Source: Eukaryota sp. GEM-RC1
Taxonomy: Eukaryota
Assembly (NCBI GenBank): GCA_040285855.1
Contig: JAUFOQ010000005.1
Span: 1,984,001 to 2,048,000, forward strand
Reading direction: 5' to 3'
DNA: 64,000 nt
In this document: piece after piece, positions 1-64,000 of the stretch
Numbering within the stretch: position 1 is the stretch's first letter
How the letters are laid out: the number at the start of each line of letters is the position of its first letter
Notes under the pieces: generated by a model
Told to the model about the DNA's origin: nothing
The model's input: only the letters and a program-made list of their open reading frames with translations
Databases searched by the model: none
Position numbers and translations under genes: made by a program

Positions 1-3000
1 AGCTTCGTGCTCAGTCATTTCTCAAGATTTAGTGCGTCACTGTGAGATGACAACTACTGACAGTTGTATTGAATACATCTCAGCGAACAACATTCGCGCA
101 ACATCCTTAGGTAGTGCATTAGGTGTTCTGACGTTCAACGTTGATAGTCTAGCTAACCAGATTCATATTAAGCATACTCTCCCAGTAGTACCTGGTACCA
201 AAATACTCCCTGATAGGCAGAGACTTACAAGAAGAACTGGGATTACCAACGGATGATGGTTTAGTCATTAGATTAGACGAGGAGCATCGCACTATTCTCA
301 GTGCAGAGAGTGTATTCGATGGTAGAATGAAATCACCATGCGAATCAATCAGTAGTGTTCAATCAAATTCCTCAACAATAAATTTAAATATTGATTTGTG
401 CGGCAACACTCAAACTAACATCAGTTTATTTGAAGAGATCGTTGACAACTCTGGTTGTACGATAGAATTGGATGACCCTAATAGAAGAAAGGAGCTTCTG
501 AGCCTACTCAGTAAATACAAACAAGTGTTCTCTGAGGAGATACATCCAGATGGTATCGATTGTCCACCGATGACCATCCCTTTTTATGATGAAACTGTCA
601 CTGTATTTCGTCCTCCTAGAAGGCTTAACCCTGAAAAACAGCGTATAGCCGAAGAAATTTTTAATGAACTTATACGACAAGGATGGGCTGTACCATCGAC
701 GACTGGTAAGTTCAGTAGTCCCATTGTGCTTGTTGTCTACAACGACCACAAAAGAGGCCTCGTTTGACTGGTGACATCAGTGGACCAGACGGGATTAACG
801 CTAATACCAGACCAGTGAAACCAAACTTACCACGGATCTGTGATGTTCTAGAGTTCCTTTCGAAAGCAAATTTCATTGGAACACTTGACCTTCCTAAAGC
901 ATTCTGGCAGCTAAAGGTAGCTGAGAAAGATGTCGAGAAGACCAGTGTATCTATACCTGGAATGTCAATTAGCTTCAAACGAGCATGTTTTGGTTTGAAA
1001 AACGTACCAGCAATTTTCCAAAACATCATGATGGAAATATTCGATGTGGAAGGTGTATTCATTTATATAGACGATATAATTGTAGTAGGTGACACTTTCG
1101 AACAGTTTATTTCAAGAATAAATCTAGTACTGGAACGAGCAGAACGTTTTAGAGTACGGATTGGATTACGGAAGTGTAGGTTCACCACTTGAAAACATCC
1201 TAATAAGATTCTGGGCAGCAATTTATGCAAAAAAACCCGTAGCATTGATGAGAACAGAGTTTCGGCTTTGATTGAGCTTCCAGCTCCCTCAACATTACCC
1301 GAGGTAAGAAGTTTACTTGGTGCATTAAATTATGTTCGTGAATGGATTGCGAATTATTCAAATTTGACTGCCCCAATCAATGAACTCAATCGTGGAAAAC
1401 CCAAGAAAATCCTTTGGACGAAAGACCATGATGCTTTACTTACACAATTAAAGTCTGAGATAAAAGATCACATGGAACTTGATTTACCTGATACTGATAA
1501 GAATATTATCATATCAACTGATGCATCCAACATTGCGGTTGGTGGTGTGATCTGGCAGGAAGAAAATCCCCCAGCTCCTCCAGGTACTCCGTTAGAAGAA
1601 CGTAGAGTCAGACATGTGTCTTTTTGTAGCCGTTTACTCAATGATAGTCAACAGAATTGGGCAACTATCCAGAAAGAGTTGTATGCCATTCTCTTGATTC
1701 TGACCGAATCTAGTTTAGAAGGTTTCCTGTTAAGTAGGCACTTGACGATCTTTACTGATTATAGGAACCTTGCCTATCTCATATCAGCTCCAGAGAAGAA
1801 TCGCATTGTGAAACGATAATTTCCCATTTTATCTGAGTTTGATTTTGAGATTGTGCATGTAGCTGGTACAAACAATCACTGTGCTGACATTTTGTCACGT
1901 GTCATTGACCGACGTCCAGTTGAATCAATCAAATCTTTGATGATCTCAAATCTGTCCATCAAAAATGATATAACCCTTTCTCACGAAGGCTTACGCTATG
2001 ATGATGCAAATTATTTTGAGATGCTCCCACGTAACACCAACGTGCTAGCTATCAAGTGTCTTCGTGACCTCTCATCCGACAATAAAATCCCTTTATTTGA
2101 TTCTTGGCTATCAACCATCAGGTTGGAACAACGTAAAGCGATAGAACAAGGAGATCATCTGTTCACTGACGCGACTTTGTGTACAACGAGCAACGTTTAC
2201 ATAAACTCTAAGAACAAGATATTGATTCCATCCAGTTTGGTAAAGAAGGTTCTTTACATGCTGCATGGATTAGTCCAGTCAGGACATCCAAATAAGAAAC
2301 AAAGTTTGGACACACTGTGCAATAGTGGTTACTTTTGGCCAAGTATGAAAGCTGACATGAAGAAACATGTTGAGCAATGCCCCTCGTGTCAGAAAACGGC
2401 ACCTGTTCCCAAAAAGATTATTGAATCGACGTATTCCTTATGGGCTGATAGACCTTTTGCTAGACTCAACGTCGACACAATTGGTCCACTTCCAAAAGAT
2501 CAGAGTGGAAACCAATACCTCTTGGTGTTTGTAGATTCTTTCACCAGATACACCATTCTGAGCCCTCTCGAAGAACTCAACAGTAAAGAAGTAGCATATT
2601 GTCTTGTGTGGGATGTAATTGCTATCTTCGGAATACCGTTGTGTATCCATAGTGATAATGGTACAGAGTTTGCCAATGCTATTTTCGAGGCAGTTTGTAA
2701 CCTACTGGCGATTGAAGTAAGTCGTTCGATTCCTCATTTCTCGCAGAGTAATGGGCTGGTGGAACGACGTCACAGAGACGTTCTGCAGAGCCTACGTCGT
2801 CTCCTTGTGGACTTCAATGATTACGACAATTGGTCAACGTACATTCCAACTGTACAGTTGCAAATCAACGCAACAAAGAGCTCTGTTACTGGCCATACTC
2901 CCTACGAACTGATGTTTGGTAGCGATTTAAGTCCTGGTGCAGATCCTAGTGGTTTACTAGATGCTGTTGAGAAATCAACAAAGAATGTTCCGTTTATTGA

Positions 3001-3620
3001 GGACATTAAAATGAAACTAGATCGACTAACAAAAAAGAGAGAAGAGGCAGAGGTTCGCCAATCAAATCTCAAGCTTAAGAAGAAACGTGAATCTAGTCAA
3101 TCATTTAAGATTGGTGATCTTGTGTTGAAAGTCGCCAAAACTAGTAAACTCCATGGTAATTACACTGGACCATTTCTAGTAGTATCAGTTGATCCGAAAT
3201 CATCTGTATCTCTAAAGAATCTGATCACTGGTCACGTTGGCAAGACCAGCATCCATCAATGTAAGATCTTTCAATCAGATCTACCTGTTGATCACGATCT
3301 CCACAGAGCAATTGCTTCAGGGGATTCTGAAGAACACATCGTTGTAAGGATCCTTGACAAGTTCAATACTCCTGATGGTGAACACTGTACGGTCCTCTGG
3401 TTTGGTGGTGACACTTCATCAGTTCCCACCAAGGACATCAAGAACACCAAGGCCTACAGTGATTTTTTGTAAATTAGAAAATGTAGATTTATTTCATAGT
3501 AGTAACAAGAAGCCTAAGCTCAAACGCACCTCGAGTAGTAAGAGTAATCCTAAGTCACCCTCTAACGTAAAGACACCTGTGGCTAAGAGAACAAGGAGCT
3601 CGAAAGAGGAGAAGAGGTAG
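1..3620 (+). mobile_element. pol: Degenerate Ty3/Gypsy LTR retrotransposon pol (protease tail-RT-RNaseH-integrase-chromodomain-like), cut by window start
   Basis: ORF pieces 32-256, 327-767, 764-1192, 1268-1819 and 1853-3472 are collinear with and highly similar to the intact pol at 16856-20872 (YIDD, TDAS, HHCC, SDNG, VERRH). In-frame stops at 1190 (TGA) and 1817 (TAA) plus frameshifts. Confidence 0.95.
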
Positions 3621-3710
3621 TGTTAGCCAAAGGTAATTGTATAGTATCAAGTAGGAAAATTTTTCACTTTATAAACACCTTTATCTTACCTCTTTCACCA
3701 ACAGGTATCA
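3621..3710 (+). repeat. 3' LTR (90 bp, TG...CA) of the degenerate Gypsy copy
   Basis: Starts TGTTAGCC immediately after the polypurine tract AAAGAGGAGAAGAGG-TAG and ends GGTATCA. Homologous to the LTRs at 14163, 20873 and 7356. Confidence 0.85.
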
Positions 3711-4760
3711 AATTAATAGAGTCCATATTGAGAGAATTACTAAACTCGTTTTTATCGTTTAACCGGAATAAATTTTGTACAGAATATCAAGACTGTGACA
3801 AATCAGCCTTTCTTTACAATCTTCAAATCTATGCCCCCCCCCGCTTCTACTACCCCTAATGTGCCAATAGCCGATGTCAGAAAACGTATCTGTTTAACAC
3901 CTTCACTGCTCAGCCTGCAATAATCTCATCTCGGAAGAATAGTCCGTACAAATGCACATTCTTGAAATGTAACATGGATATTTGGGACGTATTTCCCTTT
4001 CGCAGTATTTGCGATAAACAGTGGTCTGTGAAGATGATTGATAAAAAATTTCTGTTCATTGTACATTCTCATTTCCTCAAATGAAGTAGTTTTTGGTGAG
4101 TTTCTACTATGTTTTTATAAATTTGTTAATTGGCTTCAATTACAATGCAATTGCAATTATTGATTGGAACTTCTTTTGATGACTAATTAATTGCCAATTC
4201 AATTGTGCACGCCCCTGCCGATATGAGACATAAAAATACCTTATACCTACTAGTACATCAATACCTCGAATTTACATATTCACAGCTATGACTCCAACCA
4301 ACTATCCCCAGTGTTATGAATTTTCGAGAAGATGTTAAATACGCGCATTGTGAAGCATTCCAATAATTTTGGATCGTCTGACGGTCACTTTTTTACATGT
4401 GATGGACGAAGAATAAATGGCACTGAGATAAATTCCCACAAAATAAAGGGTATAATGGTAGGACTTCATCTATTGAACCAGCAGCCTTAAACTGGTTTTT
4501 CGGTTGTACATCCATAATGTACTAACTAACCCCAGTTAAATTGTGTACTAGTATGTGTAAGAAACAACGGACGTGGGTTTTTGTATCAATGCAGGTTTGA
4601 CTTACAATTTTTGATGTACTAATTTAAGTTCTGGTTCAATGTTTTAGTAACTGTAATATAAAAGTATACAAAGAAGTTGAAAGCGTGATGATTGCATTCT
4701 TCGTACCATTTTGATTCTAATCCTTCCATTTCCACTTTCTGATGGAAAAAAGTCTATAAT

Positions 4761-6002
4761 TTGGCCACACCTCACCCTGAATCTTTGAAAAGCAATCGTT
4801 CACCGCCTTCCAGTGTCTCCTATGTGATGTCAAACTGTGACGAACTGTCGGTATCGTCTTCGTCCACATATTCTATTTCTATACGTGTCCATGTTCAGCA
4901 GATTTTGTTGATTCTTATCCATCTTCACTTGATGAGACGTCTTCTCAACCGTACTTTGGAAAATAATCATCATCGAACTAATCCTCAACTCACTGCTTTG
5001 AAAACAGCATTACCTGCATTCTTTGGACAAGCTGGCTATGTAAGTAATCACTTCCTTGATTCTTCATTCCAAGCAGTTCAAGTGTTTTTTCAAATACACA
5101 CCTTTCATGCTGATCTTAAACACGTTCCCAAACTACTTTCTCTTGCTTCTTTCTTTGGAGCAGATTTACCATCGGTGTTCTTGCACGTTTACAGTACATT
5201 AGAAATTGAGAAATTTCTTAATTATTCTGGTATAATTACAGGATTGAGAATCGAACTAAGGGAACCCTTTGATTTAGAGTTTCTAAACAATACTTGTTCT
5301 TTATTTCCACGTCTTAAACAACTAGAAGTAGAAGTGAAGGATCACACCTCTGTTTCTATGTCATTGATTGAAGCGTTGAAAACCAATACTACAATTACCA
5401 GTATTAATTTGAGTTTCAACTCTATTGGAGATGAAGGTGCCAGAGCTTTGGCAGAGGCGTTAAAAGTTAATCATTCAGTTCCAAGTGTTGATCTGATGAA
5501 CAACTCTATTGGAGATGAAGGTGCCAGAGCTTTGGCAGAGGCGTTGAAAGTTAATGATTCAGTGACAAGTATTGATCTGGAGTACAACTCTATTGGAGCT
5601 GAAGGTGCAAGAGCTTTGGCAAGTGCATTGAAAGTTAATGCTTCAGTTACAAGTATTAATCTAGGTCGAAACTGTATTGGAGATGAATGTGTAAGAGCTT
5701 TGGCAGATGCATTGAAAGTTAATTCTTCACTTACAAGTGTTATTTTAGGTGGAGATTCTACTGGATCTGAAGGTGCAAGAGCTTTGGCAGAGGCATTGAA
5801 CGTTAATTCTTCAGTTACAAGTGTTAATCTGGATGGAAACTCTATTGGAGATGAAGGTGTCAGAGCTTTGGCAGATGCATTGATAGTTAATACCAAAGTT
5901 GATTTACAGTATTCGACTCAAGTCCTTTCTGATAGTAGTTCAGATGATGCTATTGGTTATGAGTATAGTGATGCAACATGTACGGATTCAAATGATGAAT
6001 AA
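4761..6002 (+). CDS. LRR family copy 1: conserved N-terminal domain + 6 RNI-like 28-aa LRRs + acidic tail
   Basis: Open 413-codon frame with repeats ALAEALKVNxSVTSVxLxxNSIGDEGAR. The family ATG position reads TTG here, so the real start may be the internal Met near 4828. Confidence 0.85.
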   Translation: MATPHPESLKSNRSPPSSVSYVMSNCDELSVSSSSTYSISIRVHVQQILLILIHLHLMRRLLNRTLENNHHRTNPQLTALKTALPAFFGQAGYVSNHFLDSSFQAVQVFFQIHTFHADLKHVPKLLSLASFFGADLPSVFLHVYSTLEIEKFLNYSGIITGLRIELREPFDLEFLNNTCSLFPRLKQLEVEVKDHTSVSMSLIEALKTNTTITSINLSFNSIGDEGARALAEALKVNHSVPSVDLMNNSIGDEGARALAEALKVNDSVTSIDLEYNSIGAEGARALASALKVNASVTSINLGRNCIGDECVRALADALKVNSSLTSVILGGDSTGSEGARALAEALNVNSSVTSVNLDGNSIGDEGVRALADALIVNTKVDLQYSTQVLSDSSSDDAIGYEYSDATCTDSNDE

Positions 6003-6026
6003 AGACATAGTTTGTTTTCTAGTTCT

Positions 6027-7057
6027 TTAGACTTTAGAGTGATATTTATCAACTTCATCTCCAATAGAGTTATAACGCAGATTAACGCTTGTAACTGAAG
6101 TATAAACTATTAACGCCTGTGCCAAAGCTCTGGCACCTTCATCTCCAATAGAGTTATAACCCAGATTAACGCTTGTAACTGAAGTATTAACTTTCAACGC
6201 CTCTGCCAAAGCTTCAGCACCTTCATCACCAATAGAGTTGAGCCTCAGATCAACACCGGTTACTGATGAATTAACTTTCAACGCCTCTGCCAAAGCTCTG
6301 GCACCGTCATCTCTAAGAAAGTTGTTACACAGATTAACACTTGTAACAGAAGAATTAACTAATAACGCCTCTGCCAAAGCTCTAGCACCTTCAGCTCCAA
6401 TAGCGCTGTCCAACAGATCAATACTTGTAATTGTAGTATTGGTTTTCAACGCTTCAATCAATAAAATAGAAACAGAGGTGCGTTGTAACACTGATACTTC
6501 TAGTTGCTTAAGACGTGGAAATAAAGAAGACGAATTGTTTAGAAACTCTAAATCAGAGGGTTCACTTAGTTCAATTCTCAATCCTGTAATTAGACCAGAA
6601 TAATTAAGAAATTTCTCAATTTCTAAGGTTCCGTAAGTGTACAAGAAAACAGATTGTAGATCTGCTCCAAAGAAAGATGCAAGTGAAATTAGTTTGGGAA
6701 GGTGTTCAAGATCAGTATGAAAGGTGTGAACTTCAAAATACATTTGAACTGCTTGGAAGGAAGAATCAAGGAAGTGATTACTTACATGACCAACTTGTCC
6801 AAAGAATGCAGGTAGAACCGTTTTAAGAACAGTGAGATGGTGCTGAGGTTGATCATGAATATTATTAAGAGTCCGCTTGAGAAAACGTCTCAGCAAGTTA
6901 AGATGAATCAGAATCACCAAGGTCTGCTGAACATGGACTGGTTTAGAGGGAGAATCTGTGGTTGAAGACAATGTAGACAGTGCGTCACAGTTAGACTTCA
7001 CAGAGGAGACACTGAAAGGGGAACTCTTTGCAAAGGTTCAGAGGGAGGTGTGGCCAT
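6027..7057 (-). pseudogene. LRR family copy 2: 4 full + 1 partial LRR, frameshift after the ATG, 3'-truncated
   Basis: ATG at 7057 (CATCAATG context) is out of frame with ORF 6027-7001. The last repeat breaks off into VDKYHSKV* and there is no acidic tail. Confidence 0.8.
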
Positions 7058-7355
7058 TGATGGGTCAAAAAATGAGGGCATGCTTTTGGTTCATTCTTTC
7101 AAACTTACGGATGTCCATAATCCCCAACATGGTTTTCAAACCAAGAACCACCCGAACTCTCCAGTCACTAGAAGAACAATATTGTCAATGAATCCTTCTG
7201 GAAACCCCCAGTAAGTTACATAGTACGAGCATTTACTGAGTACGAGTGATATCTTGGTGTAATACGTAAGGATATTCAACTTGCTCTTGTGGAGCTAATG
7301 ATGTTTTTTGTTAATTTACACCCTTTACATTTAGGGTTGTAATTTGAGTCGAGTC

Positions 7356-7442
7356 TGATACCTAAGTATGGGAAAGGGAATAAAAGGTGTTTATGTTATG
7401 AAATTATACTACTTCATACTATACAATTACCTTTGGCTAACA
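7356..7442 (-). mobile_element. Solo LTR (87 bp) of the Gypsy family with 4-bp TSD AGTC
   Basis: Reverse complement reads TGTTAGCCAAAGGTAATTGTATAG...GGTATCA, closest to the 3621 LTR. AGTC at 7352-7355 and 7443-7446. Confidence 0.9.
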
Positions 7443-7554
7443 AGTCAAACTCACAAGTTTGGAGTCGAGTCGATTCTAAAATTTCTGACTCGTGTGTTGT
7501 ATAAGTTGTGTCACTTTGAAATTGCAAATGACATTTGGTAATCTATTTTCTATA

Positions 7555-9154
7555 TTTTTTTTTAAACGGGGTTTATGATCAGTCAGTGAAATAAATGCAT
7601 TTGCAGAAGTTAATAACTAACAGACACTAACTAAAGTATCCAAACTATGATCCTTCTGTCCATCACCGAACAACTTACCTAAAATTGAATTAAAATATCT
7701 GTGCATTGAACGAAACAACGCAAACGTTAGCCTACTCAACCAAAAATTTTCATTGAAAACTTTACCATACTCAGAACACAATTTACCAAAGGAAGTTAAA
7801 AAACCTTGTGCAGCTGGTCCAATATTACCGTATATCGACATCGCAAAAGGTTGAAACACAAAAGAATTGTACCTGTCAACATTCAATTGGTTAATTAAGT
7901 GACAGTACTTTGTATTTTTCCTTTTCAGCCACTTCAAGAGCAGAAAAATCATCAAAAATTTTGGAAATTGATCTTGAATTACAAGGATCAACAGTCGTGA
8001 AATCCATGATAATTTTCTGACAAGATAACCAAGGACCAATCAAATCACCCCGACTTCTATCAACTTTTGGCTGATCAGAAAGATTAGCAAGTAAAGGTTC
8101 AATTTTTCCATGAAAAGAAAAGCATTAGCCTTAAACATATCCAAACATGTATCCTGGATACTGTTGTGAATAATTGATCGAAAATGAATAAATTGATGAC
8201 AGTTAACTAAATGATGAAAATTTGAAGCCTTTGAACGACCACAAAGACATGAAGAATGCTTCAAAAGACCTGAAGGCCATAAACCTAACCTAAGTCTCAT
8301 GTTTATAAGCCATTCATGATCCTTAAGATTAAAACAAAATTTTCGTGGCAAACGAGAAACAAAAGAAGACGCAGCGCTTGAAAAATATCATTCAAAAAAG
8401 CACCAAAAGCGGAACTCTTAGCGTTAGCCAAGCTAATACGGTTTTTAAAGTCCAAGCTTTCGTGAAACAAAACAAACTTCTTCTGTAACTTGCGAACACA
8501 CAAAGGCAAAGAGAAAATGCTTCTCTGCTGAATTTCTTTGTTACCCCAACAGGAAATAAAACTGACCACAAATTGGAGTCAAGACTAAGACTATCAATTA
8601 AATTATTAAATTTTGAAGACTAATTAACCATGCACAAGGTGAGTGAAGTAATAAATCTTTCGTTTTCCATAACACAGGATAACGATTCTGAAATTCAAAC
8701 AAAAAAATTCTTTAAAGACCCCAAAAAGGCACCCTCACGCATGTACTTAGCTTTCGTGAAACCAATACCACCACAAGAAGTAGAAGTGAAACAATGAGAA
8801 GGAAGTGAAGAGTCTTTGTTACCAACCAGATAACTAACAAAATTTGTGCGCAATGAATCAAAATTGCGAGATAATTCGAGAGTTAGTTCAGGCGGTAAAC
8901 CACGTAAAAAGTGATTAATTTTACCACCAAAACACACTTGCAGCATAGCAAAAGAAACTTGTTTGCCTACATCTAGATCAACGATTTGGTTAAGCTGCTG
9001 AAAGATACAATTATTCTTATGTGATAAAGTCTCCTTAATTTTGTCATCATTACCAATGGATTTGCCCAAGAACTTGACACATTCATCTGAATAATTGACA
9101 AACGGAATGGAAGAATCCCCAAAATTCAAATCAACTGAAAGAAGAAAAATTTTT
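7555..9154 (-). mobile_element. 5'-truncated CRE-like non-LTR retrotransposon (RT end, zinc finger, restriction-like endonuclease), poly(A) tail, TSD
   Basis: Frameshifted ORFs 8695-9174, 8303-8569, 8040-8351 and 7617-8039 carry KFLGKSIG (RT end), CLCG...HHLVNC, HNSIQD and PFAMSIYGNIG. T9 run at 7555-7563; TTTTCTATA(TTTT) at 7546 and 9155 as probable TSD. Confidence 0.85.
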
Positions 9155-11007
9155 TTTTCTATATTTTGTTCCACAGTTTATTTGGATTAAACAAAATTTT
9201 TAGAATCAAATAATTGTGTTTGGCGGATCTCAATTTCTGTGACCTTTATGACATTATTCGACTTGCTTATTGTTCTTTTCTATAGCAAAAACCTCTTTAG
9301 GCAAATACAGGTGACATACAAAGGTGCTCCAAATTAATTCACAATAAACATCACATGTTCAACTGTGAAAAATAAAGTGTGCTGCAAATTTGCGGTTTGG
9401 TTACGACCTCAAGAATTCCACTCAAATTTAGGGAATAATTCATGGATTTGAGGGAATAATTCATGGATTTTATCATTTTGTCATAAACTTGTTACAGTGA
9501 ATGTCAGCAACTCCTTTCATGAATTCAACAAACTTCTGATCACCCATTTGTTACTTCTAAAACATGTAACACAAGAGTGACACAATTAAAGAAACACTGG
9601 TAACGGAACTCTTGCAAGTAACAAATGACACGTAAATGAATGAAGTTCTCTCCATCTTTCACTGTGCGGAACGTTTAGTCATTTTCGGACAAACATGTCA
9701 CAGTTCCTTTGAGGGAATTACTTCCTTTTTTTCGTTGATCCTTTTTGTTTCAATTCTACACTAGCACACAGCAATCTATGGCTACTGTCTTCAATTCTGT
9801 CAAGAAAGAAGTGAAGTGCCAAAGGGATGAATGAAAAACATGAATTCATCTTGGTCATTGATTCATGATAGAGATCTAATTTCTTCCTTAAAGTGGTTTA
9901 AAGAGATGAACAAATTTCGCCTAAAATTTTCTTAGCGGAAGTTGAGTTACAAGAGTAACTGTGATAAAGTCCATAAATACTTTTTGAGAGGACAATCTTT
10001 CTCGGCCGTATGTTTCACAATTGAATAGCTAACACCAGTAACGGTACATGAATGTGTAGAAAATGAAGTGAGTTTGTGTAGTAGTGTTGGTTTAGCTTTC
10101 ATTTTTCTGTTGTTCTTGTTTATGTTCCCAGTAGATGCTTCAGTGATTGTGATTTTTCAGTTAACCAGTCAACAAAGAAGCTGGAAGTGATGGAATGATA
10201 AAAGGATTCACAAACTATTGATTCTGATCCTGGTCCAATCAACTGAAGAAGTGGAAGTGCATGAAGTGTGATTGTCGTGTGTTTGTTACTTCTTAGACTG
10301 AGACGGAAGATTCCAATATGAAAAAATTGAAAAATTAAAGGAGAATCAATGTTCATTTATCTTCACTAAATGTACGGTCAGAATATAGTTTTAGATTTCA
10401 AAGTACAGTATAACTTACGACCAGCCAAGATAGGAGAAAACAATACGGACGTATTTTCTAACCCATTCCTGATTTTAATTTTGAATATTTTTCAAAAATA
10501 GTTCACCAATTATAATCCATAAACGGACAGCTCAAGACAAATGTAAATTATTTTAAAATATATTCCGTCTTTTGCTAACAAGAATTCGTTGTTCATTGTA
10601 AGAAATTGCATGTGTTATTATCATTTCACAAACTTACTGTGAACACTGTGTCATGATGGAGATTCACTCTCAACCAAGAATTCAACACTGAATGCTGAAT
10701 AAATTGATGTTAAAGGCATGTTGAAATGGTAGATTACATAGATATTCAATGATGTGACACGTCATCAGAAAGGACAGTCCATTACAAAGAAGTCGGTCAA
10801 TGACATGCACCAGCATGTATTTTGAACACAGCAACACGTCATTTTAATGACAAGTATCAGGATGTCTGCGAGAATGATTCATGATAGAAGCAATAGATTC
10901 ACTGCCAATACTACTCTTCTAGTGACTGGAGAGTCCGGATGGTCCTTGGTTGAACTGCTCATTTGTTCAAGTAGGTCAGAATGTAGAATGTACTTCTTCG
11001 CACATCA

Positions 11008-12504
11008 ATGACCACACCTCGCCCTGACCCTTTGTTGAAAAGGAGTCGTTCATCCCCTTCCAGTATCTGCTCTGTGATGTCTCACGGTGACGAACTGTCT
11101 GTATTGCCTTCAATCACACATCCTCCCTCTAAACGTGTCCAAGTTCAGCAGTCTTTGTTGGTTCTTATTCATCTTAACTTTCTGAGGCGTGTTCTCAAGC
11201 GTACTTTCGAAGATAATCATGGCCAAACTAAGCCTCAACTCAATGATTTGAGAAGAGTTTTACCTACATTCTTTGGACAAGTTGGTTATGTAAGCAATCA
11301 CTTCCTTGATTCGTCGTTCCAAGCAATTAAAGTGTATTTCGAAGTACACACCTTTCATGCTAATCTTCATGACATTCCCAAACTAACTTCACTTGCTTCT
11401 TTCGTTGGAGCAGATCTACAATCTGTTTTCTTGTACACTTACGGAAGCTTAAAAATTGAGAAATTTCTTAACTATTCTTGTATAATTACAGGATTGAGAA
11501 TCGAACTAAGGGAACCCTCTGATTTAGAATTTCTAAACAAATCTTCTTCTTTATTTACACGTCTTAAGCAACTAGAAGTAAAAGTGTTTCAACGCATTTC
11601 TGTATCTATGTTATTGATTGAAGCGTTGAAAACCAATACTACAGTTACAAGTGTTGATCTGGAGGGAATCTCTATTGGAGCTGAAGCTACCAGCGCTTTA
11701 GCAGAGGTGTTGAAAGTTAATACTTCAGTTACAAGTGTTTATCTATGTGGAAACTTTCTTAACAATGAATGTATTAGAGCTTTGGCAGAAGGGTTGAAGG
11801 TTAATGATTCAGTCACAACTGTATATCTGCGTGGAAACTCTATTGGAGCTGAAGGTGCAAGAGCTTTAGCAGAGGCGTTAAAAGTTAATGCTTCAGTTAC
11901 CAGTGTTGATCTAGGTGGAAACTCTGTCAGAGATGAAGGTGTCAGAGCTTTGGCAGAGGCGTTAAAAGTTAATGATTCAGTTACCAGTGTTGATCTAGGT
12001 GGAAACTCTATTAAAGATGATGGTGTCAGAGCTTTGGCAGAGGCTTTGAAAGTTAATTCTTCAGTAACAAGTGTTGATCTGAGGTTCAACTCTATTAGAG
12101 ATGAAGGTGTCAGAGCTTTGGCAGAGGCGTTAAAAGTTAATGTTTCAGTTACCAGTGTTGGTCTAGGTGGAAACTCTATTGGAGATGAAGGTGCCAGAGC
12201 TTTGGCAGAGGCGTTGCAAGTTAATTCTTCAATTACAAGTCTTGATCTGGGTCACAACTCTGTTCAAGCTGAAGGTGCTAGAGCTTTGGCAGAGGCGTTA
12301 AAAGTTAATGTTTCAGTTACCAGTGTTGATCTACGCGGAAACTCTATTAGAGATGAAGGTGCCACAGCTTTGGAAGATGCCTTGAAAGTTAATACCAAAG
12401 TTGATTTACAGTATTCACATCAAGCCCTATATGATAGTAGTTCAGATGATGCTATTGGTTATGATTATAGTGATGCAACTTATTCTGATTCAGATGATGA
12501 TTAG
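11008..12504 (+). CDS. LRR family copy 3 (intact, 9 LRRs, acidic tail)
   Basis: ATG-to-stop ORF of 498 aa with the full family architecture. Confidence 0.92.
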   Translation: MTTPRPDPLLKRSRSSPSSICSVMSHGDELSVLPSITHPPSKRVQVQQSLLVLIHLNFLRRVLKRTFEDNHGQTKPQLNDLRRVLPTFFGQVGYVSNHFLDSSFQAIKVYFEVHTFHANLHDIPKLTSLASFVGADLQSVFLYTYGSLKIEKFLNYSCIITGLRIELREPSDLEFLNKSSSLFTRLKQLEVKVFQRISVSMLLIEALKTNTTVTSVDLEGISIGAEATSALAEVLKVNTSVTSVYLCGNFLNNECIRALAEGLKVNDSVTTVYLRGNSIGAEGARALAEALKVNASVTSVDLGGNSVRDEGVRALAEALKVNDSVTSVDLGGNSIKDDGVRALAEALKVNSSVTSVDLRFNSIRDEGVRALAEALKVNVSVTSVGLGGNSIGDEGARALAEALQVNSSITSLDLGHNSVQAEGARALAEALKVNVSVTSVDLRGNSIRDEGATALEDALKVNTKVDLQYSHQALYDSSSDDAIGYDYSDATYSDSDDD

Positions 12505-13219
12505 AGACCTAGTTTTCTAGTTCTGGACGATGTTAGACTTTAGAGAGAAACTTATGAGAACAAGAAACCCGTACTATATCATGAATAAATAATCGTAAAA
12601 AAGTATAATAACGCAAATTAACTAAATGATAGAAAACACATTTTACACCCACGTGAGTATGTTGAATCTTTGAATACATTTACAATTCATATTACCAATC
12701 GAAGTTAAGGTGTGTTAAATTTGTATAGAAATGACTAAACCAACTGAACTAGGAATGTTAATTAGTTCAGATTATACAATTTAATCACAAGTGCAATCAA
12801 TCAAATGATTGGCCCAAATGATTTCTTCGATGGATATCACAATACTCTCAATCTGATTTCCTAACAGTATACTATTGTTTGAAAGGCTTACCCAAACGGA
12901 GAGTTATTTGAACCAATTTCATAAGAATATAAAATATATGCTTTGAGACTCAGTATTAGTTCCTGAAACTGTGAAAAGGATGATCAGAGAGTTCATTGTG
13001 TCATTTAGCTTGATATATGAAACAACGATATTAAAATAAATTTTTGCTCACTCAATGACCTCGCTCTTTGAGTTTGCATTTGTCTATTGAAGCATGAAAA
13101 TTAAATATGCGCCTACGTTTGGGTTTGCTCGACAATTCTGAATGTGTGGTAGCCATCGTCGTACTGCAACGTTTAGACGTGAACAAATCCATAAATTAAT
13201 GTTTAGGTGTTAGAGATTG

Positions 13220-13500
13220 CCCACACTGGCATTTGAAATTATGAGGATGAATATAAGGCCACATAAATGGCCGTAAACTCATGTCCAATGATCAAGAGTT
13301 ATCATCAAGAAAAAGACCGTAAACTTGAGGGATTTGAGTAATCAGACATGAAGCAAAACTATTAGAAACATCCATTAAGAAATTTGCAAAAGTGCGATTT
13401 TTTCCTTGGTCATGTCAAGTCGATCGTTATAATACAAGCTTTCAAAAATGTTCTTTAGTTTTTGTTGTAATTTTGCAGACAAAACTGAAGATTAGTCAAA
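13220..13500 (-). mobile_element. Degenerate CRE-like non-LTR relic (copies at ~25290-25620 and ~45690-46020)
   Basis: The copies translate to KEKNPAFANFLMDVSNSFASCLITQIPQVYGLFLDD, homologous to 30700-30900 (INQIPQIYGLLLND). Confidence 0.7.
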
Positions 13501-14162
13501 CATCTTACATGTATTTCAGACACAGATTCTGGGAAACATTGAGATCAAACGTTAAAAGGTATTTTGATCAACGCTTCGTTTAAGTCAAATAAATTTTTAC
13601 CTGAATTGGGGTTAATACGTGAAATATCACTAGGAAATCGATTAAACAAATTCAAAACAAAAATTTTCCGAACCCTAAAAAACTCAGATTTGCAACGTAT
13701 TGACGAGTATGTATTTTGAACATACTTGAACAATTATTCATTACTTGCACAAAGTTATTTGCTCTTTGAGACGAAATTTTGTCATTTTTAGTTGAAAGGC
13801 ATGGATGTGAAAACACACACAATTAAACCGTCTAACGCAAACACACCGTGTGCCAAAATTGTAAACCGTGTGACACACACGGCCCCCGTGTGGCCGTGTG
13901 TTGAGTACCATACTATTTTTGTTTCCAAATTATAGTTCATTGGTTAAGTATTATAGTTGAGCACTAAACAATACCAAGGAGGTTTCCTACCGGGAATACA
14001 TACAAAACATATGAACTTGAAATGTTTAAAAGAATGACTGACCGATGATAAAACAATTTTGGAGTGTATAGACAATAAGAATTACTCATTTCAATCAGTG
14101 TACAAAGAACCTACTTTCTGTTCATGAATGCTGATGACTATGCTGTCGTCATTGTATGACTT

Positions 14163-14253
14163 TGTTAGCCACAGGTGTTAGTGAAGTGTTACTAGTACGT
14201 ATAATTTGATTTATAAACACCCTTTACCTTCCCCTTTGCACCTTTAGGTATTA
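14163..14253 (+). repeat. 5' LTR (91 bp, TG...TA)
   Basis: Identical to 20873-20963. Confidence 0.95.
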
Positions 14254-14268
14254 ATAATTATTATCCTC

Positions 14269-16900
14269 ATGGTAAAAAAGAGGAATCTTACTACAGCTGC
14301 TCCTAAGAAAGGAGTTACTAACCGCAGACAGCCAAGTAGGTCTGTCAAAAGACCAGAGTATCGAAGAGCTCTACCACCCCGATCGAAGTGCCTACTGAAT
14401 CCTCAGTAGATGAAGAGGACTTTGTGTCCGAACTCTCCTCACCCGAGAGTCTCTCCTCACACGAGAGCCCATCTTCAAACGTTGATGGAAGTTCCTTGGC
14501 TTCTTCGGAAGCCGGCGAAACGACTGGTATAAGTCCCTTGGGCTCTTCGGAGTCTGGCGGCAACCCTGGTCCTTTGGAGTCATCCATTGGACCAGAACAG
14601 GAAGATCCTCTTGGAATCAAGAAGGTTCTGGAGAAATACGGAGTCCCCGTTATCTCTTCAGATACCACTAGTACTCCGGGTGACAATGTTGTGGGTAATG
14701 CTACTTCGTCTGTAGTTCCACCAACATCATTGCCCTCTCATCGTGTTTCTGATTCTTCCTTGTTAGTTAGTAGTTTATTAAATAAAGATAACGTTGATCC
14801 TTCAGTTCCTCTGTCTAGAGAGGTTGAAGAGAGCCTTAGGCAACTTCAAACAGTCCTAGCTCAGCATAAGACCAGGGCAGAAGAAGCAAAACGACAGTTT
14901 CTGGAGCAACAGCAAAAAACAGCCAATCTTTCCATGACTGAGAGAGCTCTAGCTGTAGAACAACAAACCGGTTATGTGTCTAGACCTCATAGAGATGCAG
15001 TTCCCAACGATCTCATCCCGTTTGTAAGTCCGTACGATCAGAGTGTCTCCATCTCTGACTACGACTTGTGGCATCTTGCCAAATTTGCTCCCTGGCATCC
15101 CACTTTGCGTCATAGAATGCCTGCTGGAAGACATTACTTGCTGAAAAATGTTCCTCCTGGCACGTCTCCTCAAGCCATAAAACAGTTTTTGGGTGACTTA
15201 TATGATAGTAGAGCTGGTGATACTTATAGGTTTCCTTCCACCTACTCTTGGGATCCTAGACATGGTATCATCATTGAACCTTTAGTCCAGATATTCAGTG
15301 CTGATGGTCAGTCAGTTTCATATGAATACTCCGCCTGGTACTTACATTCGTTGAACAATAAACGCAAGTTATATCACAACGTTTCTGTAAGTACCGAATG
15401 GCTCCCTACTGGTCATCAGTATAGTCATTTACCTGCGGCGACAAGAGTTCTGGATAGTTTGTCAACTTCACCACAAGATGTTGACTCTGTCCCTGTTCAA
15501 CCTTTTTCTGGAATTGGTGGTTCCCAATTGGTACTCCCATTAGCTTCTCAAGCTATGTGTGAAAAAGCTACATTTGCTCCGAACCTTTCTGATTTAAATG
15601 GCTTAGATAGTGTTCAAAGATTCTTCCCTGGTGAAGTTTACAGACCTGAGCAGGTTGATAGATTTACACACTGTCTTAGAGATGGTATCTCTACCCAAAA
15701 TTTTGAAGCTCAATTTGGTGGTGAAGAAAGATTCATCAGCTTAGAAGAACATGAAAGTGTTTATCGTAAGTCAGAAGGCTTTGCTAAAGGTTGTGATGAA
15801 TCTATGTCCATGGCTCTCTCCTCAGAACAGCTTGCTCAAAATAGAAAAAATCATGTTGCTCACATGACCAGAAGTAGAAAAACTCCTAAACGATCAAATT
15901 CGATCGAGATAAGTGATCTGACTTCTCAATCAAAATCACCTTTGGCAGAACTTTCTGATGTCACTGACTCTATGTCTGAAGATAGCTCATCTGAAGACGA
16001 AGAACCGAACGTTTTGGCTGATACTCCCATCATTTTGTCTGGTGTCCCTCAAAGAAAAGATCGAACAAAGAAAAAGTCCATTTCAAAGAAATCAAGACCC
16101 AGCTGCCTCAAATCCGAGAGTCGCGAGGACATAATTAAGTTCATCCATGAATTTAGTTATTGGGCAATTCATGTCCGGAAACAATCAAATCGTAAAGACT
16201 TTGACACTCGTTTAGGTATCGCTCCAATCAATAAATTTGATCTCGTAAGACTCACTTTGTTAGAGATTGATCCTACTGGTGTTTCCGAATTCATTGATCG
16301 TCAATTGCTGAGTGACTGGAAGCTTCTAAATGTTCCAGGTCCAGATTCAAACATAACTGAAAAAGACCTTTGGTTCAGATTGGTTCTCCTGAGCCAATAC
16401 ACTTCTACTACTCAAGCTATGGGTGATCTGAAGAATCTTAGACTTAGTCAATCTAATGATCCATCCACTGTAATGAATCGGTACCTAAAGCTTGTTATCA
16501 ACATTTTAAAATGTTCGACAGCCATTTCCCTAGGTACTGGTAGAACTTTTCTCCCAGCTAGCATCTCAGCCGACTTAGTGTTATGTACACTCAATCCTCA
16601 GAAAGAAATTGCTGCTCTAAACGATCTCCAAGTTAAGTGGGAACACACTTTAAAGAACAATGAACATTTGCTTCCTGAATTTTTGAGTGAAGTAAAGACA
16701 GCTTGGATCGATTACAAGCGTTCGATGCCAACGACATCGTTTTCAAACTCTCAAAGAAGGTCTCGTGACCATTCCCGTGGAAATTCTCGTTTTCCTAGAA
16801 AGTCCTTCAACCAGAGGTACTCTAAACCCTCTGATGGTAAGTCCACTGACGTAGAATGTTTCAAATGTGGCAAAAAGGCCATTATGCTCCTGATTGTCGT
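14269..16900 (+). CDS. gag: Long Gag with C-terminal CCHC zinc knuckle
   Basis: ATG 14269 (MVKKRNLTT...) joins ORF 14388 via a 1-nt shift at an A-run (~14347). CFKCGK-KGHYAPDC is split between frames at an A5 run (~16872). Confidence 0.8.
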
Positions 16901-19900
16901 AAATCTCAGGATAATGCAAAGTCCAATAAGCGTAGGTCTGGTGATAGTCGTCCTGATAGTCGTTCTCGTAGTTTTAAAAATCATAAATCTCCTAGATACA
17001 TTTTCAAAATTGATAATGCACAACATAATTCAAACAAAAACACTACACCACTCAAATACACTAACCCTTTGGCTACTTTGATCACACAATCAAGTACGGG
17101 TAAAAGTGTTTCATCAGTTGAAACAATTCGTAGTCTCAACCAGAACCTAGGGTTCGAATCTAAAGGTAACGGTCCTTTATGTATTCGATTGTTAATCAAC
17201 AATGTACCAGTAGTAGGAGAATTTGACTCAGCAGCATCTTGTTCAGTCATTTCTCAAGATTTGATACGCTACTGTGAGATGACAACTACTGATAGTTGTA
17301 TTGAATACATCTCAGCGAATAATATTCGTGCTACTTCCTTAGGTAGTGCAATTGGTGTTCTGACGTTCAACGTCGGCAGCTTGGCCAACCAGATTCATGT
17401 TAAGCATACTCTACCTGTAGTTCCTGGAACGAAAATTCTCCTCATTGGTAGAGATTTGCAAGAAGAACTGGGGTTGCTTTCGGATGATGGTCTAGTCATC
17501 AGATTAGATAAAGAACATCGCACTATTCTCAATGCAGAGAGTGAATTTGATAAGAGAATGAGGTCTCCATCAATTTCGATTAATAGAGTTCAATCAAAAT
17601 GTTCAATAAATCAACATTCAACACATTTTCCTATTGATCAGTACGGTAACACTCAATTAGATATAAATCTGTTTGAAGAAACCATTGACAACTCTGGTTG
17701 CACGATAGAATTGGATGATCCTACAAGAAGAACGGAGCTTCTGAGCCTACTCAGTAAATACAAACAAGTCTTTTCAGAAGACATACATCCTGATGGTATT
17801 GATTGTCCACCCATGACAATTCCATTTTATGATGAATCTGTCACTGTATTTCGTCCTCCTAGAAGGCTTAACCCTGAAAAACAGCGTATAGCCGAAGAAA
17901 TTTTTAATGAACTTATACGACAAGGATGGGCCGTACCATCAACTGGTAAGTTCAGTAGTCCCATAGTCTTGGTGGTATATAATGATCACCGTAAGCCTCG
18001 TTTAACTGGAGATTTCAGTGGACCTGATGGGATTAATGCTAATACCAGACCGGTGAAACCAAATTTACCTCGGATCTGTGATGTTCTAGAGTTCCTTTCG
18101 AAAGCTAATTTCATTGGAACACTTGACCTTCCTAAAGCATTCTGGCAGCTAAATGTAGCTGAAGAAGATGTCGAGAAGACCAGTGTGTCTATACCTGGAA
18201 TGTCAATTAGCTTTAAACGAGCATGTTTTGGATTGAAAAACGTACCAGCAATCTTTCAAAACATCATGATGGAAATTTTCCATGTCGAAGGTGTTTTCAT
18301 TTATATTGATGATATAATTGTTGTAGGCAATACCTTTGAAGAGTTTATTTCAAGAATGAATCTAGTACTGGAACGAGCAGAACGTTTTAGAGTACGGATT
18401 GGATTGAAGAAGTGTAGGTTCACCACTTCTAGACATCCTAATAAGATTCTGGGCAGCAACTTTTGTAATAAAACCCGTTGCATAGATGATAAAAGAGTTT
18501 CGGCGTTGATTGAGTTACCTGCTCCTTCAACTTTACCTGAAGTTAGAAGTTTACTTGGTGCTTTGAATTATGTTCGTGAATGGATTCCGAATTATTCGAA
18601 CTTGACTGCATCAATCAATGAACTGACTCGTGGTAAACCCAAGAGAATTGCTTGGACAAAAGACCATGATGCTTTATTAGACAAAATTAAAACTGAAATA
18701 ATAAACCATATGGCTTTAGACTTACCTGATACTGATAAGAACATTATCATATCCACAGATGCATCCGACATTGCTGTTGGTGGTGTGATCTGGCAGGAAG
18801 AAAATCCTCCAGCTCCTCCAGGTACTCCGTTAGAAGAACGTAGAGTTAGACCTGTATCGTTTTATAGCCGTTTACTCAATGATAGTCAACAGAATTGGGC
18901 AGCTATCCAGAAAGAGCTGTATGCCATTCTCTTGATTCTGACCGAATCTAGTTTAGAAGGTTTCCTATTAAGTAGGCATTTGACGATCTTTACAGATCAT
19001 AGGAACCTTGCTTATCTGATTTCAGCTCCAGAGAAGAATCGTATTGTCAAACGATGGATTCCAATTCTCTCGGAGTTTGATTTTGAGATAGAGCATATAG
19101 CTGGTACAAACAATCAATGGGCTGACATGTTATCACGTGTCATTGACCGTCGCCCAGTTGAAACAATCAAATCTCTGTTGATCTCAAATCATACCATCAG
19201 AAATGATATAATTCTTTCTCACGAAGGGTTAATCTATGATGAAGCTGATTACGTTGAGATGCTTCCTTGTAACACCAACATACTAGCTATCAAGAGTCTA
19301 CAAGACCTCTCATCATACAATAAATTGCCTTTATTTGATTCTTGGTTATCAACCATTCGAGCTGAACAACATAAAGCTATCAATGAAGGAGATCAACTGT
19401 TTCAGGATTCAACACTGTGTACTATGAGCAATGTATACATCAACTCCAAGAACAAGATTTTGATTCCATCTAGTTTGAGAACGAAAGTTCTTTACATGCT
19501 ACATGGATTAGTCCAGTCAGGACATCCAAACAAGAAACGAAGTTTGGAAATATTGTTCAATAGTGGTTACTTTTGGCCAAGTATGAAAGCTGACATGGTC
19601 AAACATGTTATGCAATGCCCTGCGTGTCAGAAAACGGCACCTGTCCCTAAAAAGATAATTGAATCGACGGGTTCTCTATGGGCTGATAGACCTTTTGCTA
19701 GACTTAATGTCGACACAATTGGTCCACTTCCAAAAGATCAAAATGGAAACCAATTCCTATTGGTGTTTGTAGATTCTTTCACCAGATACACCATTTTGAG
19801 CCCCCTCGAAGAACTTAACAGTAGAGAAGTAGCATATCGTCTTGTGTGGGATGTGATTGCTATCTTTGGAATACCGTTTTGTATCCATAGTGATAATGGT

Positions 19901-20872
19901 ACCGAGTTTGCCAATGCTATTTTCGAGGCAATATGTAACCTACTGGCGATTGAAGTAAGTCGTTCGATTCCTCATTTCTCCCAGAGTAATGGACTGGTGG
20001 AACGACGTCACAGAGACGTTCTGCAAAGCCTACGTCGTCTTCTTGTGGACTTCAATGATTATGACAATTGGTCAACGTACATTCCAACTGTACAATTGCA
20101 AATCAACGCAACGAATAGTTCTGTGACTGGGCACTCACCTTATGAATTGATGTTTGGTAGTGACATAAGTCCTGGTGCAGATCCTAGTAATTTACTAGCT
20201 GCTGTTGAGAAATCAACAAAGAATGTTCCGTTTATTAACGACATTAAAATGAAACTGGATCGTCTTACTAAAAAGAGAGAAGAGGCAGAGGTTCGTCAAT
20301 CAAGACTCAAGCCAAAGAAGAAGTCTGGCCCCAGTCAATCATTCAATGTTGGAGACCTTGTTTTAAAAGCATCCAAAACTAGTAAGCTTCATGGTAATTA
20401 CACTGGACCTTATTTAGTTGTCTCAATTGATTCGAAATCGTCAGTTTCCTTAAAGAATCTGATCACTGGATATGTTAGTAAGACTAGCATTCATCAATGT
20501 AAGATCTTTCAATCAGATCTACCTGCTGATCATGATCTCCACAGAGCAATTGCTTCTGGGGATTCTGAAGAACACATCGTGGTTAAGATCCTAGATAGGT
20601 TCAATACACCCGATGGTGAACATTGTACTGTACCTTGGTTTGGTGGTGATACTTCATCAGTTCCCACCAAGGACATCAAGAACACCAAGGCGTATAGTGA
20701 ATTTGTAAAATTAGAAAATGTAGATTTATTTTGTAATAGTAGAAACGTAGCTAAGAGTAAACCCACTAAGCTTAAACGTACCTCAAGTAGTATGAGTATT
20801 CCAAAGTCATCGTCTGTAGTTAAGACACCTGTAGCTAAGAGGACAAGGAGCTCAAGAAGAGAGAAGAGGTAA
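16856..20872 (+). CDS. pol: Pol: aspartic protease, RT, RNase H, integrase, GPY motif, chromodomain-like C-terminus
   Basis: FDSAAS; LDLPKAFWQ...FGLKNVP...YIDD; TDAS/ELYAI/TDHRNL/ADMLSR; H-x6-H...CPAC, DTIG, SDNG, VERRH; GNYTGPY; EEHIVVKILD...VPWFG. Confidence 0.95.
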   Translation: MFQMWQKGHYAPDCRKSQDNAKSNKRRSGDSRPDSRSRSFKNHKSPRYIFKIDNAQHNSNKNTTPLKYTNPLATLITQSSTGKSVSSVETIRSLNQNLGFESKGNGPLCIRLLINNVPVVGEFDSAASCSVISQDLIRYCEMTTTDSCIEYISANNIRATSLGSAIGVLTFNVGSLANQIHVKHTLPVVPGTKILLIGRDLQEELGLLSDDGLVIRLDKEHRTILNAESEFDKRMRSPSISINRVQSKCSINQHSTHFPIDQYGNTQLDINLFEETIDNSGCTIELDDPTRRTELLSLLSKYKQVFSEDIHPDGIDCPPMTIPFYDESVTVFRPPRRLNPEKQRIAEEIFNELIRQGWAVPSTGKFSSPIVLVVYNDHRKPRLTGDFSGPDGINANTRPVKPNLPRICDVLEFLSKANFIGTLDLPKAFWQLNVAEEDVEKTSVSIPGMSISFKRACFGLKNVPAIFQNIMMEIFHVEGVFIYIDDIIVVGNTFEEFISRMNLVLERAERFRVRIGLKKCRFTTSRHPNKILGSNFCNKTRCIDDKRVSALIELPAPSTLPEVRSLLGALNYVREWIPNYSNLTASINELTRGKPKRIAWTKDHDALLDKIKTEIINHMALDLPDTDKNIIISTDASDIAVGGVIWQEENPPAPPGTPLEERRVRPVSFYSRLLNDSQQNWAAIQKELYAILLILTESSLEGFLLSRHLTIFTDHRNLAYLISAPEKNRIVKRWIPILSEFDFEIEHIAGTNNQWADMLSRVIDRRPVETIKSLLISNHTIRNDIILSHEGLIYDEADYVEMLPCNTNILAIKSLQDLSSYNKLPLFDSWLSTIRAEQHKAINEGDQLFQDSTLCTMSNVYINSKNKILIPSSLRTKVLYMLHGLVQSGHPNKKRSLEILFNSGYFWPSMKADMVKHVMQCPACQKTAPVPKKIIESTGSLWADRPFARLNVDTIGPLPKDQNGNQFLLVFVDSFTRYTILSPLEELNSREVAYRLVWDVIAIFGIPFCIHSDNGTEFANAIFEAICNLLAIEVSRSIPHFSQSNGLVERRHRDVLQSLRRLLVDFNDYDNWSTYIPTVQLQINATNSSVTGHSPYELMFGSDISPGADPSNLLAAVEKSTKNVPFINDIKMKLDRLTKKREEAEVRQSRLKPKKKSGPSQSFNVGDLVLKASKTSKLHGNYTGPYLVVSIDSKSSVSLKNLITGYVSKTSIHQCKIFQSDLPADHDLHRAIASGDSEEHIVVKILDRFNTPDGEHCTVPWFGGDTSSVPTKDIKNTKAYSEFVKLENVDLFCNSRNVAKSKPTKLKRTSSSMSIPKSSSVVKTPVAKRTRSSRREKR

Positions 20873-20963
20873 TGTTAGCCACAGGTGTTAGTGAAGTGTT
20901 ACTAGTACGTATAATTTGATTTATAAACACCCTTTACCTTCCCCTTTGCACCTTTAGGTATTA
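20873..20963 (+). repeat. 3' LTR (91 bp)
   Basis: Identical to the 5' LTR; directly follows the PPT AAGAAGAGAGAAGAGG and the pol stop codon TAA. Confidence 0.95.
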
Positions 20964-21048
20964 ACTTCGGATACCGATATCTGTCTCTGTTTAGAGACTG
21001 CTTCTTTTGCGAGTTCAGGGCATTCTTTTAAAATAGTAATACTAATAA

Positions 21049-21131
21049 TGATACCGTTTGGCTACAAAGGGTAGGGATAAAATGTGTAAAAATAGAGTAA
21101 TATGAGCTTGTAACACTTCACTAACACCTGT
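21049..21131 (-). mobile_element. Older related LTR relic lacking the first ~8 bp (copies 26328-26410, 46723-46805)
   Basis: Reverse complement reads ACAGGTGTTAGTGAAGTGTTAC...GGTATCA; the first 22 nt are identical to the young LTR. Confidence 0.8.
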
Positions 21132-22423
21132 CTCTTTCAATAATAATTTATTGGATCACAATTCGATTGCAAGAATTTAACTCTAAAGATTGATATTGGG
21201 CCTCTGTATGATCAATGTACTCTAGTTTAGAGACAGAACACAATTCCAGAATGATTCATCAATATACACTTGACGATTTAAGAAAGTGAGCACGGTAGCA
21301 TCCTTCACTAAGTGTGGTTGCGGATCAAGTAAATTAGCTGATTTCTAACACATCAATCAATGCAAATTCTTCCTCATTTATGTCAATGTAATCTCGTAAA
21401 TATATCTGAGTCATATTGAAATTATCCTTCAACAATTCAATCAATGCATGCATTTTCACCAACGTATGTGTCACTATTCTATTTGTTTTTTTTGGTATTT
21501 TGGTATGTTTTTTGTCACGTCACAGTGTTGTACGTTTTAAATATTGTTCAAACACCTTCATGTAAAAGTGCACCGTACCGGACTATTTTCTGAAATAATG
21601 AGTGACGTGTCTACATCTTGGCATTTGCAAAATAAAGACAGTCAGAATTGACGTGCAATTTTGCAACATAAACACATCTGCGATTTGCAAGCCTCATCAG
21701 TTATGTCTGCTTTTAGTATGTGATTAGTTTTCACTTAATTACCAATCATTCTGAGATTCACTTGTAATGATAATTCTAAGAATGTAAATCCTATGGTACA
21801 ATTAAGCCTTGCAATTCTGACTGAAAGGTGCTCCATGCAGCATTCCTTTAGTAGGGAAGGCGGACTGCAGTTTGTGATTTTTCAACTTTAATTTTTAAAA
21901 ACAAAACAGCTATAAACTGTACTTGCAACAATAGACAGATACACACTAATAAATTCTCTAAATTTCAAATTTTCAATTAAAAGTATAAGAGTAATGGAGT
22001 TATCTTCTAAATTAATCTGAGTAACTGTGAAATTAACTGTCAACGATTCAGACATTGTCACGAGTCCTTCATCCCAACAGAGTTCAATTTGAAATCAATC
22101 TGAGTAGTTGTTCGATCTACTTGCAATTTTGGCACATTATAATGGTTTATTATATAGATATTCTTGATGTGACACGTCATCAAAAAGAACAGTCTATTAC
22201 AATGAAGTCGATCAATGATATACACTAGCATGTATTTTAAACACAACAACACCTCGATTTGATGACAAGTATCAGGATGTCTGCGAGAATGATTCATGAT
22301 AGAAGCAATAGATTCACTGCCAATACTACTCTTCTACTGACTGGAGAGTCCGGATGGTCCTTGGTTGAACTGCACATTTGTTCAAGTTGGTCAGAATACA
22401 GAATGCACTTCTTCGCACATCAA

Positions 22424-24595
22424 ATGACTATACCTCGTCATCTGCCTTTGTTGAAAAGGAGTCGTTCATCCCCTTCCAGTATCTCCTCTGTGATGTCTAA
22501 CTCTGACGAACTGTCTGTATTGCCTTGAACCACACATCCTTTCTCTAAACGTGTCCAAGTTCAGCAGTGTTTGTTGGTTCTGATTCATCTTAACTTGCTG
22601 AGACGTGTTCTCAAGCGTACTTTCGAAGATAATCATGGCCAAACTAAGCCTCAACTCAATGATTTGAGAAGAGTTTTACCTACATTCTTTGGACAAGTTG
22701 GTTATGTAAGCAATCACTTCCTTGATTCTTCGTTCCAAGCAGTTAAAGTCTATTTTCAATTACACACCTTTCATGCTGATCTTGAAGACATTTCCAAACT
22801 AACTTCACTTGCTTCTTTCGTTGGAGCAGATCTACAATCTGTTTTCTTGTACACTTACGGAAGCTTAAAAATTGAGAAATTTCTCAACTATTCTGGTATA
22901 ATTACAGGATTGAGATTCGAACTAAGGGAACCCTCTGATTTAGAGTTTCTAAACAATTCTTCTTCTTCATTTCCACGTCTTAAGCAGCTAGAAGTAGAAG
23001 TGACGAGACGAAACGCCTCTGTTTCTATGTTATTAATTGAAGTGTTGAAAACCAATACTACAGTTACAAGTGTTAATCTAAGTGAAAACTCTATTGGAGC
23101 TGAAGGTGCCAGAGCTTTGGCAGATGCGTTGAAAGTTAATACTTCAGTTACAAGTGTTAATCTAGGTGTAAACTCTGTTGGAGATGATGGTGTTAGAGCT
23201 TTGGCACAGGCGTTGAAAATTAATACTTCAGTTACAAGTATTGATCTGTGTTACAACTCTATTGGAGCTGAAGGTGCCAGAGCTTTGGCAGAGGCGTCGA
23301 AAGTTAATGCTTCAGTTACAAGTGTTAATCTAGATGGAAACTCTATTGGAGCTGAAGGTGCCAGAGCTTTGGCAGAGGCGTTGAAAGTTAATGCTTCAGT
23401 TACAAGTATTAATCTGAAATACAACTCTATTGGAGCTGAAGATGCCAGAGCTTTGGCAGAGGCGTTAAAAGTTAATGCTTCAGTTACCAGTGTTGATCTA
23501 GGTGGAAACTCTGTCAGAGGTGAAGGTGTCAGAGCTTTGGCAGAGGCGTTAAAAGTTAATGCTTCAATTACAAGTGTTGATCTGAGGTTCAACTCTATTA
23601 GAGATGAAGGTGCCAGAGCTTTGGCAGAGGCGTTGAAAGTTAATTCTTCAGTAACAAGTGTTGATCTGAGGTTCAACTCTATTAGAGATGAAGGTGCCAG
23701 AGCTTTGGCAGAGGCGTTAAAAGTTAATGTTTCAGTTACCAGTGTTGATCTAGGTGGAAACTCTATTGGAGATGAAGGTGTCAGAGCTTTGGCAGAGGCG
23801 TTTAAAGTTAATGTTTCAGTTACCAGTGTTGATCTAGGTCGAAACTCTATTGGATATGAAGGTGTCAGAGCTTTGGCAGAGGCGTTGAAAGTTAATTCTT
23901 CAGTAACAAGTGTTGATCTGAGGTTCAACTCTATTAGAGATGGAGGTGCCAGAGCTTTGGCAGAGGCGTTAAAAGTTAATGTTTCAGTTACCAGTGTTGA
24001 TCTAGGTCGAAACTCTATTGGAGATGAAGGTGTCAGAGCTTTGGCGGAGGCGTTAAAAGTTAATGTTTCAGTTACCAGTGTTGATCTAGGTGGAAACTCT
24101 GTCAGAAATGAAGGTGTCAGAGCTTTGGCAGAGGCGTTAAAAGTTAATGATTCAGTTACCAGTGTTGATCTAGGTGGAAACTCTATTAAAGATGATGCTG
24201 TCAGAGCTTTGGCAGAGGCTTTGAAAGTTAATTCTTCAGTAACAAGTGTCGATCTAGGTGGAAACTCTATTGGAGATGAAGGTGCCAGAGCTTTGGCAGA
24301 GGCGTTGCAAGGTAATTCTTCAATTACAAGTCTTGATCTGGGTCACAACTCTGTTCAAGCTGAAGGTGCTAGAGCTTTGGCAGAGGCGTTAAAAGTTAAT
24401 GTTTCAGTTACCAGTGTTGATCTACGTGGAAACTCTATTCGAGATGAAGGTGCCACAGCTTTGGAAGATGCCTTGAAAGTTAATACCAAAGTTGATTTAC
24501 AGTATTCACATCAAGCCCTATATGATAGTAGTTCAGATGATGCTATTGGTTATGATTATAGTGATGCAACTTATTCTGATTCAGATGATGATTAG
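22424..24595 (+). pseudogene. LRR family copy 4 (17 LRRs) with one premature TGA at codon 35
   Basis: ATG 22424 is in frame with ORF 22571-24595; TGA at 22526-22528 where copy 3 has TCA. The C-terminal tail is identical in protein to copy 3. Confidence 0.88.
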
Positions 24596-27500
24596 AGACC
24601 TAGTTTTCTAGTTCTGGACGATGTTAGACTTTAGAGAGAAACTTATGAGAATAAGAAACCCGTACTATATCATGAATAATTAATCGTAAAAAAATATAAT
24701 AACGCAAATTAACTAAATGATAGAAAACACATTTTACACCCACGTGAGTATGTTGAATCTTTGAATACGTTTACAATTCGTATTGCCAATCGAAGTTAAG
24801 GTGTGTTAAATTTGTAGTTAATTAGTTCAATTTATAAAATTGAATCACAAGTGCAATCAATCAAATGATTGGCCCAAATGATTTCTTCGATGGATATCAC
24901 AATACTCTCAGTCTGATTTCCTAACAGTATACTATTGTTTGAAAGGCTTACCCAAACGGAGAGTTATTTGAACCAATTTCATAAGAATATAAAATATATG
25001 CTTTGAGACTCAGTATTAGTTCCTGAAACTGTGAAAATGATGAGCAGAGAATTCATTGTGTCATTTAGCTTGATATATGAAACAACGAGATTAATATATA
25101 TTTTTGCTCACTCAATGACCTCGCTCTTTGAGTTTGCACTTATCTATTGAAGCATGAAAATTAAATATGCGCCTACGTTTGGGTTTGCTTCCTGCTGAAT
25201 TGCTCGACAATTCTGAATGTGTGGTAGCCATCGTCGTACTGCAACGTTTAGACGTGAACAAATCCATAAATTAATGTTTAGGTGTTACATATTGGCGACA
25301 CTGGCATTTGAAATTATGAGGATGAATATAAGGCCACATAAATGGCCGTAAACTCATGTCCAATGATCAAGAGTTATCATCAAGAAAAAGACCGTAAACT
25401 TGAGGGATTTGAGTAATCAGACATGAAGCAAAACTATTAGAAACATCCATTAAGAAATTTGCAAAGGCGGGATTTTTTTCCTTGGCCATGTCAAGTCGAA
25501 CGTTATAATTCAAGCTTTCAAAAATGTTCTTTAGTTTTTGTTGTAATTTTGCAGACAAAACTGAAGATTAGTCAAACATCTTACAGGTATTTCAGACACA
25601 GATTCTGGGAAACATTGAGATCAAACGTCAAAAGGTAGTTTGATCAACGCGTCGTTTAAGTCATATAAATTATTACCTGAATTGGGGTTAATACGTGAAA
25701 TATCACTAGGAAATCGATTAAACAAATTCAAAACAAAAATTTTTCCGAACCCTAAAAAACTCAGATTTGCAACGTATTGACGAGTATGTATTTTGAACAT
25801 TCTTGAACAATTATTCATTACTTGTACAAAGATATTTGCTCTTTGAGACAAAATTTTGTCATTTTTAGTTGAAAGGCATGGATGTGAAAACACACACAGT
25901 TAAACCGTCCAACGCAAACACACCGTGTGCCAAAATTGTAAACCGTGTGACACACACGGCCCCCGTGGCCGTGTGGCCGTGTGTTGAGTACCTTACTATT
26001 TTTATTTCCAAATTATAGTTCATTGGTTAAGTATTATAGTTGAGCACTAAACAATAACAAGGAGGTTTCCTACCGGAAATACATACAAAACATATGAATT
26101 TGAAATGTTTAAAAGAATGACTGACCGATGATAACGCAATTTTGGAGTGTATAGACAATAAGAATTACTCATTTCAATCAGTGCACAAAGAACCTACTTT
26201 CTGTTCATGAATGCTGATGACTATGCTGTCGTCATTGTATGACTTCGGATACCGATATCTCTCTCTGTTTAGAGACTGCTTCTTTTTGCGAGTTCAGGGC
26301 ATTCTTTTAAAATAGTAATACTAATAATGATACCGTTTGGCTACAAAGGGTAGGGATAAAATGTGTAAAAATAAAGTAACATGAGCTTGTAACACTTCAC
26401 TAACACCTGTCTCTTTCAATAATAATTTATTGGATTACAATTCGATTGCAAGAATTTAACTCTAAAGTTTGATATTGGCCTCTGTATGATCAATGTACTC
26501 TAGTTTAGAGACAGAACACAATTCAAGAATGATTCATCAATATACACTTGACGATTTAAGAAAGTGATCGCTTCACTGAGTGTGGTTGCGGATCAAGTAA
26601 AGTAGCTAATTTCTAACACATCAATCAATGCAAATTCTTCCTCATTTATGTCAATGTAATCTCGGAAATAAATCTGAGTCATAGTGCAATTATCCTTCAA
26701 CAATTCAATCAATGCATGCATTTTCACCAACGTATGTCCCATTATTCTATTTGTTTTTTGGTATTTTGGAATGTTTTTGTCACGTCACAGTGTTGTACGT
26801 TTTAAATATTGTTCAAAGACCTTCATGTAAAAGTGCACCGTACCGGACTTTTTTCTGAAATAATGAGTGACGTGTCTACATCTTGGCATTTGCAAAAGAA
26901 AAACAGTCAGAATTGACGTGCAATTTTGCAACATAAACACATGTGCGATTTGCAAGCCACATCAGTTATATCTGCTTTTAGTATGTGATTAGTTTTCACT
27001 GAATTACCAATCATTCTGAGATTCACTTGCAATGATAATTCTAAGAATGTAAATCCTATGGTACAATTAAGCCTTGCAATTCTGACTGAAAGGTGCTCCA
27101 TGCAGCATTCCTTTAGTAGGGAAGGCGGACTGCAGTTTGTGATTTTTCAACTTTAATTTTTAAAAACAAAACAGCTATAAACTGTACTTGCAACAATAGA
27201 CAGATACACACTAATAAATTCTCTAAATTTCAAATTTTCAATTAAAAGTATAAGAGTACTCTGTAGCATTTGAGCCTGTCATTACTACTACTTCATTCAA
27301 TGCAATCTCACCTTCATCACCAATACGATAATTCATTAGACTAATAAATATTATATTGATCTTGACTTCAAGCACATGAGTCAATGCAATTACTCCTTCA
27401 TACCAATGGAGTTATCATCTAAATTAATCTGAGTAACTGTGAAATTAACTGTCAACGATTCAGACATTGTCACGAGTCCTTCATCCCAACAGAGTTCAAT

Positions 27501-27864
27501 TTGAAATCAATCTGAGTAGTAGTTCGATCTACTTGCAATTTTGGCACATTGGAATGGATTATTATACAGATATTCTTGATGTGACACGTCATCAAAAAGA
27601 ACAGTCTATTACAATGAAGTCGATCAATGATATACACTAGCATGTATTTTGAACACAACAACACCTCGCTTTGATGACAAGTATCAGAATGTCTGCGAGA
27701 TGGATTCATAATGGAAGAAATAGATTCACTGCCAATACTGCTCCTCTACTGACTGGAGAGTCCGGATGGTCCTTGGATCAATACCAAGTGGGGATGGTAG
27801 ACAGTAGTAACTGACTACTGGTAAGTTCAGAGAATGAAGAAAGTTTTCATTTTGTGATTTATCA
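24596..27864. repeat. Segmental-duplication spacer, copy B (empty Gypsy site)
   Basis: Near-identical to copies A and C; uninterrupted GTATGACTTCGGATACC. Confidence 0.9.
27280..27470 (-). pseudogene. Old divergent LRR gene relic, head-to-head with the LRR family gene (also ~47690-47880, partial ~21990-22060)
   Basis: Minus strand translates, with one frameshift, to MSESLTVNFTVTQINLDDNSIG/EGVIALTHVLEVKINIIFISLMNYRIGDEGEIAL. Confidence 0.7.
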
Positions 27865-28994
27865 ATGACCACACCTCCCTCTGAACCTTTGCAAAGGAGT
27901 CGTTCATCCTCTTCCAGTATCTCCTCTGAGATGTCTAACGGTGACGCACTGTCTACATTGTCTTCAACCACACGTCCTCCCTTTAAACGTGTCCGTGTTC
28001 AGCAGAGCTTGGTGATTCTGATTCATCTTAACTTGCTGAGACGTTTTCTCAAGCGGACTCTTAAAAATATTCATGATCAACCTCAGCACCATCTCACTGT
28101 TCTTAAAACGGTTCTACCTACATTCTTTGGACAAGTTGGTCATGTAAGTAAACACTTCCTTGATTCTTCCTTCCAAGCAGTTCAAATGTATTTTGAAGTT
28201 CACACCTTTCATACTGATCTTGAACACCTTCCCAAACTAATTTCACTTACTTCTTTCTTTGAAGCAGATCTACAATCTGTTTTCTTGCACGCTGATGGAA
28301 CCTTAGAAATTGAGAAATTTCTAAATTATTCTGGTCTAATTACAGGATTGAGAATCGAACTAAGGGAACCCGCTGATTTAGAGTTTCTAAACACTTCTTC
28401 TTCTTTATTTCCACACCTTAAGCAACTAGAGTGGAAGTGGTTTTAAACCGCTCTCTTTCTATGTTATTGATAGAAGCGTTGAAAACCAATACTACAGTTA
28501 CAAGTGTTAATCTAGGTAGCAACTCTATTGAAGATGAAGGTGCCAGAGCTTTGGCAGAGGTATTGAAAGTTAATGTTTCAGTTACCAGTGTTAATCTGGA
28601 GTCCAACTTTATTGGAGATGAAGGTGTCATAGAGTTGGCAGAGGCATTGAAAGTTAATACTTTAGTTACCAGTGTTAATCTGAGGGAAAACTTTATTGGA
28701 GATGACGGTGTCATAGATTTGGCAGAGGCATTGAAAGTTAATGTTTCAGTTACCAGTGTTAATCTGGAGTCCAACTTTATTGGAGATGAAGGTGTCATAG
28801 AGTTGGCAGAGGCATTGAAAGTTAATACTTCAGTTACAAGTGTTAATCTGTGGGATAACTCTATTGAATGTGAAGGTGCTAGAGCTTTGGCAGAGGCTAT
28901 AAAAGTTAATCCCAGGGTTGAAATAGAGTATTCCCTGGATGACGACAGCAGTGATGCAAACGATGATTTTGGTTATCAGTACAACGTGTTCTGA
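27865..28994 (+). pseudogene. LRR family copy 5 (5 LRRs), single frameshift at ~28430
   Basis: ORFs 27865-28446 and 28431-28994; CTAGAGTGG versus family CTAGAAGT, one A missing, possibly a sequencing error. Confidence 0.85.
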
Positions 28995-29689
28995 TTCTAA
29001 TGATGATTTTTAATTTGATTGATTAAATCTGACGTAGTTTTCTAGTTTTGGATAATGTTGAACTTTAGAGAGAAACTTATGAGTTTAAGAAATCAACACG
29101 GATAGCTGGTCGCAAATGAATATATTAACTGAAATTAACTAACTGACAGAAAACACGTTTGGTGTATTACATGGGCATATTGAATATTTAATAATTAAAT
29201 TACACGCCTCATAGCCCACCGAAGTTTTTCTTCTATTTAGTTGGTATAATAAAGACCAACTAAAATAACTGTTTTGATTTTGTAGACATTACTTGCATTT
29301 ATGTTGGCTGGTGGTGAATCCTTGCTCAGGTTCAGTGTAGACACTTCTTAATTATTTTTTAATATTTATAAGTAAGAACTAAGTAATGTTTATATACGAA
29401 GGGGGCAAAACTAAGTCTCAAAATTAAAGCTATGACGCACCTGAAATGGGAAATTCGTGTCCAGCAGCATTGCAGTTTCTCTTACAACTGTAAGGAAAAT
29501 TTGACTTACTAAATTGTGGATGGTAACCATTGTACTTAAACTAATAGAGTTCATATAGTCATGGTTGATTAAAGTGTTAGACTTGTTATGACCAATGAAA
29601 ATAGTTTTCGTTTGTACAAATACATTATGTTGGATGTTTTTTCTAAGAGCTCTGTAGCATTTCTGCTAATCTAATTTTTTGGTGATAAG

Positions 29690-29990
29690 TCCTGGCGGTA
29701 AAAATAACGTTTGCGTTCATGTATTTTGCCTAATAATCTTCCTCATACTGTGAAATGCCAGTGTTGATAATGTGCAACTCACATCCATAAATTGAATTGT
29801 AACCGTCATTTGTTTTTTAGAAGTATGGTTCACGATTCAGTAAGTCATAAACTAAATAGTCTGTGTAAATCGTATGGAACAGTTTTGTATTAACAGCTAT
29901 TTTTGGCTGGTATGTTTGATGATACGGACAAATCGTTTGGAAACAATCACGAAAGTTTCTGATAACCTGGTTTTGATGGTTCTATCATTT
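29690..29990 (+). mobile_element. Highly degenerate CRE-like non-LTR relic
   Basis: LPNNLPHTVKCQC and FRSMVHDSV resemble WPSNLPNDLQCKC and YRTCIHDAV of 30767-31189. Confidence 0.5.
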
Positions 29991-30689
29991 TGTTTTGTCC
30001 ACTGATGCTTTCAATGATTCCACTAATAGACCTGTCAAATTCAACGTTAAAAACACCCCTTGTAAGTGGTGAACAATTCAATATGGAATAATGGTGTGTT
30101 AATTGGACAGTATTGCACTCAGTTGCACACTCGAATCAGCAACTTAAACACTCGACAAATTATCGTCATCAGTTAAAACTGCTTTTAATATATGATCATG
30201 GTCCACAGACCTACCAATTCTGTTGAGCATCATTTGTAGTGATTGTTCTAAGGATGTAAAGACTCTTTATGCGGTACCATAAAGGTAACCTTTTGCAAAT
30301 GCATTATTTCACAGTAATGATAGTAAACGCTACGTTTCAGTGAAGACTAACACATAACAAAATTGAATCTAACACGTGTTAACACGTGTTAACACGTGTT
30401 TGCGTTACAAGAATTTTTCCTGGTTTCTGGTTCAGCGATAAATAAACAAAAGAGATTTTCACATCATCCAGACCGACAATGGTAACCGAGGCATTAGAAG
30501 TTAATCATAGAGTTGCAATAGAGGGTGTCAGCTCAATAGATTGTAATTGTAGTTTTTTGATATATAATTGTTCTCATTGTCCTTTAACTACACTGTATAT
30601 ATTGGTCTAAATCTGAAGAGTGTGAAGGTATTGAATTTCTAAGTGGTTTTCTATGACTGTTGTATTAATTCAAGAAGATTTCAGTACAA

Positions 30690-31553
30690 GTAAATTCGAC
30701 TTGGCTCGGCCAAAGAAAAAAATCCAGCATTCGCAAATTCTTTAATCGATTTGAAGGACAGTTGCTTTGATTAACCAAATTCCTCAGATTTATGGTTTGT
30801 TGTTGAATGATCATCAATGGACTACAACATTCAGACTTCGATGTTTCTTGTGGCCCTCTAATTTACCCAATGATCTTCAATGTAAATGTGGTAAATTAGT
30901 TACTTTTTCTCACCTTTTCAGTTGTAATCGTTTCATTACTTATAGAACTTGTATTCATGATGCTGTCAGAGATCAAATTCATGCCATGTGTAAGTCCTAC
31001 AAAATCGAATCTTTTGTTGAGCCACTGTTGAGATCACTGGAAATCAATAATTTAAAAAATAGTGATTCTGATAAGACTTTTGGTAAAAGAAGAGCTGATG
31101 TTATAGTTCCATCAGTCAATGATGAACTAACCGTTGTTGATGTGATTACTGTGGATGTTTGCAAAAAAAAGTGCATTCAAGGATGCTAAAAATGAAGTTT
31201 CTCCACTGAATTCTTCAGAACAATACAAGAGAAACAAATATGATGAACCATTGACTGCTCTTAAACATATTAGACATGTTGAGTACAAATTATGTCCTTT
31301 TACAATTTCAATTTATGGTCGACTTGGTAGAGATGCTCTTTGTTTTCTCTCTGATTTTGAGAAAAAAGTCAAAAAAAGAATGAACAAGAAATTTGATTTC
31401 AAATTTTGGTTGAATTGTATTGTTTTTACAATCTTTAAAACAATTCCTATCATGATTTCAAAAGCTCTATTAGCTCTCAGTGTTTTTTATGAAAAAAAAG
31501 CTGATGTGAGTTTTAATGGCAATGATTGTTGCTTTAATGATATTGAGTTCTAG
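30690..31553 (+). mobile_element. 3' part of a second CRE-like non-LTR family (zinc finger + restriction-like endonuclease)
   Basis: CKCG...HLFSC, HDAVRD, EP, RRADV...VVDV, KRNKY, PFTISIYGRLG; frameshift at an A-run ~31165. Minus-strand 3' fragment at ~62520-62700 and a small piece at ~49878-49932. Confidence 0.85.
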
Positions 31554-31606
31554 TATTTGTGTTTTTGTTCCATAAATATAGTTTACAAGTAGTTTTATGT
31601 TAATAG

Positions 31607-32632
31607 CATGGAACGCAAATGTTCCGTACCGGAGCGATTTTCGACGTACCGTACCGTACCGTACGTACGGACGTACGGACGTACGGTACGTGTACCGGTA
31701 CTGTACTTTTGACCGACTAACATACATTATTACTATTTTGAACATGATGATCCAATGTGAGATTTTAACCATCGTCGTGTATTTAACTGTTAGACATGGC
31801 TCAGGATATCAAGATCACGATTGTTACACTCAGTCGAATTTGGGGTACATCATTGATGGCCACAACTTTCCCAAAATGATATTAGTTCACACGAAGCTCA
31901 TGAATCACATAAAATCAAAAACAATATCATCTTCAACTTCGTTAACAAAATTTTAGACGAAAACTATTCAGCTCTTGAAACTGCTGAAAGGAAAAAATTA
32001 GATCGTTATGGCGAATAAATTTCCAAGATGAATTCTCGCCGACACAATCCTTTTGTTTTCCATCCTTTTGCTATTTCTCTTTATGGTAAGTTTGGTTGCT
32101 TCGGTCAACAATTTTTCACTGATTTTGGCAAATTGTGTAAGCAGTATGGAAAGAATTTTAATGAAAGTTACTGGAGAGGAAGGTTGTAGTTTTCCCTTTT
32201 CAAAGCATTGTTCAGGTATTTTGATTCAATTTTAAACCGTCTCTTTGCATTGAGACATGAATTTGAGATGATATAGAGGTATTTGTATCTCATTTGTTAA
32301 TATTGATGATAGTTTGTATTTGTAAGAGTAAATAAAAGGCGTTTCTTCTTCAACTTACAATGCAATAAACGAGTGAGTACTACGAAATATACCATAACAA
32401 AGAGCCCAAAAACCCAAAAATTGTATGTCTAAACTATTAGAATGCACAGAAGCCAATTGCAATAGTACTATGTTTGACGAGGGAATAAACTTCCACTCCA
32501 AAATTTGTATTTGTAAATCATTTTAGGTCATTCAAAAATGGGCTTCAAATAAAATCAAATCACATCGGTACGGATAAACAAAATCGGTACGTACCGATCC
32601 GTACCGTACGTACCACAGATTTGCGCACATTG
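31607..32632. mobile_element. Non-autonomous hAT element (1026 bp)
   Basis: 8-bp TSD GTTAATAG (31599-31606, 32633-32640); imperfect TIRs CATGGAACGCAAAT / ATTTGCGCACATTG; subterminal CGTAC arrays at both ends. Confidence 0.88.
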
Positions 32633-32824
32633 GTTAATAGTCATTTCTTTTGTAGAATTGTTTGTGGACCAATATTACAATCTATTACAAAGGTCAATCA
32701 AAAAAGCAGTGAACTCGCGATTAATAGTTTTGGCCAAGCTGATAAGATTACAAAGGACGTTCAATCTGAATATTCAATCTGGATAACGAAGTCTTAGAAT
32801 TCTGATCCTGATGCAATAAACATG

Positions 32825-32897
32825 GCTCCAATGGCTCAGTTGGTAGAGCATTCCTTTAGTAAGGGAAAGGTCCAGAGTTCGAATCTCTGTTGGAGCA
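32825..32897 (+). tRNA. trnT: tRNA-Thr(AGT)
   Basis: Acceptor stem GCTCCAA/TTGGAGC, D-arm GCTC-AGTTGGTA-GAGC, anticodon arm TTCCT-TTAGTAA-GGGAA, T-arm CAGAG-TTCGAAT-CTCTG, discriminator A, then T5 terminator. Confidence 0.97.
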
Positions 32898-33030
32898 TTT
32901 TTAGTATCTGTATGTAATTCTACTTTGCCTTTTATGAGCAGCCTTTTTCCAGTCAAAACTCCCAATCCTTGTCCCCTGCTTAGTCAATGCTACATGTAGT
33001 AATTGAATCCAGTAGTACGGTTCGGATCAC

Positions 33031-33179
33031 ACTACTACACTGGTTTGTCTAATTTGTCTCACTGAGACTAATTTGCAAGGAAGTTTTCATCATCATTTTT
33101 AGAATTAGTCTCACTGAGACTATTTATCTGATGAGACTAATTTGCTGATGAGACTAATCAGACAAACCAGTGTAGTAGT
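33031..33179. mobile_element. 149-bp MITE-like element with perfect 20-bp terminal inverted repeat
   Basis: ACTACTACACTGGTTTGTCT / AGACAAACCAGTGTAGTAGT; internal GAGACTAAT repeats; no clear TSD. Confidence 0.65.
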
Positions 33180-33253
33180 CTGTCTTTTTAGAACAAAAAT
33201 TTGTATCCCCACTATATACCCAAACTTAACCTGTTGAACTTGTCTTAACTGAC

Positions 33254-36200
33254 ATGTCCACACCTGAGCCTGAATCTGAGGAACTTATACTGCTCAAAAA
33301 CCGGCTACTTGATTCTTTTTTCTCTCCGAGAGGCCGTTTGGAATACACTCTATTCAGATCTACAACAACAGTTTGTATCATACCTATTCTCATTCTAGAC
33401 GCTTAATTAATGAATTCATAGATCCTGATAACAACACCCAGAAACTACTTCTATTCTACCTCAATTCATCTGGCGAACTTGCTACCATGTCACCACCTCT
33501 TGAGAACATCCCTCCGGGATATCAAAATCCACGTGGAACTGTCGTCATCCAACACAAAACATCTCTTTCTTTCTTCGATATTTCTCTTAAAGCACCCTTG
33601 GTTCATCTCAACTCTTTAATCCACTCATTCGTCCACCCTATGCTCTTCGCCTCCTCTTCTTCCCTGGCCCAAGGTTCTACAAGAAGATCTCCGCCTCCAT
33701 TACGACCGTCTCTCTACCTCTCTCTCCTCTGCCCTATCCTCTCTCCAAGGCAAAATGCTCCTTCCAAACCTTTCCACTCCTTCCACAGATTCCTCCCAGG
33801 GAGATCTCCTTCGCCTTGAGGAAACCATTGCCCAATGGCGCCAACTTATTGCTTCGAGGGTCTCTCTTACTTTCGGTGATGGACTTAATGATGACGTCAC
33901 TGATTCTCAGCAAGTCAGTTTGGTTGGAGAAGTTGACTATTGGGAAAAGCTCTTAGAAGATTTGGTATTTCTACATGAACAACTTAATTCTGAATCGTCT
34001 ATGAAGTTGGCAGAAATATTACGTATCAACAGCTCAAAATACACGTCATATTTTGACCTTTTGAATAAGGATGTGGATGCTGCTATTGCCAGGGCTAGTT
34101 GTTTGAAGAACTTTCTAAAGCCCTTGAAAAGCTGGTTTGAAAAATTAGAAAATCTTCGAGATCTTTCTATTGATGAGACGCTGACTGTATGCGTTGCAAT
34201 GCCACGTCTTTTACGATTATTCTGGGAAAATATTTGCATTTCTCTTGCTGAAACCCAATCAAACTCGTGTTCTTCAATGAAATCAAATCCCCCTTTGATT
34301 TTGTTATTAAAATTGATTGGAAAAGTTCAGTATGCGTTAATCCTTGGGTTTTCAGATATTTTAAATTGTGAAGATGGTGGTGTTTTTGGCTTAGAGACAG
34401 CTGAAGTTGCTGTTTCCATTTCAAATTGTCAAAAATTTTCATCAACTTTCATTCGTCATTTTGAAGAGGAAAAACAAAGACTACACGAGACTTCACGTGA
34501 CAATCACGTCATTGATCCATGGGGTTTTGCTGTAACTGATGTCTTAGCCGCGCTCTATGAATCAAACCATAGATTAGAAACATTGAAACAATTCTTTGAG
34601 ATAATTACTCAATTCAGTCGACTAGAAAAAATAGAAGTCGGAGCAATCATCCAACATGGTACAGAAAGTTCTAAGAGATTAAAGGAGATTCATGAGGAAT
34701 TCGTTGTACTGCAAGGTACCTGGCAAAGGTCGGGTCTACATCCTTTAGCTGTGATTTTCAACTCTTTCCTTGAGGCAAAGTATCAACCTCTGGGTCTTGT
34801 TTTCTTGAAAACTGATGAGTATATTGAACAATTCTCAATTCTTATGGAGACTATATCCAAATGGACCAGAGAAATAGCCAAGATCATTGACCAGTCATTC
34901 AACTCATCTACTTCGATCATCAATGGACTTAAAATATTCGATTCATTCCGCCACTTTGCTTCTAGACCGGAAATTAAGTCAGTAATTCTTCCAGGAATGG
35001 TCACGTCACTCTCAATGTTTGAAAAGAAGTTGATCTAATTTGGAACTATTTTAATTCCGCAGATACTGATAGTACAATTCTATTCAATAACATGCCAACT
35101 CACAGCGGTCAGTTATTTTGGTCTAAAATGTTAAAAGAACGACTTGAACAGCCACTCTACTACCTATCTCAATGGTCCGTCGATGGTTCTTGCGCTGTAT
35201 CAAAGGAAAACTCCATCTTAAACCATCCTGCTGCTAAGAAGGGGGTAAAGAGGTGTAACGAGTTGTTGGAATTGATCCAAGAGTTTGACAAAAAAGTCTA
35301 TGATGAGTGGATGTCAGAGGCAGCTCAACAAGCAGTGTTGAACTTAAAAACACCTGTTCTGAGTCCTATTGCTGACTCGTCATCGCAGTTTGATTACCCA
35401 CTCATTCAAGTCAATTTTGATCCAAAGTTAGTAACTCTTCTCAGAGAGGTTAAATATTTTAAATTAATGAATCTTTCCATTCCTGATGAAGCTCAGTCTC
35501 TTTTCGACGAAGGTTCTAAATTCCGCCATTGGATCGCCTCCTTGACTGATGCTTCTAGAAACTATAATAGTGGAATGATGCAGGTTCGACCTAGTGATTT
35601 TAATGTTTTCAAGCCACTCATGGATCTGTTGTATCACGAGGTTGATCGCCTCTGTCGTGATGTTCTTTGGGTTTCTGATGGTGCCAGCAATGCAATCGCT
35701 GGCATTGTTAAGAAGAGTACAATGTTCATGTCTTTAGTTTCGAATCTCTTAAGTAATGAGGCTAAAGTACTTCAATCTATTGAGCAGTTGAATCAGAAGC
35801 CTATTGTTTTTAGAAAGAAGGGAAAAGTTTTTAGAATTAATTCTACTCGAGAAGTGGAAACTCTATTGGCTAAAGTCTCTTCTAATTTCCCACATTTCAC
35901 CACGTGTTCTGAAAGTGTCACTCAAATCTTGAATCAATCATTTTTAACACTTTCCAATTCCAAAGAGGATAATTTTGAGCTAGTTGTGAATGAAGAAGCA
36001 TGGCAAAACTATCTCAACTTTGTTACTGATAAAGTGGCAGAAAAACTCGAGTCTCTTATCATCAATTCTTTACAACATTTGTTGGATCAGTTTAAGGTAC
36101 CAGTTCCGCTTGTTGTACCCGAACTAGTGATTGATCGAAAGACTAAAAGTTTAAAATTCTATCCTGGTGAAGAAAATGATGACGTGTCTTTGTTACAAAT

Positions 36201-39200
36201 TTTCCAAAGCATCACTGAAACTGTAGTTTCTGTTGGTGATTATTTCAAATGTCCCAATAATTTAAACGAGACCGCAACATTTTTGGAATATTTATCCAAA
36301 TCTGCCAAAATTTCGGACATTTCTGATTCAATTTTAAACAACGTCACATCTGCGGTCACTGTTCTTAAATCCATCAAGCACTCCTTCAATCAATACTCAT
36401 GGCTTTGGACTGTTTCCCCCAGCTGAAGAGTTGGAGTTCTTTTTAATCCATGGGTCGGTATCACGTGGTGATCCTATCTTAGAGGAAACTGATTATCACC
36501 CAGAACCTCCATCTCTGGACCTTTTTGATAGTGAATTACGAAAGTTCTTTTCATTGTCTAAGAAGTTTAACATGTTTCCCAGTCTTTTGTCAATCAATCA
36601 AAAGAATGACCTTATTGATTGTGATTTTCCCAGTGATTTCGGATGGCTCTCTGTTGACGTTTCCACTGCCAAATCTGTTCTACTCGCACTAGTTTCTGAC
36701 TGGCAAAAGATTTACGCCGATCATTTGTCTGATTCTTTAGTAAATGGTATGGCTAATATCAGAAACTTTGTTTCAGAAGCCAATGAAGTTTTCTCAGTTG
36801 ATCTTGATGGATCTATCCCAAGTAAATTACTATCAGAAATAATGAAGTGGATCATTGATACACGTGAAAATTCCACAGTTTTCGACCGTCAATGTGTCAA
36901 ATTACGTCAGACACTTTCCGTATTAAAAAAGAATGATTTGTTAATCAACATCACGTGCTCTTTGGAAGATATTGATCAGTTGGAGAATGATTTTGCAGAT
37001 TTAAAGAAACTAGCCGTAATTGTCTCTGAAAAAGTCCAACCATTTAAACAAATGGAAGTACTACGAGTTAAGGAGCGTCTTTGCGACTTTGATGATGATT
37101 TCAGAGATTTTAAAAATTCTTTTAAAAATTCAATGGTTACCAAATTCTCTGAAGACGGTTCTCGTGAAGCCTATGAACTCTTAGATCAGTTTGAAAAACG
37201 CCTTTTAGAGTTTGAATCTCGATATGAAGTTCTTCAATCAGAACAGAAGCTTTATGATATTACTATTGGAGACTCTAGTAAGCTAGGATACTTGAGAAAT
37301 GAACTTAAGCTGTTAAAGTCTGTTTGGGATGCTAATGCTCTCATCACGTCATCATTTTCTGAGTGGAAGACCACAACGTGGAGACGAATTAACACTGATA
37401 CTATGGAAATGGATACCAAGAACTTTAACAAAGATTTAAGACTCTTGAAGAAGGAAGTTCGTGGTTATGATGCTTATACAGGTCTTTCTGATCTTTTGAC
37501 TAACTTTTTAAATACTGTTCCTTTGATTGCTGATCTTAGGAATGATTCAATGAGAAAACGTCATTGGAAGGAAATTTCCAGATTAACCAATCAAACTTTT
37601 GAAATTTCTGATAATTTTACGTTAGAGGATATGCTTAAGTTAGAGTTGCACAAATTTGCTGATGATGTATCGGAAATTATTTTAAAAGCAAGAAAAGAAG
37701 AACAAATTGAAAAAACAATGCAAAGTCTTGATCAAATCTGGCAAAATTTAAAATTTGATTTCGCAGAACATCCTGATCGTAAGGGTTACTTAATGCTTAC
37801 AGTTTCTGATGAAATTGTTGAACAATTAGAATCTGACATGGTCTTAGTTCAAAACATGTCTTCTTCCCGTCACGTCACCCACTTCGTTGATGACGTCAAC
37901 CAATGGTTAAACTCTTTAGGAACCACTGATTCAGTCATTTCGACTTGGTTAGAAGTACAAAAGATTTGGGCTCATTTACAGTCTATTTTTAAATTTTCTG
38001 AAGATATTCGTGAACAACTACCTGACGATGCCAAAAGATTTGACGTCATTGATGATTCCTGGGGTACTCGCATTGCAGAAGTCTCAAGAAATCCTGCTGT
38101 TCTTGATTGCTGCTGTACTAAGGGCTTCTTGGAGTTTCTTGAAAACATGTCTGTTGAACTCGATAGATGTCAGAAATCTCTAGACAATTACCTCGACACG
38201 AAACGTAGAGCATTCCCTCGCTTCTATTTCATTTCCCCTGCAGATCTATTAGATATTCTATCCAAGGGAACTCGTCCTAGAAAAGTCCAACATCACATGG
38301 GTAAGATCTTTGATTCTATTGCCAAGTTGGAGTTTGATGACGATAGCAGTCAGGATGATACCGTTTGCACTGCTATTGGTATGCACTCCAAGGATGGCGA
38401 GTATGTCAAGTTTGCTCATCCTGTTATTCTTTCAGGCCAAGTTGAAGTATGGCTAAACCGAGTAGTTGAAGCAATGAGGAGTAACCTCAAATCCATTCTT
38501 AATGATGCTGTGAATTCCTATGATGCTTCTAGAAGAATTCAGTGGATGAAGGAGTTTCCCGCTCAAATTTGTATAGTCGGGTCACAGATTTGGTGGACTT
38601 CTGATGTTAATTATGCTTTCCAAAAGTTAGTTGAAGGATCTGAAGACGCTTTGACTGATTATTACAAGACGCAACAAAAGCAAATTAATGAGTTAATTAA
38701 ATTAATTCAAGGAAATCTGACCAGTCAGGAACGACTCAAGATCTGTACTCTTTGTACCATCGAGGTTCACGCACGTGATGTCGTGAATGATTTGATTGAA
38801 CAGAAAGTTGATTCTCCAGACAACTTCCAATGGCAGAAACAGCTTCGATTGAAGTGGGACGATCAACGATTTGATTGCTTCGCTGACATTTGTGATGCTC
38901 AATTCCAATACAATTATGAATACCTTGGTAACACCCCAAGACTGGTCATCACGCCTCTAACAGATCGGTGCTACATTACACTTACTCAAAGTCTGTGGTT
39001 ATTCATGGGAGGAGCTCCCGCTGGTCCTGCTGGAACTGGTAAAACCGAGACTACCAAGGATTTAGGTAGAGCTCTCGGATTGATGGTATACGTGTTCAAT
39101 TGTTCAGAACAGATGAATTTTAAATCTTTGGGTAATATTTTCAAAGGTTTGTCGGCTTCTGGATCCTGGGGATGCTTTGACGAGTTCAACAGAATCTCTA

Positions 39201-40165
39201 TTGAAGTGTTATCAGTTGTAGCTAGTCAAGTAAAGTCAATTCTAGATGCTGTAAGAGGCTCGAAACCAGAGTTTTGGCTATTGGATGAATACGTTACTCT
39301 CAAGCCAACTGTCGGTGTCTTTATTACTATGAATCCTGGTTATGCTGGAAGAACTGAACTACCTGAAAATGTAAAATCTCTCTTCCGTCCAGTTTCTATG
39401 GTTGTCCCTGACTTTAAGCTAATTGCTGAGGTAATGCTCATGGCTGAAGGTTTCGTTGGAGCTAAACTCCTGTCTCTCAAATTCACAACTCTGTACTCTC
39501 TCTGTAAAGAGTTGTTGAGTAAGCAGCATCATTACGATTGGGGTCTACGTGCTATTAAATCTGTTCTTGTTGTTGCTGGTGCTTTGAAAAGAGCCGAACC
39601 TGATGTTCTTGAACAGAATATCCTAATGCGAGCTCTTCGAGATTTCAATCTACCTAAAATCATTTCTGAAGATGTGGAAGTTTTCATGGGTTTGATCTCT
39701 GATCTTTTCCCTGCTCTTAATCTCCCGAGGAAGGTTGATGAGACTTTTGAAGAGGCAGTTAGACAATGCTGTGTGGAAGTTGACCTCCAGGCTGATTGTG
39801 AGACGTTTGTTTTGAAAGTTGTCCAGTTGAAGGAACTTTTGGAAGTTAGACATTCAGTGTTTGTACTAGGACCAGCTGGTTGTGGTAAAACTTCTGTTTG
39901 GAAGGTATTAGCTGCTGCAATGAAACGATTCTATGGTAAAAAGGTGCTAACGCCTGATATCAATCCAAAAACTCAACCTGCCAATGAGCTGTATGGGTTC
40001 ACGAATCCTGCCACTAAGGAGTGGCGTGATGGTATATTGTCAAAGACGATGAGAGAATTGTCTGAGATTGAGGATTCAGCTGAGTCGGTGTCACCGAAGC
40101 TTACAAAGCAGGTGCAAGATGTAGAAAGTAAGTTAAAGGGGTTAAGGAAAAAATGGAATTTCTAA
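33254..40165 (+). CDS. Axonemal dynein heavy chain, outer-arm beta/DNAH9-11-17-like; N-terminal half only (tail, linker, AAA1, start of AAA2)
   Basis: WPKVLQED...GKMLLP, VNFDPKLVTLLREVKY, AFPRFYF, YEYLGNTPRLVITPLTDRCYITL, GPAGTGKTETTKDLG, WGCFDEFNRI, FITMNPGYAGRTELPEN, HYDWGLRAIKSVL, GPAGCGKT, WRDG. Pieces join by 1-nt homopolymer shifts at ~33318, ~33663, ~35023 and ~36418. Confidence 0.93.
33371..33398 (+). other. Probable 28-nt spliceosomal intron in the dynein 5' region
   Basis: GTTTGT...TTCTAG; removal joins LYSDLQQQ to RLINEFIDP in frame, given one extra T in the T6 run at ~33318. Confidence 0.5.
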
Positions 40166-40767
40166 TATTTTAATTTCTAATATTTTAAATTGTTTCTGGG
40201 AAGTCCAGTTTTGTACTTTAGTAAATTAAGTTCTCTGTTTTTATTTTGTTTAAATACAATTTTCAATCTGACCGTGTACATTGAATATGAACTTGACATT
40301 TTACCACAAAGCTCATACTACAGTAGCTATTAGACATCTTTAGTTGAGGTTCTTAACTGGAAATCATCAAACGGTAAAACCCTGAGTACAGCAACTTTCA
40401 GATGCATTAGTGAATAATTTCGCTTAACGATGCTTTAAGGAGTGAATGAGTTTATGTTGGCTGTGATTACGGAAATTCCAGCAAAACACATGTTAACATC
40501 ATTTGATTGTACACTTTCAAGATGACTGGTATCATCGTAAACTAAATTTCATTTAAGTTCAGTGTATCATTCATCTGAAATAGTTTTACTAACCCAAACA
40601 ACTTCATGAATTCAGGGGTTTGATGTATCTAAATATAGAAAACAGTTCAATGTCAAAAATGGATATACAGTTCTTGTAGATCTCCACAATCAACAGTAGT
40701 CGGACAAAACAGTTACACATACATGCATTGAGTTAATAAATTTTATTGAAAGTAACACTACAAGCTC

Positions 40768-41395
40768 TTACTTTAACATTAATAGAAACAACACAAGGAG
40801 ATATCCACACACTCCAAACAAAATCTGAGTTGACGTAATGGAACCCTTTACTTGGGTTGGTTTACACTGTGGAGCACTAATTGGTTGCGATCGTTTGGGT
40901 TGCTGAGCAGCTCTTAGCCTCATTCCCTGTCCAACGCTCACATCGTATTGTTGCATCAGCGGAGATTCAGATTTAGGTCCTGTGTATCGTTGTTGTGCAG
41001 GTGAAATCACCGGCGAAGATGCAGAATGAGAAGGTGATGATACACTCCAAGTAGGAGAACTTATCCCTGCTTGAACTTCATCTTTGGGTTCTTCGTCAAT
41101 TACTTCCAAAGCCCTTGGAGAAAGAAGAAGCTGGGCGATGTCCAGAAACTGATGAGACTTTAATAATGCTACCTTCAAATTGAGTGTCATCAAAGTAAAA
41201 AGCATCATTGTAATTGTCCTGAGAGTTGAATCCAATGCGCCAACAGTCATCCGATCCATCATAGACGATGTCATCGGCTTCGAAGAATTCTTTGACAGCA
41301 CTTTCAGATGTTTCAGAGGGAATTCCACTGACTGCTATAACATAGGGAGCCACAGAAGGTGTTTCTGTAGAGATATTAGATTGAGGAGAAGACAT
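40768..41395 (-). CDS. RRM-like domain protein with Ser/Pro-rich linker and C-terminal hydrophobic (tail-anchor) segment; one frameshift ~41120
   Basis: YVIAVSGIPSETSESAVKEFF...WRIGF...DDTQFEGSIIKV fits an RRM pattern; the second frame ends ILFGVCGYLLVLFLLMLK*. Confidence 0.6.
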
Positions 41396-41441
41396 CAGGA
41401 AAGAAATAGGGGATTTCTCCCAGATTGACAATCCGAAACTA

Positions 41442-41453
41442 CTCACTATAACT
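41442..41453 (+). promoter_or_regulatory. Candidate initiator-like element CTCACTATAACT
   Basis: 10 nt before ATG 41464; the identical 12-mer lies 4 nt before the BTB-SPRY ATG (52693-52704, minus strand). Confidence 0.5.
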
Positions 41454-41463
41454 TGTTTAACTC

Positions 41464-43658
41464 ATGGCATCTTCACCTACAAGCTTGGTTGGTAAAATAC
41501 TGGAGATGAAGTCGCGTCTGCTCTCTCAGGAGTCATCTCTTGATGATCTGATATCATTATCTTCTCCACAGTTTTCTGATAAAAGCGTTGCAAAGGCGTT
41601 CTGTGAAGTAATAGAATCGTTTTCTTCTTCCAGTGGTGAAAACCAACAACTTTGTGGACAACATTACATCATTAAAAACGTAACTCATATCCAATCGCTT
41701 CATTTACAAAGCTTACCAGTACAACGATCAGCAGCCTCCTCTCTAATATCCCTAACACTAAACAACTCTTTCCACGCCATTGAAGCTGTTTCAGGTGGAG
41801 CTCTCGAATCTCTATGCCACTCCTTCCTACACCATTCAGAAGTCCTCTCTCCTTCGTCATCAGAGCTCTTGCCAATCGTCAACGCTATCAATTGCCTTAT
41901 TCAGGGTAGCTCTTCGTGTTCTTTTTCATCTGTTTCCACTGATTTCTTAGCAGCACTCGAAAGCTCTACTGATTTGAAAAGTTTTCTGTTATCTTGGAAA
42001 CAAGGGATCATTGAAACTCCCTTTAAGAAAATCCCAAGATCTTTTATTCTCTCCACGGTTTCACCTGAATTAGATCATTTAAAATCGATTATAGCTGGGG
42101 GTCGTGATTCCCTCAATCTATTAAACGATGATTTGACTGTTTTGAAGCTCAAATGGTTAGTAGAAGTAATGAAGAAAAGGCGTTGAAGGAGAAGATGAAT
42201 AGTTTGGAATCTGAGTATAGTAGAGCTCAGGATGAGTTTTTGAAAGCGGAAAGTAAGCGAACTCAACAGTTGAGGAGTATTGATGATTCAATTCAGAAAC
42301 AGGAAGAACTTATTTTAAAAGCTCAACAACGGTTGAAACAGTTACTGGAATTTAAAAAATCTCTCACATATGATGAAGATTTGGAACGAAAACGTGTGCT
42401 TTCTTCCCAACTAAAGGCTAATTTTGATGAAATTTCAACAGAATTTGAAAAATTTCATCTTAAATCTGATCATTTGCGATATCATTCAGATAAGTTATTT
42501 CGTCAAAAACGTGTCTGTGACGACTCAATTAGTTTCACAGATCAAATATTCCGAAATTTTCTAAAAAGGTCCTTGAATCAGCTAAATGTACCTTATGACA
42601 GTAATTCAACATCTGTATCTTGCTTACTCAAAATCGAAAATTTTAAAAATTGCAAGAATCACTTTGATGTTCTAATCACTGGTTGTAGAAGGCCGTTAAA
42701 CCTGTTAGGTTTCCCTAAACTACGGTCATTTCCTGCTGCAATTTTAAAAATGCATGATGGAATAGAAAATTCTTTTCAGCTACCATCAAAACATCCGGAT
42801 TTAATTGAATCATTTTTAAAAGTTTTAGATAAAACTCTAACAATCTTATTGAAATTTCAAACTGCTGCTGATGCTGACACATCTATATCTTCTGTTTTTG
42901 AAAGATTTTTCCCTGATGAAACCGACTCAGAATGTGCAGTCAATCTATTTCCTCTCTTTGATTCAATGTTTGAGCAATTTGATGACGTGACGAATTTCTT
43001 CATTCATTGTTCAATGTACAATTCTCCTCTAATTTATTCAAATTATTTATCTTATTTAATTCTGAATTCTGGATGTCCTCTACATTCTGGAGATCATTCA
43101 AATTCATATAATCAGAAATTTTTGAAAATGTTAGGTAAATGTTCTGGTTGTTGCTTTGTCTTTTGTTTTGTTCATTTTCTGGAGTCATTTAAGTCATTTG
43201 TTGATTTCCTCTTATCTTCATCTTTTTTGTCTTTGAATCAACAAACCAAGGCACGTTTGGAACCATATTTGAAGCTTTTTGATGTTAAGTTTTGCAAATT
43301 GGAGCAACAATTAGAATTGCGCCGTTTTGAATTATCTCTAAAAATTTCAAATATTGTTGAGGAAGGTCGATTTTTCCAAATTTCGTTTGTTTCTCTAATA
43401 AGAAGAGTTCCTACGGACGATTTAGTCGATATCTACTTCTTTAATGATGCGGTTTTGTTAATATCTCCTTCTTTTAATGATAGATACTTGTGGATCTACC
43501 CCAATCAAATCAAATCAATTGCTATTTCAAATCCAATCAATTCACATGTTAGATTAAAAAGTTCAAATATTTCTGTTATTTTCGATTGCCATTCGTCTGA
43601 AATTGCTGATCAGTTAATAACTCATGTTAGAGCCGTAAAAGAGCATCGATCGAGGTAG
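41464..43658 (+). CDS. Protein with helical N-terminus, coiled coil and probable degenerate DH-PH (RhoGEF-like) C-terminus
   Basis: ORFs 41464-42186 and 42153-43658 join by one T in GTTTTG (~42141). Coiled coil at 42160-42450; PH-like DIYFFNDAVLLIS plus a terminal helix. Confidence 0.6.
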
Positions 43659-43721
43659 TTTCTACAATGTTTTGCTTTTCCACACTTTAAAATATTTAAC
43701 ATATCATATTAAATTTGATAC

Positions 43722-44554
43722 TAGGACTGTCCAAATTCGGTTCGGTTCAGTTCCGAACCAGTTCCAAACTGGTTCAACCCAGTTCAGGTTCACTAATTTA
43801 GTCGGTTCAGGTTCACTAATTTAGTCGGTTCAGGTTTGTGATTTGTTGGAACTGAACCTGACCAGTTCCGAACCAGTTAATTCATCAAAATATAATTGCT
43901 TCTAGCAATGCATTTAAGCAATAAACATCAATATGAGATCTTTTTGTTTAAATTATTTTGTGGAATTGACGAAACTGCGGTGTTTGGTTGTCGTCTTTGG
44001 ATCCCCGAATTCGCAAAGCCAGGCTTCCTGGAACAGATGAAGTTGCTTTTTACATGGATAAGTTTGAGTCGAAACTTGATAACATGGAATTTCAACATTT
44101 CGTTCGGATTTAGTCTTAGTATTAATCATTTGTTTTTACAATTTCATAGTTTTGTAGGAAGGTTTCCTTATTGGGTGCCGAATAAAGTTTTCTCTTCTTG
44201 GAAAGTTGTTCAACTGCTCTAGTAGAAGACAATATATTCGAACCTAATGTTAAACGTTCAAGATCTAGTTTAAGTGTTACTGAAGGACAACCGCTGAATT
44301 TCGAACTTCTTTGTCTGATCGGTAGTTAGTTTGATGTCTTTGCTGAAATTGTTTGATGAGCGTGGTTAAGTGTAGATTTGTTGACTTAATTATTTATAAC
44401 TATTAAAATAAAGATGAAATTCCGTTTTGAACTAGTTCTGAACCTGTTAAAACTGGTTGAGGTTCAGGTTCGTAGTTTTGAGAACCAGTTCAGGTTCGGT
44501 TCGGTTCGGTTCAGGTTCATGGAGCTTGAACCGAACCTAATTTGGACAGTCCTA
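43722..44554. mobile_element. Non-autonomous hAT element (833 bp)
   Basis: Perfect 16-bp TIR TAGGACTGTCCAAATT; 8-bp TSD TTTGATAC (43714-43721, 44555-44562); GGTTC subterminal repeats. Confidence 0.93.
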
Positions 44555-44959
44555 TTTGATACCATATCGATTGATTCCATTTACACTTATGTATAGTGCC
44601 TTTAGAATTATGTTTAGTACAAGTTTACTTAACTCAATTAATTCAGTTATTTTTGGGGTTCTAGTAAAAATGACAAAACTGTTACAACTAATAAAAAATG
44701 CCTTTTACCTACACTTACAAATTCAGAATACCATCAATCAAATGTCTCAATTCGAGAGGCGGTTTAAAATCTAATCAAAACACCTAAACAATGCATTAAA
44801 GAGTAAACCGTCCTCCAATAACTTTCATTAAAATTCTTTCCATACTATTTCCACATTTTACCGAAAGACGTGAAAAACTATTACTTGAGAATCCAAACGA
44901 TCTGTGATTAGAAATAGCAAAATGATGGAAATCCAGTGATAAAGGTATGGTAAAACGAT

Positions 44960-47900
44960 AGATTATTTAGATATTCAATGAAGAGACACGTCATCAAAAA
45001 GAACAGTCTATTACAATGAAGTCGATCAATGAAATACACTAGCATGCATTTTGAACACAACAACACGTCATTTTGATGACAAGTATCAGGATGTCCACAA
45101 GAATGATTCATGATGGAAGCACGTGAGTATGTTGAATCTTTGAATACATTTACAATTCATATTACCAATCGAAGTTAAGGTGTGTTAAATTTGTATAGAA
45201 ATGACTAAACCAACTGAACTAGGAATGTTAATTAGTTCAGATTATACAATTTAATCACAAGTGCAATCAATCAAATGATTGGCCCAAATGATTTCTTCGA
45301 TGGATATCACAATACTCTCAATCTGATTTCCTAACAGTATACTATTGTTTGAAAGGCTTACCCAAACGGAGAGTTATTTGAACAATTTCATAAGAATATA
45401 AAATATATGCTTTGAGACTCAGTATTAGTTCCTGAAACTGTGAAAATGATGAGCTGAGAATTCATTGTGTCATTTAGCTTGATATATGAAACAACGATAT
45501 TAAAATAAATTTTTGCTCACTCAATGACCTCGCTCTTTGAGTTTGCATTTGTCTATTGAAGCATGAAAATTAAATATGCGCCTACGTTTGGGTTTGCTCG
45601 ACAATTCTGAATGTGTGGTAGCCATCGTCGTACTGCAACGTTTAGACGTGAACAAATCCATAAATTAATGTTTAGGTGTTACATATTGGCGACACTGGCA
45701 TTTGAAATTATGAGGATGAATATAAGGCCACATAAATGGCCGTAAACTCATGTCCAATGATCAAGAGTTATCATCAAGAAAAAGACCGTAAACTTGAGGG
45801 ATTTGAGTAATCAGACATGAAGCAAAACTATTAGAAACATCCATTAAGAAATTTGCAAAGGCGGGATTTTTTTCCTTGGTCATGTCAAGTCGATCGTTAT
45901 AATACAAGCTTTCAAAAATGTTCTTTAGTTTTTCTTGTAATTTTGCAGACAAAACTGAAGATTAGTCAAACATCTTACAGGTATTTCAGACACAGATTCT
46001 GGGAAACATTGAGATCAAACGTCAAAAGGTAGTTTGATCAACGCGTCGTTTAAGTCATATAAATTTTTACCTGAATTGGGGTTAATACGTGAAATATCAC
46101 TAGGAAATCGATTAAACAAATTCAAAACAAAAATTTATCCGAACCCTAAAAAACTCAGATTTGCAACGTATTGACGAGTATGTATTTTGAACATTCTTGA
46201 ACAATTATTCATTACTTGTACAAAGATATTTGCTCTTTGAGACAAAATTTTGTCATTTTTAGTTGAAAGGCATGGATGTGAAAACACACACAGTTAAACC
46301 GTCCAACGCAAACACACCGTGTGCCAAAATTGTAAACCGTGTGACACACACGGCCCCCGTGTGGCCGTGTGGCCGTGTGTTGAGTACCTTACTATTTTTA
46401 TTTCCAAATTATAGTTCATTGGTTAAGTATTATAGTTGAGCACTAAACAATAACAAGGAGGTTTCCTACCGGGAATACATACAAAACATATGAATTTGAA
46501 ATGTTTAAAAGAATGACTGACCGATGATAACGCAATTTTGGAGTGTATAGACAATAAGAATTACTCATTTCAATCAGTGCACAAAGAACCTACTTTCTGT
46601 TCATGAATGCTGATGACTATGCTGTCGTCATTGTATGACTTCGGATACCGATATCTGTCTCTGTTTAGAGACTGCTTCTTTTGCGAGTTCAGGGCATTTT
46701 TTTAAAATAGTAATACTAATAATGATACCGTTTGGCTACAAAGGGTAGGGATAAGATGTGTAAAAATAGAGTAATATGAGCTTGTAACACTTCACTAACA
46801 CCTGTCTCTTTCAATAATAATTTATTGGATCACAATTCGATTGCAAGAATTTAACTCTAAAGATTGATATTGGGCCTCTGTATGATCAATGTACTCTAGT
46901 TTAGAGACAGAACACAATTCCAGAATGATTCATCAATATACACTTGACGATTTAAGAAAGTGAGCACGGTAGCATCCTTCACTAAGTGTGGTTGCGGATC
47001 AAGTAAAGTAGCTAATTTCTAACACATCAATCAATGCAAATTCTTCCTCATTTATGTCAATGTAATCTCGGAAATAAATCTGAGTCATAGTGCAATTATC
47101 CTTCAACAATTCAATCAATGCATGCATTTTCACCAACGTATGTCCCATTATTCTATTTGTTTTTTGGTATTTTGGAATGTTTTTGTCACGTCACAGTGTT
47201 GTACGTTTTAAATATTGTTCAAAGACCTTCATGTAAAAGTGCACCGTACCGGACTTTTTTCTGAAATAATGAGTGACGTGTCTACATCTTGGCATTTGCA
47301 AAAGAAAAACAGTCAGAATTGACGTGCAATTTTGCAACATAAACACATGTGCGATTTGCAAGCCACATCAGTTATATCTGCTTTTAGTATGTGATTAGTT
47401 TTCACTGAATTACCAATCATTCTGAGATTCACTTGCAATGATAATTCTAAGAATGTAAATCCTATGGTACAATTAAGCCTTGCAATTCTGACTGAAAGGT
47501 GCTCCATGCAGCATTCCTTTAGTAGGGAAGGCGGACTGCAGTTTGTGATTTTTCAACTTTAATTTTTAAAAACAAAACAGCTATAAACTGTACTTGCAAC
47601 AATAGACAGATACACACTAATAAATTCTCTAAATTTCAAATTTTCAATTAAAAGTATAAGAGTACTCTGTAGCATTTGAGCCTGTCATTACTACTACTTC
47701 ATTCAATGCAATCTCACCTTCATCACCAATACGATAATTCATTAGACTAATAAATATTATATTGATCTTGACTTCAAACACATGAGCCAATGCAATTACT
47801 CCTTCATACCAATGGAGTTATCTTCTAAATTAATCTGAGTAACTGTGAAATTAACTGTCAACGATTCAGACATTGTCACGAGTCCTTCATCCCAACAGAG

Positions 47901-48271
47901 TTCAATTTGAAATCAATCTGAGTAGTTGTTCGATCTACTTGCAATTTTGGCACATTATAATGGTTTATTATATAGATATTCTTGATGTGACACGTCATCA
48001 AAAAGAACAGTCTATTACAATGAAGTCGATCAATGATATACACTAGCATGTATTTTAAACACAACAACACCTCGATTTGATGACAAGTATCAGGATGTCT
48101 GCGAGAATGATTCATGATAGAAGCAATAGATTCACTGCCAATACTGCTCTTCTACTGACTGGAGAGTCCGGATGCTCCTTGGATCAGTACCAAGTGGGGA
48201 TGGTAGACAGAAGCAACTGACTACTGGCAAGTTTCAGAGAATGAAGAAAGTTTTCATTTTGTGATTTATCA
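44960..48271. repeat. Segmental-duplication copy C, preceded by an LRR-gene-less upstream flank
   Basis: 44960-45120 matches the LRR upstream flank (10740-10892); 45121-48271 matches 12651 onward and 24742-27864. Confidence 0.9.
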
Positions 48272-49440
48272 ATGACCACACCTCCCTGTGAACCTTTGCA
48301 AAGAGTTCCCCTTCCAGTGTCTCCTCTGTGAAGTCTAACGGTGACGAACTGTCTACATTGTCCTCAACCACACATCCTTTCTCTAAACGTGTCCAAGTTC
48401 AGCAGTCTTTGTTGGTTCTTATTCATCTTAACTTGCTGAAACGTCTTCTCAAGTGTACTTTCGAAGATAATCATGGCCGAACTCAGCCTCAACTCAGTGA
48501 TTTGAGAAGAGCTTTACCTACGTTCTTTGGACAAGTTGGTTATGTGAGCAATCACTTCCTTGATTCTTCATTCCAAGCAGTTAAAGTCTATTTTCATTTA
48601 CACACCTTTCATGCTAATCTTCATGACATTCCCAAACTAACTTCACTTGCTTCTTTCTTTGAAGCAGATCTACAATCTGTTTTCTTGTACACTTACGGAA
48701 GCTTAAAAATTGAGAAATTTCTTAATTATTCTGGTATAATTACAGGATTGAGAATCGAAATAAGAAAACCCTCTGATTTAGAGTTTCTAAACGCTTCTTC
48801 TTTATTTCCACGTCGTAAGCAACTAGAAGTGGTAGTGATCCAACGCACCTCTATTTCTATGTTATTGATTGAAGCGTTGAAAACCATTACTTCAGTTACA
48901 AGTTTTAATCTGTTGGACAGCGCTATTGGAGCTGAAGGTGCCAGAGCTTTGGCAGATGCATTGAAAGTTAATGCTTCTGTTACAAGTGTTAATCTGTGTA
49001 ACAACTTTCTTAGAGATGGCGGTGCCAGATCTGTGGCAGAGGCGTTGAAAGTTAATTCTTCAGTAACCGGTGTTGATCTGAGGCTCAACTCTATTGCAGA
49101 TGACGGTGCCAGAGCTTTGGCAGAGGCGTTGAAAGTGAATGCTTCAGTTACAAGTATTAATCTGGATTACAACTCTATTGGAGATGAAGGTGCCCGAGCT
49201 TTGGCAGACGCATTGAAAGTTAATGCTTCAGTTACAAGTATTAATCTGGGTTACAACTCTATTGGAGATGAAGGTGCCCGAGCTTTGGCAGAGGCGTTGA
49301 AAGTTAATGCTTCTGTTACAAGTGTTAATTTGAGGAATAACTCTATCGGTGATGAAGGTGCCAGAGCTTTGGCAGATGCGTTGAAAGTTAATACTTCAGT
49401 TACAAGTGTTTTTCTGAGGGACAAAACCTTTGGTAATTAA
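48272..49440 (+). pseudogene. LRR family copy 6 (6 full LRRs + partial), 5' frameshift shared with copy 2, no acidic tail
   Basis: ATG 48272 is out of frame with ORF 48328-49440; same CAAAGAGTTCCCC deletion as copy 2. Confidence 0.82.
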
Positions 49441-50021
49441 TTCACCATAAACGTCTAATTTTTTCCTTTTACCAGTTTCAAGAACAGAATAATTTTCGTC
49501 ATTAATTTTGATAACATAAGTAGAGTTACAAGGATCACCCGTATTGAGGTCCATTATTGTTTCTTGAGAGGACAACCAAGGTTCCCTCCATTTTTATCGG
49601 TGATAATTGAGTCAATCAAAGTATTTAAAACTGGTTCGATTTTCCAATGAAAACCATTCATCACATAATCTGTTGTGAATGATTGGTCTTAAATGAATAA
49701 ACTTATTATAGTTGATTACGTGATGGAAAGAGACTGAAGAACAAACACAAACACAAGTTAATTTTTTAAGGAGACCAATATGCCACAAATCGAAACTTAT
49801 AAAAAGTTGATAATACCAAAGAGAAGGTAATTTGCATTTCTTTAGGTAGTATTATCAACTTAAGTCTGAAATTCGCACATGTTGAGTACAAATTATGTCA
49901 TTTTGCAATTTCAATTTATGGTCGACTTGGTAACGATCCAAGGTTTCAATACAAAGATGCGATTGATTTTACATTCATTCTACTTCCTAGTCCAGTCCTG
50001 TAGTAGTTTCTTGATCCATAG

Positions 50022-50767
50022 GTGATCACCCCTCGTCCTGAGCCTTTGAAAATCAGTCGTTCACCCTCTTTTACTATCTCCTGTGTGATGTCTAACTGTG
50101 TCGAACTATTATTATTGTCTTCAACCAATCCTTCCTCTAAACCTATCCATGTTCAGCAGTCTTTGTTTATTCTTATCCATCTCCATTTGCTCAGACGTCT
50201 TTTTCAAGCGCGCTCTCGAACTCCGAAGGAGTCCTCTGCGATTTAATCATCAACTCACTGCTTTGAAAACATTTTTACCTGCATTGTTTGGACAAGTTGG
50301 CTATGTAAGTAATCACTTCCTTGATTCTTCATTCCAAGCAGTTAAAGTGTATTTCGAAGTACGCACCTTTCATGCTAATCTTCATGACATTCCCAAACTA
50401 CCTTCACTTGCTTCTTTCTTTGGAGCAGATCTACAATCTGTTTTTCTTGTAAACTTACGGGAGCTTAAAAATTAGTAAATTACTTAATTATTTTGGTATA
50501 ATTACAGGATTGAGAATCGAACTAAGGGAACCCTCTGATTTAGAGTTTCTAAACAATTCTTCTTCTTTATTTCCTCGTCTTAAGGAACTAGAAGTAACAG
50601 TGTTTCAACGCACCTCTGTATCTATGTTATTGATTGAAGCGTTGAAAGTGAATTCTTCAGTAACAAGTGTTGATCTGATGTTCAACTCTATTGGAGCTGA
50701 AGGTGCCAGAGCTTTAAGAGAGACGTTAAAAGTTCATTCTAGACTTACAATCTGGGGTGTAAGCTGA
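50022..50767 (+). pseudogene. LRR family copy 7, degraded, single LRR
   Basis: Family motifs are spread over ORFs 50022-50246, 50098-50475 and 50510-50767. Confidence 0.85.
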
Positions 50768-51368
50768 ACATTTCTCAATTAGTTTTCATAGTTTTGGATA
50801 TAAAAAGGTTCTTCTGGTTCTAAAAAAAAGAGTGTTGAAAATCTGAAGTGCCAGAAGATAATGCATTTCTGAAGGGTTATCGATGACTTCTGTTTTATTT
50901 TACAAGGTTACGTTAGAACCGTGTTGATAGTCTCTTTTGTAGAATTTAAAATTTTTTAACTCGTTTCAATCTGTTGAATGGGTAAGTTTTCCGAAGATGT
51001 AGACTTGGACTCGGAAAACTGCTCATATAATCAAAATTGGTGAATCGTGAAGTTTTACTAGCACACATTGACCGAAACTGATTGTTGTGTTACAGTAATT
51101 CCAAGTATTGTTGATAAATGAATGACTGCTTTCATAAAATAGCGAAGACTTCATAAAGGCTCGAAAAATCACATCACTCGAACTATTTTTCAACGGCACA
51201 CGAACATCAACGATTACTGATTGTTGCAAGTTATTAACAAGTTTAAATATTTTAGAAATAAGTACAAACACTCAGTACAAAACTCATTTTATAGTCTAAA
51301 AATGACGGAAAAGGACCCCCAAAACTGACATTTTTACGTTGAAATGAAATAAACTGCTTTCACTGACA

Positions 51369-52688
51369 TCAAATATGAATGTTTTGATCCGCATAATTAC
51401 AACAGAAATATGGATAATAATGGTCATCATCCTTTAATTCCTTTAATTCAGAGGTGAGCTTAAAGATATTTTCTCTGCATAATTCCATCTTGAAGTTAAC
51501 TAGATCAACAGATATTGATAATAAGTCATCAGCTAACCATTTTTTGGCAATTCCTGACATGTTAGTACCATAACAAGGTGTACAGAAGCCATGTACGTCA
51601 TTAAGCAGTTCATCGGATTTAAACTTAGAATATGGGATAATTCCAACAATGATGTTATGTGGCATCCCGGAGTACCTCACAGTCCAATGATAGGTGCGTC
51701 CAGGGAGAAGAGGGGTATCCCCCAGAAACGGCTGTGATCCACAAGGTAGACGTGATTTGGCACTTCTCATATGATCAGATAGCTCAATTCCATGATGTTT
51801 ATCTGAATTGGAAAACTTAAAAACAAAAGAATCATGATTAATAGGTGGTTCAATAGCAGGTCGGTAAAAATCTTGGAATGCAGTAGAATCTTGGAATGCA
51901 ATAGATCCATCGGTGTCATGGGAGACAACATCCGAATCATGATCTTCTATTTTCAACTTCTTGATCTTGGGCATCAAACGGTGATAAGATGCAGGGTAAA
52001 TACCAAGTCTTTCCTTGCAAAACGAATTTAAAACATCGACATGAACATCGGCTGTACGCAAAGGAGTGACACATAAATCTTGGAATTCAAACCAACTAAG
52101 CTTACCAAGATCTACTTGGTTCAAAATTCCGTATAGAATGTCCTTATCCACATTGCCATTAAGTGTAGATGTGGCTAGAGATCGAAGAAACCATTTGAAA
52201 CTTTCCAAAGTAGAGCAATAGGGTAACAAAAGCTTGAGATAAGATCCTGAGAGCAAGACAGAGTTGAAGGAAGTCATGTTAGAAATGTAGGAACATGCGT
52301 GATGGAACATATCCAATCTCTTAGCCTGGTCAGTAGCCATCAAGAACTTCGAAAACCAAAGAGCAGAAGAATCAGAAGATTGTTTGTAAAGCAGATCATC
52401 CAACTCTGTCTTCAGATCATCTAGCTGAAAGAAAGCACAAAGTTCGTAGACATCACAACAGATTTGTTCATTAAGTAGGTTCACATCTTGACCGTGAAGC
52501 GCTTCAATGATAAAACGGAAGGCATCAATGGACACATTGATTTGGGAGGGACTGATTTCCACATGTCCAGATTCTGGAAGCTCTTTGAACAAACAGCACT
52601 CTGTCAGTACTGCTCTTGCTGCAGGTATAACACCTTCCTTATACTTGACAGTATAATCATAGACTATGCAGTTAGAATCAGGAGACAT
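51369..52688 (-). CDS. BTB/POZ + SPRY(B30.2)-like domain protein
   Basis: N-terminus AVLTECCLFK...DAFRFIIEALHG...YELCAFFQLDDLK (BTB); C-terminus IELSD...YHWTVRY...IIVGI...DLLSISVDL...YYPYF (SPRY); intact 439 aa. Confidence 0.8.
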   Translation of the reverse strand: MSPDSNCIVYDYTVKYKEGVIPAARAVLTECCLFKELPESGHVEISPSQINVSIDAFRFIIEALHGQDVNLLNEQICCDVYELCAFFQLDDLKTELDDLLYKQSSDSSALWFSKFLMATDQAKRLDMFHHACSYISNMTSFNSVLLSGSYLKLLLPYCSTLESFKWFLRSLATSTLNGNVDKDILYGILNQVDLGKLSWFEFQDLCVTPLRTADVHVDVLNSFCKERLGIYPASYHRLMPKIKKLKIEDHDSDVVSHDTDGSIAFQDSTAFQDFYRPAIEPPINHDSFVFKFSNSDKHHGIELSDHMRSAKSRLPCGSQPFLGDTPLLPGRTYHWTVRYSGMPHNIIVGIIPYSKFKSDELLNDVHGFCTPCYGTNMSGIAKKWLADDLLSISVDLVNFKMELCRENIFKLTSELKELKDDDHYYPYFCCNYADQNIHI

Positions 52689-52803
52689 CCGCAGTTATAG
52701 TGAGAGTAAAACTCACACTTCACTCATATCACGTTAAAGGATTGATGATTTTTCGTTTGTTACACGGGGAAAATGGCCAGACTATAATAGAAATAGTTTC
52801 AAC

Positions 52804-53478
52804 CATACCTGGAAAATACAAGGGTTGAACAAAATACAAATACAAAAATACAAAAATACAGATACAAATTAAAATACAAAAATACAAAGGCAATGATGTT
52901 GTATTTTCTGTATTTTTAGTAGTGTACATCGACAACAATGATGTTAAATGATCGCCTACATGTGCATGTTTTTAGATTCGTTTCTACTAATACTTAAGTT
53001 AAACTATAATTCCTTGAGCAAATAGAGACTGGTCAATTGTCTCTCACTCCTACTCAGACTCAATTCTGCTTTTTTTTTCTTGTTGGTCATGTTTTGGTAC
53101 GTATTTTCTGTCCTGCTTTTGGAGAAACACAATCAAGGAGCAATTCTTCCTCCAATTATTCCTCGACCTAATCCAGGAGACTACTGTAGTTTGTTCATCT
53201 GTCTTCTGTTTTGGTTGCTGATAAACTGCTACAACTACTTCGTCTTGTATGTTGATTGATATCATGTTTTTATTTACTTCTTTAAATCATATGAAGAAAA
53301 ATTGGAGATAAAAGAACTACATGTACATCCAAAATAGGTACTTTACAGGTAAGTAAGTTCAGAAACGTATTCCTAAAAAAATACAGTATTTAAATACAGA
53401 AAAATAATAAATACAAATACACAAATACACGAAATACAAAAATACAGAAAATACAGAAAAGTGTATTTTCCAGGTATG
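52804..53478. mobile_element. Non-autonomous hAT element (675 bp)
   Basis: TIR CATACCTGGAAAATACA / TGTATTTTCCAGGTATG; 8-bp TSD GTTTCAAC (52796-52803, 53479-53486); AAATAC subterminal repeats. Confidence 0.92.
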
Positions 53479-55043
53479 GTTTCAACCATAGATGGGAAAT
53501 ACAACTCCATGCCTCTGTATTAATACAAATACAAGTACAAATACAAATACAGATACAACGAATACAAATACACTATTTCTATCACGTGAGTGTATTTCAA
53601 TTGTATTTCAGGTGGAAACATATGTGTTACTTTGATAAGACCATTTAAAATAATGAACTATACTATGAAGGGTATTGCAAAAACTTTCTACGTTTCATCG
53701 TTTTCACGCCGAAAGTAGTTGAACTTTGGTTTTACACTATAGAAAGTTATACCATAACCAAATTTTCAAATGACATGTGTTACTGGCAAGGCGTATGGGG
53801 AATATGTTCAATATCCAACCAAGTAAAAAACGAAAATTATGATCAATCAGTGAACTAGATGCATTTGCGGAAATTAATAACTAACAACCATCCAATTTAG
53901 TAGATATTACGTATATGAACATATATCGTTATGTCGCGGTGCGAATTATTGGTTTCTAATTGCAAATCTGATCTCGTAAACTTCCTCCAGCTTCATCAAT
54001 TAGCAAATACGCACAACGCCATGTTCACTTCCATGTTCTAAGGTTTGTATGGTTCTCATATGAACATTTTGATCATGGTTCGACACATGTTAAAATGCAC
54101 AATGCATTCTTGTTGAATATTGGGGAAAATGACATAGGATGGTTGAAAAAATTATACAATTGATTCTGCTATTTTTTGGTAAACTAATTTCAATTCTTAA
54201 AAACGATTTAATCATATATTATGGTTGAATCGAATCGTTTTTACCTTTTGTAAAACAATTACCCTAATCATCTCCAAAGCTTTATTAGCAGTGAGTTCCT
54301 TTTATGAGGACAAAGCTGTTGTAAGGTTTGATAGCGACAGATTTTGTTTTAACGATATCAAATTTTAGTTGGTTAATCTAGTACATTTATAATAAAAAAT
54401 GAAAAAGGTAAATAATTCAAGTAATTATAATTAAACTAATTTTGTCACATTACTGATGTAAAAAAATGGGAAATAGAGGTATACTTTCGAAGTTCTCTTG
54501 GTTTTTTGCAAAAAAAAACACGTAGACACGGTCAGTCGTTCGTGATGAAGTATGGGTGTCTTGTTCTTATAAGTGCCTATTTCAACACGGTACTTAGTCG
54601 TTCTCAGACTAATTAACATTATTGCAAATTAGTCTCACCTCCATGGAAATTTCGCTGTCATGTAGAGTACAAAAACATTCATTCGGAATGTCATACCTCC
54701 ACCACCATATTAGAATATGTTTACCAACTAAAAGGATTTGCTACAGTAAGCTTATAGCTGAAAAAACGACGTCCTGACTGATTTTCTTCACATGCAAACA
54801 CAAACATGAGTGGAGTTGCTATTCATAGGAAAATAGCAGAAATATCCAGGTGGGTCAGTATTTGTATTAGTCAAATATTGTTATATTTTATAGGTATTTT
54901 ATCACAAAAAGTGAGACTAATTTCCAATCTAGTTTCAGTTTAAAGTGTTACAACATAGGAAATAAACTGAATTAGACCAATTTCGGATACAGACTAATTA
55001 CCATGATTAGTGCAACATCATCCAGAACTAGAAAACTATGTCT

Positions 55044-56288
55044 TTAATAATCATCTGAATCAGAACCAGTTGCATCACTATACTCATAACCAGTATCATC
55101 AGCTGAACTACTATCAGAAAGGACTTGAGGTGAATACTGTATGTCAACTTTGGTATTAACTTTCAATGCATCTGCCAAAGCTTTAGCACCTTCATCTCTA
55201 ATAGAGTTTTCTTTTAGATCAATACTGGTAACTGAAGAATGAACTTTCAACACGTCTGCCAAAGCTCTAGCACCTTCATCTCCGATAGAGTTTTTAAACA
55301 GGTCAACACTGGTAACTGAAATATTAACTTTCAAGGCATCTGCCAAAGCTCTAGCACCTTCATCTCCGATAGAGTTTTCCTCCAGATCAACACTTGTAAC
55401 TGAAGTATTGGTTTTCAACGCATCTGCCAGAGCTCTTGCACCTTCAGCCCCAATAGAGTTGTAACCCAAATTAACACTGGTGACTGAAGCATTAACCTTC
55501 AAAGCCTCTGCCAAAGCTCTGACACCATTATCTCCAATACAGTCGCTACCGACAAAAACACTTGTAACTGAAGTATTAATTTTCAACACATCTGCCAAAG
55601 CTCTTGCACCTTCAGCTCCAATAGAGTTGTCCCACAGAGAAACACTTGTAACTGTAGTATTGGTTTTCAAAGCTTCAATCAATAACATAGAAACAGAGGT
55701 GCGATGGAACACTGTTACTTCTAGTTGCTTAAGACGAGGAAATAGAGAAGAAGATTTGTTTAGAAACTCTAAATCAGGAGGTTTTCGTATTTCGATTCCC
55801 AATCCTGTAATTATACCAGAATAATTGAGAAATTTGGCAATATCTAAGGTTCCGTCAGCGTGCAAGAAAACAGATTGTAGATCTGCTCCAAAGAAAGAAG
55901 CAAGTGAAATTAGTTTGGGAAGGTGTTCAAGATCAGCATGAAAGGTGTGTAATTGAAAAAACACTTTAACTGCTTGGAATGAAGAATCAAGGAAGTGACT
56001 ACTTACATAGCCAACTTGTCCAAAGAATGCAGGTAATGCTGTTTTCAAAGCATCAAGGTTAGGATTAGTTCCATCATGATTATTTTCGAGAGTACGGTTG
56101 AGAAGACGTTTCAGCAAGTGTAGATGGATAAGAATCAACACAGATTGCTGAACATGGACATGTTTAGAGGGAGTAGGTATGGATGAAGACATGACCAACA
56201 GTTCGCCACAGTAAGACATCCCGGAAGAGAAACTGAGAGGGGATGAACGCCTGCTTTTCAACAAAGGTTCAGGATGAGGTGTGACCAT
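55044..56288 (-). CDS. LRR family copy 8 (intact, 6 LRRs, acidic tail)
   Basis: ATG-to-stop ORF of 414 aa with the full family architecture. Confidence 0.92.
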   Translation of the reverse strand: MVTPHPEPLLKSRRSSPLSFSSGMSYCGELLVMSSSIPTPSKHVHVQQSVLILIHLHLLKRLLNRTLENNHDGTNPNLDALKTALPAFFGQVGYVSSHFLDSSFQAVKVFFQLHTFHADLEHLPKLISLASFFGADLQSVFLHADGTLDIAKFLNYSGIITGLGIEIRKPPDLEFLNKSSSLFPRLKQLEVTVFHRTSVSMLLIEALKTNTTVTSVSLWDNSIGAEGARALADVLKINTSVTSVFVGSDCIGDNGVRALAEALKVNASVTSVNLGYNSIGAEGARALADALKTNTSVTSVDLEENSIGDEGARALADALKVNISVTSVDLFKNSIGDEGARALADVLKVHSSVTSIDLKENSIRDEGAKALADALKVNTKVDIQYSPQVLSDSSSADDTGYEYSDATGSDSDDY

Positions 56289-56320
56289 TGATGGATCAAG
56301 AAATGAGGAATTTCAACATA

Positions 56321-59257
56321 CAGTCAACTCTTTATCAATGCACACGTTTGGGGGTGCACTTATAGAGTGTACGAGTTTCTTGAGAGGAAACGTCATCGTT
56401 TTCATCTTCATCACAAGCCATAAGTCCCCATCTTACTTTCATTGCATCAGCTCTTCCTCCTCTTTCTCTTTCAAGTCCGGGGTAACAGTAGTCTAATGCA
56501 GACAAGCCGTCATCAAGGTTGAGCTTTTGGACGTTACTATCTAGTTCTTCAATTTCACCATCTACTTGGAACATGCTATCGTCACCATGGGATTTTTGGA
56601 TTCAAAAACTCCAAATATCCACAGGTTCCCAACAGTTCTTTATGGTGGCTTCGGACACATTTGACCATGCTTCTGCAGACCAATTCATTGCATGTAGAAC
56701 GTTGACTTTCTCAGCAGCATTGTGGCTATTTTCGTAGTTATTGGCCTCAACTTCGTTGATTACATCAGTCAATAACAAATTACGGTACTTCGCTTTAAAG
56801 CTCCGAATAAACCAGCATCTAACGTTTGCAAAGCAGTGGTAGTGGTTGGAGACAAATAAATAACTTTTAAGAAATGCAACTCCATAGAACCTAAGGAATG
56901 AGAAAAAGCATTGTCACAAAACAACACACCTTGTTTACCATAAAGTTGACAATGATTATCGAGCTCAAGACAAATTCCTTGAAAATTAAACGTGATCATC
57001 CATGCACTTTTGTTGTTACGATAGGTAACAGGCAAATCCTCCCGATTAACGTTCTTTAAACGGTGGGGATTTTCATAACGACCAACAATGTACAATGATA
57101 ACTTAAGTGTACCAGTGATATTACAACACAATACCAATGTCAACCGGTCCTTGGCTGTCTTATGACCTTCAATTTTCTTGTTGACATTAGTACGGCTTGG
57201 CTGCATTCACTAGTACAATCCAGTTTCATCAAGATTGAATACAAATTAAACATCAAATTCTTCTAATATATCGTTAATGTTCTGTAAAAAGCCTGACACT
57301 GTCAGTTTGTCACGTGAAGCAGCTTCACCGCTCAGTCGCAGAGAGTGAATGTTGTATCGATTTTTGAATTTGTATAACCAACCCCCATCCAACACAATTT
57401 CGTTGTCAGAAATTTGAAAAACTGTTCTAAAGGTCTTTGCTTTGGTCGTTATGACTTCTTCAGTCATCACAATCTTGTCCTGGTAGGCCAAGAACCATTC
57501 ATAGACGGCAGCACGCTGGAAATTTGATGGGTTTAATCAGCTTTGCATTACCGTTCAGAGACATGTGAGTCGCATCATGAAGAATTTCGGACTTGGATAA
57601 GATTCTCCCGACAGTTTTTCGATGGATCTTCAGGCCATAGGTGTTAAGAACCCACTGTATTAGCATTTGGGTGGTTCGTGTGGGCATTTGAGAGGCCTGA
57701 TATTAAATACAACGTATCTGGTGATAGGTCAAGGTGGTTTTTTTGGACATTAGGAAGAAGTGAGGATCAGGGAAAATTGCCACTGCTACTCCTCAAATAT
57801 CATGTGGATTACAGACATGACTCAAAAAAGTAGTTATAGACATGATTTATTGATTGCATGAAAACCAGGTTAGAGAACGACGATATTATACGGATCCTAC
57901 AGAAGAGTGTCAGGATTACTAGTAGCTGAAAGGTTAATCGCATCAAGTAAGGAGAGATGCGATGATGAGAGAACAAGAGGCAGCAGGAAGATGACGATAT
58001 CGATAATCCACGGGAATCTTCCATGTTTTCAAGCAACTGACAGATAGGAAAGATCATTATGAGTAAGATTCTAGGAGGTCAAGGGAGGACACATGGTGTC
58101 ACGAACTTATGTGCACTAAAAACTCACTTATTTGTAGACATAGGGACTTAATAAGGCCTCAGGCACAGTTATTAGAAACAAACAGTGTAAAATTTTTCGG
58201 GTACGCACTTATGGGGGGGTGGGCAAATGACACAAGTTGCGTCATGCTGCGTCACAAGTTTTTACGGGACGTGACGCAACGCAGGATATTTCCGCGTCAT
58301 TTCTTAGGTTGCGTCACGTCGACGTACGTCGGAACGAGAGTTTTTAAAAATATAAAATACAATACAGTACAATACATTTTCATTTTCTGAATTAGTATAT
58401 ATTAATTTATTGTTGCAAATAAACTCTTATTTAAAAATACAATACGTTGTTTAAGAAATTATTTGAAGTCATGTACTCCAGGTCGATGTCCGTACGTACG
58501 GTACGGTACGAGAAAAAATCGCTCCGATACGAAACATTTGCGCTCCATACTCCAAATGGAGGCAATATCTATCTTATATGAGTACTTTCACAGCCTATTT
58601 GTTTTGTTTATTGAACCCAAAACTCAAAAAACGTAAAACTCCTGGAAGTTTTAACACCGAATCTTTATTTCCGGATGTACAACAACTCTATCATCCATAT
58701 GTTGAACAGATGACAGACTTTTCTTCGTCTTCACCGGATACTTGTGATAGATTTACTGACGATTCGGATGTTGAAGATGTCGAAACTCATGAAGATGAGT
58801 TGTGTGTGTATTTGAAGGATAAACTTGAGCAACGGACTTACTGGAAATAAAATCAGAGTCGATTTCCTGTTCTGGCAGCTGTTGCCAAAGACTTCTTTGC
58901 CGTTCAATGCACTTCTGTCCACAGTGAAAGACTTTTCTCAGAAGCTGGTCTTGTTGTCACAAAGAAACGTAACAGACTTGGTAGTTCATCGATTCAAACA
59001 GTTCTATGTTTTAGTTTTTGGTTGAAGAATAACATTTAGTTTCAGAAATAAACAGTTTTTAAGTTGTCGCTGGCATAGAAAGAACAACAGTAAATGACAG
59101 AAGGATACTCATCACTTCATCACAAATATGGTTGCATAAGAATACACATTGAAAACAGATACACACGTCACGACGTGACGCAACTTGACGAGAAATATGC
59201 CTGCGTTGCGTCACGTTATTTGCCCACACTTAATGTGTGCAGTGCATTTATAGAGAG
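56321..59257 (-). mobile_element. pogo/Tigger-like (Tc1/mariner superfamily) transposon relic; transposase pseudogene at 56335-57750
   Basis: CENP-B-type HTH (GWLYKFKNRY, LSGEAAS) and DDE_1 motifs (FNLDETGLY, KDRLT, NKSAWM, CDNAFSH, LQTLDAG) across broken frames. TA|CAGTCAACTCTTTATCAATGCAC end at 56319; partial inverted match GTGCATTTATAGAGAG at ~59242-59257. Confidence 0.8.
58212..59232 (+). mobile_element. Internally deleted hAT element with the transposase C-terminal dimerisation domain
   Basis: Inverted ends GTGGGCAAAT / ATTTGCCCAC; GCGTCAC subterminal repeats; 58578-59039 translates to ...YWK*NQSRFPVLAAVAKDFFAVQCTSVHSERLFSEAG...RNRL (hATC). TSD not resolved. Confidence 0.85.
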
Positions 59258-59269
59258 ATCAGTCAACCT

Positions 59270-59686
59270 AAAATGTTAGATACATGTTCTGGTTGTTGTT
59301 TTGTATTCGGTTTTGTTCATTTACTTGAGTCATTTAAGTCATTTGTTGATTTCATCTTATCAGAAGGATCATAGTTTAGAAACTTTAGTTAGTGTCTGTT
59401 AGTTATTAACTTCTGCAAATGCATTTATTTCACTGATTGATCATAAACCCAGTTTTTTTCTTATCTTCCTCTTTTTATCTTTGAATTAACAAACCTAGGC
59501 ACGTTTGGAACCACATTTGAAGCTTTTTGATGTTAAGTTTTGCAAATCAGACAACAATTAGAATTGCGGCGTTTTGAATTGTCTCTAAAAATTTCAAATA
59601 TTGTTGAGGAAGTGAGATTTTTCCACATTTCGTTTGTTTCTCTAATAAGAAGAGTACGGACGGTTTAGTCGATATCTACTTCTTTA
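59270..59686 (+). pseudogene. Diverged duplicate fragment of the DH-PH-like gene (43125-43443) carrying a LINE 3'-end insertion
   Basis: Direct nucleotide similarity. Insert 59362-59458 matches the reverse complement of 7564-7657 and is flanked by TCTTATC repeats. Confidence 0.85.
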
Positions 59687-59709
59687 GAACTGAAAACGAT
59701 GTCAAAAAC

Positions 59710-60823
59710 CATCATCTAAATCAGAATAATGCATCACTATACGCAACATCAATAATTTCATTCAACCAACTATAATACATGGCTTGAGGTGAATACTTTA
59801 CTTGAGCTCTGGTACTAACTTTCATCGAGTTTACCAAAGCTCTGACACATTCATATTCAATAAAGTTTCCAATTAGATCAATAATGGTAACTTTTTTTTA
59901 AACTAGACTTTATTTGCGGCAACTAAATTAAACGAGGTCTATGACACAATAAACTAAACGTGGTTTTAGGTTATCTGGCATTCAACTCAACAAAGCCAAT
60001 TTCGACAAAGTACAAGCAAAGAACGATGAATTACTGTACTAAGCGGCCATCTAAAATGCTCCGAGAGCGGTTTAAAGCGACGGCAGGCCTTTCCACACGT
60101 CCTCTGCTGGAACTTCGGGAAACTAGCGATGAGAGAAGGAGCCAGAGAAACCGACCCACAATCAGTATGAGACTGCGAAGAAGGAGACCCAGAATTCAAA
60201 CAAGTTGTATGTAGAAGGTAAGAGTAACCTATATGAAAAATTAACGGTAAAGAGCACAACAACTGCTGATCCAAGAAAATGATCGTAGAGGGAGGTCCGG
60301 GGCCATGAAGCGGAAGAACAAGATTTTTCAATCGTAGTCTAGAGAGGGAAATCAATAATGGTAACTGAAGCATTAACTTTCAAAGCCTCTGCCAAAGCTC
60401 TGACACCTTCATCTTCAATGAAGTTTCCAATTAGATCAATACTGGTAACTGAAACATTAACTTTCAAAGCATCTGCCAAAGCTCGGGCACCTTCAGCTCA
60501 AATATAGTTGAAACCCAGATTAACACTTGTAACTGCAGTATCAGTATTCAGCGCTGCAATCAATAACATAGAAACAGAGGCATTTCGTCTCGCCACTGCT
60601 ACTTCTATCTGCTTGCTTAGGTCGTGAAAATACAACAGAAAAATTGTTTAGAAACTCTAAATCAGAGGGTTCCATTTCTAGGATTGTTAATCCTGTAATT
60701 ATACCAGAATAATTAAGAAATTTCTCAATTTCAAAGGTTGCGTAAACGTCCAAGAAAACAGATAGCAGATCTGTTCCAAAGAAAGAAGCAAGTGAAATTA
60801 GTTTTGGGAAGTCTTTGAGATCA
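59710..60823 (-). pseudogene. LRR family copy 9, 5'-truncated, degraded and interrupted by a retroposed insert
   Basis: KLISLASFFGTDL...IEKFLNYSGIITGL, about 3 LRRs at 59820-60540 and a KYSPQ-type tail. Confidence 0.82.
59893..60350 (-). mobile_element. SINE-like/retroposed insert (~460 bp) with poly(A) tail and 15-16-bp TSD
   Basis: ATCAATAATGGTAACT at 59877-59892 and 60351-60366; T-run at the left end; GC-richer than the flanks. Confidence 0.85.
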
Positions 60824-60879
60824 GACTCCTGCTCCTTGTACACCTTCTTTGCATCAAGTAACGATTTCGGTGTTTCCTG

Positions 60880-61420
60880 TAAGCCCTTTAGCTGAGAAAG
60901 TGCTCAATTCATCAGTTGGTCTCCTAGATGTTTTTTCTTTTACAATCTTCACAAAGATTTCAAATAACGATGTCACAGATTCACCTAAAGAACCGTACAG
61001 TGAAAATACAAAAGAGTACAACAAGTAATTCGAGTGTGAAGCCGAATTCAATAATTTCAATTTAGCACAATATTTTTCTTTTTTAAATCTTTCACCAATC
61101 AACAGAGGGTTATTAGCCTTAGATTTAGCAAGTTTTTGTTGGAACCATTACAAACGTCAATAGACATAACATCAGCAAAAATGAAAGAACCATCGAGACC
61201 AGGAAATATGACATCACCTCGGACGATTTACCAACATCTGAATCACCAACAAATCCAGCAAAAACTGGTTCTAAAAAGGATACAATATATTTGATCTCTT
61301 ACTGAATCATTAACCTTACTTCTGAAAGAAATAAAACGGTTACAATTCAATAGATGTGTAGTTGTTATCAAATGCCCGCATTGGCATTTCAAATTATGTG
61401 GAAGGCTATCAATTAGGAAC
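60880..61420 (-). mobile_element. Degenerate CRE-like non-LTR fragment
   Basis: LPHNLKCQCGHLITTTHLLNCNRF, RGDVIFPG, and SFVFSLYGSLGES on the minus strand. Confidence 0.75.
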
Positions 61421-61510
61421 TCTCTGCACTTGACACGAAACTCTATTCACCAAGTCGTTTCAATTATAGGGAGTTTACTGTATATACATATATCGAAGGA
61501 GCATTTATGT

Positions 61511-62196
61511 TAGGGAGGACTAATAAATTCTTATATTGCAATATTTAAATGTATATTGCAAAAAATATTTATTTTGGACTGTTTCGGAAGTGCAATATTT
61601 ATTGCCTGATATTGCAATATCTAAATAAATATGATTGAAGTCAAACACTTAGAGGTGATCACAATACAAACACATTTGAACTGAAATGCCGTTGTTCAGC
61701 GACATGAAGATGTTAACTATTTATCAATTGTTTTCAACATCACATCGCTGTCAGCAGAAAACAACAAGAAGTCAGGTAAAATAACAAATATCTGGAATTT
61801 ATTTCCATAAATCTTACCATGAAACTGTGACAGCCGCATGACTGTTTGATAAAGCTGAACTAAAGCTAGAAATCCATCGTCGTCCTTTTGTTAAGCCAGA
61901 CAGTCTTCATAAACAACTGTTTGTCCATGAAAACCGTGAGTATTGGGACTTTCCTTTAGTGAATAAATTGTTAGCACAAGAAACGTTAAGAGCGGTGATG
62001 CTGAATTTGTAGACAATGGTGATGATGAGTAAGTTTGTTTCGATCAGTATTTGTGTCTAAATAAATAGCATCACAACTTAGATGCATATTTATTCAAATA
62101 TTACAATATTTATTGCAAAATATGGGGTTTGAATAAATAATTAATTTTATCGAATCAAAATATCTTATTTATTTAAACAATTATTAGTTCTCCCTG
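61511..62196. mobile_element. hAT-like MITE
   Basis: TAGGGAGGACTAATAA versus reverse complement CAGGGAGAACTAATAA (14/16); ATATTGCAATAT subterminal repeats; TSD degenerate. Confidence 0.65.
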
Positions 62197-62210
62197 CTTT
62201 ACTCTAATTA

Positions 62211-62731
62211 ACCTAATACTAGCCCTGCCCTAATACTAGCCAAGGAGGGGTAGGCTCGTAAAGTACGTAATACTAGCCCACCTTGTTTGATAGTTTTTTG
62301 CTGTCTGTACCAGACTACTACACGTAGTGTAGAATAAATTATGAGTATGGGGTTGATTAAGGGCTATAAAGTAATACAGATACTAATGTAGTATTAAGTT
62401 CTCTTGTTTCACAGAAATATATATGTATATCTATATTCGGCACCCAATAAGGTAATCTTCCTACAATCACAGAAATGTTTTTATGGAACGAAAACACTAA
62501 GATAAACCAGTACTATAACTCAATAAGATTAAAGCAACAATCATTGCCATTTAAGCTCACATCAGCTTTTTCTTCATAAAAAAAAACAGTGAGAGCTAAT
62601 AAAGCTCTTGAAATCATGATAGAAATTGTTTTTCATATTGTAAAACCAATACGATTCAACCAAAAGTTGAAATCAAATTTCTTGTCCATTCTTTTTTCAC
62701 CACTGAGGGTTTTTTGGGCCTAGTATTAGGT
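62211..62731. mobile_element. Possible MITE with 12-bp inverted ends enclosing a CRE-like 3' fragment
   Basis: ACCTAATACTAG / CTAGTATTAGGT; TAATACTAGCC occurs three times at the left end. Confidence 0.4.
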
Positions 62732-64000
62732 ACATTTGAGTATGTCAGGAAAATTATGAACTACATGTCTAGTAGAATTATTCTAACTGAAGAAATAAAA
62801 ATACAAAACTGTTCGGATCAAGAACCCAACTTTAGAACCAGACAGGAACCGGGACTAAAGTTGAAACCGAGACTCGGAAAGTCCTATTTGTAGAAAAAAT
62901 ATTTATGAGTAAGTTGAAAACGTCTTGGTTGGATATTGAACATATTTCCCATACGCCTTGCCAGTAACACATGTCATTTGAAAATTTGGTTATGGTATAA
63001 CACTGTAAAAAAACTTCTTATTAAACATTATAGTGAGAGTAGCGTGTTTGATTCTGGGCGTAAAGACCTAAATGTTCTTTTCCTGGATTCATCTTGTTGT
63101 AGTTGATATTACTATTACTGTTGGATCGTTTACAAAAGTCAATGAAGACTGTTGTTGTTTGTAGTTTTATTTATATTTTACATCTTTCTTCCCCTGTATT
63201 TTCTATATTGATGCCTAAAGACAACAGTACTTGTTTTTGAATCACTTAAATCTTCATCTTGAAAAATCCAAACTGCGGAAGTGTTCTAATTATGTAGGGG
63301 CTTTGAGGAAGCTTAATGAATATCTATATAGTTTAAGTTTTCTTCTGTTCCATTTGAATTTTTTGTAATACTGGTCCAGCAGATTGTAAATTTTTCAGCG
63401 ATTTTAGTCTTTGGTTATGTTCTAATGATAAGGTTTTTAAAGGTACTGTATGGATTGATCGAATTATGTTTGCGCTTCAAAGAAGCATTGCCAAGTAGTT
63501 AAGTCCCATTTGTTCGAAGTGATATTGAGAGAATTATCGTATTTATGTGGTTACTTTAATTTCTTTCATGTTCTGAATTAGTGTCTATTGGGGCGGCTCA
63601 TAAATACCGACAAATTCATTTCATAGAAACTGCCGAAAATTGATAACATTGTTTTCATATCCAACCCGCCTATTCTTTAGGAGTCAACCAAAGAAAGCTT
63701 TTAGCAATTAAGATTTTTTTCAGTTATCGTGTTTTTATTGACAACAACACTACAGTGTACATACATCTAAAAATCAATATCCTCAAAGTCCAGATTGCCT
63801 AACTGGATATTTTCACCTACATTATCCTCATAATGTCTGCCAAGAGATAATAAAGCGCTGGATACAGAAGTCACCATACCTTTAAAAATAGCAAACGCAG
63901 TTCGACTTTAAAATCAAAAGTCATATTATGGCCGAATCGGATCGTTTTTACTTTTTTTAAAACAGTTCCCTAATCATCTCCAAAGCTTTAATAGCAGTGA

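Follow-up and report, generated by a model that had tools for sequence, protein, structure and literature searches.

Diversifying selection at two codons per repeat in a lineage-restricted family of leucine-rich repeat proteins, putative F-box receptors, from a skoliomonad

Does a cluster of leucine-rich repeat (LRR) genes in a protist, in which two codons of each 84-bp repeat stand out by their variability, constitute a diversifying recognition system, and if so of which type? The stretch of DNA that raises this question (the window, 64 kb from Eukaryota sp. GEM-RC1, to which all DNA-level tests apply) contains nine loci matched in tblastn by the N-terminal domain of the family, referred to as g1 to g9. 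A sliding scan detected 60 units of 84 bp, agreeing with a reference unit at 48-84/84 positions (best score in five shuffles, 45/84); three partial terminal units (g5, g6 and g9) were left out, and the 57 full units are distributed over g1 to g9 as 6, 5, 9, 17, 5, 6, 1, 6 and 2. The nine paralogs and repeat counts given in an earlier note on this sequence are thus recovered, and its 23 dipeptides at codons 19-20 are all present among the 32 distinct ones found in the 57 units. The minus-strand ORFs that overlap the arrays arise as shadows of the repeat units, and chance or a reverse-strand artefact is ruled out.

Organization and birth and death of the window genes

Unbroken frames are found only in g1, g3 and g8 (3/9). 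On the plus strand, g1 (4761..6002) carries six units at 5358-5861 (SF-MN-EY-GR-GG-DG) and an acidic C-terminal tail; its usual first ATG is TTG, and the frame is open from the second Met, at 4830 (P0011, 391 aa). The intact g3 (11008..12504, plus strand; P0012, 498 aa) has nine units (EG-CG-RG-GG-GG-RF-GG-GH-RG), and g8 (55044..56288, minus strand; P0001, 414 aa), whose structure was modelled, has six (WD-GS-GY-EE-FK-KE). Frameshifts, a stop or truncation affect the six remaining copies. On the minus strand, g2 (6027..7057; five units, LD-CN-RL-GY-RY) lies tail-to-tail with g1, has a shortened C-terminus and shares with g6 a frameshifting deletion near codon 11. The longest array, that of g4 (22424..24595, plus strand; 17 units at 23027-24454), follows an in-frame TGA at codon 35. 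Also on the plus strand, g5 (27865..28994; GS-ES-RE-ES-WD) has a 1-bp frameshift near 28440, g6 (48272..49440; LD-CN-RL-DY-GY-RN in six full units and a further partial one) an early frameshift, and g7 (50022..50767; one unit, MF) two frameshifts, both +1 and in T runs. Finally, g9 (60339..60828, minus strand) is a 5'-truncated remnant with a frameshift, stops, two full units (GF, IG) and a partial one. A truncated, frameshifted dynein gene offered no usable control for assembly errors.

Blocks of about 4-5 kb have been duplicated in tandem: the segment comprising a spacer and g5 (24741..28910, plus strand) is 93% identical to the spacer and g6 at 45120-49308. Similarity is also distributed unevenly within genes. 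The 3' parts of g3 and g4 are 92% identical, g5 matches g2 at 99% identity in the F-box-like part (see below) and at 77-81% in the LRR part, and g6 combines an F-box-like part of the g3/g4 type with a 5' end and LRRs of the g2 type. Among the window units a PHI-like recombination test gave p=0.001, and for 35 of the 57 the most similar copy lies in a different gene. Judging from these sequence relationships, the window genes are mosaics between which LRR units have apparently been swapped. The birth-and-death process proposed in the earlier note therefore holds in the window, with tandem duplication, pseudogenes, mosaic genes and changed repeat number.

The g3-g4 spacer also contains, as context outside the family, a Ty3/gypsy-type LTR retrotransposon (14163..20964, plus strand) with identical 92-bp LTRs, for which the duplicated spacers have empty sites near 26242 and 46638. 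DDE remnants occur in the window as well. A diversity-generating retroelement was rejected as the source of the variation, as the window reverse transcriptase is part of this Ty3-type element, which also has RNase H, integrase and LTRs. At codon 19, GGT, CGT, TGT, AGT, GAT and other codons occur, so that changes are not limited to A, unlike in diversity-generating retroelement mutagenesis.

Selection at codons 19-20 and their place in the fold

Amino-acid entropy along the 57 units is highest at positions 19 and 20 (2.86 and 3.13 bits). The claim that the remaining framework hardly changes was overstated, as positions 11 (2.38 bits), 24 (1.78), 17 (1.61) and 25 (1.50) also vary; the location of the maximum is nevertheless as first described. 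In 125 units from 24 paralogs outside the window the peak is again at 19-20 at the protein level (3.50 and 3.41 bits), 146 dipeptides are found among 337 units, and at the position-equivalent pair in the first repeat 12 and 10 different residues occur while the flanking positions are invariant. Bacterial LRRs of this type (55 units, 7 loci) likewise vary most at these two positions, which are thus structurally free.

Our own GY94-type implementation of M1a/M2a, applied to the 84-bp alignment of the 57 units from this one window, gave 2dL 48.0 and omega about 4.3 for 7% of sites, omega trading off with local rate so that values of 2-9 fit about equally on a grid. Codons 19 and 20 are the sole sites with a posterior above 0.5 for the dN/dS>1 class (both 1.0). 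The signal persists when the fit is restricted to intact genes (21 units, 2dL 22.9) or to disrupted genes (37.9) and when g4 is left out (39.5); 24 null simulations, 16 of them with mosaic trees, reached at most 9.4. In tree-free neutral simulations (pi3 0.18-0.24, matching silent diversity), no more than 1% of runs produced at least 15 codons at a site, the number of distinct codons seen at codon 20. Silent diversity is itself raised at codons 19-20 (pS 0.43-0.44) above the framework (pS 0.22-0.25, pN 0.13-0.17), but a hotspot with omega 1 fits less well than selection does (lnL -291.7 vs -287.2), and omega=1 is rejected with the local rate left free (p about 0.003). None of the 57 units has a stop at either codon. 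Framework constraint is lax overall (omega 0.5-0.66) and tighter at structural and strand positions (0.1-0.35). Diversifying selection focused on these two codons, as initially suggested, is therefore supported by the codon-model fits, the simulations and the hotspot comparison.

The repeats match Pfam LRR_6, and the AF2 model of g8 (pLDDT >90 over the repeats) retrieved NOD2, NLRPs and ribonuclease inhibitor in Foldseek (E about 1e-10 to 1e-13). By sequence and model they are RI-type 28-residue LxxLxLxxN units, predicted to form a strand-helix horseshoe. In plant NLRs and VLRs, variability lies in the xxLxLxx pattern. The variable pair had been placed likewise at the end of the concave beta-strand, but DSSP on the model puts it in the loop that connects the strand to the helix, immediately past the strand's end. 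Purifying selection (omega about 0.1) acts on the exposed strand residues T14 and S15, which departs from the pattern in those receptors. The stacking of repeats is predicted to align the dipeptides into a ridge along the horseshoe's strand-to-helix loop edge, on which each gene would display a different dipeptide string.

The N-terminal domain and the extent of the family

The proteins are not the bare LRR binders first envisaged, since all paralogs share an N-terminal domain of about 160 residues. Their layout comprises a disordered S/P-rich tail, an F-box-like motif of three helices, four degenerate repeats of strand and helix, and 1-17 LRRs. In g8 the motif spans residues 44-113 (55950..56159, minus strand), with three predicted helices and a variable insertion; helices 2-3 are the most constrained part (pN 0.086 vs pS 0.239). 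These first three helices resemble an F-box bearing a 26-residue insertion. Two ESM Atlas queries, from different paralogs and spans, had F-box clusters as top match (0.89 and 0.87), scores below 0.9 being leads only. A two-block profile matched 25 bacterial F-boxes in the expected register, FQQSLLVLIHLHL on LPIELQAYILSFL and KVGYVSQRF on RASLVCKGW with an insertion of 26 (P 0.007 against column shuffles, 0.03 against block shuffles). The F-box proline is retained in 22 of 161 members, most having Q for P and S/T for E.

Other comparisons were negative. None of the members scanned matched an F-box in Pfam, alignment of the family and F-box profiles by hhalign scored a non-significant 10.7 (shuffles up to 14.9), and the family HMM had no match in PDB sequences. 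With the N-terminal model, 9 of the top 50 matches in a viral fold library carry an F-box label, none significant (best E 0.005); in Foldseek against the PDB, a de novo design accounted for both of the two matches with E of 0.001 or less; the highest VIA-align score was Z 7.5, for enolase-superfamily barrels, and the matches listed included no F-box. The F-box-like part was modelled without Skp1 at pLDDT about 50-70, and these fold-search nulls are compatible with an F-box. GEM-RC1's own Skp1 does not appear by name among the 120 Skp1 matches listed. On balance, a divergent F-box with degenerate LRRs behind it is the probable identity of the domain, an arrangement that suggests substrate receptors of ubiquitin ligases more than receptors of the NLR or VLR kind.

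An HMM of the domain collected 188 clusters at 50% identity, with members of up to 1636 aa, longer homologs that a word search had missed. All 59 named relatives are from Eukaryota sp. GEM-RC1, a skoliomonad, and no related loci were found in viral, metagenome or prokaryote collections; by these sequence searches the family is large and lineage-restricted, a single anaerobic protist accounting for hundreds of relatives. The LRR array follows the N-terminal motif in 9/9 window loci, canonical units by a strict pattern occur in 90/184 collected proteins, and the long members inspected have other degenerate LRR-like repeats. Some members bear additional N-terminal RRM-, SWIM- or RING-like domains. 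Pfam matched no NACHT, NB-ARC or kinase domain in 146 relatives and no NACHT or NB-ARC in window ORFs, and the P-loop GxxxxGK[ST] is absent from 184 proteins (0/184); an NLR was rejected on this basis. A cassette system like that of agnathan VLRs was rejected too, as each window array has its own N-terminal domain or remnant, unlike free cassettes, and a secreted or GPI-anchored protein would require a hydrophobic signal or TM stretch. None is seen by hydropathy in the three intact proteins g1, g3 and g8 (best 19-residue Kyte-Doolittle window 1.2-1.5), in line with the earlier note. Its further statement that the proteins are cytosolic is unproven, because NLS-like K[KR]x[KR] motifs are enriched in the N-terminal tails: 13/23 close and 13/102 distant members have one, as against 0.5 and 1.5 in shuffled tails, paralogs not being independent. 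The g3 tail has the NLS-like PLLKRSR, and g1 and g8 are without the exact motif.

In the literature, no paper on the family was found by title or abstract start, subscription journals being mostly outside the search, and nothing joined skoliomonads and leucine-rich repeats. The main text of the skoliomonad genome paper makes no mention of LRRs, and its six searchable supplements contain no F-box, Skp1, cullin, LRR or NLRC3 (one scanned PDF lay outside the text search).

A candidate repertoire of substrate receptors

Our leading, still tentative reading (probability about 0.45) is that these proteins, with their diversifying, swapped units, are substrate receptors of the F-box type and would recruit a varied and probably foreign set of proteins to an SCF ubiquitin ligase. 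The conserved helices would bind Skp1, the changing ridge would track changing ligands (proteins of viruses, intracellular bacteria or transposons), and ligands, once bound, would be ubiquitylated. A much more extended version, which we consider unlikely, sees a combinatorial ubiquitin-based innate immune repertoire in a free-living anaerobic metamonad: hundreds of F-box/LRR receptors, many nucleus-targeted, whose specificity would reside in a dipeptide string, one per swappable 84-bp module, renewed by gene conversion and directed against viral, endosymbiont or transposon proteins, with a subfamily bearing RRM-, SWIM- or RING-like decoys.

The same selection and shuffling would fit a diversifying LRR repertoire, as the earlier note proposed, whose N-terminal helices are a capping, oligomerisation or signalling domain, the proteins acting as stand-alone inhibitors or sensors like ribonuclease inhibitor. 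The LRR fold nearest to NOD2, NLRPs and that inhibitor, the Pfam and hhalign nulls and the extra domains reminiscent of integrated decoys all agree with it; the ESM queries and the profile match in two blocks favour an F-box instead, and no nucleotide-binding or enzymatic relay domain was detected (no P-loop, NACHT, NB-ARC or kinase), which makes this reading doubtful. Should the proteins be F-box-type receptors, they might be driven by internal conflict, following transposon-encoded or other selfish proteins in the nucleus of a repeat-rich genome, or changing endogenous substrates, rather than pathogens. The enriched NLS-like motifs, the recent Ty3 insertion with DDE remnants and the 48% repetitive content reported for the skoliomonad GEMRC genome (PMC11316075) speak for such a role, but the motifs are short, putative and in exact form missing from g1 and g8, and the analysis brought up no link between any paralog and a transposon protein; we regard it as rather improbable.

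Mostly non-functional drift, in which unequal crossing-over in transposon-rich DNA multiplied the repeats and relaxed constraint plus a mutation or micro-conversion hotspot produced the dipeptides, seems to us just as improbable. It would account for the six broken copies out of nine, the raised pS and, through block duplication, the copy number, and a hotspot-only model is merely about 4.5 log units worse. Against it stand purifying selection on the framework and helices 2-3, the lack of stops at codons 19-20, the rejection of omega=1 and a domain retained across 188 clusters below 50% identity.

The putative F-box receptors share repeat length, consensus and fold with RI-like LRR proteins (ribonuclease inhibitor, NOD2, NLRP; LRR_6), and the order of putative F-box then LRRs with FBXL proteins. 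The latter are usually few and conserved, with fixed host substrates, whereas the GEM-RC1 family is large, young and diversifying. Closer in evolutionary regime are the F-box expansions of Caenorhabditis, described as tandem, species-specific growth to hundreds by birth-and-death, with a conserved N-terminal adaptor, a positively selected C-terminal, substrate-binding end and proposed targeting of foreign proteins (PMC8665587; PMC4063957, citing Thomas 2006); in C. elegans, SCF components are reported to limit microsporidian load (PMC4063957). These nematode proteins have a canonical F-box and FTH/FBA2 substrate domains (PMC8665587; PMC4063957), whereas here the F-box is divergent and putative, the host is a unicellular metamonad, and the substrate end is an RI-type LRR array of near-identical, swappable 84-bp units with a two-codon hot spot. 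Fungal NLR repeats (Podospora NWD/HNWD WD40, ANK, TPR) likewise show internal conservation, exchange within and between genes and positive selection at few positions per repeat, but as described they carry NACHT/NB-ARC and effector domains and are without LRRs, and the GEM-RC1 family is without a nucleotide-binding domain (PMC4986451). Large shuffled LRR repertoires with proposed recognition roles are reported for Ectocarpus ROCO genes (PMC3341825) and Tetrahymena 90-bp-exon LRR genes (PMC6564038); both shuffle one-repeat exons, in contrast to the uninterrupted frames of the GEM-RC1 arrays. Diversifying selection also acts on the Ectocarpus LRRs, which differ in being coupled to a GTPase and selected on the concave face (PMC3341825), while those of Tetrahymena are reported mostly under purifying selection (PMC6564038).

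The regime of conserved repeats, shuffling and focused positive selection is thus already known in fungi, brown algae and ciliates, which limits surprise. How unicellular eukaryotes recognise intracellular invaders is a largely open field, and for fast-evolving ubiquitin-ligase adaptors defence has been proposed in nematodes and plants. With one 28-residue scaffold and two hot positions per repeat, the family is unusually amenable to tests of specificity by module swaps, and an independent large case in a deep-branching metamonad would extend the ubiquitin-adaptor strategy across eukaryotes.

Excess amino-acid change in the dipeptide of each repeat

Tandem Repeats Finder placed 84-bp arrays at eight places in the window. 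Sliding one of the window's units along the sequence as a query recovered 60 units scoring 48-84 of 84 (maximum of 45 in five shuffles), and tblastn, queried with the first 210 residues of g8, located nine loci, one ahead of each array. After three partial terminal units (28881, 49363 and 60401) were left out, 57 units remained, all distinct, with 6, 5, 9, 17, 5, 6, 1, 6 and 2 in the nine paralogous genes g1 to g9. They carry 32 different dipeptides at codons 19-20, flanked by L18 and N21; the 23 reported in the earlier note are all among them. Amino-acid entropy is highest at these two positions (2.86 and 3.13 bits), followed by positions 11 (2.38 bits), 24 (1.78), 17 (1.61) and 25 (1.50); the framework, previously described as fixed, is therefore conserved but not fixed. 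The peak was replicated at the protein level outside the window, in close paralogs (3.50 and 3.41 bits; 125 units, 24 paralogs) and in distant ones (3.50 and 3.75 bits; 212 units, 62 paralogs), with 146 dipeptides across the 337 non-window units. Bacterial units of the same type (55 units, 7 loci) are likewise most variable at 19-20; variability alone is therefore generic, and the excess is shown only by the DNA test.

In pairwise counts among window units, pN reached 0.63 at the dipeptide, against a pS of 0.22-0.25 and a pN of 0.13-0.17 in the framework, and the 91 unit pairs with at most six framework differences showed 0.37 differences per site in the dipeptide versus 0.058 elsewhere. The earlier note had proposed a site dN/dS check, and our own GY94-type code on a FastTree tree bore the idea out: the comparison of M1a with M2a gave a 2dL of 48.0 (57 window units), with an omega of 4.3 for 7% of sites, and only codons 19 and 20 were placed in this class. 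Position 11 had an omega of ~1.5 and strand residues T14 and S15 of ~0.1. By subset, 2dL was 22.9 for intact genes only (21 units), 39.5 without the 17-unit gene and 37.9 for disrupted genes only. Because units recombine, 16 of 24 null data sets (omega up to 1) were simulated with mosaic trees; the highest 2dL across all 24 was 9.4.

Chance and local mutation were weighed against this signal. In tree-free neutral simulations matched for silent diversity (pi3 0.18-0.24), at least 15 codons at one site, the number observed at codon 20, arose in no more than 1% of 400 runs; a pi of 0.68 at first and second codon positions arose in no more than 0.3%. Up to 9% of neutral runs reached the 12 codons observed at position 19, and higher silent diversity (0.31-0.32) yielded 15 codons in up to 6.5%. 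Silent change at the dipeptide is raised too (pS 0.43-0.44), and a model of a hotspot alone, with omega at 1 and a 3.5-fold local rate, lies 4.5 log units below selection (p ~0.003); with the local rate free, omega values of 2 to 9 fit about equally well. Two codons per repeat carry excess amino-acid change.

Mosaic genes and neighbouring features

Blocks of spacer and gene have been tandemly duplicated, at 24741-28910 and 45120-49308 (93% identity) and at 11620-14162 and 23711-26245 (92%). g5 and g2 are 99% identical in the F-box-like part and 77-81% in the first LRRs, and the F-box-like part of g6 is 92-95% identical to g3/g4 and 76% to g2, its LRRs being 91-93% identical to g2. A PHI-like test (102 informative sites) gave p=0.001, and 35 of the 57 units have their closest match in a different gene. 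The family genes are mosaics. Frames are unbroken only in g1 (from the second Met), g3 and g8; some breaks lie within short homopolymer runs and may be artefacts of assembly, and g2 and g6 have a break in common. The family has undergone expansion, shuffling and decay.

One family spacer holds a complete-looking Ty3/gypsy element (14163-20964; gag and pol in different frames), whose identical 92-bp LTRs mark a recent insertion; an older partial copy with stops occupies the window start (1-3714, 86% identity). Transposon-like fragments, DDE_1 transposase remnants among them, occur at 56602-57206 and 7617-9177 (minus strand) and at 30755-31553 and 58467-58850 (plus strand); the others, without Pfam support, look by eye similar to non-LTR retrotransposon and hAT pieces. 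A dynein heavy chain gene (33620-40165, plus strand) runs in three frames and ends soon after AAA1; no intron fitting the GT..AG pattern was found at its two frame shifts, and it is either a pseudogene that has been cut short or an artefact of assembly. Between g7 and g8, a 441-aa ORF (51369-52694, minus strand) resembles by eye a BTB domain joined to SPRY, which would make it a possible Cul3 adaptor; since Pfam gave no match at E up to 1, these labels denote resemblance only. In the sequence collections, bacterial loci L103, L114, L119 and L124-L127, several from intracellular lineages, encode 28-residue repeats of this type, or ones that differ little from it, whose variability likewise peaks at 19-20. 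Full-length or nearly full-length Skp1 homologs are found on viral-collection contigs (L005, L009, L013, L045, L086, L095), several labelled giant-virus MAGs.

A putative F-box ahead of the repeats

In the AlphaFold2 model of g8, residues 1-41 form a disordered tail and residues 42-113 three helices (pLDDT ~45-90). Four irregular strand-helix repeats follow, succeeded by regular LRRs with pLDDT above 90, the dipeptide coming immediately after the strand (215-217, then W219-D220). The LRR part has a fold like that of NOD2, NLRPs and ribonuclease inhibitor. Pfam scans of window ORFs and relatives found no NACHT, NB-ARC or kinase domain, a P-loop occurs in 0 of 184 family proteins, and NLR, VLR and DGR identities were rejected by the features tested. 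As had been claimed, the three intact proteins have no TM-like stretch. The tail motif K[KR]x[KR], which we assume to be a candidate c-Myc-type NLS, occurs in 13 of 23 close members (0.5 in shuffles) and 13 of 102 distant ones (1.5 in shuffles).

The helical N-terminal part has a probability of roughly 0.6 of being an F-box; membership is probable, short of established. The family consensus is [FL][QP][QE]SLLxLIxxHLL, a variable loop and LPxFFxKVGYVSxRFF. F-box clusters are the top ESM Atlas matches of the g8 protein P0001 (40-205, 0.89) and its relative P0083 (44-125, 0.87), scores under the 0.9 bar with low shared-feature counts. A one-insertion profile match puts both halves in F-box register around 26 inserted residues, scoring 19.6 against 9-13 for other windows (P 0.007 in 300 column shuffles, 0.03 in 60 block shuffles), and the F-box proline is retained in 22 of 161 members (e.g. 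LPES, FPES). Constraint is strongest in helices 2-3 (pN/pS 0.086/0.239), and the insertion is nearly neutral (0.229/0.244). Pfam gave no F-box match up to E 10, and the hhalign score of the family profile against the F-box profile lay inside the shuffled range.

Some members carry extra N-terminal domains, RRM-like in P0031, P0033, P0042, P0046, P0085, P0094 and P0160 (weak Pfam RRM_1 in 3/7), with one SWIM finger and one RING-like finger across P0045 and P0101; these are possibly integrated decoys or fused gene models. A long subfamily (700-1636 aa; P0133, P0127, P0112, P0182, P0114 and similar) has the same N-terminal domain followed by different, long-period, degenerate LRR-like repeats, mostly unrecognised by Pfam.

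Family size, host and precedents

A search with the N-terminal domain retrieved 43 proteins, of which the window encodes 4; the other 39 are named as coming from Eukaryota sp. GEM-RC1, and 22 of these have locus tags that range from 4989 to 5923. Among 1.84 billion representatives, an HMM of this domain matched 188 clusters with E no higher than 0.001; 20 of the 141 new ones were looked up, favouring distant matches, and all 20 were from Eukaryota sp. GEM-RC1. The contigs that carry the named relatives have ten different lengths. Our literature search found no published description of the family. Skoliomonas sp. GEM-RC is described as a soda-lake metamonad, free-living and bacterivorous, for which 14,268 proteins are predicted and repeats make up 48% (PMC11316075). 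The window presumably derives from this organism or one closely related to it, in which case the family would exceed 1% of its genes.

The dipeptides are predicted to line up as a ridge on one edge of the horseshoe; the constant helices would dock on Skp1 and the ridge would bind changing ligands, which may then be ubiquitylated. Foreign or selfish proteins are the likely driver, because focused diversifying selection is usually the sign of an arms race.

The family's way of working appears akin to unstable F-box expansions in Caenorhabditis (PMC8665587, PMC4063957), its repeats evolve as do the repeat domains of fungal NLRs (PMC4986451) and the ROCO LRRs of Ectocarpus (PMC3341825), and the LRR expansion in Tetrahymena is larger (PMC6564038). 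That this is a real diversifying family is well supported, and for its evolutionary regime several precedents are already known.
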